Source of the DNA: Nitrosopumilus sp. | GTDB lineage: Archaea > Thermoproteota > Nitrososphaeria > Nitrososphaerales > Nitrosopumilaceae | Assembly: GCA_963662625.1 (NCBI GenBank) | Contig: OY759726.1 | Location: 1,408,001 to 1,472,000, forward strand | Direction: 5' to 3' | DNA length: 64,000 nt | In this document: positions 1 through 64,000 of the stretch, one piece after another | How the letters are laid out: each line of letters begins with the position of its first letter | Numbering within the stretch: the stretch's first letter is position 1 | Notes under the pieces: model-generated | The model's input: the letters and a program-made list of their open reading frames with translations, nothing else | Databases searched by the model: none | What the model was told of the DNA's origin: nothing | Program-made: the position numbers and the translations under genes

Positions 1-601
1 TCCCCCCCGGCAGGGGGATCCCGAGCCTCTGGTGGAGCGCGTTCACCCGCATCACCGAGTCGTGCAGGTACAGGGGCCCCCAGTGCCCGAAGAGCTGGGT
101 CAGGGTCTGGGCCTTGCCCAGCGAGTACCCGAGCAGGATCACGGGTATCCCCCTGCCGTACAGCCCGGACACCAGCTCGTTCACGCGCCTCTGGACCTCG
201 GCCGTCCCCGGGAACACGAACTCCGGCAGCCCGAAAGTGCACTCGGTGATGAGCGTCTTGCACCTGGGGACCCTGGCGCCCCTGAGGAACCCGCGGTCGC
301 GAGTGCAGATGTCGCCGGTATAGAATATGCCGTCGAAGAGGAGCCCCCTTGCCCCCAGCACGTGCCCCGTGTCCACCAGGGAGAAACCGTCCAGCCGCTC
401 GACGTGGCCCCGCATGTCTACCCCGCGTAGGCCGGCGATCTCGGCGGTCTCCCGCGACGCCAGTATGGTCCCGCCGGTCCTGGACGGGAGGTGGTCGGAG
501 TGGGCGTGGGACACAAAGTGCACGTCCCCGGCGCCGGCGTTCCTGGGATCCAGGCGCACCCGCCTGCCGTTGGGGGTGCACAGGATGCCGTTTTTTGTCA
601 T
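1..601 (-). CDS. MBL-fold metallo-hydrolase / beta-CASP-type nuclease (3' end runs off window)
   Basis: Manual translation from ATG 601: MTKNGILC...HFVSHAHSDHL...DTGHVLGA...FYTGD...LITECTFG...GYSLGKAQ; HxHxDH and beta-CASP motifs; absent from the ORF track because truncated. Confidence 0.85.
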   Translation of the reverse strand, partial: MTKNGILCTPNGRRVRLDPRNAGAGDVHFVSHAHSDHLPSRTGGTILASRETAEIAGLRGVDMRGHVERLDGFSLVDTGHVLGARGLLFDGIFYTGDICTRDRGFLRGARVPRCKTLITECTFGLPEFVFPGTAEVQRRVNELVSGLYGRGIPVILLGYSLGKAQTLTQLFGHWGPLYLHDSVMRVNALHQRLGIPLPGG

Positions 602-650
602 CCGGACGGGGCCTGCCAATGCCAGACAGGGCTAGCGGATTTGATATAAA

Positions 651-1295
651 TTGCCGGATTTGCCAAGTATTGACCAGTTGCTAAATCTGGGGATTTTGAT
701 TTCGGGTCGCGGGAGCAACATGGAGGCCATCGTGAGGTCCGCGAGGGACGGCGGCATCCCGGCCAACCCCGCGGTGGTGGTGTCAAACAGGCCCGACGCG
801 GCGGGGCTGGGCGCCGCGGAGCGCCTGGGCGTCAGGACGGCGGTGGTCGAGAGCAGGGGGTTCGGGGGGAGCAGGCAGGAATACGACCGGCTGGTCGCCG
901 ACGAGCTTGCGAGCAACGGGGTCACCCCGGATGGAGGGCTCGTGTGCCTGGCGGGGTTCATGAGGATACTGGGCCCCGAGTTCGTCAGGACGTACAAAGG
1001 CAGGGTGATCAACGTGCACCCGGCGCTGCTGCCCGCGTTCCCGGGCCTGGACGCCCAAAGGCAGGCCCTGGACTACGGAGTCAGGTATTCGGGCTGCACC
1101 GTCCACTTTGTGGATCCCGGGGTCGACACGGGGCCCATAATCCTGCAGGAGGCAGTCGAGGTCCTGGAGGGGGACACCGTGGAGGCGCTGTCCGAAAGGA
1201 TCCTTGCAAGGGAGCACGTGGCGTACCCGGAGGCGGTGAGGCTGTTCGCGCTGGGCAGGCTCAGGGTCTCCGGGCGCAGGGTGATCGTAGGCTGA
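651..1295 (+). CDS. purN: phosphoribosylglycinamide formyltransferase
   Basis: LISGRGSNM, LAGFMRIL, NVHPALLPAFPG, GCTVHFVD.GVDTGPII motifs. Confidence 0.95.
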   Translation: MPDLPSIDQLLNLGILISGRGSNMEAIVRSARDGGIPANPAVVVSNRPDAAGLGAAERLGVRTAVVESRGFGGSRQEYDRLVADELASNGVTPDGGLVCLAGFMRILGPEFVRTYKGRVINVHPALLPAFPGLDAQRQALDYGVRYSGCTVHFVDPGVDTGPIILQEAVEVLEGDTVEALSERILAREHVAYPEAVRLFALGRLRVSGRRVIVG

Positions 1296-1308
1296 TCCCG
1301 GGGGCGCG

Positions 1309-2640
1309 CTAGCCCCCGAGGAACGCGCCGATCTTCGGCAGGCACAGGAGCGAGCTGTGCGCCGCCGAGTCAGTCCCTATGCCGTAACTCACGGTCGAGT
1401 CCCCCACGAAGTACAGCCCCCGCACGCCGGGCGCCTCGTGGGGCGCCTTTGACTTCCACACCAGGCCCGGCCCCTTTGCCACCGACTCCACCAGGCTCCA
1501 CGCCATGGGCCTGTCCCAGAGCAGCGCCTCCCTGAAGCCCGGGTAGATCGAGGAGATCTCGTCCTTCATCCTCTCCGTGATCTCCCTTATCCTCGCGGGA
1601 TCCGCTGCGTCCGCCGCCGACACGGGGGTGCCCGACATCATCAGGTGCTCCCCCGGCGGGGACACCGACGGCGCGATGTTTGAGATGAAGAAGATGCCCT
1701 TCGCGGCATAGTCGCCCACCGGAAAGACCACCTGCCTCGTGTCGATCCGCCTGTCCAGCGCGAAGTGGGCCTCCACCACCGCCGTGGTCCTGTCCAGCCC
1801 GTTTATCCTGTCGACGAACCCCCCGTCGAAGGTGCCCTCCCCGAACAGGCGGTTTACCGCCTGGTATGCGGGCAGGGACACCACGACGCACCTGGAAGGG
1901 AGGAACCCGCCGTCCTCCAGCACGATCCCCTCGACCCGGGACCCGCTCACCCTCACGGACCTGACCGGCGACCCGAGGCGCACCTCGCCGCCGTTTGCCA
2001 CGACGTAGCGCGCCAGCGCCTTGGATATCGCGTCGTACCCCCCGTCGCCGGGGTACGCGAACTCGCTCGTCCCTCCCCTGAAGGGGTTGGCGCGGATCAT
2101 GGTCCTTGCAAACTCGCCGAGGGACACGTGGTCCGCGGTGTCCGCAAACGCCAGCATGCATACGGCATCGAAGAACGCGCCGGCGCTGGGGTCGAGGTTC
2201 TGCGTGATCTCGTCCAGCGCCCTGCCGTCCCACTCCTCGGCCTTTTCCATCGACGCGAAGGCCATGGGCAGCAGTATCCTCAGCAGGGCCAACCTGCTTG
2301 CGAACGGGATCATCGACAGCCTGAGGAGATCCGCGATCCCCCTGGGGTACCTGTGGAAAGCCGCGCCGGAATAGAACGCGATCCTGTCCACCTTGGCGAG
2401 CCTGACGTCTGACTCTATCCCGAGCTTCTTGAGGACCTCGAAGACCGCCGACTTCTTGTAGAACGGCATTATGTGGAAGCCGTTGTCCAGGATGTGGTTC
2501 CTGAACGTGGTGGATGCCGTCCTCCCGCCCACCCTGCCTGCCTTCTCGAACACGCTCACGGCGTGCCCGTCCCTTGCAAGCAGCGCCGCGGTTGTCAGCC
2601 CCCCGACGCCGGCCCCTATGACGAATACCCGGTCGCCCAC
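1309..2640 (-). CDS. FAD-dependent oxidoreductase (phytoene desaturase/amine oxidase family)
   Basis: VIGAGVGGL..A, FEK...VGGR, DNGFH, C-terminal GLYFVGD. Confidence 0.85.
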   Translation of the reverse strand: MGDRVFVIGAGVGGLTTAALLARDGHAVSVFEKAGRVGGRTASTTFRNHILDNGFHIMPFYKKSAVFEVLKKLGIESDVRLAKVDRIAFYSGAAFHRYPRGIADLLRLSMIPFASRLALLRILLPMAFASMEKAEEWDGRALDEITQNLDPSAGAFFDAVCMLAFADTADHVSLGEFARTMIRANPFRGGTSEFAYPGDGGYDAISKALARYVVANGGEVRLGSPVRSVRVSGSRVEGIVLEDGGFLPSRCVVVSLPAYQAVNRLFGEGTFDGGFVDRINGLDRTTAVVEAHFALDRRIDTRQVVFPVGDYAAKGIFFISNIAPSVSPPGEHLMMSGTPVSAADAADPARIREITERMKDEISSIYPGFREALLWDRPMAWSLVESVAKGPGLVWKSKAPHEAPGVRGLYFVGDSTVSYGIGTDSAAHSSLLCLPKIGAFLGG

Positions 2641-2743
2641 GTGTTTACGACGCCGGGTCGGTATTTATAGGCGGGACGGGATCGGCGGCTAGTGCCTAAT
2701 GGCGGCGGGCCGGGGATCCGCCGCGCGCAGGCCGGAAGAATCA

Positions 2744-2840
2744 TGGTGGACCGGGTGGGATTCGGACCCACGACCTTTGCGGGGGCTTTTCCCCTTACGC
2801 AGTGTGAGTGCGTCATCCTAACCGACTAGACTACCGGTCC
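2744..2840 (-). tRNA. tRNA-Val(CAC) with 20-nt non-canonical intron (44/45), encoded CCA
   Basis: Reverse complement folds: GGACCGG/CCGGTCC acceptor, ACGCA-CTCACAC-TGCGT anticodon arm, GTGGG-TCCGAAT-CCCAC T arm, 3' ACCA; 20 extra nt in the variable region form a BHB-like motif. Confidence 0.9.
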
Positions 2841-2905
2841 GACAACACTATGGCAGGGGTGTTTTTTTGTCTTTAGTTTCGGCCCGGAACCGCCGGAGGG
2901 CGGCG

Positions 2906-3073
2906 CTACTTCTTGATGCCCATGTTCCTGTTCTTGAGCCTCAGGTACGGGTTCCTGCACTTCCTGCACCGGGAGGCGTTCACGTCGTTCCTGCACCCGC
3001 AGTTGAAGCAGATCTTCATCACCAGCCTGGCGCCCTGCGCTATCCTCTTCTTCTCGGGGTCGGTTATCGGCAT
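2906..3073 (-). CDS. rpl40e: 50S ribosomal protein L40e
   Basis: Manual translation MPITDPEKKRIAQGARLVMKICFNCGCRNDVNASRCRKCRNPYLRLKNRNMGIKK. Confidence 0.93.
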   Translation of the reverse strand: MPITDPEKKRIAQGARLVMKICFNCGCRNDVNASRCRKCRNPYLRLKNRNMGIKK

Positions 3074-3103
3074 GGCTGTCCTCCCTGCTGCCTCTCTTTT
3101 ATT

Positions 3104-4021
3104 CTAATCGGATTTCACCATCTTCCCCGCTAGCAGGATCGACACCTCTGCCGGCCTCTTCGCCACGGGCACGTTTGCCTTGTTGAACATGGATATCTTG
3201 GACTCGGCCGAGCCGTACGTCCCCATGACTATGGCCCCGGCGTGCCCCATCCTCTTCTCCTTGGGGGCGGCCCTGCCCGCGATGTACGCCACCGTCGGCT
3301 TTGCGAACCCCGAGTCGATTATCCTCTGGGCCAGGATTTCCTCGGAGTCGCCCCCTATCTCGCCTACCACCACGAGCCCCTCGAGGTCAGGAACGTCCCT
3401 TACCATCTCGAACGCGTCGATGAGCCTCGTCCCGTTTATGGGATCCCCGCCTATCCCGATCGTGATTGCCTGGCCGAACCCGGCGCTGCTCAGCGCGTCG
3501 GCTATCTCGTAGAGCAGCGTGCCGCTCTTTGAGATCAGCGCGACCCTCCCTGCCTTGAACGGCGAGGCCGGCATTATGCCGATCTTGATCAGCCCGGGTA
3601 TCATGATCCCCGGCGTGTTGGGGCCGATCACTGTGGCGCCCTTCTCCCTCGCAAGGGCCACCACCTGCATGGTGTCCCTCACCGGGACGTGTTCCGGGAT
3701 CGCCACCAGGAGCTTTATCCCGGCCTCCAGCGCCTCCCTCGCGGCGTCCAGGAAGAACCTTGCCGGGACGAACACCGCCGATATCCTGGCGCCCGTGGCG
3801 TCCACCGCCTCCCGCACGGTGTCGTATACCGGGACGGAGTCGCCGAACTTCTGCCCCCCCTTGCCCGGGGTCACGCCGGCCACGACGTTGGTGCCGTACT
3901 CGATCATGTTCTTGGTGTGCAGCGAGCCGTACGCGCCGGTCATCCCCTGGACTATCACGCCCTTCTTCCCGTAGTCGGGATCCCCGGGGCTGCCCCTCAG
4001 GAGCTCGAACACGCCGGTCAT
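3104..4021 (-). CDS. sucD: succinyl-CoA synthetase alpha subunit
   Basis: VQGMTG, GVTPGKGG, IGPNTPG, SKSGTL, RMGHAGA phospho-His motif; start taken at ATG 4021 overlapping the sucC stop. Confidence 0.95.
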   Translation of the reverse strand: MTGVFELLRGSPGDPDYGKKGVIVQGMTGAYGSLHTKNMIEYGTNVVAGVTPGKGGQKFGDSVPVYDTVREAVDATGARISAVFVPARFFLDAAREALEAGIKLLVAIPEHVPVRDTMQVVALAREKGATVIGPNTPGIMIPGLIKIGIMPASPFKAGRVALISKSGTLLYEIADALSSAGFGQAITIGIGGDPINGTRLIDAFEMVRDVPDLEGLVVVGEIGGDSEEILAQRIIDSGFAKPTVAYIAGRAAPKEKRMGHAGAIVMGTYGSAESKISMFNKANVPVAKRPAEVSILLAGKMVKSD

Positions 4022-5124
4022 CCCCTCGTCCCCATAACTGCCGCGTTTATGGCCTCCTCGACGGAGTCGTAGATGCTCGTCCTCGAGTCCCGCAGCATCT
4101 CCCTCGCCCTGTCGGACTCGGCCCCCTTGAGCCTCGAGAATACCGGGACGTCGATGACGCCGTCGGCGTACGCCTTCAGGAACGCCTCCGCGACCACAGT
4201 GGTCTTCACTATCCCGCCGTACAGGTTCACCAGTATCCCCCGGACCCGGCCCATGTTGCCTATTAGCTTCAGCGCCTCGTACACGGACTCGGTGGTGGCC
4301 CCGCCCCCCACGTCCAGGAAGCACGCCGGCGTGCCGCCGTTGTCCGACAGCATGTCCAGCGTGGACATCACGAGGCCCGCGCCGTTTCCCACCACGGCGA
4401 TGTCGCCGTCAAGCTCGACCAGCGAAAAGCCGCTCTTGGCGGCCCTCTCCTCCACCTGAGAGGCCTCCTGGTACTTTTGCAGCTCGCCGTGCCTGAAGTT
4501 GCTGTTGTCGTCCGTCACCATCTTCCCGTCAAGCGCCACCAGCGAGCCGTCCTGCATCACGGCAAGCGGGTTTATCTCCACGAGCTCCGCCTCCTTCTCG
4601 ACTGCCAGCCTCGACAGCCTCAGCAGCATGTCCGCAAAGTCGCCCGCGGACCTGCCCTCCAGCCCGATCTCCCCGGCGACCTCCCCGGCCACGTCCTCCG
4701 GGACGTCTCCGAGCCCGACGTCCCTCACCGTCTGGTTCTTGACCGACTCGATGTCCACCCCGCCCTCCGAGGACGCGATGACGGTGTAGCGCCTCTTCGA
4801 GCGGTCGAGGAACAGCGACAGGTACAGCTCCCCCTTGACGTCGGCCATCTTTTCTAGCAGGACCGCCCTCGCGGCCTCGCCCTTTATCCTGAGGCCCAGC
4901 ACCTGCGGGAACTTCAACTCGAGCTCGTCGGCGTTCCTGCACACCTGGATGCCCCCTGCCTTGCCCCTGCCGCCCACGGGGACCTGTATCTTTGCCACCA
5001 GCGGGTAGCCGAGCTCCGCTGCGTGCGCCCTTGCCTCCTCCATGCCGTGGCACGCCCTGCTCGGCAGCAGCGCTATCCCGTACTCCCCGAACAGCTCCTT
5101 TGCCTGGTATTCCAGCAGACGCAT
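4018..5124 (-). CDS. sucC: succinyl-CoA synthetase beta subunit
   Basis: MRLLEYQAKELF, GGRGKAGG, EINPL, GNGAGLVM, FLDVGGGA. Confidence 0.95.
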   Translation of the reverse strand: MRLLEYQAKELFGEYGIALLPSRACHGMEEARAHAAELGYPLVAKIQVPVGGRGKAGGIQVCRNADELELKFPQVLGLRIKGEAARAVLLEKMADVKGELYLSLFLDRSKRRYTVIASSEGGVDIESVKNQTVRDVGLGDVPEDVAGEVAGEIGLEGRSAGDFADMLLRLSRLAVEKEAELVEINPLAVMQDGSLVALDGKMVTDDNSNFRHGELQKYQEASQVEERAAKSGFSLVELDGDIAVVGNGAGLVMSTLDMLSDNGGTPACFLDVGGGATTESVYEALKLIGNMGRVRGILVNLYGGIVKTTVVAEAFLKAYADGVIDVPVFSRLKGAESDRAREMLRDSRTSIYDSVEEAINAAVMGTRG

Positions 5125-5164
5125 TCAGTGTCACTGCCCATTATGGCATTTATTAACCATGGCG

Positions 5165-5494
5165 TCATTTCAGGCTCTCCTCGAGGACGTCGATCGTCTC
5201 CAGGAACCTGTCCCTGCTCTTCCTCCGCAGGACCCGGGGAAACTCGTCCAGCGCGAAGACCCGCTGCTGGTGGAAGCTCGGGGGCGTGACGCCCCCGGAC
5301 GTGACCAGCTGCTCGATCACGTGCCCCCCAGTTAGGGTGCAGACGATCTCCTCGTACGATCCGTCCTCCTCCTCCAGCGTCTGCCTGTACAGCACTATCG
5401 GCCTGTTCGTCTTGGCGGCGATGCCGGATCCCCTCCTCAGCAGATCGGTCAGGTGCTTGACCTGCCACGCGTCGAGGCTGATCTGCTTTACCAT
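5165..5494 (-). CDS. conserved hypothetical protein
   Basis: 109-aa ORF with normal composition, co-oriented with neighbours, AT-rich upstream region. Confidence 0.7.
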   Translation of the reverse strand: MVKQISLDAWQVKHLTDLLRRGSGIAAKTNRPIVLYRQTLEEEDGSYEEIVCTLTGGHVIEQLVTSGGVTPPSFHQQRVFALDEFPRVLRRKSRDRFLETIDVLEESLK

Positions 5495-5549
5495 GGATCC
5501 CTTGCGTTTTTTTTCTATTTAACGGTGAAATGCGGCCGGACGGCCCGGG

Positions 5550-6137
5550 TCAGGCCATGTCGAGCGCCCTGGAATGCTTCCTCGTGTGGGGCCTCTCCCC
5601 GGAGTGCCTCCTCCGCATGTGGCCCGACGGCCTGCCGTATAGCAGCTCGAGGAACCACGACTCGTGCTCTATCTCCTCAGCCAGGATGTCCTTCGCTATG
5701 TCGTACGTCGCGGGATCCTTCCCGTGCGTCATGCTGCAGATCTTGTCCCAGTTGACGATTGCGCCCTGCTCGGCCTTGAGGCACTTCTTTAGTATGGCCT
5801 TGTGGTCCGTGGGCTTTGCCGGGAGCTGCAGGAACTCGCACCCAGACATCCTGATGAACTCGGTGGCGTCGTTGGGGAGGGATCCGCCCAGCTGGTAGAT
5901 CCTCTCGATGCACGACTCGAAGTGGCTGAGATCCTCCAGCCTGGCGTCCTCGATGATCCCCTTGAGCCCCTCGCCCTCCATGCCGGTGCAGTGCGCCCGG
6001 AGGTTGGTGAAGTAATAGTACGCGGTAAACTCCACCGCCGCGTTCTTGACGAGCTCGCCGACCAGCGCCTCGACGTCCACCCCGTTCTTCCTCAGGACGT
6101 TGATGCCTACCACGTTCGGGCCCTTCGCTCTTGCCAC
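5550..6137 (-). CDS. Dps-like (DPSL) ferritin-superfamily protein
   Basis: EFTAYYYFT, EDARLEDLSHFE, ERIYQLGG, AEQGAI, ILAEEIEHE di-iron motifs. Confidence 0.88.
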   Translation of the reverse strand: MARAKGPNVVGINVLRKNGVDVEALVGELVKNAAVEFTAYYYFTNLRAHCTGMEGEGLKGIIEDARLEDLSHFESCIERIYQLGGSLPNDATEFIRMSGCEFLQLPAKPTDHKAILKKCLKAEQGAIVNWDKICSMTHGKDPATYDIAKDILAEEIEHESWFLELLYGRPSGHMRRRHSGERPHTRKHSRALDMA

Positions 6138-6191
6138 CCCCTACCTGCGGGGCGCGTTGTAATAAAAATATCGCAATCCGCGCCGGGCGGC

Positions 6192-9100
6192 TCACTCCAC
6201 CGATATCCTGATCTTCAGGCCGTCGACGTCCTCGTCCTTGTACTCCCTGCACGATCCCCCAAAGTCGACCTTCCTCACCCTTACCAGGAACGCCAGGTCC
6301 CCGGCCATCTCCCTGACCATCCCCAGCGACTCGTCGTCCAGGCCCAGCACCGACGCGGTGTCGAGGACGTCGGTCGGGTCGTACCCCCTCTCCTTTCGCA
6401 GCTCCTGCAGCCTCCTGGCGATGTCCTTGACCAGGCCGCGCGCCGTCATCTCCCTGCTCCTGGCGGTGGACACGAACACCGTGCACCCGTCGCGGCTTGC
6501 CGCCGCGTAGCCCTGCGCGGCCTCGAAGCCCACCTCGAAGTCGCCGGCGTCGAGGGTGATCTCCCGGCCGCCCACCTCGAACGCGTACCGCGAGTCCCGC
6601 CGCAGCGCCGAGACGATCTCCCCGGGGTCGGTCCCGGAGAACGCGTCGGCCAGCCCCGCCATGCGGTCCTTGGCCTTGGGGCCCACCTTCTTCCTGTCCA
6701 GGCCCACCACCGGCCTTGCCGGCAGCCCGAGCCCCGCCATCTCCGCCACCTGCCCGAGGCCGTCCGCCTCCCGGGTCTCGAAGACGGAGAACCTCTCCAC
6801 GTTGAGCCGGGACCTCAGCAGCCCCGAGAGGGACTCCAGCTTGCCCTTCTCCCCGGCGCCGACGCATATCAGCGCCTCGTCAAGCGGCCACCTCCTCTTC
6901 AGCCTGCCCTTGGTCCTCGCGGCCCACGACGCCGACACCGCGACGTTCATGACGTCGAAGGCCTCCTCGACCCCGGCGTCCACCATGTCTTCCACGTACT
7001 CCGGCCAGCTCTCCAGCAGGATGGACTCCTTGCCGGGGAACGCCGCCTGGTAGAGGTACTCGCTGGTGAACGGGCAGACCGGGTGGATGAGCACGTCGAG
7101 CGTCCTTAGCACGTGCGCCATGACGGCGTAGATCGCGAGCCTCCTGTCCCTCTTGGACTCGTCCTCGTCCCACAGCTCCGCCTTGGTGACCTGGACGTAG
7201 TCCTGGCTCAGGCAGTTGATGACGTAGTCGTCCACGGCACGTGCCGCCTCGTGGAACCGGCACGACCCGAACCCCTCGGTGGCCTTTCGCACAAGGCCCT
7301 GCAGCTTTGAGAGCAGCCAGACGTCGGGCGGCCCCAGGAGCCCGTTTTCCCGCGCCCACGCGACGGTGTGCGAGCCGCCAAAGCCGTCGTACCGGCTGTT
7401 CTGCGTGAAGTAGAGGTGCAGGTTGTACAGCGTGTTCACGATCTGGTACGGCCTCGACATCATCTCGTCGGTGCTGAACCGCAGCGGCTCTATGGGGCTC
7501 GCCTTCCACACGAAGTAGAGCCTCACGAGGTCCGCCGGGTACCTGGCGAGGAGGTCCGCGCCGTCAATCACGTTGCCGAGGCTCTTGCTCATCTTCCCCC
7601 CCTTCTCGTCCAGGACGTGCCCCTGGAACAGGAACGCCCGGTACGGCGGGGACGCCCCGCCGCTCAGGATCACGTTCTCGATGAGCAGGGTGTACGCCCA
7701 CCCCCTGGTCTGGTCGATCCCCTCGGTGAAGAACGGCGCCGGGATCGACCCGGAGTACTCCTCGTCGGTCAGGGAGGCAAACGGCGCGGCGCCGCTGTTG
7801 TGCCACGTGTCCAGGACGTACTCCTCCCTTGCCGTGTCAGTCCCCCCGCAGTGCCTGCACCTTACGGCGATCCTGTCGATCCAGGGCCTGTGGAGCTCGA
7901 AGCCGGGGCCGTCCGGGAGGCTGGCCGCCGCGTCCACGATCTCCTTCCTGGTGAAGAACCAGCTCCGCTTCCGGCACCCGCCGCACGTCCACACCGGGAG
8001 CGGGCACCCCCAGAACCTCTCCCTCGAGATGCACCACGGGTGCCTCTCCCCCACGATTCCGAGGAACCTGTTCCTCGGCTGGTCAAAGTAGTACTCCACG
8101 CCTGCCGCCGCGTCCACCGCCCTGTCCCCCAGCCTGTCCAGCTTGTAGAACCAGCCCTTCCTCGCCAGCCACACTATCGGGTGGCCCGACCTCCAGCACA
8201 GCGGGTACTTGTGCCTTATCCTGCCGATCCTGACCAGCGCCCCGCGGTCCCTCAGGTCCTCGACCACCCTCCCGTCCGCGTCCCTGACGAACATGCCCGC
8301 GTACCTGCCGGCCTCCCCCGTGAACCTCACCTCGTCGTCTATGGGGCTGAACACCGCGACGCCCCTCCTGTTTGCGATGCCGATGTCCTCCTCGCCGTTG
8401 GCGGGGGACAGGTGCACGATGCCGCTCCCGGTGGCGGCGTCCACGAACCCCTCGGCCACCGCCACGTGGAAGTTGTCCCCCCGCGCTAGCTCTGCCAGTC
8501 CCGGGACGACGTCCAGGAGCGGGTGGGCGTACTTCTTCCCCTCGAAGTACGATCCCTTGACGGTCCTCTCCACCTCGTATTCCGCCACCCCGGCCTCCTC
8601 CATGAACCCCTCCAGCCTGGCCCTCCCCACGACCCACGACTCGCCGCCCACCCTGGCAAAGACATAGTCCTCGTCGGGCTTGAGCCCCACCATCGCGTCG
8701 GTCACCAGCGTGAACGGCATCGTGGTCCAGACGATCAGGAACGCGTCCTCGTCCCTGAGCCTGACCTTGTAGTACAGCGACGGGTCGCTGACCTCCCCGT
8801 AGCCCTGGTTTACCTCGGCGTGGCTCAGCGACGTCTGGCAGCTCGGGCAGTACGCGATCACCGTAAAGTCCTCCTCGAGTATCCCGCCCTCGAGCGCCCT
8901 CCTCAGGACCTGCCACTCCCTCTCGATGAAGCCGTCGCGGTACGTCCAGTACGCCCTGTCGTGGTTGAACGACACGCCGAGCAGCCCGTCCACCTCGACC
9001 CACTTTGAGTTGAACCTTTCCACTATGTCCTTGCACTCGCGCACCAGCCTCTCGATGCCGACGCTCCGCGCCACCTCGGACTTTCCGCCCTTGATCCCGA

Positions 9101-9389
9101 GCTCCTTTTCCGCCTGCAGCTCCACCGGGAGACCCTGGGTGTCCCACCCCCCGTTGAAGGTGACCTCCCTGCCCTGGAGGGTGTTGAACCTGTACCACAG
9201 GTCCTTGATCACCCTGCCGCGGAGGTGGCCCGCGTGGGGGACCCCGTTCATGGTGGGGGGGCCCTCGATGAACATGATCTTCTCGGTCCTGCCCGAGTCG
9301 CGGATCCGCCCCTCCACGCCGGCCCGCCTTGAGTGCTGCCTGACTTGCTCCTCGATCTTCTTGGCGTCGAACTTGGGGGCCAGATCCAT
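6192..9389 (-). CDS. ileS: isoleucyl-tRNA synthetase
   Basis: EGPPTMNG.PHAGH (HIGH), GWDTQGLPVE, WTTMPFTL, WCISRER.WG, EGIDQTRGW, KMSKS. Confidence 0.97.
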   Translation of the reverse strand: MDLAPKFDAKKIEEQVRQHSRRAGVEGRIRDSGRTEKIMFIEGPPTMNGVPHAGHLRGRVIKDLWYRFNTLQGREVTFNGGWDTQGLPVELQAEKELGIKGGKSEVARSVGIERLVRECKDIVERFNSKWVEVDGLLGVSFNHDRAYWTYRDGFIEREWQVLRRALEGGILEEDFTVIAYCPSCQTSLSHAEVNQGYGEVSDPSLYYKVRLRDEDAFLIVWTTMPFTLVTDAMVGLKPDEDYVFARVGGESWVVGRARLEGFMEEAGVAEYEVERTVKGSYFEGKKYAHPLLDVVPGLAELARGDNFHVAVAEGFVDAATGSGIVHLSPANGEEDIGIANRRGVAVFSPIDDEVRFTGEAGRYAGMFVRDADGRVVEDLRDRGALVRIGRIRHKYPLCWRSGHPIVWLARKGWFYKLDRLGDRAVDAAAGVEYYFDQPRNRFLGIVGERHPWCISRERFWGCPLPVWTCGGCRKRSWFFTRKEIVDAAASLPDGPGFELHRPWIDRIAVRCRHCGGTDTAREEYVLDTWHNSGAAPFASLTDEEYSGSIPAPFFTEGIDQTRGWAYTLLIENVILSGGASPPYRAFLFQGHVLDEKGGKMSKSLGNVIDGADLLARYPADLVRLYFVWKASPIEPLRFSTDEMMSRPYQIVNTLYNLHLYFTQNSRYDGFGGSHTVAWARENGLLGPPDVWLLSKLQGLVRKATEGFGSCRFHEAARAVDDYVINCLSQDYVQVTKAELWDEDESKRDRRLAIYAVMAHVLRTLDVLIHPVCPFTSEYLYQAAFPGKESILLESWPEYVEDMVDAGVEEAFDVMNVAVSASWAARTKGRLKRRWPLDEALICVGAGEKGKLESLSGLLRSRLNVERFSVFETREADGLGQVAEMAGLGLPARPVVGLDRKKVGPKAKDRMAGLADAFSGTDPGEIVSALRRDSRYAFEVGGREITLDAGDFEVGFEAAQGYAAASRDGCTVFVSTARSREMTARGLVKDIARRLQELRKERGYDPTDVLDTASVLGLDDESLGMVREMAGDLAFLVRVRKVDFGGSCREYKDEDVDGLKIRISVE

Positions 9390-9453
9390 ACTGCTGTTGT
9401 GTCCGGGCGTGGCATTATAAAGCTAGATTGGGCGCGCGCCGCCCGGCCGGGGC

Positions 9454-10017
9454 CTAGGCCCCCGCCGTCTCGTAGACGCCGTCCTCGGTGACTATCCAGT
9501 CTATGGCCTGGTCGCCCCCGCGCCGCGGGATGTTCCGGACCACCTGCTTTTCGAGGATCGGCGTGATCGTGACTGCCCCGCTTCCAGCCAGGAACCTGTC
9601 GTAGAACCCGTGGCCGTACCCGAGCCTCGTCCCGTCCGGGGACATCCCCACTGCCGGGACCAGGATGACGTCCAGGGCCCCAGCTGCCGGGCACCTGTCC
9701 CTGGGCTCCATGGTCCCGAAACTGCCGCCCTCCAGGCTTGCAAAGTCCGTAATCTCCCTGAACTCCATGCCCGACCCGACCACCTTGGGGAGTGAGACCT
9801 CCCTGCCCGAGCTGAGCAGCTCCTGGATTATGTCGCGCGTGGGAATCTCGCTGCCGATCTGGTAGTAGAGGCCGATCCTCCCTGCCCCCCTGTACGCGGG
9901 GATCTCCCTCAGCCTGGCCCGGATCTTCCCGGCGGCGATCTCCAGCATGTCCCCCGACGTGCGGTCCCTCCTCTCCAGCAGGAGCCTCCTCAGGGAGTCC
10001 CTCTGGCTACCCGCCAA
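9454..10017 (-). CDS. 5-formyltetrahydrofolate cyclo-ligase
   Basis: GSEIPT, LPKV, ILVPAVG, RLGYGHGFYDRFL, DWIVTE; adjacent to folD. Confidence 0.92.
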   Translation of the reverse strand: MAGSQRDSLRRLLLERRDRTSGDMLEIAAGKIRARLREIPAYRGAGRIGLYYQIGSEIPTRDIIQELLSSGREVSLPKVVGSGMEFREITDFASLEGGSFGTMEPRDRCPAAGALDVILVPAVGMSPDGTRLGYGHGFYDRFLAGSGAVTITPILEKQVVRNIPRRGGDQAIDWIVTEDGVYETAGA

Positions 10018-10870
10018 TCCGACTGGCCAGCGACGCAGCGGTGACGGTGTTCTTCAGCAGCATTGCCACCGTCATCGGGCCGACCCCCCCAGGTACCGGC
10101 GTCGCAAACGACGCCTTTTGTATTATCTCGTCATAATCCGCATCCCCCACGAGCCTTCCCCCGAGGCGGGATATCGCCACGTCGATCACCACCGCCCCGT
10201 CCTTTATCATCTCCGGCGTGAGCGTGAACCTCGCCCTGTCACCGACCGCGGTGATCACGACGTCGGCCCCGGCGCACAACCCCTCCAGGTTCTCGGTCTT
10301 GGAATGGCACGTGGTCACGGTCGCGTCCTGCCGGAGGAGCAGGTGGTAGAGCGGCTTCCCGACCAGGCCGCTCCGGTTGATCAGGACGACGCTCTTCCCG
10401 CGCAGCCCGATCCCGTGGTAGTCGAACATCTCCATCACGCCCAGCGGCGTGCATGCCACCAGGGCGGCCTTCCCCATGGACAGCAGCCCGACGTTGTGCG
10501 GGGTCAGGCCGTCCACGTCCTTGACGGGGGATATCCTCGAGGCGGTCGCGAACTCGTCGAGCTGGCCGGGGAGCGGGATCTGCACCAGGATCCCGTGCAC
10601 CAGCGGGTCGCCGTTCAGCCCGTCTATCACCGAGTTCAGCTGGTCCTGCGTGGCCCACGCGTCAAGCCTGTGGTCCCTGGTAGTGATGCCGGCCTCCCCG
10701 CACGCCCTGTGCTTGTTCCTGACGTAGGTGGCAGACGCGGGATCGTCCCCCACGAGCACTGTCGCCAGGCAGGGGTCGACGCCCTGCGACTTTAGCTGCT
10801 CCACTGCCCCCCTTACCCTGAGCTTCACCGACTTGGCGATCTCGTTTCCGTCAATCCTGGTTCCTGCCAT
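10007..10870 (-). CDS. folD: bifunctional methylenetetrahydrofolate dehydrogenase/cyclohydrolase
   Basis: YVRNK, GILVQIPLP, KDVDGL, CTPLG, RS.LVGKP, TPVPGGVGPMT. Confidence 0.96.
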   Translation of the reverse strand: MAGTRIDGNEIAKSVKLRVRGAVEQLKSQGVDPCLATVLVGDDPASATYVRNKHRACGEAGITTRDHRLDAWATQDQLNSVIDGLNGDPLVHGILVQIPLPGQLDEFATASRISPVKDVDGLTPHNVGLLSMGKAALVACTPLGVMEMFDYHGIGLRGKSVVLINRSGLVGKPLYHLLLRQDATVTTCHSKTENLEGLCAGADVVITAVGDRARFTLTPEMIKDGAVVIDVAISRLGGRLVGDADYDEIIQKASFATPVPGGVGPMTVAMLLKNTVTAASLASRIGG

Positions 10871-11014
10871 GGGGTTTGTTCCAGCATGCCGATATTAAAC
10901 CCCTTGACATCGGGATTCCGCTCCCGCGCCTCGGGCAGGGCGCCGCGCCCGGGCCGCGCCCAGCCGGGCGGGCCCGCGGGAAAGAAAGTTATGTGGCCGC
11001 CTTCCAGGGAAGGC

Positions 11015-11299
11015 ATGCTAGTGGTGATCACGGACGTCAGGATCAGGCCGGAAGCGGTCGACGACTTCAAGAGGTGGTTCTCGGAGTCAAACGGCGTGCT
11101 GTCAAAGTTTGGCGGGTTCGTCTCGCGCAGGCTGCTCGAGTCGGGGGACGGCCGGCACAGGATCATGGTGGAGTTTGAGGACATGGAAAAGTTCACGGCG
11201 ATGCGCCAGAGCCCCGAGCACGAGCGGCTCCATTCCGAGGCGGTGCGGTTCATGGACGGGGCTCCGTCGCCCACGCTATACCGAGTGGTAGCGCAGTGA
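11015..11299 (+). CDS. antibiotic biosynthesis monooxygenase (ABM) domain protein
   Basis: MLVVITDVRIRPE...F...GFVSRRLL...F...RQSPEH dimeric alpha/beta barrel pattern; start at ATG 11015. Confidence 0.75.
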   Translation: MLVVITDVRIRPEAVDDFKRWFSESNGVLSKFGGFVSRRLLESGDGRHRIMVEFEDMEKFTAMRQSPEHERLHSEAVRFMDGAPSPTLYRVVAQ

Positions 11300-11300
11300 C

Positions 11301-11621
11301 ATGAGGCCGGACCACTCCGTCGACAGGTACGTCGACAGGCTGCGCAGGGGGGACTCGTGCTTCCACACTTTCATCGACAGGCCTGGCCTGGCGGCGGGCG
11401 TCCTCGTCCTGGCCCCGGGGGAGGATGACCCGCAGGGGCCGCATGACTCCGACGAGGTGTATTTCGTGGTGAGGGGGGACGGCTTCCTGGAGATCGACGG
11501 CAGGGACCACGGGGTGTCCGCGGGCATGGCGTTCTTCGTGGCAGCCGGCGCCCCGCACTCTTTCCACGGGAACTCCGAGGAGCTGGTCGCGGTGTACTTC
11601 TTCGGCGGGCGGGGAGCCTAG
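11301..11621 (+). CDS. cupin domain protein
   Basis: PHDSDEVYFVVRGDG and FFVAAGAPHSFH cupin motifs. Confidence 0.85.
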   Translation: MRPDHSVDRYVDRLRRGDSCFHTFIDRPGLAAGVLVLAPGEDDPQGPHDSDEVYFVVRGDGFLEIDGRDHGVSAGMAFFVAAGAPHSFHGNSEELVAVYFFGGRGA

Positions 11622-11761
11622 CGCCAGGGCCGCGGCCGGCGGTTTCCCGCGGCGGGGCCAGCTACCCGTGCTTTTTCCTCCTGTACATCATCGGCTTTTC
11701 ATCCGGCCCGTCGTCAAACTCGCGGATTATCCTTGGGAACATGGAGGTGTCCTCGGACAAC

Positions 11762-12190
11762 TCATATCCCCCCCGCCCTGTCGGGGCGGAACGCCGGGAC
11801 GCCCGCAAGCCCGCAGGCAGTCAGGAGCATCCTGTCAAACGTCAACAGCACGTAGCTCTTCATCCGGCAAAGTGCCAGGATGACGTTATCGCCCCCGTGG
11901 CACAACCGGTACCGCGAGGTGATGGATTCCGCGGCATCCCTGTGGCTGCCGTCGGTGGGGGACACCTCCACCCTCCTCCCGACGAGCCTCGCTATCCTGG
12001 GTACCACGTAGTCGGCGTCAAGCCCGCGGACCCTCCGCACCTCTTCGAGCACCACGTCGCAGAGGACGATGCAGGCATGCTTGCCGCGGAGCTGGGCCCG
12101 GAGCCTGCCTGCCAGGCCCTTCTTCTCAATCAGGTCGATTACCACGCACGAGTCGAGTGCTATCCGTACTTGCCGTTCCATGGTTGTCAT
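11762..12190 (-). CDS. PIN-domain ribonuclease
   Basis: ALDSCVVI...VLEEV...GDNVILALC...LLTFDRML: four acidic PIN catalytic positions. Confidence 0.85.
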   Translation of the reverse strand: MTTMERQVRIALDSCVVIDLIEKKGLAGRLRAQLRGKHACIVLCDVVLEEVRRVRGLDADYVVPRIARLVGRRVEVSPTDGSHRDAAESITSRYRLCHGGDNVILALCRMKSYVLLTFDRMLLTACGLAGVPAFRPDRAGGI

Positions 12191-12217
12191 GGGCGGCCAA
12201 AATTAATATATAACATC

Positions 12218-12245
12218 ATAATAGTATGCATACTGATTATACTAT
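12218..12245. promoter_or_regulatory. palindromic operator in AT-rich divergent promoter
   Basis: Perfect 12-bp palindrome AGTATGCATACT (12223-12234) flanked by ATAAT/ATTAT; TATA-like TTAATATATA at about 12203-12212. Confidence 0.6.
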
Positions 12246-12246
12246 C

Positions 12247-12987
12247 ATGAGTAAAATGCACCTGCGCATACACGTGGCCCCCGTAGGGTTTGAGATAGAC
12301 CGCATCGTGCTGTCGGCAAAGAAGAGGAGGGCCGACAAGGTGTACCTACTGATGCACAAGAACCCCTCCGAGGACAAGGCGGGCCCCTTTTTGGACAAGA
12401 TCCGATCCCAGCTGAAGAGGGCGAAGATCGAGTCGGACACGGAGTTCCACGACCGCCTCGACCTGTTTGAGATAATCAAGTCGATAAAGCAGATAATAGA
12501 GAGGGAGGCTGGAAACAACGTCTACGTGAACCTCGCCTCGGGTTCCAAGATCCAGGCAATCGCCGGGATGATGGCGTGCATGATGTTCAACGAGCAAAAG
12601 AATGTATTCCCGTTCTACGTCGAGGCGGAGAAGTACCACAGTTCCGACAGGCAGCAGCTGTCGTCGGGCATCAAGGAGCTGATCGATCTCCCCTCGTACG
12701 AGATCCAGAAGCCGGAGCAGAAGCACGTCGAGGCCCTGAGGATAATAGGGGAGAACGGCGGCAGGATGACCAAAAAGCGCATGGCGGAGCTCGCCGACGA
12801 GGGCGGGCTGATCTCGGTGAACGCGGAACGGGAGAACTACTCCCAGGCCCGGTTCGCGAGCCTCGACAAGAACATAATACAGCCCCTGCTCACCCACTGG
12901 AAGTTCATCGAGGAGGAGAAGATCGGGAGGACCCGGTGGATCAAGATGACGCAGGAGGGCAGGAACGCCGCCAAATTCCTGATCTGA
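12247..12987 (+). CDS. DUF6293/HFX_2341-like protein: CARF-like Rossmann domain + C-terminal winged HTH
   Basis: IHVAPVGFEIDRI, ADKVYLL, VYVNLASGSK (CARF-like N-x-x-x-G-x-K), C-terminal NIIQPL...FIEEEKIGRTRWIKMTQEG wHTH. Confidence 0.75.
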   Translation: MSKMHLRIHVAPVGFEIDRIVLSAKKRRADKVYLLMHKNPSEDKAGPFLDKIRSQLKRAKIESDTEFHDRLDLFEIIKSIKQIIEREAGNNVYVNLASGSKIQAIAGMMACMMFNEQKNVFPFYVEAEKYHSSDRQQLSSGIKELIDLPSYEIQKPEQKHVEALRIIGENGGRMTKKRMAELADEGGLISVNAERENYSQARFASLDKNIIQPLLTHWKFIEEEKIGRTRWIKMTQEGRNAAKFLI

Positions 12988-13012
12988 TGCGCGTGCCGCA
13001 GCTCCGGCCTTT

Positions 13013-13414
13013 TCAGGAATAGTACGCCTTGAACCCCTTGTCGGTGGGGTATATCTCGACCTTTGGGCCCATGATGCCCTGCTTCTGGCGGACTGCCAGC
13101 ATCCCGTCCTTTTCCAGGTCGCCGAGTATGGCGTCAAGCTCGTCGCTTCCGAGCCCGGTGTTCTTTTGGACGTCCTCAAACGTCTTGAAACCGCGGTTCA
13201 GCGAGCCCAGTACGAGCATCCTCGGCGTGCGCCGGCCCGACTCCGGCGTGGGCTTTTCGTGCTGGTCCTGGGACTGCCGGGGCCTACCTTCCGGGGGACT
13301 ACCGGGGGCCCCGCCCCCGGCCCTCCTCTTGGCCATCGCGCGCTGTATGACGCGCACGAGCGGGATCATCATGAAAATCGCAAGATAAAGCCACACGTAG
13401 TTTGCGTCCATCAC
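13013..13414 (-). CDS. membrane-anchored winged-helix protein
   Basis: N-terminal TM (YVWLYLAIFMMIPLV); C-terminal wHTH-like ELDAILGDLEKDG...IYPTDKG. Confidence 0.7.
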   Translation of the reverse strand: MMDANYVWLYLAIFMMIPLVRVIQRAMAKRRAGGGAPGSPPEGRPRQSQDQHEKPTPESGRRTPRMLVLGSLNRGFKTFEDVQKNTGLGSDELDAILGDLEKDGMLAVRQKQGIMGPKVEIYPTDKGFKAYYS

Positions 13415-13759
13415 ATGCCATCCGCGAGTATAAAATAAATCTGTTCACACGGGCCGTGCGCCTGCCGCGTGCGGGGGCGGCATGCATCTTTTGGAACCCG
13501 CATCCCAGGCACCAACGATCTGGGCGCGCGTTACTGCGGCATAACGCGCAGGCCCGGGCATAGATCACTGGGGATCTTGGCGTGCGTGGCTGGCAGCACG
13601 GCGCGCATTTTATGTATATATAAATACTCGTTAGCCGGTTAACAGGGTGATATTCCCCATGCGGTACAAAAATGATGACTGGAAACGCGTTAATGGCCAG
13701 GCGCCCCCCGCTATGCACCGCGGCGGATCTCATCCGCATGCTGGGGAGGTGCGCGGGCC

Positions 13760-16700
13760 ATGTTGAAACCCGCCCCCGGCATTGCGATCGCGGTGATGGC
13801 GGCCGCAGTCATCGCGTCGTCCGCGGTTCTGGCAGTGGCCGGCGACAGCCTGGCATACGCCGACGGCGTCCTCCCGCTCGCGTCCACGGTGGAGATCGAC
13901 GGCACGGCCATAAGCGACCTCGCGGACACGAGCTTCGGCCTCTCGGCCGACGTCATCGGGGACCTTGACGGCAACGGGGTACCAGACATCGCGGTGGGCG
14001 CGCCTAGCGTCCACGGCAGCGCCGGTACCGGCAACCTGTACGTCCTCCTGATGGATCCCGGACCCGTGGTCATCAGCACCATCCAGATCAACGGCGACAC
14101 GCCAAACGTGCCCGCCATGAGGGAGGGAGCCCGCTTTGGAAGCTCGGTGGCGGCGCTGGGAGACCTCGACGGCGACGGCAGCCCGGACGTCGCGGTCGGC
14201 GCGCCCGACCAGCTCATGGGCAGCGTGGGCACCGGCGACCTCTACGTGATCTTCCTCAACCCCGACGCGACAGTGAAACGCACGGTCCTGATCAACGGCT
14301 CCGTCGCCAACGGCCCCTCGCTGGAGGTGGGCGACAACTTTGGCGCGTCGGCGGCCAACATAGGCGACCTCGACGGCGACGGTAACGCCGACGTCGCAGT
14401 AGGCGCCCCCAACAGCTACTACTTCAGCCTGGTGACGGGCGACCTCCACGTACTCTTCCTCAATTCCGACGGCACCGTGAAGCGCACCGCCGAGATAAAC
14501 GGCTCCACGCCCAACGGCCCCGCGATTGAGCCAAGCGACAACTTCGGGGCCTCGGTGGCCGCCACCGGCGACCTGGACTCCGACGGCGTCCCCGACTTTG
14601 CGGTAGGGGCGCCGCGCAACCTGGGCAACACGACCAGCACGGGCAGCCTGTTCCTCATGTTCATGAACCCCGACGGGACGGTAAAGCGCACCGCGGAGGT
14701 CGTCGGCCAGAGGTCAGACGGCTCCCCGCTGGCAAACGGGGACCACTTCGGGGTCTCTGCCACAGGCATGGGCGACATCGACGCCGACGGCACGGCGGAC
14801 ATCGCGGTCGGCGCCACCGGCACCTCTGTCGGCGGCGTCCCCACGGGAACCCTCTACATGGTGCTCCTTAACCCCGACGGCACCGTAAAGCGGGCCGTCG
14901 AGATAAACAGCCAGACGCTCAACGGTCCTTCATCCCTCATACCGTTCGGCTACTTTGGGATATCGGTGACCAACCTGGGCGACCTCAACGGCGACGGCAC
15001 GGCGGACATCGCGGCCGGCACGTTCTCCGACGAGCCGTTCTACCTGATGTACATGGGCCCCGGCGGCACCGTGCTGAGGACGGTCGAGCTGACCAGCACG
15101 TCCATCGGGATACCTTCGGTAGTCCCGGTGAACCACTTTGGGGCCGCCGTCGCCAACCTGGGCGACCTCGACTCTGACGGCGTGGCCGACATGGCCGTCG
15201 GCGCCCCCGGCTCGTTTGCGGGAGGGATAAGCACCGGGGACCTATTCATCCTGTTCATGAACCCAGACGGCACCACAAAGCGCACGGTCCAGATCAACGG
15301 CGAGACGCCAAACGGCCCCCTGCTCGTGGCAAGCGGCAGGTTCGGCACGTCCGTAGAGGCCATGGGCGACATGGACGGCGACGGCGTCACCGAAGTGGCG
15401 GTGGGCTCCCCGCTCAGCTTCGTCGACGGCGTCAACACGGGCACCCTGCACGTGCTCTTCCTGAACCCGGACGGCGCCGTGAAGCGTACCGCCGAGATCA
15501 ACGGCTCCTCCCCCAACGGCCCCCAGCTGACGTGGAACGACCTGTTCGGCTCGTCGGTGGCGAACCTCGGCGACCTTGACGGCGACGGCGTCACCGACAT
15601 GGCCGTCGGCGCCTCCGATCACCACCACTTTGCCACGAGCCCGGGCGACCTGTACATCATGCTCATGAACTCCGACGGCACCGTCAAGAGGACGATGGCG
15701 ATCAACGGCGACACCCCCAACGGCCCGTCGGTCGCCCCGGGAGACCTCTTCGGGATCTCGGCCGAGAACATCGGCGACCTTGACGGCGACGGCGTCATAG
15801 ACCTGGCGGTGGGGGCGACGGGCCACCTTAGCAGCCCCGCCAGCGTCGGGGCAGTGCACATACTGTTCATGAACCCCGACGGCACCGTCAAGCGCACCGC
15901 CGCGATCGACTCCGCGACCCCCAACGGCCCGTCACTCGTACTGGGGGACAAGTTCGGCACGTCCGTGGCGGGCCTGGGAGACCTCGACGGCGACGGCGTC
16001 ACCGAGATCGCGGTAGGGGCGACCGGCAGATTCCTGGGAGGAATCAGCACGGGAGACGTCTACGTGCTATTCATGAATCCCGACGGCACCGTCAAGCGCA
16101 CCGCCGAGATCAACTCCGCGACCCCCAACGGGCCGTCCCTCGTGGAGAGGGGCTACTACGGGTTCTCGGCGGCAAGCATGGGAGACCTCGACGGCGACGG
16201 CACGATAGAGCTGGCAGTGGGCGCGTCGGGCTCCTCCAAGGTGTTCATCTCGTCTGCGTTCACGACCGCCCCGTCCCCAGAAGACCGCTTTGTCACCACT
16301 TGGGAGACCCGGGCCCCAGGCGAGTCCGTCACCGTCCCGGTGGGCGGTGCCGCCGGCAGCTACACGGTAGACTGGGGAGACGGAACGTTCACCACGCACC
16401 GGGGAGACGCAGTGCACGCATACGACTCGCCCGGGACGTACACCGTGCAGGTGTACGGTGACTTTACCAGGATCTACCTGGGAGGCGACCCCGTCAACGC
16501 CGCCAAGCTGCGTTCCATAGAGCAGTGGGGCAGCACCTCGTGGGGCACGATGGAGAGGGCGTTCCAGGGCGCGACCGGCATGGTGTATAACGCCACAGAC
16601 GCCCCGGATCTCTCCCGGGTCACCGACACGTCATTCATGTTCTTCATGGCGTCTGCCTTCAGCGGCGACGTCTCCTCCTGGGACGTCTCCGGCGTCACCG

Positions 16701-18274
16701 ACATGTCGGGCATGTTCGCCTTTGCGTCCTCGTTCAACCAGACCCTGGACTCCTGGGACGTCTCGTCCGTGACCAACATGTCCTCCATGTTCTCAAACAC
16801 GTCCTTCAACCAGCCGCTCAACTCCTGGGACGTCTCGTCCGTGACCAACATGTCCTCCATGTTCACGCGCAACCCCTCGTTCAACCAGCCCTTGGACTCC
16901 TGGGACGTCTCGTCCGTCACGGACGCCTCGTCCATGTTCTCCATAGCCCGATCGTTCAACCAGCCCTTGGACTCCTGGGACGTCTCGTCCCTGACCAACG
17001 CGTCCTTCATGTTCGCCGTCGCCACGTCCTTCAACCAGCCGCTCAACTCCTGGGACGTCTCGAGCGTCACCGACATGTCCGACATGTTCGCAGGCGCCGC
17101 CTTCTTCAACGGCGACGTCTCGGCCTGGGACGTCTCGAGCGTCACCGACATGTCCTTCATGTTTTCTGGCACGGCCATCAACCAGCCCATCGGCTCCTGG
17201 GACGTCTCCTCCGTCACCGACATGTCCTTCATGTTCATCTTTGCCGACTACTTCAACCAGCCGCTCAACTCCTGGGACGTCTCCTCCGTCACCGACATGT
17301 CCGACATGTTCCACTTTGCCTCCTCCTTCGACCAGGACCTGGGGGACTGGTACGTGGTGCCGGCCGACACCATGGTGAACAGCGGCAGTACCATGGTCAC
17401 CACCATAACGGCGCAGAACCCGTTCCTTGACGGCCAGAACCCCGCGTACAGCGTCGCTCCGGGCGGGGACGGGGACCTGTTCGAGGTGTGCGGCAACGTC
17501 CTGATGTCGGCGTCCCCCGAGTACTCCAAGCACTCATACGACATCACCATAGTGTCAGACGGCGGCTTCGCGCCACCCAACTCCGCGGGCGTGACGGTTA
17601 CCGTGGGCGGCGTAGCCGCCAGCAACGCGGGCATGGTGACGGGAACCGTGTTCACGGACTCCAACGGCAACGGCGTGCGCGACGCCGGCGAGCCAGGCGT
17701 CAGGGGCTACACGATGTACGCCATAGACCTGACGAACCCGCAGGTGGTCATGGAAGCGGTCACGTGCTCGGACGGCACGTACTTGTTTGACGGCCTCACG
17801 CCGTCCGAGACCACGCTGGTGCAGACCACGTACTTCCCGTTTGACACCACCATCACCACGGGGCCGTTCTACGCGTACGTGCAGCCTGCAGTCGGCACGC
17901 CGGCTACGTTCGACGTCGGGTTCAGGCCCGTGGCGCCGTCGGAGGCCGTGACGCTCGACGTCACCGCGTACGCCGACTCCAACTCCAACGGCGCGCTTGA
18001 CGAGGGCGAGCCGGCGATACCTGGCGTGACGGTGACCGTGTACACGTACGCCACCAACGAGCTGGACTCCGTGACCACCGGCCGGGACGGCACGGCAAGC
18101 AAGGCCGACATCGCCCCGGCCGACTTCCTGGCGCAGGTGGTGATCCCGCAGGGCTACGCCGCGGCGACGTCGCCGGCAGACCCGTCATCGGGCATCGCGG
18201 GCGCGCTCACCGTGTCCAACCCGGCGCCTGGCTCCAGCGTCTCAATGACGGTGGGCCTGGCCCCGGCTTCGTGA
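13760..18274 (+). CDS. giant secreted surface protein: 12 FG-GAP repeats, PKD-like, DUF285/BspA repeats, cadherin-like, SdrD-B-like domains
   Basis: Signal peptide ending AYA-D; 12 x [18 protein letters not shown]; VDWGDG...H.Y..PGTYTV; about 10 x [12 protein letters not shown]....FNQPL; two D.N.NG..D.GEP motifs. Confidence 0.9.
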   Translation: MLKPAPGIAIAVMAAAVIASSAVLAVAGDSLAYADGVLPLASTVEIDGTAISDLADTSFGLSADVIGDLDGNGVPDIAVGAPSVHGSAGTGNLYVLLMDPGPVVISTIQINGDTPNVPAMREGARFGSSVAALGDLDGDGSPDVAVGAPDQLMGSVGTGDLYVIFLNPDATVKRTVLINGSVANGPSLEVGDNFGASAANIGDLDGDGNADVAVGAPNSYYFSLVTGDLHVLFLNSDGTVKRTAEINGSTPNGPAIEPSDNFGASVAATGDLDSDGVPDFAVGAPRNLGNTTSTGSLFLMFMNPDGTVKRTAEVVGQRSDGSPLANGDHFGVSATGMGDIDADGTADIAVGATGTSVGGVPTGTLYMVLLNPDGTVKRAVEINSQTLNGPSSLIPFGYFGISVTNLGDLNGDGTADIAAGTFSDEPFYLMYMGPGGTVLRTVELTSTSIGIPSVVPVNHFGAAVANLGDLDSDGVADMAVGAPGSFAGGISTGDLFILFMNPDGTTKRTVQINGETPNGPLLVASGRFGTSVEAMGDMDGDGVTEVAVGSPLSFVDGVNTGTLHVLFLNPDGAVKRTAEINGSSPNGPQLTWNDLFGSSVANLGDLDGDGVTDMAVGASDHHHFATSPGDLYIMLMNSDGTVKRTMAINGDTPNGPSVAPGDLFGISAENIGDLDGDGVIDLAVGATGHLSSPASVGAVHILFMNPDGTVKRTAAIDSATPNGPSLVLGDKFGTSVAGLGDLDGDGVTEIAVGATGRFLGGISTGDVYVLFMNPDGTVKRTAEINSATPNGPSLVERGYYGFSAASMGDLDGDGTIELAVGASGSSKVFISSAFTTAPSPEDRFVTTWETRAPGESVTVPVGGAAGSYTVDWGDGTFTTHRGDAVHAYDSPGTYTVQVYGDFTRIYLGGDPVNAAKLRSIEQWGSTSWGTMERAFQGATGMVYNATDAPDLSRVTDTSFMFFMASAFSGDVSSWDVSGVTDMSGMFAFASSFNQTLDSWDVSSVTNMSSMFSNTSFNQPLNSWDVSSVTNMSSMFTRNPSFNQPLDSWDVSSVTDASSMFSIARSFNQPLDSWDVSSLTNASFMFAVATSFNQPLNSWDVSSVTDMSDMFAGAAFFNGDVSAWDVSSVTDMSFMFSGTAINQPIGSWDVSSVTDMSFMFIFADYFNQPLNSWDVSSVTDMSDMFHFASSFDQDLGDWYVVPADTMVNSGSTMVTTITAQNPFLDGQNPAYSVAPGGDGDLFEVCGNVLMSASPEYSKHSYDITIVSDGGFAPPNSAGVTVTVGGVAASNAGMVTGTVFTDSNGNGVRDAGEPGVRGYTMYAIDLTNPQVVMEAVTCSDGTYLFDGLTPSETTLVQTTYFPFDTTITTGPFYAYVQPAVGTPATFDVGFRPVAPSEAVTLDVTAYADSNSNGALDEGEPAIPGVTVTVYTYATNELDSVTTGRDGTASKADIAPADFLAQVVIPQGYAAATSPADPSSGIAGALTVSNPAPGSSVSMTVGLAPAS
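16679..17350 (+). repeat. intragenic 72-75 bp DUF285 tandem repeats (about 9-10 units)
   Basis: Recurrent tgggacgtctc...accgacatgtc...atgttc...ttcaaccagcc. Confidence 0.9.
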
Positions 18275-18354
18275 GCGCGGGGCAGTATCCACCATATGGC
18301 CCGCGCGGGCTGATCGCCGACGATCGGCCCGGAGCGCGGCCCCAGTAACCATAT

Positions 18355-19532
18355 GTGTCCCGAAAGAAGCCGGTTTCAGACGGTACCTGCCATAAGCGCG
18401 CCAGGAAGCAAACAAACAGACTGCCTGCCCCGGCAAGGAAGCGCATGAAGGCTTCCGGGGCGGGGAACCAGTGCACGGACGGCTGGGAGTACTTCGTGGG
18501 GACTGGCCTGCACAAGGAATTCATGCAGGTGGCGGTGATGGGTCGGGATGGGGAAGTGGTCTGGAACAGGCGGACAGGGCCCGGGCCGGAGACCGTCAGG
18601 AGGGAGTTCTCCGCGATGCCGGAGAACGCGAGGCACGTCCTGGAATCCTCGTCGGTGTGGTACGGGGCGTGCAGGCTGCTCAGGGACGAGATGGGGCTGG
18701 ACGTGGTGCTCTCCAACCCCCTGGCGACGCGGCCCGTCGCCCAGTCCAAGAAGACCGACAAGGCGGGCGCGGCGGTCCTGGCGGACCTGCTCCGGGGCGG
18801 GTACGTCGCGACGTGCCACGTCCCGGACGGGGAGACCGCGCGGGAGAGGCAGCTGGTGAGGTACCGGGCAAGGATGGTGCGGGAGAGGACGCGCTTCAGG
18901 AACCTGGCGCGCGGGATACTCCTGCAAAGGTGGGCCAGGATCCCCGGGACGCCGTTCTCGCGGGCGTGCGCGCGGGAGCTGCGCGGGCTGGGGGACCGGG
19001 GGACAGGCAAGCGCCCCAGGACCACCGGGTTCCCGGGCGGGGACATCGCCGACTGCGACGCCAGGATCAGGGATGCGGCGGGCGGGAACGGGAACGCCCG
19101 GCTCCCCACCACGATTCCCGGCGTGGGCAACGTCACCGCGCCGGGGCTGGCGCCGGGGACCGGGGACGTATCCAGGTTCGGCGACACGGGCCGCATGGCG
19201 TCTTACTTCGGGCTGGTCCCGTCGGTGAGGAACTCCGCCGGCACCGTGCACCACGGCCGCATGACCAAGGCGGGGGCGCCGCTGGTGCGGCACCTGCCGG
19301 CGGAGGCGGTGATAGCGCGCGTGACCGTGGCGGCCAGGAAGGGGCCGCCCACCCCGATCAGCGCGTTCTGCCACAGGATTGCAGGGAAGCGGGGGGATCC
19401 AAGGCAAGGGTGGCGGCCGCCGCCAAGATGCCGGGGATCGCGTTCTGGATGCTGAAGAAGGGGATTGACTTTGAGACGTGCCTGGTGGAGGGCAGGAAGG
19501 GCACGGCGCGCGGTGAGAGGCGCGGGGCATGA
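18355..19532 (+). pseudogene. IS110-family transposase, inactivated (catalytic Asp->Gly, frameshift near 19395)
   Basis: VGTGLHK (for VGIDLHK), VLESS, NP...KTDKAGA (for KTDKxDA), TIPGVG, SRF...SYFGLVPS..NSAG..HHGRMTK.G; C-terminal KARVAAAAKM in another frame after a G-run. Confidence 0.9.
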
Positions 19533-19593
19533 ACGCGGGCTGCATCATGGTTAGGGACTTGTGCGTTCGAACTATGGGATTCGATGCCCGACC

Positions 19594-20919
19594 CAGTAGT
19601 TGAAAATGTACCCCCGCGGGGCGCCGGCCGGCGTGTCTTGGCCCGATCCGTGAACGTTTTGGACAGAAAAACCAACGGGTCAGGCGCACCTGCCATCCAT
19701 CGTGTACCACCAAAACGAACCACGGGGGCACCGGCTTGAGGTGGCGGGCAAGGCGTTTAAAACGTTGCCACGGCTGCTTGGGAAGGCGGGCATCAGGTTC
19801 TCGGGCCGGCACGACGCCGCGTGCGGCACGGCCGGCCCCGTGCGCGTGCCGGTACCGGCGTGCGGGAACCGCTCGTGCGCGTCGGGCGCCGCCGGGGCGC
19901 TCGCCGTGCGCCACGGGCCCCGCCGCGTGCCGTCGTCGGCGTGGTTCCTGTCCAGGACAGGGGGGGCGTGCCGGGACCCCGGCACCATGGAGGGCAGGTG
20001 CAGGGACGCCCTGCGCTCCACGGTGCGCGGGGCCCGTCGCGCCGGGATCATCGTGGGGGGGGGGGCGTCCCACGCCGTGGCCCCGGCCTGCCGCCCGATG
20101 CCCAGGCACGGCAGGAACCCCGCCACCGGGGGGGAGCAGCTGGTGCGCGCGAGGCACGGGAACGGGACGCCGCGCTCCGAGGGGCACGCCGCCGCCAAGG
20201 TGGCGGGCGGGCCGGGGCCGGACCCGGCGCGCGGGCCCAAGAAGGGGAGCAGGGGGGCCGGAATCGTGCGCGGGCTGCCGCGTGACTGCGCTGGCGCGGG
20301 CGTCCGCCCGGGGCCGGTCCTGCCGGGCCGGGGCTTCTTCCCGGCAGGGGCCGTCGGGGAGCTGTCCGGGCCGGGCCACGGGCTCACCATGCCCGCGTCG
20401 CGGACGGCCGGCGCGAAGGGGGCCGTGGGGGAGCACGCGCGCGGGGAGAGGGCCGCGGCGTCCCCGCACGCCCGGCGCCCCGGGACGGGAGGGCCAGGGA
20501 GCCGTCCGCCCTGGCGATGGTCCCGAAGGAGGGCGGGGACGGGCGGGGCCCGGGGGACGCGCAGGAGGGGCACCTGGCGTACGCCACCAACGCCGGCGCC
20601 GGCAGGGCGGTCCGAGCCGCCGACGTCCCCGACGGGCACGGGAAGGGGCGGGGCACGGGGACGCTGAGAAGGCCGGGTCCAGGACCACCGGCACGAACCC
20701 CTCAGTCAGGACGTTCATGTTCTTCATGGCGCTGGTCATGCACGACCCGTGGATGATCTCGGCGGAATGGTCCGCCGGGCGGTGCGGGAGGCGCGGCACC
20801 GCCCCGGTCCGGCTGGCGATCATGCTGGAGTACGTGGCGAGGCTGGCCGCGTGCGCGGCGTATGGCGGCCGGGCCTGGCCCAACCAGGCGTCTGCCGGCT
20901 AGTACATTTTCAAGTACTG
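19594..20919 (+). mobile_element. ISH3-family (IS4 superfamily) insertion sequence, decayed
   Basis: TIRs CAGTAGTTGAAAATGTAC (19594-19611) / GTACATTTTCAAGTACTG (20902-20919), 17/18 match; remnants VLPGRGFF, AYATN, HGKGRGTGT, RTTGTNPSVR; possible 4-bp TSD GACC/GGCC. Confidence 0.82.
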
Positions 20920-21270
20920 GGCCCACCACGCCGGCACGTGTCAGGCCTGCCACCTCACTGGCAGCCACGGCGCCGGACGGCGGGAGGCTCTCGTGGAATG
21001 GCCTCCTTGCGCTTCAGCGCGGCGTTCTGCCCTGCCGTGGCTTGGGAGGGGCAGGATCAAAGCGTAGCGATCTAGATTTGTGGATTATTTGCGTAAATTT
21101 GCCTGATCACGTGCCGTCCGACGCTAGTCTACATATAAATATGAGGATTAATCATGTCTAACGAGACTAATGATTTGTAATTGCATTGGTGTACACGAGC
21201 GATCATGTGATCCATTGCGCGTCATGGCGTTTTGCACAAATTTTTATCCGCGTAGGGGCATGTGTCTGTC

Positions 21271-24200
21271 ATGTTGAAAATGACCCCCGGCATGGTTGTC
21301 GGCATAATGGTGGCCGTAGTTGCGGCATCCTCCGCGGTGATGGCCGCGCCGTACGCGGGCACGGCATACGCCGACCATGCCAGCCCTGTGTCGTTCACAT
21401 CCACCGTGAAGATCGACGGGATTGCCATAAGCGGCGGGGCCTTCAGCTACGACACCACCTTTGGCGTCAGCATAGCAAGCATCGGAGACCTCGACGGCGA
21501 CGGCACGGCCGACATCGCGGTGGGCGCGTCCGGCTCCTCGGCCTGTCGTACGTGCACTGGGATCGTGTACGTACTGTTCATGAACGCCGACGGCACCGTA
21601 AAGAGTTCGGCCACGATTGATGGCGATGCCCCCAACGCCCCGTCCTTGGATGTGGGAGACCGCTTCGGCGTCTCCGTGACGGGCCTAGGCGACCTCGACG
21701 GCGACGGCACGAACGACATCGCGGTGGGCGCGTCCGGTCACATACGCGGTGGTGTCGGCACAGGCGACACGTACATACTCTTCATGAACTCCGACGGAAC
21801 GGTAAAGCGCACTGCAACGATCGGCTCGCAGACGCCCAACGGTCCCGCGCTGGCCACAGACGACAAGTTCGGCTCGTCCGTGGTAAGCCTAGGCGACCTC
21901 GACGGCGACGGCACGACCGACATCGGCGTGGGCGCGCCCGGCCATTACCAAGACGACGTAAACACGGGCGACTTCTACGTAATCTTCCTCAACTCCGACG
22001 GAACGGTAAAGCGCACGACCGCGATCGACGGAACGACCCCCAACGTTCCTTCGTTGCCCGGAGACGGCAACTTTGGGCAGGCTGCGACAAGCCTCGGCGA
22101 CCTCGACGGCGACGGCACGACCGACATCGCGGTGGGCGCGCCGGGAGATGATGCCGACACCATAGGTACGGGAGACGTGTTCGTCATCTTCCTGAACCCA
22201 GACGGCACCGTAAAGGGGACGGCCAACCTCGACGGCGATACCCGAAACGTTCCCACGCTGGCGGGAGGCAGCCACTTTGGCAATGGCGTGGCGAACGCCG
22301 GCGACCTCGACGGCGACGGCACGACCGACATCGCGGTGGGCGCGCCGGGGATATTCACCCGGGCAGATCTCGCTGGTCAAGTTTACCTGTTGCTAATGAA
22401 CCCCGACGGCACCGTAAAGGGGACGACCACGATAGATGACGGCACGCCCAACGGCCCGTCCCTGGACGCGGGTGACCACTTTGGGTATTCCATTGCGGGA
22501 CTCGGCGACATCGACGGCGACGGCGCGGCGGAACTTGCCGTAGGCACGTACGGCGATGACACCGTCCACATAATATCCATAAGCGACGCGGCCTCTGCAG
22601 GCGACGGCCTGGTAAAGAACACGGGCGAGATTCAGGGCCGTACCATCGTACCCCCCTCTGCAGAAAATGACAACTTTGGGTGGGCCGTTGCAGGCATAGG
22701 AGACCTCGACGGCGACGGCACGACCGACATCGCGGTGGGAGGACCTGGCCGCTTCGTGGGAGGATCAGACCTGGGCGAGGTATATGTCCTGCTCATGAAT
22801 TCGGACGGCACCGTAAAGGCCAAGGCCAAGATCGACGGCGACGCGCCAAATGTCCCAGCACTGGAGATAGGCGACCGCTTTGGCTCGTCCGTCACGAGCC
22901 TCGGAGACCTCGACGGCGACGGCACGACCGACATCGCGGTGGGCGCGCCGGGGCATGTCTTGGGCAGTTCTAGCACGGGCTACGTATACGTCATGTTCCT
23001 AAACCCAGACGGCACCGTAAAGAACACTGTAAGGATAGACGGTAGCACGCCTAACGGCCCCGGGCTGGCGTCAGACGACCGCTTTGGCGAATCAGTCACG
23101 AGCCTCGGAGACCTCGACGGCGACGGCACGACCGACATCGCTGTGGGCGCGCCGGGCCATACCACCCGCGGCGCCAACACCGGCGACATGTACGTGCTGT
23201 TCATGAATTCGGACGGCACCGTAAAGGCCACGGTAAAGATCAACGCTGACACGCCAAACGGCCCAGCACTGGAACCCGGCGCACGCTTTGGCTGGTCCGT
23301 GGAAAACGTCGGCGACATCGACGGCGACGGCACGAACGACATCGCGGCAGGCGCGCCAGGGCATTCCGTCCGTGGAAACTCCACGGGCTCCATGTACGTC
23401 ATGTTCATGAACTATAACGGTACAGTAAAGAACACTGTCACGATAAACGGCGCGTCGGCCAACGTGCCGGCCTTGGCTGGTGGCGAACGCTTTGGGGCCG
23501 AAGTGGCAAGCATGGGCGACCTTGACCGCAACGGCGTCCCGGACATCGCGGTGGGCGCGCCGGGTCACATCATAGGCCCGCCGGGCAAGGAGTCGATCTA
23601 CGTGCTGTTGATGAACTCAGACGGCTCGGTAAAGCGCACAGGCATAGTTGACGGCAACACGCCAAACGGCCCAGTCCTGATTCCCGGCGAGCGCTTTGGC
23701 GCGGCCATTAGCAGCATAGGCGACCTCGACGGCGACGGCAACATGGATGTGGCGATGGGGGCACACGCATCGGGCTCCGTCTACATCGCGTACACGACGC
23801 CGACGTACGCATACGGCCATCCCGTGTCTGTCCTGTCCGTCGACACGTTTGACAGTGTCGCTGTAGGCGGCGGTGTTGTAGGAGTAAATAACACGTTTGG
23901 ATGGTCCATGGAAAGCATAGGCGACCTCGACGGCGACGGCGTCGGTGAGATTGCCGTGGGATCAACGGGTGCCCTAGCTTGTAACTGCACGGGCGAACTG
24001 TACATCATGATCATGAATTCAAACGGCACGATAAAGGGAACGCTTACCATCAACGGTGACACGCCCAACGTTCCGGCACTGGATATTGGCGGGAACTTTG
24101 GCGCGTCCATAGCAAGCCTCGGCGACATCGACGGCGACGGCGCGCTCGACATCGCGGTGGGCGCTCCCGGCAGCCTGCTAGGGGATCAGGGCACCGGCGA

Positions 24201-27200
24201 CCTGTTCATCCTGTTCATGAACGTTGACGGCACGGTCAAGCGCACGTCGACTATCAACACTTGGACTCCAAACGTCCCCACGCTGGCCACAGGGGCCCAC
24301 TTTGGCATGTCAGTGGAGAACATAGGCGACATCGATGGCGACGGCACGGTAGACATCGCGGTGGGTTCGACAGGCCGCATTACGAGCATGCTGGATACCG
24401 GCGACCTGTACATCCTTCTCCTCAAGCCCGACGGCACGGTGAAGAAGACGGTCAAGATCAACGATCAGACGCCCAACGTCCCCGAACTGCCAAAGGGATC
24501 CTACTTTGGATTTTCTATTTCAAGCTTGGGCGACCTTGACGGCGACGGCACGGTAGATCTTTCGGTGGGTGCGCCCAACAATCCCGCCGACCCCGCTGTC
24601 ACCGGCGACCTTTACATCCTGTTCATGAACTCGGACGTCACGGTAAGGGACACTGTCAAGATAAGCGCCGGGACGCCCAACGGCCCCGCGCTAACCGGAG
24701 GCGACTACTTTGGGATCTCTGTCCAAAACATAGGCGACATTGACGGCGACGGAACCACCGACATCATGGCTGGCGCGCCAGGCAGTGTGACCAGGGTGTC
24801 CGACACTGGAAGAATATACCTCATGCTCATGAACTCAGACGGCACCATAAAACGGACTAGCGTGATAGACGGGCAGACTCCCAACGGCCCTTCGCTGGAC
24901 GCCGGTGATCACTTTGGGTGGTCTATTGTAAGCCTCGGCGATACTGACGGCGACGGCGTGACCGACGTTATGGTCGGCACTGCCGGAGACGATTCCGTGC
25001 ACATCCTGTTCATGAATAACGGGGGAACCGTGAAGGGCTCCATCGAGATCCCATCACAGGCCGTCGTATCATTTAACCTGGTAAGCGACCAGTTTGGGTG
25101 GTCGACAAGCGCCATCGGCGACCTCGACGGCGACGGCGTCACCGACATCGCGTCGGGCGCGCCGGAACGTTCCATTGAGGGGGTCAACACGGGCAGCCTG
25201 TACATCCTGTTCATGAACGCCGACGGTACAATGAGGGAGACTGCGGAGATCAACGGCGGCAACACCTCCGGCCTCTCGCTGGTGTCCAACGACAGGTTTG
25301 GGGAGAGCGTGGAAGGACTGGGCGACCTCGACGGCGACGGCGTCACCGACATCGTGGTGGGCGCGCCCGGGAATGCCTTCAGTCCAGTCGACACGGGCAA
25401 CGCGTACGTATTATTCATGAACGCCAACGGCACGGTAAAGCAGGCGATCACCATCAACGGCAGCACCCCCAACGGCCCCGCACTCGATCCAAACAACAGG
25501 TTTGGAGAGTCTGTGGCCAACCTCGGCGACCTCGACGGCGACGGCACGATCGACATCGCCGTAGGCGGATCGGGAAATTTCCTGAGCAACACTGACACGG
25601 GAGACGTATTCATCCTGTTCATGAATTCCGACGCGACGGTGAACAAGACCATGGCGATCAACGACCAGACGCCGAACGGCCCGGCACTGACAGGGGGCGA
25701 CCGCTTTGGCAACGCCGTAGTAAACCTCGGCGACCTCGACGGCGACGGCGTCACCGACATCGCGGCGGGCGCGCCCGGGAATGCCTTTACCAGCGTGGAC
25801 ACGGGATCCGCGTACATCATGCTCATGAACTCAGACGGCACCGTAAAGGGTACCAGCGTGATCAACGGTCAGCTGCCCAACGGACCCGTACTCGGGGGCG
25901 GAAACCACTTTGGTGCCTCGCTGGCCAACCTAGGAGACCTTGACGGCAACGGCACCACCGACATTGCCGTGGGCGCCCCGAGCCGTGCAGCCGGCGGTGC
26001 GGGAATGGGCTACATGTACCTGCTGTTGACGAACCCCGACGGCACGATAAAGAGCACCACGGAGATCAGCGGTTCGAGCCCCAACATGCCCACGCTCGGG
26101 GATGTGGATCGTTTCGGCTCGTCAGTGGCCAGCATCGGCGACATCGACGGCAACGGCGACGTTGACTTGGCCATAGGCGCGCCCCTCTCGTCCAAGCTTT
26201 ACGTAACGTACCTGTCCACGTCCGAAAGCCGGTTCGTAACCACCTGGCAGACGACCATTCCGGGAGAGTCGATAAGCATCCCAGTAGGCGGCGCAACGGG
26301 CACCTACACCGTAGACTGGGGAGACGGGAACGCATCCATGCACAGCGGCGACGCACTCCATGCTTACAGCGCCCCCGGGACCTACACCGTGCAGATCTCA
26401 GGCGACTTTACGAGGATAAGCCTCGGTGACGATCCCAACAACGCCGCCAAGCTGCGCTCCATAGAGCAGTGGGGCACAGCCGGCTGGACATCAATGCAGT
26501 CTGCCTTCAAGGGGGCGGCCAACATGGCATACGGGGCGACCGACACACCGGACCTCTCCGGCGTCGCCGACACGTCATTCATGTTCAGCGGCGCGTCATC
26601 CTTCAACGGGGCCATCTCCTCCTGGGACGTCTCGTCGGTCACCAACATGTCCGGCATGTTCGCCGACGCCGCATCCTTCAACCAGTCCCTTGGCTCTTGG
26701 GACGTCTCGTCGGTCACCGACACGTCCGGCATGTTCAGCGGCGCGTCATCCTTCAACCGGTCCCTCGACTCCTGGGACGTCTCCTCCGTCACCTATGCGT
26801 CCGGCATGTTCTCCCGCGCCGCCTCCTTCAACGGCGACATATCCACCTGGGACGTATCCTCCGTAAACGACACGTCCGCGATGTTCTTCCGCGCCGCCTC
26901 CTTCAACGGCGACATATCCACCTGGGACGTCTCGTCGGTCGCCTACATGTCCGGCATGTTCTCAAACGCGTCCTCCTTCAACCAGCCGCTGGCCACCTGG
27001 GACACCTCCTCCGTCACCGACGCGTCCTCCATGTTCGCCGGCGCCGCCTCCTTCAACGGCGACATATCCACCTGGGACACCTCATCCGTCACCGACGCGT
27101 CCTCCATGTTCGCCGGCGCCGCCTCCTTCAACGGCGACATATCCACCTGGGACACCTCCTCCGTCACCGACGCGTCCTCCATGTTCGCCGGCGCCGCCTC

Positions 27201-29466
27201 CTTCAACCAGCCCATCGGCTCTTGGGACACCTCCTCCGTCACCGACATGAGTGGGATGTTCGCCGACGCCGCCTCCTTCAACCAGTCCCTCGGCTCATGG
27301 GACGTCTCCTCCGTAAACGACACGTCCGGCATGTTCTGGAACGCGCCCGCCTTCAACCAGCCGCTGGCCTCCTGGAACGTCTCGTCGGTCGCCTACATGT
27401 CCGGCATGTTCTCAAACGCGTCCTCCTTCAACCAGCCGCTGGCCACATGGGACACCTCCTCCGCCACCGACATGAGTGGGATGTTCTCCAGCGCGTCCTC
27501 CTTCGACCAGCCGCTGGCCTCCTGGGACGTCTCGTCGGTCGCCTACATGTCCGGCATGTTCTCAAACGCGTCCTCCTTCAACCAGCCGCTGGCCACCTGG
27601 GACACCTCCTCCCTCACCGACGCGTCCTCCATGTTCAGCGCCGCCACCGCCTTCAACGGCGACATATCCTCCTGGGACACCTCGTCGGTCACCGACATGT
27701 CCCTGATGTTCTCCGATGCCCCCGCCTTCAACCAGCCGCTGGCCACCTGGGACACCTCCTCCCTCACCGACGCGTCCTCCATGTTCAGCGGTGCGTTCTC
27801 CTTCAACCAGCCCCTGCCCACCTGGGACACCTCCTCCCTCACCGACGCGTCCGGCATGTTCGCCCTTGCCTACACCTTCAACGGCGACATATCCTCCTGG
27901 GACACCTCGTCGGTCACCGACATGTCCTGGATGTTCTTCAACGCGATCTCCTTCGACCGGCCCATCGGCTCCTGGGACACCTCGTCGGTCACCGACATGT
28001 CCCACATGTTCGATGACGCCTACGCCTTCAACGGCGACATCTCCTCCTGGGACACCTCGTCGGTCACCGGCATGTCCTGGATGTTCTTCGGCACGCTGCA
28101 GTTCAACCAGCCCATCGGCTCCTGGGACACCTCCTCCGTCACCGACATGTCGCTCATGTTCTCAAACGCGGACTCCTTCAACCAGCCCATCGGCTCCTGG
28201 GACGTCTCCGGCGTCACCGACATGTCGGGCATGTTCTCGGGCGCCCTCGCATTCAACCAGGACATCTCCTCCTGGGCCGTCTCGTCCCTTGACGACGCGT
28301 CCTTCATGTTCGCCGGCGCACCCGCCTTCAACCAGCCGCTGGATCCATGGGACGTCTCGAACGTGGCCGACATGTCCTACATGTTCTACCGCGCCATATC
28401 CTTCAACCAGCCCATCGGCTCCTGGGACGTCTCCGGCGTCACCGACATGACCGACATGTTACACTTTGCGTCGTCATTCGATCAGAACCTGGGCAACTGG
28501 TACGTGGTGCCGGCCGACACCAGGGTCAACGCCGGGACCACCCTGGTCACCACCCTCATGGCGCAGAATATGTTCCTTGACGGCCAGGGCCTGTCATACA
28601 GCGTGGCTCCGGGCGGCGACGGGGCCATGTTCGAGGTCTGCGGCAGCTACCTGAAGTCCACGTCGCCATCTTACTCCGAGCCCTCCTATGACGTCACGAT
28701 ACTGTCCGAAGGCGGGTTCGCGTCGCCAAATTCCAAGACCGTGACGGTAACGGTGGGAGGCGACGACGGCACCGGCACCGGCGGCGTCGACGCGCCGATC
28801 TCCCCGGCCGGCGGCGACACCGCCATGGTCACGGGAACCGTGTTCACGGACGCCAACGGCAACGGCATGCGCGACGCCGGCGAGCCCGGCGTCAGGGGCT
28901 ACACGATGTACGCCATAGACCTGACGAACCCGCAGGTGGTCATGGAGGCGGTCACGTGTTCCGACGGCACGTACTTCTTTGGCGGCCTCACGCCGTCCGA
29001 GACGACGCTGGTGCAGACCACGTACTTCCCGTTTGACAGCACCATAACCACCGGGCCGTTCTACGCGTACGTGCAGCCTACGGCGGACACGCCGGAGACG
29101 TTCGACGTCGGGTTCAGGCCCGTGGCGCCGTCGGAGGCCGTGACGCTCAACGTCACCGCGTACGCCGACTCCAACGCAAACGGCATGCGCGACGCGGGCG
29201 AGCCGACGATACCTGGCGTGACGGTAACCGTGTACACGTACACCACCAACGAGCTGGACTCCGTGACCACCGGCCGGGACGGCACGGCAAGCAAGGCCGA
29301 CATCACCCCGGCCGACTTCCTGGCCCAGGCGGTGATCCCGCAGGGCTACGCCGCGGCGACGTCGCCGGCAGACCCGTCATCGGGCATCGCGGGCGCGCTC
29401 ACCGTGACTGCCCCGGCGCCTGGCTCCAGCGTCTCCATGGTGGTGGGCCTGGTTCCGTCCAGCTAG
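21271..29466 (+). CDS. giant secreted surface protein: 24 FG-GAP repeats, PKD-like, 25 DUF285/BspA repeats, cadherin-like, SdrD-B-like domains
   Basis: Same architecture as 13760-18274; signal peptide ending AYA-D; repeats counted by hand from the translation. Confidence 0.9.
26623..28500 (+). repeat. intragenic 75-bp DUF285 tandem repeats (25 units)
   Basis: 25-aa unit W(D/N)(V/T)SSVTDMS.MF..A..FN(Q/G)...; TGG codons 75 bp apart (26623, 26698, ...). Confidence 0.92.
28825..29452 (+). repeat. 628-bp near-identical direct repeat of 17633-18260
   Basis: Colinear, same length, long exact runs (e.g. ggcgtcaggggctacacgatgtacgccatagacctgacgaacccgcaggtggtcatgga). Confidence 0.9.
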
Positions 29467-29763
29467 TCCTGACGGCAGCCGAGTGGCGTGGCTTTGCACC
29501 CAGCACAATACGGGCGGCGTGCGATCATGCGTTGCGGCCGATCGCGTGCCTGAACAACGTCGGCAGTATCCGGTACGGCACGCCACAAGGGCGGGGCAGT
29601 ACGACGTGGCATGGCTGTTCCCGACGCGGGCGGGGTTGCGCCGCGGCTCGCAGGAACGGCGGTGCCGGCCTGCCACGGCGGTGGGGATGCGGGAGGGCCG
29701 GCCGCCGGGCCAGTCACGCAAAAGGCGCCGGCGCAATGCCCGAGGCCGCGGCCCGGCCGCCGG

Positions 29764-31092
29764 TCAGATCCCCTCGGACGCCCTGATGATCTCCCTGATG
29801 TCCTGCCTGGTGTGGGCGTTTGAGATCGCGCCCAGCTTGCCCGGCAGGAAGAATATGCCGTCACGCGCTATCATCTTAAAGTGGTACCTGGAGAGCGCCC
29901 CCGTGTCGCACCCTGCTGCCTGCGCCGCATTTGTGACGTCTGCCCCGTCGGTAAAATGCGTCATGAACAGCGACCCCATTCCGGTCACCACCGCCTTCCC
30001 GTCGAGGGCCCGCGCCAGCCCCCCCCTCGCCATCTCCCCGAGCGAGTTGATCTTGGAATAGACGGATCCCGACCTCAGCTCGTCCAGCGTGGCGAGTCCG
30101 GAGACCATCGATGCCGGGTGCGCCGAAAACGTCCCGCCGCCCACGTAGCTCCTCTCGGACTTCTTCCTTCCGGTGGTGTCCGCGTGCGCCATCACCTCTT
30201 CCTTGCCGCACATCACGCCGATCGGCATCCCGCCCCCGACGATCTTCCCGAGAGTCACGATGTCGGGATCCAGCCCCATTTCCTGGTACATGCATCCAAA
30301 CCTGAACCTGAACCCCGTCACGATCTCGTCCAGCATGAACAGCGAGCCGTTCTTCCTGCAGAACTCCTGCACCCCCGCGAGGTAGTCTGCCTCCGCCGGG
30401 ATGCACCCGCCGCCGCCGAGCACCGGCTCTATGATCACCCCGGCCAGGTCGGCGGCGTGCCTGCCCAGCACCCCCAGCGTCCCCTCCAGGTCGTTGTACG
30501 GCACGGAGACGATGCTCCTGCCGCCTACCAGCCCCGCGCTCTCGGGTTCGGAGAAGGGCCAGTTTACGGTCTTTAGCAGGTCCGACGTATACCCGTGCCA
30601 CCCGCCCTCCACCTTCGCGATCACCCTGCGCCCGGTGGCCGAGCGGGCAAGCCTCACCGCGTACATGGTGGCCTCTGTCCCGGACGTGACGTAGCGTATC
30701 TTCTCGGCCACCGGGACCGCCTTCGATATGGCCTCGGACAGCGCGACCGTCTGCTCGTTGACAGTGCCGTACATCCAGCCCCTCTTCACCTGCCTCCCAA
30801 GCGCCTCCCTTACGGCCCTCGGGCCGTGCCCCAGGATCAGGGCCCAGTGCCCCATCCAGTAGTCCGTATACATGTTAGAGTCCACGTCCACCAGGCTTTT
30901 TCCTGCCGACGACTCGACCACGAACGGGTAGGGATCAAAATACCTCACGTTGTGGGAGACGCCGTTCACGTGCAGCCTGGCAGACCTTGCAAACAGCCTG
31001 GCAGACTTGGGCGTCTTCTTCCTGTACAGCGCGGCATAGTCCAAGGGCGATCTCTGTTGGCGGATCTGTAATTTTAACCCTGACGTGCCCAA
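29764..31092 (-). CDS. hemL: glutamate-1-semialdehyde 2,1-aminomutase (class III aminotransferase)
   Basis: [45 protein letters not shown]; divergent from the rRNA operon as in Thaumarchaeota; true start may lie slightly downstream. Confidence 0.85.
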
Positions 31093-31145
31093 AAACGCGC
31101 CCCCAGGCGGCTTCCGGGACCGCCGGACGGCGCCAGCGTCACGGG

Positions 31146-31196
31146 GTTTTTATAGGAGATCGCCGGATCGGGCCAGGATTAGGCATGGTTTATATG
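31146..31196 (+). promoter_or_regulatory. candidate tandem TATA boxes of the rRNA operon
   Basis: TTTTTATA and GTTTATAT about 200-250 bp upstream of 16S in an AT-rich leader. Confidence 0.45.
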
Positions 31197-31401
31197 GATT
31201 TGACTTCCTTTAATCATTGCATACGTAACGCAATAGGCGGCGTCCGTGATGAAGTATGGCATTGCGCCATTTTGTGATTCACGGGCCTCCAGTTACGCAT
31301 ACAAAATGAGGGTCTGACCAACCGGTCAGATCTGAAGTGTGAAGATTATGTGCATCTGTCAATTCCTAGACGACTAGTACGTCAATAATCAGAAAGATCA
31401 G

Positions 31402-32872
<1,471 letters not shown>

Positions 32873-33026
32873 TAGACACGGAATGGCACGGGTGCACATA
32901 GTCTCCGCACAAACCATCGATGCAATGCATCACGAGAGTGGTGTATGAAGGATGTAGCAGGCCCCCCCAACCCGGAGGGACTTGTGATGATCATCGTGCA
33001 TAGTCGTGTAATATGTGGCTGAATTT

Positions 33027-36011
<2,985 letters not shown>

Positions 36012-36154
36012 TCAGCCACTTACATAGAGACTATGCACGATGCAATCATTTTTGATCACCCCTAGCGGATGCTGTGGGCGGCCGGCGCCGCCCGCCGTCT
36101 TTCGCCGGCGCCATGCGCCCGGGACCTGGGGATCCGCGGGCCCGCAGACGCCCC

Positions 36155-36358
36155 CGGGCGCCAGCAAGAAGGGTCACTGCCCGGCGCCAGCAAGAAGGGT
36201 CACTGCCCGGCGCCAGCAAGAAGGGTCACTGCCCGGCGCCAGCAAGAAGGGTCACTGCCCGGCGCCAGCAAGAAGGGTCACTGCCCGGCGCCAGCAAGAA
36301 GGGTCACTGCCCGGCGCCAGCAAGAAGGGTCACTGCCCGGCGCCAGCAAGAAGGGTCA
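36155..36358. repeat. 26-bp tandem repeat, about 8 copies (CCGGCGCCAGCAAGAAGGGTCACTGC)
   Basis: Units start at 36155, 36181, 36207, 36233, 36259, 36285, 36311, 36337; no spacers. Confidence 0.95.
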
Positions 36359-36507
36359 TTCCTCGATGTCCGTCTGGAGTTCCTCGGGAAGCGTGGCCCA
36401 CCATTTTTCGTCAGACATCAACAGTGTTCTCCCAGACTGGCTAATAGATCTGCCGGTCAACTATTCATTCCCTTTGCGCAAGAAAACATGACAAGATCCG
36501 CGGCGCC

Positions 36508-37017
36508 CTAGTCCTTCTCGTAGGGGACGCCCCCGCCGTCCGGCACACCGCGGCGCCGGACCTTCACGACCACAGTGTTGCCTGCCTTGTTGAAGATCCT
36601 CTGCCTGTTGCTGTTCGTGAAGATCCACCCGAGGATCACGTCGACCGGCAACAGGAACGCCTTGCCGAAGCTGCTGATCAGGATCCCCGACAGGCCGGAC
36701 GCGCCGCCGTCCGCGCTGACCACCCTGAGGTTCAGGGCCCTCTTCCCGACGGACTGGCCCGTCCTGTGCTCCAGGATCGCCCAGTACGCGAAGAACACCA
36801 CGCTGGTCCAGAGGTAGCCCGCGCTCTCCGCCAGGAACCGCCCGGGTTCCATCTCCGACCCGGGATCCATGTCTTCCACGGGCTGCACGTCCGGCACGGG
36901 AACCGCCACCATGAACACCGCGCCCGATACCACGGAGATTATCACAAAGTCGATGAGCCACGCGAGGAACCTCTCGCTCCACCTGGCCACCTTCATCTCT
37001 GCGGTTCCGTCTGACAT
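36508..37017 (-). CDS. RDD family membrane protein
   Basis: RFLAWLID, GQSVGKRALNLRVV, QRIFNKAGNTVVV. Confidence 0.88.
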   Translation of the reverse strand: MSDGTAEMKVARWSERFLAWLIDFVIISVVSGAVFMVAVPVPDVQPVEDMDPGSEMEPGRFLAESAGYLWTSVVFFAYWAILEHRTGQSVGKRALNLRVVSADGGASGLSGILISSFGKAFLLPVDVILGWIFTNSNRQRIFNKAGNTVVVKVRRRGVPDGGGVPYEKD

Positions 37018-37166
37018 GGAATCGGTTGGCTGTCCCGTCCTAATATGAATTGCGAGCAGGCCGGAATCCCGCGCCCCGGGCGCCCCCGCGGTTGGTTTTG
37101 AGCTGACCTCCGATCAACCCACGGCGCATGGCAAGCGCTTTAAGACGCCGGGTGGCATCAACTGCC

Positions 37167-37298
37167 ATGAAAGCACGGTTTTTAACGGTATGCACCTCCT
37201 GCGGCGGGAAGATCCAGCCGGGAAAGGAGATCTCCAAGAACGGGGACGAACTGTGGGTCCACAAGCATTGCGCCGAGGACGCAGAGGGACTCCCATAG
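37167..37298 (+). CDS. small zinc-finger-like protein (43 aa)
   Basis: Manual translation MKARFLTVCTSCGGKIQPGKEISKNGDELWVHKHCAEDAEGLP (CxxC...HxxC); TTTAA box upstream. Confidence 0.7.
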   Translation: MKARFLTVCTSCGGKIQPGKEISKNGDELWVHKHCAEDAEGLP

Positions 37299-37464
37299 GC
37301 AGGAACGCGCCGCCTGGCAGGCGCCTGGCGTGCCCCCAGAGGGATCCGGGCGACTTGTCCGGCTCCAATGGGCCGGAACGCGCCTCCCGGCAGGCGCCCC
37401 GCCCCGCCATTTTCCCGGGATCTTGGGCTAGGTTTTTATTTTGAATCTGGTATGCGACAGGTGA

Positions 37465-37851
37465 ATGCACGCCCAAAACGGCTCCATGATAAAGATGTAC
37501 GACGACAAGTGCGCCAGGCTCCTCGGGGAGGGCGAGATCAGGTTCGCGGGGATCGTCGACAAGGCCGGCAAGCTGGTGGCCGGGGGGTTCAAGGAGGGGC
37601 TGGTCCCGTACGAGGGCGACGAGACGCGCCTGCAGGCGTTCTTCGAGTTCGTGTCGCAGATATCGATCCGGAAGGAGTACGACCGGAGCCTGGGCCCGAT
37701 AAACTACCTGGCGGCGAGGCGGGACAAGGCCGTCCTGGTGAGCTTCCCCTTCCCCATCACGAAGATACTGCTGCTGGTATCCGCAGAGCCCACCGCCAAC
37801 ATCGAGAGCCTGGCAAGGAAGGTAGTCGAGATCTTCACGGACGTGAGGTGA
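37465..37851 (+). CDS. thaumarchaeal conserved protein (DUF6659-like)
   Basis: IRFAGIVD..G.LVAGGFK.G...R.EYD.SLGPI.Y...RR.K...SFP pattern. Confidence 0.7.
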   Translation: MHAQNGSMIKMYDDKCARLLGEGEIRFAGIVDKAGKLVAGGFKEGLVPYEGDETRLQAFFEFVSQISIRKEYDRSLGPINYLAARRDKAVLVSFPFPITKILLLVSAEPTANIESLARKVVEIFTDVR

Positions 37852-37861
37852 CGGCGGGGGC

Positions 37862-38317
37862 GTGAAGGCGACGTTTGCGGCGGGGTGCTTTTGGCACGTC
37901 GAGGACCTGTTCAGGAAGACCCCCGGCGTCAGCGGCGCGAGGTCCGGCTACATAGGCGGGACGCTGGCGGACCCGACATACGAGGAGGTGTGCACCGGCC
38001 GGACGGGGCACGCCGAGGCCGTGGAGGTGGAGTACGATCCTGGCAGGGTGTCCTTCGAGGAGCTGCTCGACGTATTCTGGGACAACCACGACCCCACCAC
38101 GCTGAACAGGCAGGGCCCGGACGTCGGCGTCCAGTACCGCTCCGCCGTGTTCTTCCACGACGGGGCGCAGAGGGAGGCCGCGGAAAGGTCGAGGGACGCC
38201 CTGGGAAGCTCCGGGAGGTTCCGGGACCCGATAGTCACCGAGATCCTGCCGGCGCCCAAGTTCTACGAGGCCGAGGAGTACCACCAGAGGTACCTTGAGA
38301 AGCGCGGCATGTCATGA
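37862..38317 (+). CDS. msrA: peptide methionine sulfoxide reductase A
   Basis: AAGCFW, YEEVC.G.TGHAE, NRQG.D.G.QYRS, FY.AEEYHQ.Y. Confidence 0.96.
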   Translation: MKATFAAGCFWHVEDLFRKTPGVSGARSGYIGGTLADPTYEEVCTGRTGHAEAVEVEYDPGRVSFEELLDVFWDNHDPTTLNRQGPDVGVQYRSAVFFHDGAQREAAERSRDALGSSGRFRDPIVTEILPAPKFYEAEEYHQRYLEKRGMS

Positions 38318-38347
38318 GGCCGCCCTGGAGCCCGGAATGCCACGTGG

Positions 38348-38782
38348 CTACTTTACGAGCAGCACGGGTATCTTGGAGGACTGGACGACGTAGTTCGAGA
38401 CGCTGCCGAGGAACATCTTCGTGAGCGTGCCCCTGCCGCGCGAGCCCAGGACCAGGATGTCAAAGCCCGCCTTCTTGTTGTTCGCCATCTTTATGATGTT
38501 GTACCCGGCGTCGCCGCGCGCGATCCTGCCCTTGCAGGCCACGCCGTTCTGCGCCGCTAGCGCCTCCGCGCGCTCTATGACCTTCCTGGCGGCCTCCTCG
38601 GCGCGCTTGCTCACGGAGCCCCTGCCGGCGAACTCCGATCCCGCGGGCGTCGCGGTCACGCACACGCACGTGAGCGACGCGCCAAACTGGCTCGCGAGCG
38701 ACACGGCCATCTTGAGGCTCTTGTTCGCTGTCTTCGTCCCGTCGCTGGCTACCAGGATCTTCCCGATCCCACTCCTTGCCAT
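38348..38782 (-). CDS. universal stress protein
   Basis: KILVASDG, LVLGSRGRG....LGSVS..VV....IPVLLVK. Confidence 0.93.
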   Translation of the reverse strand: MARSGIGKILVASDGTKTANKSLKMAVSLASQFGASLTCVCVTATPAGSEFAGRGSVSKRAEEAARKVIERAEALAAQNGVACKGRIARGDAGYNIIKMANNKKAGFDILVLGSRGRGTLTKMFLGSVSNYVVQSSKIPVLLVK

Positions 38783-38880
38783 GCGTATGGTGCCGTCCGG
38801 TCACTAAAAAACATATTCCCGCGGCGCCCCAGATCGCACGCCTCAGTCACGTTTATCCCTCCCGGGGTGTAGCACAATTG

Positions 38881-39681
38881 GTGCAGGAAAACTTCATCAC
38901 CGTGGACGGGAACAGGATCAGGTACCTAGAGTCGGGCGATTCCGGGGATCCGCTTGTCATGCTCCACGGGCTGGGCGCGTCGGCTGAGCGCTGGGTCCGG
39001 GTGATCCCGGCCTTCGCGGACAGCTACCGGGTGGTGGTGCCGGACATGGTCGGGTTCGGGCTGAGCGACAAGCCGGCGGTCGACTACACCCCGGAGTTCT
39101 TCTCCGGCTTCCTGGCCGGCTTCCTCGCGGCCCTGGGGATCGGGAGCTCCCACGTGGTAGGCTCCTCCCTGGGCGGCGAGATCGCGGCCAACTTCGCGTC
39201 GACCAGCCCCGGCTCCGTGCGGGGGCTGGTGCTGGTCTCCCCGGCGGGGGTGATGCGCCACTCCACCCCGGCGCTTGACGCGTACATCATGGCCGCCATG
39301 TACCCGAACGAGCACAACGCCGGGAAGGCCTTCGAGATCATGGAGGGCTCCGGCAGGAGGGCCGACCGGGAGATAGTCGGCAGGTTCGTCAGGATGATGA
39401 GGATGCCAAACTCCAAGCTCGCGTTCATGTCGGCGCTGCTGGGCCTGAAGAACCACACGCTGCTTCCCGAAAGGCTCGGGCACATCAAGGCCCCCACCCT
39501 CGTGGTGTGGGGATCGGACGACCCGGTGATCCCCATAAGGTACGCCGACGCCTTCGTCTCGGCCATACCGGACTGCAGGTTGTCCAGGATGGACGACTGC
39601 GGCCACACCCCCTACGCCCAGCACCCCGGCAGGTTTTCTGACATCGTGCTCGAGTTCCTCTCCGGGCTTTCAAACGTTTAA
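38881..39681 (+). CDS. alpha/beta hydrolase
   Basis: LHGLGAS, PDMVGFGLS, GSSLGG nucleophile, WG.DDPVIP, CGHTP; GTG start at 38881. Confidence 0.9.
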   Translation: MQENFITVDGNRIRYLESGDSGDPLVMLHGLGASAERWVRVIPAFADSYRVVVPDMVGFGLSDKPAVDYTPEFFSGFLAGFLAALGIGSSHVVGSSLGGEIAANFASTSPGSVRGLVLVSPAGVMRHSTPALDAYIMAAMYPNEHNAGKAFEIMEGSGRRADREIVGRFVRMMRMPNSKLAFMSALLGLKNHTLLPERLGHIKAPTLVVWGSDDPVIPIRYADAFVSAIPDCRLSRMDDCGHTPYAQHPGRFSDIVLEFLSGLSNV

Positions 39682-39707
39682 ATATACGCTGATTCCCATC
39701 ATTACCA

Positions 39708-40133
39708 ATGGATGGTAATTACAACCAGTACGATCCCTCAAAGATGTTCAGGGACTGGATCCAAAAGAACGGCCGCGCACAGGCCGAGTTCGTGAAGAGC
39801 TTCGGCTCCCTCATGTCCAACCAGACGAGCCAGACCTTCAACCCCCTGGAGACGCTCAGGGAGGTGTCCGACGGTGCCAGGAACGCGCAGTCCCGGCTCA
39901 TGGAGGACGTCTCCTCCATGCAGAGCAGGGGAATCGACGCCATGTTCAACATCGGGAGGATGCTCCCGTCGTTTCTGAACTGGGGAGCGTACAAGACGGC
40001 CGTTGGCAGCAACGGCAGGATCTCGATCCCGGAGGCAGAGCGGAACGCCCTGGGCCTGGGAGAGGGCGACCTGGTGCAGGTAATTGTCCTTCCGATAGCA
40101 AACAAATCAACAGACAAGGAGGTGAAATCATGA
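39708..40133 (+). CDS. AbrB/SpoVT-domain regulator (PhaR-like architecture)
   Basis: C-terminal VGSNGRISIPEAERNALGLGEGDLVQVIV; helical N-terminus. Confidence 0.75.
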   Translation: MDGNYNQYDPSKMFRDWIQKNGRAQAEFVKSFGSLMSNQTSQTFNPLETLREVSDGARNAQSRLMEDVSSMQSRGIDAMFNIGRMLPSFLNWGAYKTAVGSNGRISIPEAERNALGLGEGDLVQVIVLPIANKSTDKEVKS

Positions 40134-40558
40134 GCGAAACGAAACAAGCACAGGGCAACCCAAAGGACGTGTTTTCCGTGTACCAGCAGAGCGTAGACAA
40201 GCTCTTCAGCGGCGCGAAGCAGTCGATCCCGCAGTACCACCAGTCCATAACCAACGCGCAGCAGGAATGCATACAGGCGTTCGAGAGCGCCGTATCCACG
40301 GCGATCACGACGAACAGGGAGTTTGCGAGAAAGGCGGGCGTGGCGACCAGCGTGCCGGATGCGGCCACCAAGGCGATCCGCGACACGGCGGACGAGTTTG
40401 CAAAGGCCACCGCGATACAGAACCAGCTGGCGCTGGCGACGATCGACGCGGCGCAGCAGAACATCAAGGCGTTCGGCGACGGCGCGAAACTCGCGGCCGA
40501 GCTTAACAAGAACGTGGTCCAGTCGTGGATTGCGGCTTTTGCCACCAAGGGCAACTAG
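40130..40558 (+). CDS. Ala/Gln-rich helical protein, phasin (PhaP)-like
   Basis: Amphipathic A/Q/T/K-rich 142 aa; ATGA overlap with the AbrB gene. Confidence 0.55.
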   Translation: MSETKQAQGNPKDVFSVYQQSVDKLFSGAKQSIPQYHQSITNAQQECIQAFESAVSTAITTNREFARKAGVATSVPDAATKAIRDTADEFAKATAIQNQLALATIDAAQQNIKAFGDGAKLAAELNKNVVQSWIAAFATKGN

Positions 40559-40571
40559 GTTCCGGGACCGG

Positions 40572-40610
40572 GTTTTTTTCCATCCCCGGCAACGGCTTTT
40601 TTTTATCTTT
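40572..40610 (+). terminator. oligo-T archaeal terminator
   Basis: Two T-tracts directly after the 40558 stop. Confidence 0.55.
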
Positions 40611-40683
40611 GATCTTCCCCGGCTGTGCGGGCCGCGCGCCACGCCTGGCTGACCCTGCGCCCGCGCGATCCCGCGGGGGCGCG

Positions 40684-42423
40684 CTAGATGAACATGGACG
40701 TGGCAAACAGGACGACCCCGCCCACCAGGAAGCACTTTGTTATCTTCAGCGCGTTGTCAAGCGCCCTCGAATAGTCCTCGAAGATGCCGCGCCCCATGAT
40801 CATCACGTCCGTCCTGTTCTCGAGGATCTCGTACTTTGCCTCGCTGGTCTGCGCCCCGGCGTCCGCCGCGATGTCGATCAGCCACCCGGCGAGCTTGTCC
40901 GTGCCCGTCATGAGGCCCAGGTGGTAGTACCCGTTCTTGTTCCTGGCCTTTACCGGGGCGTAGTGCGTGTCGGACGTGCAGATCTCCAGGAGCCGGTAGC
41001 CCCTGCCGGCGAACTCCTCGACGATCGCCTCCCTCACGCCGTTTTCCATGTTGTTCGCGTCGGCCCACCCGATGAAGTACTTCTTGCCGTTGATCTTCAG
41101 GCAGATGACCCCCAGGCCCCCCATCCCGAGGTCCTCGGTCCGCAGGCCCATGCCGTCGGAGTTGGCGTAGCCGAACTCGATCGGGAAGCTGTCCTTGGCG
41201 ATGAGCGAGTCCAGGCAGGACTTGGCGGCCTTCAGCATGTCCTCGGCGTCGTCCCTGGAGATCTCCGGCCCCATGGCGTTGTGGCAGTCGACGATCATCG
41301 GCTTGGAGTATTTCCTGTTCCCGGCGTGCCGCTCTATGTCCGTCTTCATGTAGTTCGGGATGTCCTCCATCCCGTGGGGCGACAGCGACAGGAAGAGGAG
41401 CGGGTTGTTGCCAAACGCCAGCCCTATGACCCGGGACTTGTTGATCTGCACCGTCACCGGCTCGGTGCACGCCAGCCCCTCCTCCCTGACGCTGCTCTTG
41501 CTCAGGCTCTTCAGGTAGTTCTCCACCTGGTTCTTCGACGGAAGGTTCAGCGCGTGGTCCGAGATGCTGTGCATCACCATGGCGGAGGAGTCCATGTTCT
41601 TGTAGATGAGGTACGGTATGTTGCTGCCGCCCACGGGGTGGAACGGCCCGGGGTGGACCTCGGGCAGCACCATCCTGAACTCCCTGCCGCCGTTCTCCGA
41701 ATGCAGCCTGATCTGGGAGGTCTCCACGGTGGTGCTGCTGGAGTGGCGCTCGATGATCCTCTCCACCTCGGTGTAGTCGTTTCCCTGGGACGCTATGTAC
41801 GCCTGGATCGTCTTGTGCGTGCTGTCCATGCTGGGCTTCCCGGCCCTGTCGGTAAGGATCGACCACACGCTGGCGATCACCAGGAACGCCGCCCCGTACC
41901 CCAGCGCCGCCGGGTCGGTCAGCATGGGGATCCAGGACTCCTGCGGCACCAGCACCAGGAACATCGGGAGCGGCTGGACGAAGCATATGGCCCACGCCTT
42001 CCTGACGCTCACCCCGAGCGTCGTGGTGTAGATCCCGATCCTGAAACTGGCCGACAGGAACATGCCAAACGACACGTAGAACAGCGACGGCTCCTTCGCC
42101 AGGACGACGCTGGCGAGCAGGCCGGCCAGCAGGGCGGCCACCCACAGCATGTTGGCAAAGAGCGACGAGTGCAGCGACTTTGAGTACTCCTTCTTCCTGG
42201 TGAACCGCGTGTCGAGCAGCTGGATCGCCGCCAGGATGCCGACCACGGCCGGGATCCTGGCCCAAAAGTCCCCCCCGCCCAGGTACCAGAGGTGGACGGT
42301 GGCCGTGATCGCCGCCGCTATGGCCAGCGAGGCGATGAGCGAGAAGTGGTGCGACGCCGGGTTGATCAGCGTCAGGGAGAACCGGTTGTGTATCTTGGAG
42401 ACGTCGTCCGAGGATCCTTCCAT
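40684..42423 (-). CDS. DUF2070 family membrane protein
   Basis: N-terminal TMs; P.VHPGPF..VGGS, H....H..N, VDCHN, DANNM, TSDTH motifs. Confidence 0.85.
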   Translation of the reverse strand: MEGSSDDVSKIHNRFSLTLINPASHHFSLIASLAIAAAITATVHLWYLGGGDFWARIPAVVGILAAIQLLDTRFTRKKEYSKSLHSSLFANMLWVAALLAGLLASVVLAKEPSLFYVSFGMFLSASFRIGIYTTTLGVSVRKAWAICFVQPLPMFLVLVPQESWIPMLTDPAALGYGAAFLVIASVWSILTDRAGKPSMDSTHKTIQAYIASQGNDYTEVERIIERHSSSTTVETSQIRLHSENGGREFRMVLPEVHPGPFHPVGGSNIPYLIYKNMDSSAMVMHSISDHALNLPSKNQVENYLKSLSKSSVREEGLACTEPVTVQINKSRVIGLAFGNNPLLFLSLSPHGMEDIPNYMKTDIERHAGNRKYSKPMIVDCHNAMGPEISRDDAEDMLKAAKSCLDSLIAKDSFPIEFGYANSDGMGLRTEDLGMGGLGVICLKINGKKYFIGWADANNMENGVREAIVEEFAGRGYRLLEICTSDTHYAPVKARNKNGYYHLGLMTGTDKLAGWLIDIAADAGAQTSEAKYEILENRTDVMIMGRGIFEDYSRALDNALKITKCFLVGGVVLFATSMFI

Positions 42424-42430
42424 CGCCTTC

Positions 42431-42595
42431 TCACGGGGCCAGCAGCAGTTCTATCGCCCATGACACCGCGATCAGGCTTATGGGGACGGATATCACGATC
42501 TTCGGATCGACCTTCACGCCCTTCGTCTCGTCCTCGAAGAACCTCATCAGGCCCCCGCTGGACGCCGGCAGGGGTGCTGACTTTTTGCTGCTCAT
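42431..42595 (-). CDS. secG: preprotein translocase subunit Sec61-beta
   Basis: Manual translation MSSKKSAPLPASSGGLMRFFEDETKGVKVDPKIVISVPISLIAVSWAIELLLAP. Confidence 0.9.
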   Translation of the reverse strand: MSSKKSAPLPASSGGLMRFFEDETKGVKVDPKIVISVPISLIAVSWAIELLLAP

Positions 42596-42631
42596 GCCAT
42601 TTGAAACCGGAATTTTGCCATAAATACTTTA

Positions 42632-42970
42632 TCACTTGCCGAGCTTCTCCAGCGCCGCCAGGGCGGAGTTGATGGATCCCAGGATCTCCTGCTGCCTGCC
42701 GTGGTCCCGCTCCCCCTCCAGCTCCGCGGAGAGCTCGGCCAGCTTGCCCTCCAGGACGGCCCTCAGGCCGGGCCCAGCCGCGCGGCCGGCCGGGGGCGCC
42801 GCGCCCCTCCCGGGCGCCGCGCCCCCCCGCGGCTCGCTGCCGCACCCCACGCACAGCGCGTGCCCGTCCTTCATCACCCTGACCCCGGAACAGTAGGGGC
42901 AGGGCTCGCCGAGCAGGCTCGCGCCCCGGAGGAGCATATCCGCTGCCCTCTTTGTAAGGTCCGTCGTCAT
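42632..42970 (-). CDS. UPF0148 / autoantigen p27-family zinc-ribbon protein
   Basis: ADMLLRGASLL.E.CPYC......G...CVGC plus C-terminal coiled coil. Confidence 0.85.
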   Translation of the reverse strand: MTTDLTKRAADMLLRGASLLGEPCPYCSGVRVMKDGHALCVGCGSEPRGGAAPGRGAAPPAGRAAGPGLRAVLEGKLAELSAELEGERDHGRQQEILGSINSALAALEKLGK

Positions 42971-43065
42971 GGCAACCCACCGATCCCATCTGAGGTCATC
43001 CCCATTTTATTTATCTGTACCCAAACAAGGCTTAATAATGTGAACGGCCAAGGCAAGTGGAACGT

Positions 43066-43374
43066 ATGGCGGTAATCTGTAACACGTGTGGCCTTCCTCA
43101 AGACCTTTGCGCCTGTGGCGAGCTTGCCAGGGACAGCACCAAAATCATCATCCGCCTGGAGACCAGGCGGTTCAAGAAAAAAGGCACCATGATCGAGGGG
43201 CTTGATCCCAAACTGAACAACCTCGAGACCGTCGCCAAGGAGCTCAAGAACAGGTACGCGTGCGGGGGGACCGCGAAGGACGGCTACGTCTTCCTGCAGG
43301 GCGACCACCGCGACACCATCAAGGACACGCTGATCAACCTGGGGTTCCCGGAACCCAACATCGAACTCCACTAG
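43066..43374 (+). CDS. translation initiation factor aIF-1 (SUI1)
   Basis: CNTCGLP.DLC.C, RRFKK.GT.IEG, LK...ACGGT.K...LQGDHR. Confidence 0.95.
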   Translation: MAVICNTCGLPQDLCACGELARDSTKIIIRLETRRFKKKGTMIEGLDPKLNNLETVAKELKNRYACGGTAKDGYVFLQGDHRDTIKDTLINLGFPEPNIELH

Positions 43375-43381
43375 GACCGAA

Positions 43382-44371
43382 TTGGAAGGACAGAGCAGGC
43401 TCCCCCACTACGTCGGGATCCCGCACCACGCGTTCACGTCGGTGATCCTGGGGATGATGCTGTTCTCCTTCCCCATGGGGGCGTTCGTCGTCTTCCACAC
43501 CGACGTCGGCCAGGAGATCAACTTCGAGGTGCCGCTGGGACAGCTCGGGGGGTACCGGGGGATCGACCTGGGGCCGCTCTCCGCGGTGGAGCTGGGCGAC
43601 GCGTTCCTGGCGGCGTGGTCCATTTACGCGGTTCTCTTCGCGGTGGCGATGCTGGGGCCCGGGGCCGGGTTCGTCGGGACGGTCTCCTCGGAGCTCTTCA
43701 GGGCTGGCGCCGCGGCGGGGCAGAACTACATGGTCTCGGCCATAAGGTGGTTCTCCATACTCGTCCTGGCGTCCGCCGCCATAAACTTCGTGCAGGAGGG
43801 CTTTGGCGTCTCGATCTTGCCGCCCGACGTCGGCAACGACCTGGAGATGTTCTTCTACGTCAGCATCTCGCCGCTGGTCGAGGAGGTGGCGTTCCGGGTG
43901 CTCCTGGTGGGGCTCCCGGCGTTCGCGCTATGCGGCAGCCGGCTCTCGGCGGGGCTCCTCCTGCGGTCCCTCTGGCACCCGGCCCGCGCCCTCCGGGCGG
44001 GTGGCTCGAAGAGGGTGGCGGCGGTGATAGTGCTGGTGGGCGTGATGTTCGGCCTCGCGCACGTGATGACCGGGGATCCCTGGAGCGAGGGGAAGTTCGC
44101 GCAGGCGTCGGCGGCGGGGATCATCCTGGGGTGGGTCTACTTCCGGTTCGGGTTCGTGGCGGCGCTGCTCATACACTGGGCGACGAACTACTTCGTGTTC
44201 GCGTACGTGAACTTCGTGGCCCAGGCCAGCGAGATGGCCGTCGGCGCGGCCTTCTCGCACTCGCTGGTGGCCACCATGGAGGTGCTGCTGCTGCTCTCCG
44301 GGATCCTGTCGCTCGCGGCGGTCGCCGTGGGGCGACTCCGCCGCCGGCGGGAGGGCGGGCTAGAGTTTTAG
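43382..44371 (+). CDS. CPBP (Abi/CAAX) intramembrane metalloprotease
   Basis: PLVEEVAFR, FGLAH, HWATN motifs; multiple TMs. Confidence 0.9.
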   Translation: MEGQSRLPHYVGIPHHAFTSVILGMMLFSFPMGAFVVFHTDVGQEINFEVPLGQLGGYRGIDLGPLSAVELGDAFLAAWSIYAVLFAVAMLGPGAGFVGTVSSELFRAGAAAGQNYMVSAIRWFSILVLASAAINFVQEGFGVSILPPDVGNDLEMFFYVSISPLVEEVAFRVLLVGLPAFALCGSRLSAGLLLRSLWHPARALRAGGSKRVAAVIVLVGVMFGLAHVMTGDPWSEGKFAQASAAGIILGWVYFRFGFVAALLIHWATNYFVFAYVNFVAQASEMAVGAAFSHSLVATMEVLLLLSGILSLAAVAVGRLRRRREGGLEF

Positions 44372-45268
44372 CGCCACCTTCAGGCCCTTGTACCTGTTCC
44401 TGATCGTGACCTCGGTCACGCCGGCCGCCTCGGCGACGTCGCGCTGCGTCTTGTTCTCGCCGTTGGTGACGCACGCCACGTACAGCGCGGCGGCGGCCAG
44501 GCCCATGGGGTCCTTGCCCGCCGAGATCTTGTTCTCCTCGGCGGTCTGCAGGATCTTGGTCGCCTTGCGCTTCGTCTTCTCGGACAGCTCCGCCTTGCTG
44601 GCGATCCTGGAGATGCACTTGATGGGATCCACCACGGGCATCTTCAGGTTCAGCTCCCTGAGAAGGAGCCTGTAGCACCTCGCGATGTCCTTCCGCTTGA
44701 TGTTGCTCGCCTGGCCTATGTCCTTGAGCGTCCTCGGGGTCTCCGTGTCCCTGCACGCGGCGTACAGCGCAGAGGCTATCAGCGCGGAGATCGAGCGGCC
44801 CCTGACGAGGCCCTTCTCCAGCGCCTTCCTGTAGATGTACGCCGCCTTCTCGATGACCGCGTCGCCCACCGCGAGCTTGTCCTTGAGCCTGTCCAGCTCG
44901 CTGAACGCCTGCCTGAAGTTCCTGTCCACGGGCTCGTGGACCTGGCTCCTGCTGTCCCACGTCCTGAGCCTCTCGATGGTGCTCTTCATGGACGCGGTGA
45001 GCGGCTTCCCCGTCGCGTCCCTGTTCTGCGGGTTGATGACGGTGGCCAGCCCCATGTCGTGCATAGCAAGCGACGTCGGGACGCCGGCCCTGCTCTTGTT
45101 CTCGCCCTCGTTGGAAAACGACCTCCACTCGGGCCCAGACTCCTCGATCTTGTCCGTTATGACAAAGCCGCACTTGCCGCAGTAGTTCTCGCCCGTGTTC
45201 GCGTCGGTGACCAGGGCGCCCTGGCCGCACCTTGGGCACCTGTCCTTTGGATTTACGTTCTTAACCAT
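44360..45268 (-). CDS. tfb: transcription initiation factor IIB
   Basis: CPRC...CGKCG Zn ribbon, GPEWRSF, two cyclin repeats, GKDPMGLAAAALY, VTEVTIRNRY. Confidence 0.97.
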   Translation of the reverse strand: MVKNVNPKDRCPRCGQGALVTDANTGENYCGKCGFVITDKIEESGPEWRSFSNEGENKSRAGVPTSLAMHDMGLATVINPQNRDATGKPLTASMKSTIERLRTWDSRSQVHEPVDRNFRQAFSELDRLKDKLAVGDAVIEKAAYIYRKALEKGLVRGRSISALIASALYAACRDTETPRTLKDIGQASNIKRKDIARCYRLLLRELNLKMPVVDPIKCISRIASKAELSEKTKRKATKILQTAEENKISAGKDPMGLAAAALYVACVTNGENKTQRDVAEAAGVTEVTIRNRYKGLKVALKL

Positions 45269-45345
45269 CTTTCAAACCTCACGAAACCGCCTATGCTAAT
45301 ATTTAACATTTACTGAATCATAATATATAAAACTGTCGTTGCCCC

Positions 45346-46618
45346 TAGTCTGTTGCACAACTCGGCACGATCCCCGGGCCGTGGCCAGGCCGTGCCGCTT
45401 GGAGTCCCTACGCCCCCGCCTCCCCCGCCCACCGGTTGTACTGGGCCACCCTGAGCCTTACCTCCTGCACGATGTTCTCCCACCTGCGCGAGTGCGCGTG
45501 GTCCCCGAACATCCTCTTGAACGCCGATATGATTATCTCGATCAGCCACCTCCTGCCGTACCCCTTCCTGGCCTTCCAGTACCGGACGTTCTCCTCCCTC
45601 TCCCTCGTGCCCACCCTGCCGGCGCGCGCCTCCGGGCCGCCCCCCGGCCGGTCCCGCACCGCCTCGCCCCACGCGCCGCCGGTGCCCTTGCCCCTGGCGG
45701 TGGACGCCACCTTGACCGGGATGATAGGCCCCACGCCCATGTCGCGGCACCTCCGCATGTTGTCCCGCGACGCGTACGCCCCGTCCGCGATCAGGCGCGC
45801 CCCGTGGGAGCCGGGCGGCTGGCCGCACTGCAGCGCGAGCGGCGCCACGCCGCTCGCGAGGAGGTTGGGCGGGGGCGAGCCCACGCGCGGCAGGGGATCC
45901 CCCGCCGCGGCTGCCTTCCCGCGGATCAGCGCCATGCGCCTGTCCTGCTTCCCCGCCGGCTTCCCGTCCGGCTTCCCGCCACGCGGCCCCGCCACGGTTC
46001 CCAGGAGCTCCTTCAGCATGGGGGAGTCGCCCGTCCTGTCGTCGGTCACCACCGCCGCGGGCATCTTCTTCGTGTCGGCGTCGGCCAGCAGGTGCAGCCT
46101 GGCGAACCCGCGCCTCGCCTCCCGCTTCTTCCGTACCCGCTCGCCCCGGTTGCACTGCTTCAGGCCCGTGGCGTCGGCCAGCAGGGTCATGGGCTGGCCG
46201 CCGCCGGAGACGCGGACGACTCCCCCGCCGATGTCCACGTCGAGGCGCGCCATCCTCCTGGCCAGCACCGAGTAGTGCGGCGCGCCGTGCCCCCCCAGCA
46301 TCCCCGCGAGGAGCCCGGACAGCTGCCTGTACCGGGCCCCGAGCGAGGTCCTCACCGCGGCGGCGGCCATGACCAGCGCCCCGGCGTACCTGAACGGGGC
46401 GCCCTCCTTGCCGGCGTTGGCCTCCCTCAGGTCGTCCTCCCAGCCGGGGTCATACGACACAGCCAGGCCCCTCCCGCGCCTGACGTATTTCTCGTTGTCG
46501 GTCGCAGCCAACGGGGACGGTGCGCGGCCGTGATCCAAGGCCTTTTCGGTTTGACATGGTTGGGCCGGGGGTTCAACTGTTTAGACTCGGCAATTTCTGG
46601 CAGTTGTGCAACAGACTA
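45346..46618 (-). mobile_element. IS5-family insertion sequence with degenerate transposase (ORF 45408-46538)
   Basis: Perfect 17-bp TIR TAGTCTGTTGCACAACT (45346-45362 / 46602-46618); 8-bp TSD GTTGCCCC (45338-45345, 46619-46626); DATG, ADGAY, GY.RRW.IE...S.FKR motifs. Confidence 0.92.
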
Positions 46619-46626
46619 GTTGCCCC

Positions 46627-46678
46627 TAGCTTGTTGCACAACTCGGCACGATCCCCGGGCCGCGGCCTGGCCGTGCCG
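46627..46678. mobile_element. solo end fragment of the same IS5 family
   Basis: Near copy of 45346-45397 (4 mismatches) directly after the right TSD. Confidence 0.8.
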
Positions 46679-46687
46679 GGGAACGCG

Positions 46688-47326
46688 TCACCCCCGCCCC
46701 AGGGCCTCCCTGATCCTCGCGGAGACCTCAGGCTTTTCGTCGTGCCGCAGCAGGAAGTCGAGGTCCCCGCTACTGTCCACGTCCCACATGATCCTCCTCG
46801 CGAAGACGAGCGCCGCGTTGGGCGTGCGCTCCCTGGCCGCGCTCATGTGCATCCTGTAGCTGTCCTCGTCGTAGTGCGTCCCCATCAGGTCCACCGGCAT
46901 CCTTACCAGGGCGTTGGTCCCGTCGAACCTCCGCGACGGCACCACTATCGCGAAGTTGGGCGGCGCGGCGTGCCCCATCACGAAGTCGATGTCCTGCGTC
47001 TTGACGAACGGCACGTCCTGCGGCAGCACGATCGACGCGTCGAACCCGCCGTCCAGCAGGTGCCTGTCCGCGAGGGCGACGGCCCGGTTGACGCCGCTCT
47101 CCTCCGGGTCGGGGATCGCCACGGCGCCGAACTCCTCGCAGATGCGCGCGGCCCCCGGCTCCCCGGTCACCACCACGGTCTCGTCGATCCTCGGGGATAC
47201 GGACAGCACGTGGAGGATCTCCTCGAGCATGATCCTGCACAGCTCCTCCTTCCTGTCGCCCCGCAGGCCGAGCCGGGTCTTCGCCCGCGCGAAGGTCTTC
47301 ACAGGGATCACCGCGGCGGTCTTCAA
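46688..47326 (-). CDS. cofC: 2-phospho-L-lactate/phosphoenolpyruvate guanylyltransferase
   Basis: IPVK.F..AKTRL, GVN.AV, LPQDVP, DGTNAL, DVD...DL; next to cofD. Confidence 0.92.
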   Translation of the reverse strand: MKTAAVIPVKTFARAKTRLGLRGDRKEELCRIMLEEILHVLSVSPRIDETVVVTGEPGAARICEEFGAVAIPDPEESGVNRAVALADRHLLDGGFDASIVLPQDVPFVKTQDIDFVMGHAAPPNFAIVVPSRRFDGTNALVRMPVDLMGTHYDEDSYRMHMSAARERTPNAALVFARRIMWDVDSSGDLDFLLRHDEKPEVSARIREALGRG

Positions 47327-47327
47327 G

Positions 47328-48251
47328 TCACACGTACACTTGCTTTAGGATGAAGCTTGCCAGGGCGTCCTCTGCGGCCTTGTTCTTCATCGTGATCTTC
47401 GTCTCGTAAACCTTCATGTTCAGGTTCTGGATCTTCCTCGCCAGCAGCCTGTCCTTGGAATCCACGACGATGCTGGAGCATACGTCCGAGTACATCTTGG
47501 CCAGGCCGTACGAGTTCGTCTCGATCCCGGCGGCCTCCATGTACTTGGCGGCCGGGCCCGTCACCGCCTTGTCCCCTATCAGCGGGCTCACGGCGACCAC
47601 CTTCTTCTTGTTCTTCGCCAGCTCCTTCTTCACGCCCTTGATCTGCAGCATCGGGCCGATAGACGTCAGCGGGTTCCCAGGGGCCAGCACCACCATGTCG
47701 GCCGAGTGGATCGCGCTGATCGCCTCGGGGTTCGGCCTGGCCTTGTCCGCGCCTATGTACTGGATGCCCTCCACGGGGTCCCTCCCCCTGTGCTTCACCC
47801 AGAACTCCTGCAGGTGCATCTCGCCCTTGCCGGTGATTATCCTGGTCTCGATGTTGTTGTCCGTCACGGGGATTATGTTGACGCTGACGGCGAACTTCTC
47901 GCACATCCACTTGGTGATGTCGCTGAGGTTCCTGCCGTTCTTCAGCATGTTGGTGCGGATCAGGTGCGTGGCAGCGTCCCTGTCCCCGATCCTGAACCAG
48001 GTCTCCTCGCCGAAGACCTCCATCTGCCTCAGGAAGTTGAACGTGTCCTTCTTGATGCCCCACCCCCTGTCCTGGTCGAGCAGGTCCGCCAGGCCGTAGA
48101 TCACGGTGTCGATGTCGGGGCACACGTACAGCCCGTACAGCCAGTAGTTGTCCCCCACGTTGCTGACGACGTTCACATTGGACTCCTGGGAGGCCAGCCC
48201 CCTGACCAGCTTCACCGAACCCGTGCCGCCCGCTAGTACAGTAACCGTCAT
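47328..48251 (-). CDS. cofD: 2-phospho-L-lactate transferase
   Basis: LAGGTG.VK, NVGD...GLYVCPDIDT, WF.IGDRD.ATH, HLQEFWV, PGNP.TSIGP, GPAAK.M. Confidence 0.95.
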   Translation of the reverse strand: MTVTVLAGGTGSVKLVRGLASQESNVNVVSNVGDNYWLYGLYVCPDIDTVIYGLADLLDQDRGWGIKKDTFNFLRQMEVFGEETWFRIGDRDAATHLIRTNMLKNGRNLSDITKWMCEKFAVSVNIIPVTDNNIETRIITGKGEMHLQEFWVKHRGRDPVEGIQYIGADKARPNPEAISAIHSADMVVLAPGNPLTSIGPMLQIKGVKKELAKNKKKVVAVSPLIGDKAVTGPAAKYMEAAGIETNSYGLAKMYSDVCSSIVVDSKDRLLARKIQNLNMKVYETKITMKNKAAEDALASFILKQVYV

Positions 48252-48355
48252 CCCACTCGCCCCCAGAACCAAGGGCCCTACTCCGTCACTCCATATTACT
48301 TTTTCAAATCGGGTTTTGGATAAGTTTATTTATCGATGAGCCGGCTCTTCTAGTC

Positions 48356-49735
48356 GTGGTTCGGGCTATAGTTGCGGCGGCATTCGTGGCGGCGCTTGTC
48401 ATGGCGGGCACGGGCTCCGCGGCCTGGGGCGCCCAGCTGTTCACCCAGATCGACCCCAACGCCGCCGATTCCCCGTTCAAGATGATTTACCAGAAGACCG
48501 TTTTCGTGCAGTACCCCGACGGCGGCCAGCTCTTCGACCTGCTCCGCACCAAGAGCTGGAACATAAGCGGCAGCGCCGACTCGTCGGATCCGGGGGTGCG
48601 GCAGCTCATCCAGAACATGAACTCCGGCATCACCTCCAACGGCAGCCAGGCCCAGATATCGGACCTCCAGGTGTCCTACGACTTTAACCTCACGGGGAGG
48701 GACATCAACACCTCCATCGACTACAGCGTGATCCTGGAGGGGGCCATAACCGACTACGTGATCACCCAGGACTCCCAGCGGACGCTGGTCGACCTCGGGT
48801 GGAGGGGCCTGTCTGCCACCGGCGAGGTGGTGGTCGACGGCGTCGAGATCAACGTCCCGCTCAGCCTGATCCGGTCGCAGGAGCCGGAGCTGTACGGCGT
48901 GATCCAGGGGACCGACGCCGAGGGCGTGCTCACCATGAACCTGATCAACGCGGACTTCATCCTGGAACAGCCGCTCACCAACTGGCACTTCCTGTTCGAC
49001 CCGACCGGCGTGAGCGTGGACGCCGGGACGTTCGGCCTCGACGAGTCCATCGCCGGCTCCGTCGTCTCCAGCTGGACGATGGGCGAGAGCAGCATCAGGG
49101 AGGGGATACAGGTCGAGAGGGTGTTCGAGGCCGAGGTGGTCTCCGACCAGACCTACGTGATCGAGAGCGTCCAGTCCTCCGACCAGGGCAACCTCAACAT
49201 ACTGGGCTTCGGCGCGCTCGACATACTCGACGGCCTGGAGATCGCCGGCGTCACGCCCACGCCCCCCGAGGGGTTTGCCACCACGTCGACCGGGGACTTT
49301 CCGGTATTCATAATATACGGCATGGCGGGGATGGCCGTGATCGGCGGCGTGGCGTTCTTCATCTACAGCAACAGGGCCCTCAAGAACGAGAAGCAGGGCC
49401 AGCAGGGAATCGCCCCCTCGAGCCTGGTGGGGTACCAGACCAGCGCGTCGGCCGGCGGGTACCAGACCAACAGGGGCGAGGCGCAGCTCAGGGACGAGTC
49501 CGACTATGCCCAGACCAGGAGCGTCTACGAGGACGCGCCCCCGGAGCGGCAGGACGAGCGGCGGCAGGATCCGCCGCGGGACGGGCAGCAGCAGGCCGAC
49601 TCCACGTGCGGGTGCGCCGCGTCGGCCGATGCGGGCTCCGAGTGCGACTGCGCGATGCAGGACTCGTGCCTCTGCGACGCCACGTGCGGGTGCGACGCGG
49701 CCGTGTGCAGGGAGTACGTCGACTCCATGCGGTGA
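48356..49735 (+). CDS. single-pass membrane protein with large exported domain and Cys-rich C-terminal tail
   Basis: Signal peptide (AWG-A), TM FPVFIIYGMAGMAVIGGVAFFIY, tail with 4 CxC plus 1 Cys. Confidence 0.8.
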   Translation: MVRAIVAAAFVAALVMAGTGSAAWGAQLFTQIDPNAADSPFKMIYQKTVFVQYPDGGQLFDLLRTKSWNISGSADSSDPGVRQLIQNMNSGITSNGSQAQISDLQVSYDFNLTGRDINTSIDYSVILEGAITDYVITQDSQRTLVDLGWRGLSATGEVVVDGVEINVPLSLIRSQEPELYGVIQGTDAEGVLTMNLINADFILEQPLTNWHFLFDPTGVSVDAGTFGLDESIAGSVVSSWTMGESSIREGIQVERVFEAEVVSDQTYVIESVQSSDQGNLNILGFGALDILDGLEIAGVTPTPPEGFATTSTGDFPVFIIYGMAGMAVIGGVAFFIYSNRALKNEKQGQQGIAPSSLVGYQTSASAGGYQTNRGEAQLRDESDYAQTRSVYEDAPPERQDERRQDPPRDGQQQADSTCGCAASADAGSECDCAMQDSCLCDATCGCDAAVCREYVDSMR

Positions 49736-49749
49736 CGGCCGCTAGGAAG

Positions 49750-50031
49750 GCGTGTGCTGGGAGTAACCCTCTTTCTGTTTTCGCGACATTTCGCTTTGCG
49801 GCCTACCTGAACCGGCTACAGGATGCCTTGGTTCCGTTTGGCCTTGCTCCATGCGGGGCGACGTTTTCATTCCTGCCCTGGGAACCTCAGGTTCTGCCGT
49901 CACAGTGCCCCAGGCCGGATGCGTTTCTGCGTCGTTGCCAGCCATCTCTGGCTGCCTATCTCCAGGCCGCATTTCCTGTACGGAGGGAGGAGTTTCCTCT
50001 GCCGTGGCAGCGTTCGCGCTCCAGCTCACGC
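49750..50031 (-). ncRNA. rnpB: RNase P RNA
   Basis: Reverse strand has GAGGAAACTCC (5' P4), GCAGAAA, TGAAAAC, GAGCAAG and AACAGAAAGAGGGTTA (3' P4); ends pair (GCGTGAGCTGGAG / CTCCCAGCACACGC). Confidence 0.9.
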
Positions 50032-50066
50032 GGATCATGCGGGCCGGGGGGATTTGAGTATTGCCG

Positions 50067-50690
50067 TCAGGGCTTCCGGCCGGTCACGAACAGCGTCCCG
50101 AGCTCCCTCTTCCACTTCTTCCGGCTCAGGGGATCCCTCACCTGCCTGGTCCTGGCCTCGAACCCCGCGTCCCTGAAGAGCCCCCTCCACTCCCGCCTGG
50201 AATACAGGTGCATCTCCAGGCCGGTCCTCCCGGGCCACCCGGCGGTCGCCGCGTTCTCGGCGTAAAAGTCGGTGCCGCAGAAGAACTCCCCGCCGGGCCT
50301 CAGCAGCCCGAATATGCTTTCCAGCGCGGCCGGCACCGACCTCGCATAGTACACGGACTCCATCGCGAAGGCGTAGTCGAACCCCTCCCCGGCGCGCATC
50401 GACTCGACGTCCCCGTGGACGTACGACTCCCTCGCGGACCCCCTCCCCCGCTCGGCCAGCCCCACCATCTTCCTGCTCTTGTCTATGCCCGTGGCGGCCC
50501 TGCACCCCTCCTCCCGGGCCACCCTCCTCACCACCCAGCCGTTGCCGCACCCCACGTCGAGGAACGTGAACCCGTCCCTCCACCTGACGCCGTCGAGGAA
50601 CCTGGCCACGCTCCTCCCGTGCTCCCTCTCCATCAGCTCGGCCCTGCCGCCCGCGGCCCACTCGTCGAAGACGCGCGCGACCCTGTCCAT
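50067..50690 (-). CDS. class I SAM-dependent methyltransferase
   Basis: FLDVGCGNGW, GIDKS..M, FDYAFAMES.YY, LRPGG. Confidence 0.9.
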   Translation of the reverse strand: MDRVARVFDEWAAGGRAELMEREHGRSVARFLDGVRWRDGFTFLDVGCGNGWVVRRVAREEGCRAATGIDKSRKMVGLAERGRGSARESYVHGDVESMRAGEGFDYAFAMESVYYARSVPAALESIFGLLRPGGEFFCGTDFYAENAATAGWPGRTGLEMHLYSRREWRGLFRDAGFEARTRQVRDPLSRKKWKRELGTLFVTGRKP

Positions 50691-50694
50691 ACGG

Positions 50695-51945
50695 TCACCC
50701 CCCTCCGGCGGGAGCGCCGCCGCCGGCGCCACGCCACCCGCCCCTCACCAGCCCGAGGAGCTGCCTGGCGGCCAGCCCGGGGTGGCGGAGCGCGAGCCTC
50801 GCCATGCCGGCCATCCCAAAGTCCGCGCTGATAAAGTCCAGGAACTCGTCGGGGCTCATCCCCCTGATGACGTCAAGCTCCCTGTCCCACTGCTCGTCCG
50901 TCAGCCCGATCCACCTGTCCTGCACCCTGCCCGCTGACCTCACCTTGCCCAGGATCTCCCTCTTCCAGGCCTCCTCGTACGGGCGCAGCGCCCCGCTGTC
51001 CGTCCTGCCCCCCATGGCGGCCCCGGCCGAGACCCTGCCGGCGACCCTGCCGAACCTTATGGCGTACCTTATGCCCTCGAGCACCAGGGGGTTTGCCTGG
51101 CCCGCCGAGTCCCCCACCAGGACCAGGCCGTCGTGGACGGTCCTCCTCGTCAGGCCCTCGTTGGGGATAAGCCCGTAGTGGTACTCCACCGGCGTCACCC
51201 TCCCAAGGCCGCCTATGGGGCCCTCGCCTGCGCCCAGCAGCTCCCTCAGCCTCGCGGCCGGGTCCACCGCCGACTCGGGCTTTCCTATGCCGACGCCGAT
51301 CCTGACGGTGTCCCCGCCCACGGGGAAGATCCACGCGTACCCCGCGGGCGAGTACCTCTGGCCCACCATGAGCCACCACGTGTCGGGGTCGGCGTTCTCC
51401 ACCCTGGCCTCGACCTCGGCGCCGGCCCCGAACCTCCCCCACCGGGGCGCCAGGCCCATGTCCCTGCACACCACGGAGGGGAACCCGCTGGCGTCCACGA
51501 CCACCCCCGCGTGGAAGTCCTCCCTCCGGCCGCCCCGCGTGCAGGTGACCCCCGCGACGCGGCCGCCCGCGCCCCTTATCGCCCCCGTGGCCGTGGTGCC
51601 CAGGAAGATCTCCGCGCCGCGGGCCTCGGCCTGCCGCGCCAGCCAGCGGTACGTCTTCCTGACGTCCAGCACGGCCGCCCTGGGGGCCGAGTCGCTCACC
51701 GTCACCTCGTTGTTCGGGGAGCGGAACGAGTAGTTCCTCACCGGGTTGAAGCAGTCGTCGGGGATCCCGAACTCCCTGACGCTCCGCATCCACGTGACGC
51801 CGCTGGTCCTGACCGTCTCGGCCACGGACGCCTCCCTCTCGATGACGGCGACCCTTGCCCCGAGCGCGGCCGCCTCGGCCGCGGCCGACGATCCCGCGGG
51901 CCCGCAGCCCACCACCACCAGGTCAAAGTCGCGCCTGACTGCCAA
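50695..51945 (-). CDS. geranylgeranyl reductase family protein
   Basis: VVGCGPAGS, VDASG, PAGYAWIFP, VGDSAGQANP...EGI..A. Confidence 0.88.
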   Translation of the reverse strand: MAVRRDFDLVVVGCGPAGSSAAAEAAALGARVAVIEREASVAETVRTSGVTWMRSVREFGIPDDCFNPVRNYSFRSPNNEVTVSDSAPRAAVLDVRKTYRWLARQAEARGAEIFLGTTATGAIRGAGGRVAGVTCTRGGRREDFHAGVVVDASGFPSVVCRDMGLAPRWGRFGAGAEVEARVENADPDTWWLMVGQRYSPAGYAWIFPVGGDTVRIGVGIGKPESAVDPAARLRELLGAGEGPIGGLGRVTPVEYHYGLIPNEGLTRRTVHDGLVLVGDSAGQANPLVLEGIRYAIRFGRVAGRVSAGAAMGGRTDSGALRPYEEAWKREILGKVRSAGRVQDRWIGLTDEQWDRELDVIRGMSPDEFLDFISADFGMAGMARLALRHPGLAARQLLGLVRGGWRGAGGGAPAGGG

Positions 51946-51991
51946 CCCAGTGCCTTGGGCCGCCCGGGATATAACCCTGAGGGTCGGGGCC

Positions 51992-52213
51992 CTACTCCTT
52001 CAGGACGGGCTTGCCGGCCGAGTCGTTCGCCCTCTCGGCGTCGAACGTCTCCATGTGCGCCGGGTCCCTGTGCATGTAGCTGTGCGAGCTGCCCGGCGAC
52101 TTCCTGCAGAACTTCCCGTGGATCTTGGCCAGGACCTTCAGCGTGTCCCCGTTCTCGTGGAACATCCTCTTGCCGCAGTCCCCGCACGTCGATTCCGGCA
52201 TGAGACGGGTCAC
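51992..52213 (-). CDS. small putative zinc-binding protein
   Basis: CGDC...H...C pattern in a 73-aa ORF with TATA-like upstream. Confidence 0.6.
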   Translation of the reverse strand: MTRLMPESTCGDCGKRMFHENGDTLKVLAKIHGKFCRKSPGSSHSYMHRDPAHMETFDAERANDSAGKPVLKE

Positions 52214-52405
52214 CCGCCGAATCTATTTAGATGTTTCAAAACCGGCGCCGCCGGCCCCGACCCCAAGCTTTAGATGCCCGGCGGTGCCACTGGATCCGGA
52301 TGGACGAGTACGACGCCGTCCCCTTCGCGCTGTGGTCCCTCCTGACCGCCGCGCTGATGGGCATCGCGGCCTTCAGCTACAGGGCCTACGCGGGGCGGGG
52401 CAGGG

Positions 52406-52984
52406 GTGGGGGCGCTCCGGCTTGAGAAGCGGGGCCTCCGGGGCCTCGCCATAGCGGAGAGCTTCGCGCCCGGGGCCGGCCGGTCCGTCCTGTCGGGCGT
52501 GGTGATGCGCAGGGACTTCGTGATCGACGGGTTCGTCTTCGGCTGGGCCACTGTCGGGGGGGACGACGCGACCGACGCCATCGTCTCCATGCACGAGAGG
52601 CTGCGGAGGCCCGACGTGGGCTACCTGCTGGTCTCGGGGATGGTGATCTCGGGGTACAACGTGGTGGACATGGGGCGGCTCCACGGGGAGCTCGGGGTGC
52701 CGGTGATAGGGGTCTCGTACGGCGGCTCGGGCGGCATCGGGGGCGCCATAAGGGGCCGCTTCCCGTCGTCGTGCGGGCCCAAGCTCGCCGCGTACGGCCG
52801 CCTGGGGCCCAGGACGCGGGTCAGGCTGCGCACGTCCGGGGAGGTGTTCGTCAGGGCCGAGGGGTGCGGCGCCGGCGAGGCGGCCCGCCTGCTCGACGGC
52901 CTGACACTGCAGGGCTCGGTGCCAGAGCCGGTGCGCGTCTGCCGGCTGCTCTCCCGGGCGCTGCTGGCCGGGTCACCCCTCTGA
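52406..52984 (+). CDS. DUF99 / endonuclease V-like family protein
   Basis: LAIAESF, GVVMR.D..IDG, TVGGDDATD.I, G.....YNVVD, VPEPVRV. Confidence 0.82.
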   Translation: MGALRLEKRGLRGLAIAESFAPGAGRSVLSGVVMRRDFVIDGFVFGWATVGGDDATDAIVSMHERLRRPDVGYLLVSGMVISGYNVVDMGRLHGELGVPVIGVSYGGSGGIGGAIRGRFPSSCGPKLAAYGRLGPRTRVRLRTSGEVFVRAEGCGAGEAARLLDGLTLQGSVPEPVRVCRLLSRALLAGSPL

Positions 52985-53734
52985 GGCCGTCTTGCCGCCG
53001 TCCACGTCCAGGATCGTGCCGGTGATCCACGACGACTCGTCGGACGCCAGGAAGAGCACGGCGTCGGCGACGTCGGCCGGCTCCCCTATGCGTGCCAGCG
53101 GTATCCTCTCCTCGATCACCCTCCTCGCCTGCGGGTCGTCCAGGTACGGCTTTATCATGCCGGAGTTGATGATGCCCGGGCTGACGCAGTTGCACCGTAT
53201 GTTCCTCCTGGCGTACTCCACGGCGATCGCCCTGGTGAACATGGCTATCGCCGCCTTGGTCGACGAGTACGCCGCGAGGTGGACCCTGGGTATGGCGCGC
53301 CTGCCCGACGTCGAGCCGATGTTCACTATGGCGCCGCCCCCGGCGTCCACCATCTTGGCCAGCACCGCCCTCGTGGCATGGAAGACGCCGAGCATGTTGA
53401 CGTCCACGAGCTTCCTGATGTCCTGGCCCCGCATCTCGTGGAAGTGCGCCGGGTCGTTGATGGTCCCGGCGTTGTTTACCAGCACGTCTATCCTCCCGTA
53501 CGCGTCGGCCACCTGGCCCACCGCGTGCGCCACCTGCGCCTCGTCGGTCAGGTCGCACGACACCGACGCCGTGCGGTCCTTGCGGCCGACCTCGTCCCTG
53601 GCCTTCTCCAGCCTCGGCAGGTCCACGGCCGCGAGGACCACCCTGGCGCCCTCCTCGACGAACCTCTTCACGATGCCCTTGCCGATGTCGCTGGACGCGC
53701 CGGTCACCAGGGCAACCCTCCCGTCCAGCCTCAT
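52973..53734 (-). CDS. short-chain dehydrogenase/reductase
   Basis: VTGASSDIG, LVNNAG, YSSTK, NCVSPG, VDGG. Confidence 0.93.
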   Translation of the reverse strand: MRLDGRVALVTGASSDIGKGIVKRFVEEGARVVLAAVDLPRLEKARDEVGRKDRTASVSCDLTDEAQVAHAVGQVADAYGRIDVLVNNAGTINDPAHFHEMRGQDIRKLVDVNMLGVFHATRAVLAKMVDAGGGAIVNIGSTSGRRAIPRVHLAAYSSTKAAIAMFTRAIAVEYARRNIRCNCVSPGIINSGMIKPYLDDPQARRVIEERIPLARIGEPADVADAVLFLASDESSWITGTILDVDGGKTASEG

Positions 53735-54044
53735 GGTTTGGGTTTCCGGCCATGTCTTATAGCGTTTTTGGTGGGGCCGGAGCCGCGTGGGATCCGGAAG
53801 GCGTCCACGCGCACTGTTAATAAAGACGGCGCCGCTTTTGGGCTATGGGGCCACCGCCCCCGCGCCATCCCGGACGCCCCGCCTGGCAGGGATTTCCAGC
53901 GCCTCCCCCGCGTGATCATGCGCGTCATGAGGTGGGACCGCCCGCCCCTCCAGGGCTTCCAGCCCTTGATCTGGCAGCTTGTCTTTCGGGACGCCTGCAA
54001 GTTCCCGTACCGTTCCGCCCGGGGGAAATTTTCAATGATCGTCA

Positions 54045-54290
54045 CTACGGGCGGGGCCGCCGCGCCGCGTACTCCCCCAGCACGCCCTCGAGCTCGGAGT
54101 CGGACCCGCACCCCCTGATCCGGTCCACCAGGCCCTCCTCCTCGATCTCGTAGCAGTTCAGGAAGTCCTGGGAGTCCTTGAACACCAGGATCGCCTTGCC
54201 CCTGAAGATGCAGTGGTACAGCCTCTCCCTCTCCATCAGCTCGGGCCTTATGCTGACGCCGTCGTCGTTGGCGGACAGTGGGGAGCTCAC
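54045..54290 (-). CDS. conserved hypothetical protein
   Basis: 81-aa ORF with ordinary composition, divergent from dinB. Confidence 0.6.
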   Translation of the reverse strand: MSSPLSANDDGVSIRPELMERERLYHCIFRGKAILVFKDSQDFLNCYEIEEEGLVDRIRGCGSDSELEGVLGEYAARRPRP

Positions 54291-54362
54291 GGGCGTGCTA
54301 CGCCGCCGCGGTATTTAGGTGAATGCGCAATACTGTAATATCGCGCGCGCCCACGGTGGCCA

Positions 54363-55457
54363 TTGGAAAATAGGGTCGTTTTCCACGTGGACTTTGACTA
54401 TTTTTACGCCCAGTGCGAGGAGATACGCCGGCCGGAGCTCCGGCACAGGCCCGTGTGCGTCTGCGTGTACTCGGACAGGGGCGGGGAAAGCGGCGCGATC
54501 GCCACCGCGAACTACGCGGCAAGGGAGTTCGGCGTCAGGTCCGGCGCCCCGATCGCGTCGGCTAGGAGGGCGCTCGAGGGCAGGGACGACGCGGTGTTCC
54601 TCCCGGTCGACTTTGACTACTACTCGGGCGTCTCGGAGGGCGCGATGGAGGCGATGCGGGGCTTCGCCGACGTCTTCGAGTACGTGGGCAGGGACGAGGC
54701 GTACCTGGACGTGACGGGCAGGACGGGGGGCAGCTTCGACGCCGCCGCCCACCTGGCCCAGCAGGTCAAGAACGAGATCCGGCGCCGGCAGAAGCTCGGC
54801 TGCTCGGTGGGGGTGTCGCCCAACAAGCTCCTCTCGAAGATAGCGTCTGACTACCGCAAGCCCGACGGCCTGACGGTCGTCCGGCCGGGGGGCGTCGAGG
54901 GGTTCCTGGACCCGATGGGGATCAGGGCGATCCCGGGGATCGGCGGCAAGGCGGAGGCCAGGTTCTCCCGCATGGGGCTGCGGACGGTCGGGGACGTGAG
55001 GGGGATCGACGCGTTCGCCCTCAACAGGGAGTTCGGGAGGAGGACGGCCGCGTACATCTACAACGCGGTGAGGGGCGAGGACGCCGAGCCCGTGAGGGAG
55101 CGGGAGCCCAACGTCCAGTACAGCAAGATCACCACCCTGAAGAGGGACTCGTCGGACTACGGCTTCCTGTCCGAGAGCATCGCGCAGGTCTGCCGCGAGC
55201 TGCACGGGGTGGTGGCGGCCAAGAACCTGGCGTTCAAGTCGGTGGGCGTCCAGTTCGTCCAGTCGGACATGTCGAGCAAGACCAGGTCGAGGCTGCTGAG
55301 GAGCCCCGCGTCCAGCCTGGAGGACCTGCAGAAGGCCGCCCTGCAGCTGCTGGGCGACGCGCTGGCAGGCCAGGACAAGGACGTCAGGAGGCTGGGCGTC
55401 AGGGTCTCGGAGCTGTCCGGGGCGGGGGCCCGGGGCGACATCACTAGCTACTTTTAG
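54363..55457 (+). CDS. dinB: Y-family DNA polymerase IV (Dpo4/DinB)
   Basis: HVDFDYFYAQCE, ATANY.AR.FGV.SG, DEAYLD, KIASD..KPDG, IPGIG; PIP-like C-terminus DITSYF. Confidence 0.95.
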   Translation: MENRVVFHVDFDYFYAQCEEIRRPELRHRPVCVCVYSDRGGESGAIATANYAAREFGVRSGAPIASARRALEGRDDAVFLPVDFDYYSGVSEGAMEAMRGFADVFEYVGRDEAYLDVTGRTGGSFDAAAHLAQQVKNEIRRRQKLGCSVGVSPNKLLSKIASDYRKPDGLTVVRPGGVEGFLDPMGIRAIPGIGGKAEARFSRMGLRTVGDVRGIDAFALNREFGRRTAAYIYNAVRGEDAEPVREREPNVQYSKITTLKRDSSDYGFLSESIAQVCRELHGVVAAKNLAFKSVGVQFVQSDMSSKTRSRLLRSPASSLEDLQKAALQLLGDALAGQDKDVRRLGVRVSELSGAGARGDITSYF

Positions 55458-56409
55458 GGGCCCGCCCGCCCGCCTCGCTCCTCTTCATGCGCCTCGTCTC
55501 CACCAGTATCACCACCAGCAGGAACGCGAACAGCCACGGCAGGAACATTATCTCGCCGGCGACCTCGTGGAACGCCTCCCACTTTTCCGCGTCGGTCGTG
55601 ACCTTCAGCGCGTACCACGACAGCGAGAAGATCCTGATCATGTTGACCGCCACGGTGCCGACTATGCCCAGCGCAAAGTACGCGGACTTTCTCCCGCGCG
55701 GGATGTTCATCTTGAGCAGGAACGCCCCCATCACCAGCGAGTATATGATCACGCTGTGCACGCCGGCCGAGGGCCAGAACACCTGGAGGGCCATCGAGCC
55801 GTGGTCGCCCCTGAGGAACATGATGTTGTCGCGCGCCGTGGCGAACCCGAGGTCCAGGACGGTGATCAGCCAGACGTTCGCCTGGACCAGGTAGGGGACC
55901 ACGTACTGGAGCGGCCCCAGCGTGTCGTACGGGAAGAACGCGTCCAGCGAGAGGATGATGCCGCTGCCGGCAAGGAAGATGGGCCCGGCGGGGGCTATCC
56001 GTATCCAGCGGCCCCCGAAGAACGCGGTCAGCGCCGCCACGACGAACGCTGCCATCACGAAAAAGTCCCACATCCACGTCCACGAGTGCACCAGCTGGAC
56101 GTCGTACGACCCGGCCGACGCCACTATGTGGTCCCGCAGGCCGGCGTCCAGGCTGGCAAAGTACGCGATCGCCAGCGCGGCGAGCGGCGCCGCGCAGGCC
56201 AGGCGCCCCCGGGACACGGCGATCCTGAGCCCCACGAGCTCGGCGGCGATGAACACCAGCGCGAACAGGAACCCGCCCCGCCCCTGGTTCCAGCTGAAGC
56301 TGAAGCTGTCCGGGTACGCGGCCAGGACGAACAGGATGGGGCTGGTCAGCAGCAGTATGCCCGCGAAGAGGTTCCAGTTAGGCATCGCTCTGGTCAGGGG
56401 CCGGGCCAA
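55444..56409 (-). CDS. thaumarchaeosortase (archaeosortase/exosortase family)
   Basis: Multi-TM; VFWPSAGVHS (Ser at the catalytic Cys position), N.IRI, FHE..GE. Confidence 0.88.
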   Translation of the reverse strand: MARPLTRAMPNWNLFAGILLLTSPILFVLAAYPDSFSFSWNQGRGGFLFALVFIAAELVGLRIAVSRGRLACAAPLAALAIAYFASLDAGLRDHIVASAGSYDVQLVHSWTWMWDFFVMAAFVVAALTAFFGGRWIRIAPAGPIFLAGSGIILSLDAFFPYDTLGPLQYVVPYLVQANVWLITVLDLGFATARDNIMFLRGDHGSMALQVFWPSAGVHSVIIYSLVMGAFLLKMNIPRGRKSAYFALGIVGTVAVNMIRIFSLSWYALKVTTDAEKWEAFHEVAGEIMFLPWLFAFLLVVILVETRRMKRSEAGGRAPKSS

Positions 56410-56431
56410 TAAATAGATCGGTCTGCCCCGC

Positions 56432-57586
56432 CTAGGTGTACTCGGAGATCCGCCTCTGCCTCAGCAGCCGCGTGACGCTGCCCCGCGCGAGCCACTCCGC
56501 CTTGCTGACGCTCGTGTGCCCGGCCGCCACGTCCAGCGCCTCGTCGAGGCCGCCGGCCTCCCGCGGCCCGGAGGCCATCGCGAGCCGGACCCCCTCCCTC
56601 ACCTGCCAGACGCCCACCGGGACGGCGTACTCCGGGCGTATCTCGCGCAGCACCAGCGCCCCGGCCTGGACGCCCCTCCCCGCGAGGTACTCGGCGACGC
56701 CGAGCCTGGCCGCAAAGTACGCCCCTGCTATGGAGGGCGGGTGGCCCAGCCCCCTGGCGTCCTCGCAGTCGGAGCCGAACCCAACGGCGCCGCCCGAGTG
56801 CCAGGCCTCCGTCATCTCGAAGACCCACCTGTGCGGGAACAGCACCACGGAGAACGCGTTCCCGAGGTGCGCGTGCGTGAAGACGGCGTGCGAGTCGATC
56901 TCCGGCATGTCCAGGACGTCCCCCACCAGGGACCGCGATATGGTGTCGTCGGTGGCAGCGATGCTCCACCTGGTGGGGACGAGCCTCCTCCTCCGGCCCA
57001 GCATCCCGATGCTGAGGCACCTCTGGATCCTGGTGACGTCTATCCCGGAGCGGTACAGCCCCACCACCGCGTCGGCCGACCCCAGGTCCCTGTCGTAGTA
57101 GGCCCTCTCGATGGCCCTGGACGGCGGCGACGCCGAGAACCTGGCGTCCCTCACCTCCCCCGCGGGGCCGAACGGGGCGCTCTCGCCGTCGACGTGCGCC
57201 GAGGGGGAGACCGCCCCGCTGAACCGCAGGTCGGAGTCGACGGGCCTCGACGACATCGCCACCTCCTGCAGGTCCCCGACGTAGCGCGACCCCGTGTCGC
57301 CGGCGCGGATCCTCCGGATCCCGCGGACCAGTCCCAGGCGGAAGCCGACGATCTCCTCCAGCGTCATGCCGGCCCACCGCTCCGGGCTGTCGAGCAGGCT
57401 GGTGTCGCCGTGGGCCTGCGGGACCATGGGCCCGACCGACACCCTCGGGTACCCGTGCGACCCCACGAAGACGGACGGCGGGCTGGACCCGCTCACGGAG
57501 TCCGACTGGAACAGGCCGCCCCGCCCCGCGGGGCCCGCGTGCCACCTTTCCAGGATGGCCTTCCTGATGTCCTGCGCGCTCGGCAC
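56432..57586 (-). CDS. nreA: Nre-family DNA repair protein
   Basis: GSSPPSVFVG..GYP.V, R.LVPTRWSI.ATD, GAYFAARL, REI.PEY..PVGVWQVRE, C-terminal PIP QRRISEY. Confidence 0.88.
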   Translation of the reverse strand: MPSAQDIRKAILERWHAGPAGRGGLFQSDSVSGSSPPSVFVGSHGYPRVSVGPMVPQAHGDTSLLDSPERWAGMTLEEIVGFRLGLVRGIRRIRAGDTGSRYVGDLQEVAMSSRPVDSDLRFSGAVSPSAHVDGESAPFGPAGEVRDARFSASPPSRAIERAYYDRDLGSADAVVGLYRSGIDVTRIQRCLSIGMLGRRRRLVPTRWSIAATDDTISRSLVGDVLDMPEIDSHAVFTHAHLGNAFSVVLFPHRWVFEMTEAWHSGGAVGFGSDCEDARGLGHPPSIAGAYFAARLGVAEYLAGRGVQAGALVLREIRPEYAVPVGVWQVREGVRLAMASGPREAGGLDEALDVAAGHTSVSKAEWLARGSVTRLLRQRRISEYT

Positions 57587-57826
57587 GGGTACCCTTGCGC
57601 GCCTGCGCCTATTAACCTGCCTGACGCGCCGCGCGGGATGGCGGGGCCCCCGGCATGCCGCGCGCCGCCGTCAGCAGCGGTCCATGCCGTCGTCGTCGGG
57701 ATCCCGCCGGCTGGGCCTGATCGGAACGTAAATCAGCTTCACGGATCACCTTGCAGCCGGTGCAAGATACGTTCCAAGGTCGCGAAAGTTTGCCCAATTG
57801 GTGAACGGTCGCAACCAAGCGCCGGC

Positions 57827-58306
57827 TCACCGGCCGGCGCCGCACTCCGCCCGGAGGGACCTGGCGGTGGCATAGTACGCCAGCAGCAGGACCGCGACGG
57901 CGGCGGCGCGGATCGGGATCTCGTGGTTGGAGAGGAACGCCGACGCCGCGGCCCCCGCCCCGCCGAACGTCGAGACCATCGCGAACCCCACCGGGCCGCA
58001 GCCGCACGCCCCCGAGGCGGAGCCCAGGACGGACCCCGCCACGCCCCCGCCGGCCCGCCGCCCCGATCCCCTGGCCGCCCTCATCCTGAAGACGTTCATC
58101 GGGATCACCAGCGCCGACAGGGCGCACAGGGCCAGGATCAGCGCGAGGCCGGCCTCCGAGCCCGGCGGCAGGCCGCCGGCCACGTACGGCTCGAGGAAGA
58201 CGTACCCGGAGGCGGCCAGCAGCCCGAGCGCCATCGCCGAGAAGATGGCCGAGGCCATCAGGGCGTACGCGGGCCTCGAGAACACGAGCCTTGCAGCGCC
58301 GGCCAT
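57827..58306 (-). CDS. membrane protein with CGC motif
   Basis: Four hydrophobic segments, GACGCGP; 1-bp gap after dsbA. Confidence 0.7.
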   Translation of the reverse strand: MAGAARLVFSRPAYALMASAIFSAMALGLLAASGYVFLEPYVAGGLPPGSEAGLALILALCALSALVIPMNVFRMRAARGSGRRAGGGVAGSVLGSASGACGCGPVGFAMVSTFGGAGAAASAFLSNHEIPIRAAAVAVLLLAYYATARSLRAECGAGR

Positions 58307-58307
58307 G

Positions 58308-58979
58308 CTACACCATGGAGTCGAGCACCATCTTGAAGGACGCGTAGGGCTGCGCGCCGACCAGGGTCTCAGCCCTGCCGTCCGGCCCGACTATGACGAA
58401 CGTGGGGGTGCCGGTGGCCCCGTGCCCGAGGGCCTGGTCCGTGTTGTACCTGACGCGGTCCGCGTGCTCGCCCGATCCCATGCAGCCGTCGAAGGCGCCC
58501 ATGTCCAGGCCGATGTCGAACGCGAACGCCCTGAGCCGCTCCCCGCCGGCCCAGCCGTTGTCGATCCGCGACTCCTGGGAGGAGTACAGCAGGTCGTGGT
58601 ACTCCCAGTACGCCCCCTGGTCGCCGGCGCAGTGGGACGCCTGCGCCGCGGGGCCCGAGTCCCTCCCGAGGAACGCCATGTCGACGAACACCAGGCTCGC
58701 CTTCCCCGGCTCGATGTACTCGCGCGTTATGGCCGGCTTCGTGTTGTGGAACCAGTTGTAGCACTGGTGGCACTGGTAGTCGCCGAACTCTATTATGGTG
58801 ACCGGCGCCGAGGGGTCGCCCAGGACGGGCGAGCCCATGGCGGTGGACACGCCGCCCGGCACCTCGCCCGCCTGGGGGCCGGGGCCGCCGGGGGGCGGCT
58901 GGTACGCGGCCGAGGCGGCTGCCGCCACCGCCACTACGGCGGCGACGGCCGCCACGACGGCGGCGCCCTTCTTGTTCAT
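58308..58979 (-). CDS. DsbA-family thioredoxin
   Basis: N-terminal anchor, G...APVTIIEFGDYQCHQC, GTPTF, GAQPY. Confidence 0.92.
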   Translation of the reverse strand: MNKKGAAVVAAVAAVVAVAAAASAAYQPPPGGPGPQAGEVPGGVSTAMGSPVLGDPSAPVTIIEFGDYQCHQCYNWFHNTKPAITREYIEPGKASLVFVDMAFLGRDSGPAAQASHCAGDQGAYWEYHDLLYSSQESRIDNGWAGGERLRAFAFDIGLDMGAFDGCMGSGEHADRVRYNTDQALGHGATGTPTFVIVGPDGRAETLVGAQPYASFKMVLDSMV

Positions 58980-59010
58980 GGCTGGTATTCCAGGGACTGG
59001 ACTAAAAAAC

Positions 59011-59205
59011 CTATTCGGGGCGGCCCCGGCGCCCCCTGAACAGGCCGAGCAGCCTGTCTATCGCGGTGTCTATCGGGCAGGCCTCGCAGGGGGCCGCGGG
59101 GGAATGGCCGCGCAGGTGCCTGTCAAACTCGCCCCTGGAGCCGAACACCCGGTCGCACGCCTGGCAGTAGACCTTGGTGACGGGGCTCTTGGGGGGCTTT
59201 TCCAC
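59011..59205 (-). CDS. small C2H2-type zinc-finger protein
   Basis: C..C...F......H...H plus CEACP. Confidence 0.65.
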   Translation of the reverse strand: MEKPPKSPVTKVYCQACDRVFGSRGEFDRHLRGHSPAAPCEACPIDTAIDRLLGLFRGRRGRPE

Positions 59206-59281
59206 AATTGGCAGTGCCGCCCAGTGCTTATAAAGAGTCCTGTCCGCGGATCCCCGGGGCGATCACGCGCGGGGCCGGCGG

Positions 59282-59650
59282 CTACAGGTAGTGCATCTTC
59301 TGGTGGTTCTGGTAGTCCACCTCGTACCTCGTGACGTACCCGCAGTGCGTGCACGAGAACATGTCTGACACCGGCTTGGCCTCCCTCTCGATGGCCTTCC
59401 CGGACAGCGACCTGATGGACACCTTGCCGCCGCCCGACACCACCGCGAAGTTGCCGCCCTCCCCGATCGAGTCGAGGAACTCCTTGATCGCCGACACCAC
59501 CACGGCGGCGTCGATCCCCTCGTCGTCGTCGAAGGACGACAGGGTGAACTCGTGGTTCTTCAGGGTGGGGATCGCGGCCACCTGGTCCGACACGTAGACC
59601 ACCAGCTCGTTCCTTATGGGCTCCACGTCCCTGCAGTCGACCCTGAGCAT
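59282..59650 (-). CDS. C2H2-type zinc-finger protein
   Basis: C-terminal FSCTHCG........NHQKMH; start ATG 59650. Confidence 0.75.
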   Translation of the reverse strand: MLRVDCRDVEPIRNELVVYVSDQVAAIPTLKNHEFTLSSFDDDEGIDAAVVVSAIKEFLDSIGEGGNFAVVSGGGKVSIRSLSGKAIEREAKPVSDMFSCTHCGYVTRYEVDYQNHQKMHYL

Positions 59651-59757
59651 ACCGTGGTGGGCGCGCCGACGGTATTTTAGTATAACACCGGCGCGCCCCC
59701 GCGGCGCGGGGAGGGGCCCGAAAATGATTATTAGCGGCGTGGCGCCCAACGTGGTGC

Positions 59758-60144
59758 ATGGGGGACTCTGAGACGTTCGGGGTGGAGAGCGGCCACGGCA
59801 GGGAGGTTGTCGAGTGGATGAACTCCCAGTCGGCCGAGAGGGGACTGAAACTGGAGGCGCGGCTGTACGGACACACGGTGTCCACGTCCAACTTCGGCGA
59901 CTTTGAGATGTTCTCGTGGATCGGCGACGCGCAGGCGGCCAGGAAGCTGGTGATCAGGGCCAGCAAGAGGTTCAGGGTAAGGGTGATAGAGGGCGGGTAC
60001 AAGCCAAAGGAGAGGGTGTTCCGCGTGAAGAAGTTCGACTACGGCAAGGTGCGCATGGGCGACAAGACCGTGGGGCAGATCGAGTTCGCCGCGTCCAGGA
60101 TCGGGGGCGGCAAGTGGGAGGTCAGCGATGAGGAGCGGCACTGA
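59758..60144 (+). CDS. conserved hypothetical protein
   Basis: 128-aa ORF, typical codon use, overlaps downstream dehydrogenase. Confidence 0.7.
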   Translation: MGDSETFGVESGHGREVVEWMNSQSAERGLKLEARLYGHTVSTSNFGDFEMFSWIGDAQAARKLVIRASKRFRVRVIEGGYKPKERVFRVKKFDYGKVRMGDKTVGQIEFAASRIGGGKWEVSDEERH

Positions 60145-61033
60145 GCCGGGCGGGCCGCCCGCCAGGGTGGGGATCGTCGGCGCCGGGATGCTGGGCAGCG
60201 CGGTGGGCGCGCGCCTGCTGGACTCGGGCGTCGGGCTCGCGGTGTACAACAGGACCGCGGAAAAGGCGGAGGCGCTGGGATCCAGGGGCGCCCTGGTGGC
60301 CGGCTCCCCACGGGAGGTGGCCGAGGCGTCAGACATCGTGCTGACCGTGGTGAGGGACGCCGGCGCGGTAAGCGAGGTCTCCTTCGGGAGGGGCGGGATC
60401 GTGGAGGGGCTCCACGACGGCCTGGCAGTCGCCGACATGAGCACCGTGAACCCGTTCGAGTCGAGGGGGATCTCTGCCAGGTTCGCGCGGCACGGGATCA
60501 GGAAGCTGGACGCCCCCGTGATGGGCGGCCCCAAGGCCGCCGCCGCCGGGGACCTGGCCGTGATGTGCTCCGGGGACAGGGAGGAGTTCGAGAGGTTCGA
60601 GCCGCTCTTCAGGACGATCGGCAGGGACGTGTTCTACCTCGGCGGGGACGGCGTGGCGCACTCCGTCAAGCTGGCCATGAACCTACAGATAGCGATGCTG
60701 GCGCTGTCGCTGTCGGAGGGGATCGTACTGGCGGAGAGGTCCGGGGTGGACCCGGAGGCGTTCCTGGAGGTGCTCAACTCCACGTACTTTAGCACCGGGA
60801 TGAGCCGGAACAAGGCCCACGGGATGGTCCGCCGGAGCCACGATCCCACGTTCACGCTGGAGAACCTCAAGAAGGACGTGTCGACGATGACGGAGACGGC
60901 CAGGGAGCTCGGGATCAGGCTCCCGATGACGGAGAGGGCCGAGGGCGTCTACGGGGACGCCGCGGACGGCGGGCTCGGCGGCGTGGACTATACCGGGATC
61001 ATCGAGCACGTGAGGAGGCTCAACGGGTACTGA
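60128..61033 (+). CDS. beta-hydroxyacid dehydrogenase (3-hydroxyisobutyrate/tartronate semialdehyde reductase family)
   Basis: GIVGAGMLG, YNRT, DMST, LDAPVMGG, VKLAMN, KKD. Confidence 0.9.
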   Translation: MRSGTEPGGPPARVGIVGAGMLGSAVGARLLDSGVGLAVYNRTAEKAEALGSRGALVAGSPREVAEASDIVLTVVRDAGAVSEVSFGRGGIVEGLHDGLAVADMSTVNPFESRGISARFARHGIRKLDAPVMGGPKAAAAGDLAVMCSGDREEFERFEPLFRTIGRDVFYLGGDGVAHSVKLAMNLQIAMLALSLSEGIVLAERSGVDPEAFLEVLNSTYFSTGMSRNKAHGMVRRSHDPTFTLENLKKDVSTMTETARELGIRLPMTERAEGVYGDAADGGLGGVDYTGIIEHVRRLNGY

Positions 61034-61195
61034 GGCGCGCCGGGGGCCCGGCGTCCCGCGGCGCGGGGGGCGCCGTGCAGGCCTTTCGCCGCGTCCTGGG
61101 GCCGCGTCCCGGGGCCGCAGGCCGCGGCGGCTTGGGGATCAGACCCCAAATAATAAATAAAACCAAGCCACAACCTTAATGGTATAGTGGAATAA

Positions 61196-62140
61196 TTGAG
61201 CGACCCCGATAAATCTAAAGACGCCGAAGACATCCTGTCCGAATTTAAATCAAAAAAATCCGAGCCCTCCCGGGAATCCGCCGAGGATCCCCCCGAGCCC
61301 GCGCCGTACGGTTCGCCTTCAGACCAGTCACCCGAGCCCGCACCGTACGGATCACCCTCAGACGATCCCCCCGAGCCCGCGCCGTACGGATCAACCTCAG
61401 ACCAGCCGCAAGAACCCGAGGGCGCCGCGCCCGACGATGCCGACGCGCGGCCCGAACCCCCGGCAGACGATCCCCCCGAGCCCGCGCCGTACGGATCGAC
61501 CTCAGACCAGCCGCAAGAACCCGAGGGCGCCGCGCCCGACGATGCCGACGCGCGGCCCGAACCCCCGGCAGACGATCCCCCCGAGCCCGCGCCGTACGGA
61601 TCGACCTCAGACCAGCCGCAAGAACCCGAGGGCGCCGCGCCCGACGATGCCGACGCGCGGCCCGAACCCCCGGCAGACGATCCCCCCGAGCCCGCGCCGT
61701 ACGGATCGACCTCAGACCAGCCGCAAGAACCCGAGGGCGCCGCGCCCGACAATGCCGAACCGCCAGCCGGGGAGGAGCACGAGCCGGTACCGGAAACCGC
61801 CGAGCCAGCGCCGGAGTCGCCCGGCGCGCCCGCGGAAGACGAGGCAAAACCCGCCGAGGATCGCGACGTCGTGTTCGTCGGGATCAAGCCGCTCATGACG
61901 TACGTCACCGCCACCCTGACGCAGCTCTCGACAAGGGAAACCGTCACCATCAAGGCCAGGGGCAGGAAGATAACCCAGGCAGTCGACATATCCCAGATGA
62001 TCGTAAAACGCATGAACACCGTGGGCTATTCCGTCGGCGACATCAGGATCTCGTCCGTGTCCCTCACCTCCAAGGACGGCAAGCAGCGCAACGTCTCCAC
62101 CATAGAGATCGACATAATCAACAGCGGCAACCTCGCGTGA
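61196..62140 (+). CDS. Alba DNA/RNA-binding protein with long acidic Pro-rich repetitive N-terminal extension
   Basis: C-terminal VFVGIKPLMTYV...IKARG..I..AVD...RNVSTIEI Alba domain. Confidence 0.9.
   Translation: MSDPDKSKDAEDILSEFKSKKSEPSRESAEDPPEPAPYGSPSDQSPEPAPYGSPSDDPPEPAPYGSTSDQPQEPEGAAPDDADARPEPPADDPPEPAPYGSTSDQPQEPEGAAPDDADARPEPPADDPPEPAPYGSTSDQPQEPEGAAPDDADARPEPPADDPPEPAPYGSTSDQPQEPEGAAPDNAEPPAGEEHEPVPETAEPAPESPGAPAEDEAKPAEDRDVVFVGIKPLMTYVTATLTQLSTRETVTIKARGRKITQAVDISQMIVKRMNTVGYSVGDIRISSVSLTSKDGKQRNVSTIEIDIINSGNLA
61361..61756 (+). repeat. 105-bp (35-aa) tandem repeat, about 3.75 copies
   Basis: Units at 61361, 61466, 61571, 61676 encoding DDPPEPAPYGSTSDQPQEPEGAAPDDADARPEPPA. Confidence 0.93.
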
Positions 62141-62260
62141 CCGCGGAGGACGGCCGCCCCGCTCCCGCGTCCTGCGCGACCCGAACCATTCCAGGCAGAT
62201 CCGCGCGCGCCGTGCGTGCCGGCGCCCGCGGCCCGCGCTGCGGCAGGGCCCGCCTGCTCG

Positions 62261-62905
62261 CTAGCCCGCCCCGGGAAGAAACGCGGCCAGCTTTGCAAAG
62301 TGCCCCGCGTACGCCTCCCTCGTCAGCCGCCGCCTCCCGCCGCCCCTTATCACGAAGGCCGGGTGCCACAGGGGCAGGACCGAGAACCTCCCGCCCTTCC
62401 TCACCCTCCCGAAGCCCTTCCCGGAGAAACCCGCGCCCAGCAGCGCCCTGGACGCCGTCAGGCCCAGGGTGACCACCAGCCTGGGCCTGATGATCTCCAG
62501 CTCCTTTTCCAGAAAGCCCGCGCAGTTGGCGATCTCGGCCCCGGTCGGCGGCCTGTTCGTCCCGTCCGCGCCCATGGGGCTGCAGCGCACCACGTTGGTG
62601 ACGTAGACCCGCCGCAGCGCGGGGCGCGTCGACTCCGGCCCGGACAGGCTCAGCCCCAGGCCGCGCAGCAACCCCTGCAGGAACACGCCGCTCCTGTCCC
62701 CCGTGAACGGCACGCCGGTCCGGTCGGCCCCAAGCCTCCCCGGGGCCTCCCCCACGATGAGGATCTCCGCGGCGGGATCGCCATAGCCTGCAACCGCCCG
62801 GCTCCTGGACTCCACGAGCCTCTCGCAGAGCGTGCACGAGCGGACCCTCCTCGCCAGGGCGTCCCTCCGCCTGGCCGGCGCCGCGTCCATGTCCTGTTCA
62901 GGCAT
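62261..62905 (-). CDS. uracil-DNA glycosylase (Fe-S, family 4/5)
   Basis: C..C..L, VGEAPG, TGVPFTGDRSG, TNVVRC.P..NRPP...EI.NC, LWHPA; start ATG 62905. Confidence 0.9.
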   Translation of the reverse strand: MPEQDMDAAPARRRDALARRVRSCTLCERLVESRSRAVAGYGDPAAEILIVGEAPGRLGADRTGVPFTGDRSGVFLQGLLRGLGLSLSGPESTRPALRRVYVTNVVRCSPMGADGTNRPPTGAEIANCAGFLEKELEIIRPRLVVTLGLTASRALLGAGFSGKGFGRVRKGGRFSVLPLWHPAFVIRGGGRRRLTREAYAGHFAKLAAFLPGAG

Positions 62906-63004
62906 GCGCGCCGGCACAAAAAAACCCTGCCTTCCGCGCGGCGGGCCGCCGCCGGCCGGACCCTTGGAGCCCCCAGCCGCCGTATGTCGGGCACGGGAGG
63001 AGGC

Positions 63005-63590
63005 ATGCCGGGACTCGGCGAAAAGATCGAGCCCAACAATGCGGGCAAGTCCATCCTGCCGCTGCTCGGTGCCAAGAACCGGGAACCCGTCCCGGGCCCG
63101 CCGCACCCCCAAAAAGAGGCGCTCCTACTGCCCGGCCTCTTTTCCTGACCCGACGTGGAAACTGACCACGTGCCATGCCTCTCGGGGCCACACGGCGACA
63201 TCGCGGCCCACGGGGAAGGGCAGCTTTCCACGTATGGCCTAGCGAACGCCAAGGCTGGCGAGACGAGTCTGGCCGGTGGCGGAGCAGGGGCGCGCCAGAA
63301 ACCGGTGGGCGGCGCGCCAAAAGGGCGCGTCAAGAAGATCGAGTAGTTCCAGGATCTCCTGGACGACCTGGCCAAAGGCGGGCTCCCGGCATTCACTTAT
63401 TTTGCATGCCCGCCCGCCGGGGGCCTGGAAAAGGAGCCGGCGGATCACAAGGGCGTGCTCCCAAAACGAAGGCGGCTCGCGGCCTCCCCCGGCAGGAAGG
63501 ACAAGCCGAGCGCGCAAAAGGCGGCACGGGCAGCCGGCCAAGGCCCGGAAGATTTCACACGCGGATTGGAACGGCGGGCCGACGAAGGCG
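63005..63590 (+). pseudogene. decayed antitoxin-like gene (YwgA/Panacea-like N-terminus + UPF0175-like HTH C-terminus)
   Basis: One frame with in-frame stops at 63146 and 63344: ILPLLG....PVPG...PQKEALLL...VPCLSGPHGD and LAASPGRKDKPSAQKAARAAGQGPEDF (cf. LAxSLYxxxKISxxKAAxIAGxxLEDF); family assignment by eye. Confidence 0.6.
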
Positions 63591-63673
63591 CTGGACGCCG
63601 CGGCGGCCTTCCTGCAACGCCGGCGGGCGGGCGCAATTTTTTTGTATGGCGGCGCCGCACGAAACCCGGTGGC

Positions 63674-63904
63674 ATGGACGGCAGGAGGGCGATAGCGCTG
63701 GCGGCGTCGGCGGTAGCCGTCTCGGCATGCGCCGCGCTCGCCCTCTCGTTCGGCTCCTGCGGGATCGCCCACGTCGAGATAACCGGCGGCCTGGCGTCCT
63801 ACGAGCGGGGCATGGATCCCGAGTCCTGCGAGGAGCTGCTGGACAGGATCTACGAGTTCAACGACGTGTGCGCCCCGCGCGTAGAGATAGTCGACTGCGG
63901 CTAG
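63674..63904 (+). CDS. small secreted/membrane hypothetical protein
   Basis: Hydrophobic N-terminus then a Cys-containing domain (76 aa). Confidence 0.6.
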   Translation: MDGRRAIALAASAVAVSACAALALSFGSCGIAHVEITGGLASYERGMDPESCEELLDRIYEFNDVCAPRVEIVDCG

Positions 63905-63913
63905 GGGCGGCCC

Positions 63914-64000
63914 CTACCCGTACATCAGGTCCTTGAGGTGCCGCGACTCCTCGTCGGCCTGCCTGATGGCCCTCTCGGCCTTCTCGGCCTCCCTCTGGAG
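63914..64000 (-). CDS. C-terminus of a CDS entering from beyond the window
   Basis: LQREAEKAERAIRQADEESRHLKDLMYG-stop. Confidence 0.55.
   Translation of the reverse strand, partial: LQREAEKAERAIRQADEESRHLKDLMYG

Follow-up and report, generated by a model that had tools for sequence, protein, structure and literature searches.

Dense transitions that run in one direction on both strands, inactivate transposons, shift base composition and spare functional single-copy genes are known from fungi as repeat-induced point mutation (RIP). A similar picture was met in the archaeon Nitrosopumilus sp. (genome G000), in a window of 64,000 nt (G000:C1:1408001-1472000) and in the remainder of its genome. 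The chemistry is the opposite one: RIP changes C:G to T:A, mostly at CpA, whereas here A:T>G:C changes dominate (1777 versus 192) and the unit is a TNNA doublet. Furthermore, any duplicated DNA is a target of RIP before meiosis, whereas non-IS duplicates are untouched here, for instance a 7.4-kb pair of 97% identity. Judged by the direction of change and by 13 non-IS duplicate pairs at the level of the mirror control, RIP was rejected. A RIP-like process in prokaryotes was not found in a full-text literature search.

ADAR hyper-editing and engineered TadA editors share the outcome A>G, which is read as A>G together with T>C. The homodimeric state of TadA would go well with doublets of two-fold symmetry. 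ADAR prefers its 5' neighbour in the order U/A>C>G and edits dsRNA, whereas the IS move as DNA and A is depleted at position -1 of the changed A (0.08 versus 0.16); with G at 0.41 and C at 0.38 in this position, and a coupled T at -3, ADAR-like editing was discarded on its neighbour preference. To our knowledge no natural deaminase acts on adenine in dsDNA, and the full-text search did not find one either.

Context-dependent T>C changes and newly created CCGG-type sites are also expected from Vsr or other T:G-mismatch glycosylase repair and from GC-biased gene conversion; VSP repair reshapes oligonucleotide frequencies in E. coli. However, repair of the Vsr type needs an existing mismatch and alone cannot alter the two strands of a TNNA together when it is perfectly paired. 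Deficiency in MMR, NucS or EndoV yields a transition-rich spectrum in which A:T>G:C is prominent, as here, but in such mutators G:C>A:T rises too, the whole genome is affected and doublets are lacking, unlike the signature in the IS. A diversity-generating retroelement was rejected as well: A>C plus T>G amount to 75 against 1777 AT>GC, so the adenine changes are A>G and not A>N; T>C occurs just as often, and every copy of the complete elements is affected.

Decay of the IS copies

Altogether 33 non-identical IS copies (IS110, ISH3-like, IS5, IS481-like) were aligned to masters, a master being the intact or near-identical copy in the same genome that served as reference for every decayed copy. 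Triplets below give AT>GC transitions/GC>AT transitions/transversions. The IS5 master F3 reached 173.2 bits with NCBIfam IS5_2 (cut-off 140). For F2a and F4 the ISH3 model was best with 97.1 and 93.2 bits (cut-off 225) and for F5 the IS481 model with 164.1 bits (cut-off 224); as these scores stay under the cut-offs, the families are called ISH3-like and IS481-like. F2b is an ISH3-like sub-family.

Decay in at least four unrelated IS families (IS110, two ISH3-like, IS5, IS481-like) is almost only by A:T>G:C transitions, in agreement with the original prediction. Pooled over the 33 copies the spectrum is 1777/192/317 (717/147/252 as distinct events), with 891 A>G and 886 T>C changes; that both occur side by side had been anticipated from the coding strand. 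Per site, AT>GC amounts to 0.138 per A/T site and GC>AT to 0.0072 per G/C site. The cleanest lineages are the IS110 copies B/C, D and F (44/0/0, 89/1/1 and 199/1/4), over which GC climbs from 0.632 to 0.772. The same pipeline gave 134/161/82 for IS copies of the relative G008 (57.6% GC). Within G000, functional divergence between F2a and F2b yielded 41/40/76 and the 7.4-kb non-IS duplicate 48/39/110. Changes private to single IS110 copies are ordinary (58/47/86, 1 doublet); among derived states common to at least two IS110 copies, 202 of 222 are AT>GC transitions.

The expected rarity of stop codons was borne out: internal stops are absent in 7/7 PF01548 matches and in all 29 PF01609 matches listed for G000, and 1–4 stops occur in several of the IS matches from the low-GC congeners G001 and G002. 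Since the decay makes no stop codons, dead transposases keep long open frames, and annotation will list them as intact genes. Two findings had been named as speaking against the prediction, namely active homologues that already carry the altered residues and G:C>A:T changes at least as frequent as A:T>G:C. Neither was observed: intact homologues and in-genome masters hold the consensus residues, and therefore the prediction survives its own test; the polarised per-site ratio is 19.

Table 1. Elements of the window and intact IS110 master (window positions; C1 denotes positions in the genome)
Element	Position	Strand	Remarks
Dead IS110-family element	18355–19532	+	open frame 18355–19455; last ~50 codons in frame ending 19532
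Dead ISH3-like element	19592–20925	+	copy of master C1:580347-581718
Lightly decayed IS5-family element	45346–46618	-	copy of master C1:44852-46148
Intact uracil-DNA glycosylase (UDG) superfamily gene	62264–63112	-	PF03167, 106.6 bits
IS110 master	C1:1194284-1195699		intact, 242.9 bits NF033542

Three decayed elements lie in the window (Table 1). The frame of the IS110 relic (GC 0.705; TCGA 0, ACGT 8) is free of stops and has weak Pfam scores (57 and 55 bits). With the NCBIfam IS110 model (NF033542, cut-off 140) it reaches 143.7 bits; PF01548 and PF02371 are also matched by members of this family. The relic was aligned with ten homologues at 50–56% identity and, at 28%, with the genome's intact IS110 copy. 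Where the homologues read GIDLHK, KTDKVDA and SEIGDISRF, it has GTGLHK (T50 G51, 18502–18507), KTDKAGA (A137 G138, 18763–18768) and PGTGDVSRF. The predicted changes I-D to T-G, V-D to A-G and SEIGD to PGTGD were thus all recovered. With its motifs of acidic catalytic residues (named DEDD) broken, and with a C-terminal frameshift that places the final ~50 residues in ORF 18471–19532, the relic fails as an active family member. The proposed loss of the start codon by ATG>ACG at 18475 found no support: an intact Met at ~18445 aligns with the MKA(A/S)G start of the homologues.

The ISH3-like relic differs from its master by 101/6/11, including 10 exact TNNA>CNNG doublets, and has a GC of 0.762 (0.694 in the master), with TCGA 0 and ACGT 5. 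In this alignment the changes read from the sequence, VLLDRGFF>VLPGRGFF (CTG GAC>CCG GGC) and YNLW>HDPW, match letter for letter; the reading of a former YRKRWGIET is only partly right, because a 13-bp deletion lies within that stretch. The IS5 relic, whose master has its transposase ORF on the minus strand, shows the AT>GC decay that had been suggested for it, with 20/2/1 (A>G and T>C 10 each). It has 7 exact doublets and a tandem-repeat deletion of 24 bp. An antitoxin pseudogene claimed near 63,000–63,590 could not be confirmed; among seven ORFs scanned there, the UDG gene gave the sole Pfam match. This is a repair gene within the span and is mentioned as context only.

The TNNA>CNNG doublet and its distribution

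The unit event is a concerted, two-fold symmetric change of 5'-TNNA-3' to 5'-CNNG-3' at both outer pairs of a 4-bp site, which is why T>C occurs together with A>G on one strand. Counted over sites x copies as both/one/none outer bases converted, TNNA gives 306/89/890 and the mirror control ANNT 81/250/854 (Fisher odds ratio 140), where shared descent of the copies inflates both the copy-by-site counts and the p-value of the Fisher test. Copies of at least 95% identity give 51/10/575, and their offset profile peaks at +3 (51) versus +2 (6) and +4 (7), 2 and 4 being minor doublet spacings. The inner bases matter in the order TCGA > TCCA/TGGA > rest (26/32 sites converted for TCGA, 18/30 for TCCA, 16/41 for TGGA, 4/25 for TGCA). 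With copy age the observed/expected ratio of TCGA declines from 1.38 over 1.11 and 0.34 to 0.15, that of ACGT stays flat (1.04–1.10) and that of CCGG rises from 1.00 to 1.40. Independent copies were converted repeatedly at identical sites.

Young copies come from F2b, with seven copies 99.5–100% identical. In three of these the only transitions are 1, 2 and 3 paired T>C/A>G changes; the spacing of these six pairs is exactly +3 in five and 4 in one. The young doublets are isolated, although relics with the same doublets differ at neighbouring positions within 5–12 bp. Our reading is that recurrent mutation, not conversion, lies behind them. Copy E gained one doublet after its split from copy I; this and the young F2b copies are the only cases that suggest in-situ gain. 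The private changes are as expected if hot spots are hit recurrently or if changes are inherited along a lineage that is still being mobilised.

The doublet signature is limited to IS DNA and ends at the borders of the elements. Inside decayed copies TCGA occurs 13 times versus 58 for ACGT (GC 0.741), and in 20 unique flanks, 30–430 bp outside decayed IS, 34 times versus 32 (GC 0.602). Relative to ACGT, TCGA is not depleted in unique non-coding DNA (0.79 versus 0.85 for ACGT; GC 0.589), nor at synonymous positions (T|CGA:C|CGG 0.061 versus A|CGT:G|CGC 0.068), and synonymous TCCA is likewise undepleted (0.044 versus 0.049). Doublets in the 13 non-IS duplicate pairs are at mirror level (e.g. 1 versus 2 among 197 differences), and the IS of G008, G024, G002, G001 and G028 show no excess (doublet/mirror 2/0, 0/0, 12/15, 2/4 and 0/0). 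Genome-wide, observed/expected for TCGA is 1.27–1.49, with about 5 TCGA per kb. Alternatively, purifying selection that acts on the flanks and between genes could produce this confinement. No large non-IS pseudogene whose ancestry is known turned up. A gene fragment outside the IS, its changes polarised by three paralogues, gave 10/0/1 with doublets at 0/4 affected TNNA sites, and other small dead fragments 37/4/25, 44/5/72 and 8/2/3; the AT>GC excess in three small non-IS dead fragments indicates that a general bias exists. Unique, phase-flat, high-GC segments show a mild TCGA depletion (0.79 versus 1.15 for ACGT). Thus, from the two options originally offered, targeting of mobile DNA is favoured for the doublet component, TCGA loss being confined to IS, and a genome-wide GC-biased spectrum is kept as a probable weaker background (GC3 0.90–0.97; fragment 10/0/1).

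Candidate mechanism and its rivals

We give an even chance to the following explanation: a dimer-like, TCGA-preferring A:T>G:C converter of the host, acting on dsDNA, hits mobile DNA on top of an AT>GC-biased background. Such an activity would act with two-fold symmetry and turn the two adenines, which lie on opposite strands across the minor groove, into G-like bases; in the simplest chemistry both would be deaminated to hypoxanthine. Both changes would have to be fixed before replication, because they would otherwise segregate to different daughter cells; removal of the T opposite hypoxanthine, a step that we purely infer, could achieve this. Mobile DNA would be reached preferentially, either in situ or as a transposition intermediate, and the process would work as an anti-transposon hypermutation defence with a chemistry opposite to RIP/APOBEC. 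A weaker, context-free AT>GC background probably also acts on dead DNA and fits the 63% genome GC. A tentative, rather doubtful extension is 'restriction by editing', in which a dimeric, TCGA-preferring natural dsDNA adenine base editor kills transposons without cutting.

Searches for an enzyme covered CDA/TadA-fold and ADA-fold deaminase families and yielded no candidate. PF00383 has one match in G000, and all relatives have this deaminase as well, a motif scan returned that single gene plus spurious matches only, and PF00962 matches were 0/21; the suggested check for adenine deaminases thus revealed no additional gene from an adenine or cytidine deaminase family in G000. A TaqI-like TCGA restriction-modification system was rejected, since the TaqI_C domain (PF12950) was not found in G000 and TCGA is not avoided genome-wide; matches to Eco57I-type methyltransferases are weak only. 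In the EndoV/NucS search, PF04493 was present in 2/12 family relatives, with none in G000, G001, G002 and G005, and PF01939 in 1/12. Neither NucS nor EndoV was found in G000, and because most low-GC relatives, G005 and G002 among them, lack them too, their absence does not explain the signature; a mutator due to this loss was dropped, as the loss is not specific to the high-GC lineage.

Instead of a targeted activity, the ordinary spectrum of this genome might be overwhelmingly A:T>G:C, TNNA doublets included, and be visible only where selection is absent, the IS relics simply being the sole abundant dead DNA. We regard this as a serious rival, though a less likely one. It would account for a GC of 63.4% in G000 compared with 33–44% in sampled stretches of G001, G002, G003, G005, G009 and G012 (57.6% in one further relative, G008), for the housekeeping-orthologue GC3 of 0.90–0.97, for the AT>GC skew of all four non-IS dead fragments, for doublets gained singly by young copies and for the mild TCGA depletion in phase-flat segments. 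It is at odds with the undepleted synonymous TCGA and TCCA, the near parity of TCGA and ACGT in unique non-coding DNA, the normal flanks around heavily decayed IS, the lack of doublets in the polarised fragment and the ordinary spectrum of changes private to one IS copy. Moreover, the per-site bias of the clean lineages (transitions 44:0, 89:1, 199:1) exceeds what a GC3 of ~0.93 implies.

GC-biased very-short-patch conversion among IS copies, in which heteroduplex T:G becomes C:G and so spreads W>S and erases S>W, would explain why the shared IS110 states are mostly AT>GC and the private ones ordinary, why sharing is non-nested (B, D and E hold conflicting combinations) and why only multi-copy DNA is affected. 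Yet conversion neither creates doublets nor explains the strict 5'-T..A-3' orientation at +3 that the mirror control brings out, and the isolated young doublets lack adjacent donor variants, so tracts shorter than ~5–12 bp would be needed. Together with masters that remain unconverted and multi-copy non-IS families without the pattern, this makes conversion very improbable. Least credible of all is an artefact, either base-calling or polishing errors at modified adenines (e.g. m6A in TCGA) or repeat mis-assembly. Long reads are known to fail at palindromic methylation motifs through symmetric A>G/T>C errors, and the genome is a single contig, but the copies form a graded series of 3%, 6%, 9% and 15% divergence with indels and transversions, and TCGA is retained genome-wide. 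Unique window parts recur unchanged in contigs from two further runs (for instance a 6,989-bp contig of X2 with 0 differences), and low-depth X3 contigs match the window IS5 relic with 3–4 differences, versus 12 for a high-depth master-type contig.

For the concerted TNNA>CNNG double substitution we know of no described counterpart, and the full-text literature search did not find one. The signature looks like the trace of an undescribed DNA-editing activity, and a clean A:T>G:C change on dsDNA would be of direct interest for base editing. The IS decay in G000 runs counter to the rule that prokaryotic mutation is AT-biased even in GC-rich symbionts (PMC2936535, PMC3267392). A further bearing is on the unexplained high GC of Thaumarchaeota that live in association with sponges (PMC7848895). 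If mobile DNA is targeted, this would be a new kind of archaeal transposon control, and if the reading as an editing defence is true, prokaryotes would have their first known genome defence of the hypermutation type.

Decay of insertion sequences in the window and in the genome

The IS110 relic was aligned to ten homologues (50–56% identity) and to the intact IS110 copy of the same genome (28%). At near-invariant positions of this alignment it has T-G for I-D, A-G for V-D and PGTGD for SEIGD, as the original prediction had proposed from consensus motifs, and further changes follow the same line (M>A, Y>C/H, F>L, L>P, E>G and alike); the suggested ATG>ACG change of its start codon finds no support in the homologues. 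For the ISH3-like and the IS5 relic the genome holds intact or near-identical copies, here called masters, and against its master the ISH3-like relic shows exactly the expected VLLDRGFF>VLPGRGFF and YNLW>HDPW. A Pfam search of the region assigned to an antitoxin pseudogene did not find one. In the three relics TCGA occurs 0, 0 and 2 times, versus 8, 5 and 3 times for ACGT.

Location of the features discussed (window positions, or positions in the host contig, C1)
Feature	Position	Strand	Remarks
IS110 relic	18355-19532		frame 18355-19455 open yet degenerate; C-terminus frameshifted
ISH3-like relic	19592-20925		
IS5 relic	45346-46618		
Indel among IS5-family copies	45960-45984 region		24 bp, two units of the 12-bp tandem repeat GGCTTCCCGTCC
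Giant gene	13760-18274	+	1504 aa
Giant gene	21262-29466	+	2734 aa
Repeat-containing ORF	61196-62140	+	four near-perfect tandem repeats of a ~37-aa acidic, proline-rich unit
UDG superfamily gene (PF03167)	62264-63112	-	106.6 bits
UDG superfamily gene (PF03167)	C1:1352303-1353157		113.9 bits
Intact IS110 copy	C1:1194284-1195699		
Mutated IS110 copy	C1:719424-720839	-	44 changes
Mutated IS110 copy, identical	C1:728464-729879	+	44 changes
Surface-protein gene fragment	C1:243881-244504		FG-GAP/DUF285; polarised by three functional paralogues
Gene of 193-aa protein	C1:565814-566377		GC3 just 0.69

The two giant genes flank the IS relics; both encode FG-GAP and DUF285 repeats with SdrD_B-like C-terminal domains and belong to a multi-copy surface-protein family with members elsewhere in this genome.

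A scan of the genome for PF01548 yielded an intact IS110 copy and degraded copies, the proteins of which carry the changes I>T, D>G, L>P, E>G, M>T, C>R and Y>C. In a nucleotide alignment of 11 copies (designated by letters), copies B and C show 44 differences, 22 A>G and 22 T>C and nothing else. The same two changes make up 89 of 91 differences in copy D and 199 of 210 in copy F (199/1/4 by BLAST; triplets give AT>GC transitions, GC>AT transitions and transversions), and the GC content of the copies climbs from 0.632 to 0.772. Whole-genome self-BLAST revealed this one-directional change in further repeat families as well, and a symmetric spectrum with many transversions in functional repeats. 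Every copy that reached 600 bp and 84% identity was assigned to the master it matched best. After removal of the masters and of exact duplicates, and with no filter on the spectrum, the resulting 33 copies, from IS110, two ISH3-like, IS5 and IS481-like families, hold 1777 AT>GC transitions (A>G 891, T>C 886), 192 GC>AT transitions and 317 transversions (717/147/252 as distinct events), with per-site rates of 0.138 for AT>GC versus 0.0072 for GC>AT. The IS481-like master may be slightly decayed itself, since its copies are richer in GC>AT changes. The reverse polarity, with masters derived by G:C>A:T, was rejected: it is the copies with low GC that are intact and that represent the majority state among near-identical ones. 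The predicted A:T>G:C decay is confirmed and becomes sharpened to a new, well-defined signature.

The two identical mutated IS110 copies are inverted, about 7.6 kb apart, and each adjoins an IS5 copy, a layout resembling a composite transposon. In the IS110 master (L080) nt 8-555, including a non-coding leader of ~190 nt, are the part best conserved (66–74%) in the IS110 elements of four other genomes (G001, G002, G008, G024); this 5' part could be a candidate site of the element's guide (bridge) RNA.

A symmetric doublet and its probable recurrence

By far the commonest arrangement is a T>C with an A>G 3 nt downstream (TNNA>CNNG, the doublet). In ten lightly decayed copies that were displayed, the majority of changes is paired in this way, for instance TCGA>CCGG, TCCA>CCCG, TGGA>CGGG, TGCA>CGCG, TAGA>CAGG and TATA>CATG. 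Counted as sites times copies, TNNA had both, one or none of its members converted in 306, 89 and 890 cases, versus 81, 250 and 854 for the mirror motif ANNT. Among copies with 95% identity or more, the TNNA counts are 51, 10 and 575, where one would expect approximately 5 doubles under independence (per-site hit rate 0.088); the minor spacings 2 and 4 gave 6 and 7 doubles. Where the partner is G:C already (TNNG/CNNA), an A/T site takes hits at about twice the rate of other A/T sites. By inner bases, 26 of 32 TCGA, 18 of 30 TCCA, 16 of 41 TGGA and 4 of 25 TGCA sites were converted. With rising age of the IS copies the observed/expected ratio of TCGA falls from 1.38 over 1.11 and 0.34 to 0.15, while ACGT stays at 1.04–1.10 and CCGG goes up from 1.00 to 1.40. 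Because 5'-TNNA-3' is its own reverse complement, the same event is obtained on either strand, and A>G therefore equals T>C. In B-DNA, adenines of the two strands that are offset by 3 bp in the 3' direction face each other across the minor groove, and this is the arrangement of the two TNNA adenines.

Among eight IS110 copies, the changes confined to a single copy, a class which is biased against hot spots, follow an ordinary spectrum (58/47/86, 1 doublet), whereas 202 of 222 derived states common to at least two copies are AT>GC transitions and their sharing is non-nested. Hence, either the same sites were hit recurrently, or dead copies went on being mobilised and hit, or both. Accumulation after a split varies between lineages: F gained 24/1/4 and H 14/11/10 since their separation, with one doublet in total between them, and copy E since its split from I gained 5 AT>GC transitions (one doublet) and 4 transversions. 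Gene conversion could likewise spread derived states; however, young copies of family F2b carry lone doublets, and relics sharing those doublets differ at adjacent positions, which argues for recurrence and against conversion.

Distribution of the signature

The host genome is archaeal, a single contig of 1,858,698 bp with 63.4% GC, and an archaeal rRNA operon is located inside the window. Its closest 16S sequences (98% identity) are those of G005, from another genus of the family, and, over a partial gene, the congener G002. Sampled stretches of relatives have 33.5% (G005), 37% (G003), 35% (G009), 37% (G012), 39–44% (congeners G001 and G002), 38.6% (G024) and 57.6% GC (G008). In the host, GC3 of housekeeping orthologues is 0.90–0.97, and a crude gene call gave GC1/2/3 of 0.60/0.47/0.85 with a non-coding GC of ~0.60. 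One study remarks on the raised GC of sponge-associated Thaumarchaeota, without explanation so far (PMC7848895); for the AT-bias rule of mutation, PMC2936535 and PMC3267392 are cited. The contigs of three runs containing the window showed no difference from it in unique parts.

The signature was not seen outside the IS copies of this genome. In 20 unique flanks (8 kb, 30–430 bp outside decayed copies) TCGA and ACGT occur 34 and 32 times at a GC of 0.602, versus 13 and 58 times at 0.741 inside the copies. Unique non-coding DNA has 0.79 for TCGA versus 0.85 for ACGT and 1.51 for CCGG versus 1.48 for GCGC; the genome-wide ratios, 0.99–1.00 for TNNA/ANNT and 1.09–1.14 for CNNG/GNNC, carry no information on this point. 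In the synonymous frame of 721 unique genes T|CGA:C|CGG is 0.061 versus 0.068 for A|CGT:G|CGC, and the TCCA values are 0.044 versus 0.049, whereas old IS copies have TCGA:CCGG of 3:272 versus ACGT:GCGC of 22:203. At third codon positions T3..A3 versus C3..G3 gave a Mantel-Haenszel odds ratio of 3.47 (mirror 1.43), but a similar asymmetry exists in low-GC relatives (e.g. 2.42 versus 0.70 in G012, 1.07 versus 0.54 in G005), so that these values do not discriminate. Thirteen non-IS duplicate pairs showed no excess of doublets over the mirror (e.g. 1 versus 2 among the 197 differences of a 7.4-kb pair). Private IS changes in G008 are 134/161/82 with 2 doublets, and pairwise IS comparisons, in which pairs inside one genome are non-independent, gave doublets/mirror of 0/0 (G024), 12/15 (G002), 2/4 (G001), 0/0 (G028) and 2/0 (G008).

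Non-IS dead DNA is scarce. By-eye counts for the surface-protein gene fragment gave 10/0/1 over ~170 columns, with four TNNA sites changed in a single member and zero doublets; two further fragments have 37/4/25 and 44/5/72, and a duplicate located downstream of aspartate kinase 8/2/3. From this excess, dead DNA in general seems to be subject to an AT>GC bias that is independent of context, and doublets were seen solely in IS DNA. The original prediction, which had proposed either a genome-wide GC-biased process or one targeting mobile DNA, is supported in part: the doublets fit better with a process that targets mobile DNA, and a weaker genome-wide bias probably exists in the background.

Three zero-TCGA, non-repeat stretches scanned with Pfam proved to contain identifiable genes that seem functional (UDG, an fn3 protein, H+-PPase), and were rejected as relics. 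Ten ORFs of phase-flat, high-GC unique segments had zero Pfam matches, and for one such segment no DNA match was found in four relatives. ORFs across rejoined IS flanks, as a test for interrupted genes, are too noisy at this GC. The 193-aa protein is 99.5% identical to L017 of G002 (40% GC), whereas neighbouring orthologues share 45–83%; together with its GC3, this looks like a recent gene transfer between the two genomes.

Possible mechanism and consequences

The pure A:T>G:C change, the two-fold symmetry and the TCGA preference point to an enzyme with sequence preference that would act on double-stranded DNA, instead of polymerase error or chemical damage. The simplest chemistry would be deamination of adenine on both strands. 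Lesions on opposite strands part at replication and give singles, so for doublets fixation would have to precede replication; the T opposite hypoxanthine might be removed, or both bases of one strand replaced in a short patch. IS DNA might be singled out as a transposition intermediate, by missing protective modification or by some other mark.

No gene for the signature emerged from the host genome among EndoV, NucS, CDA-fold, ADA-fold, HhH-GPD, Eco57I-type methyltransferases and TaqI_C. HhH-GPD has one match here, likewise one each in G005 and G002, and three or four in several relatives. A 1799-codon open frame with HAE...PCxxC was ruled out as deaminase, being a composite frame around an ATPase-like gene. 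Full-text literature searches brought up no relevant work on RIP-like processes in prokaryotes, on natural adenine deaminases of dsDNA or on IS elements that decay by AT>GC changes.

The decayed IS genes retain long open frames, and among the matches listed for this genome none of 7 to PF01548 and none of 29 to PF01609 has an internal stop. Automatic annotation will therefore take dead transposases for intact ones.
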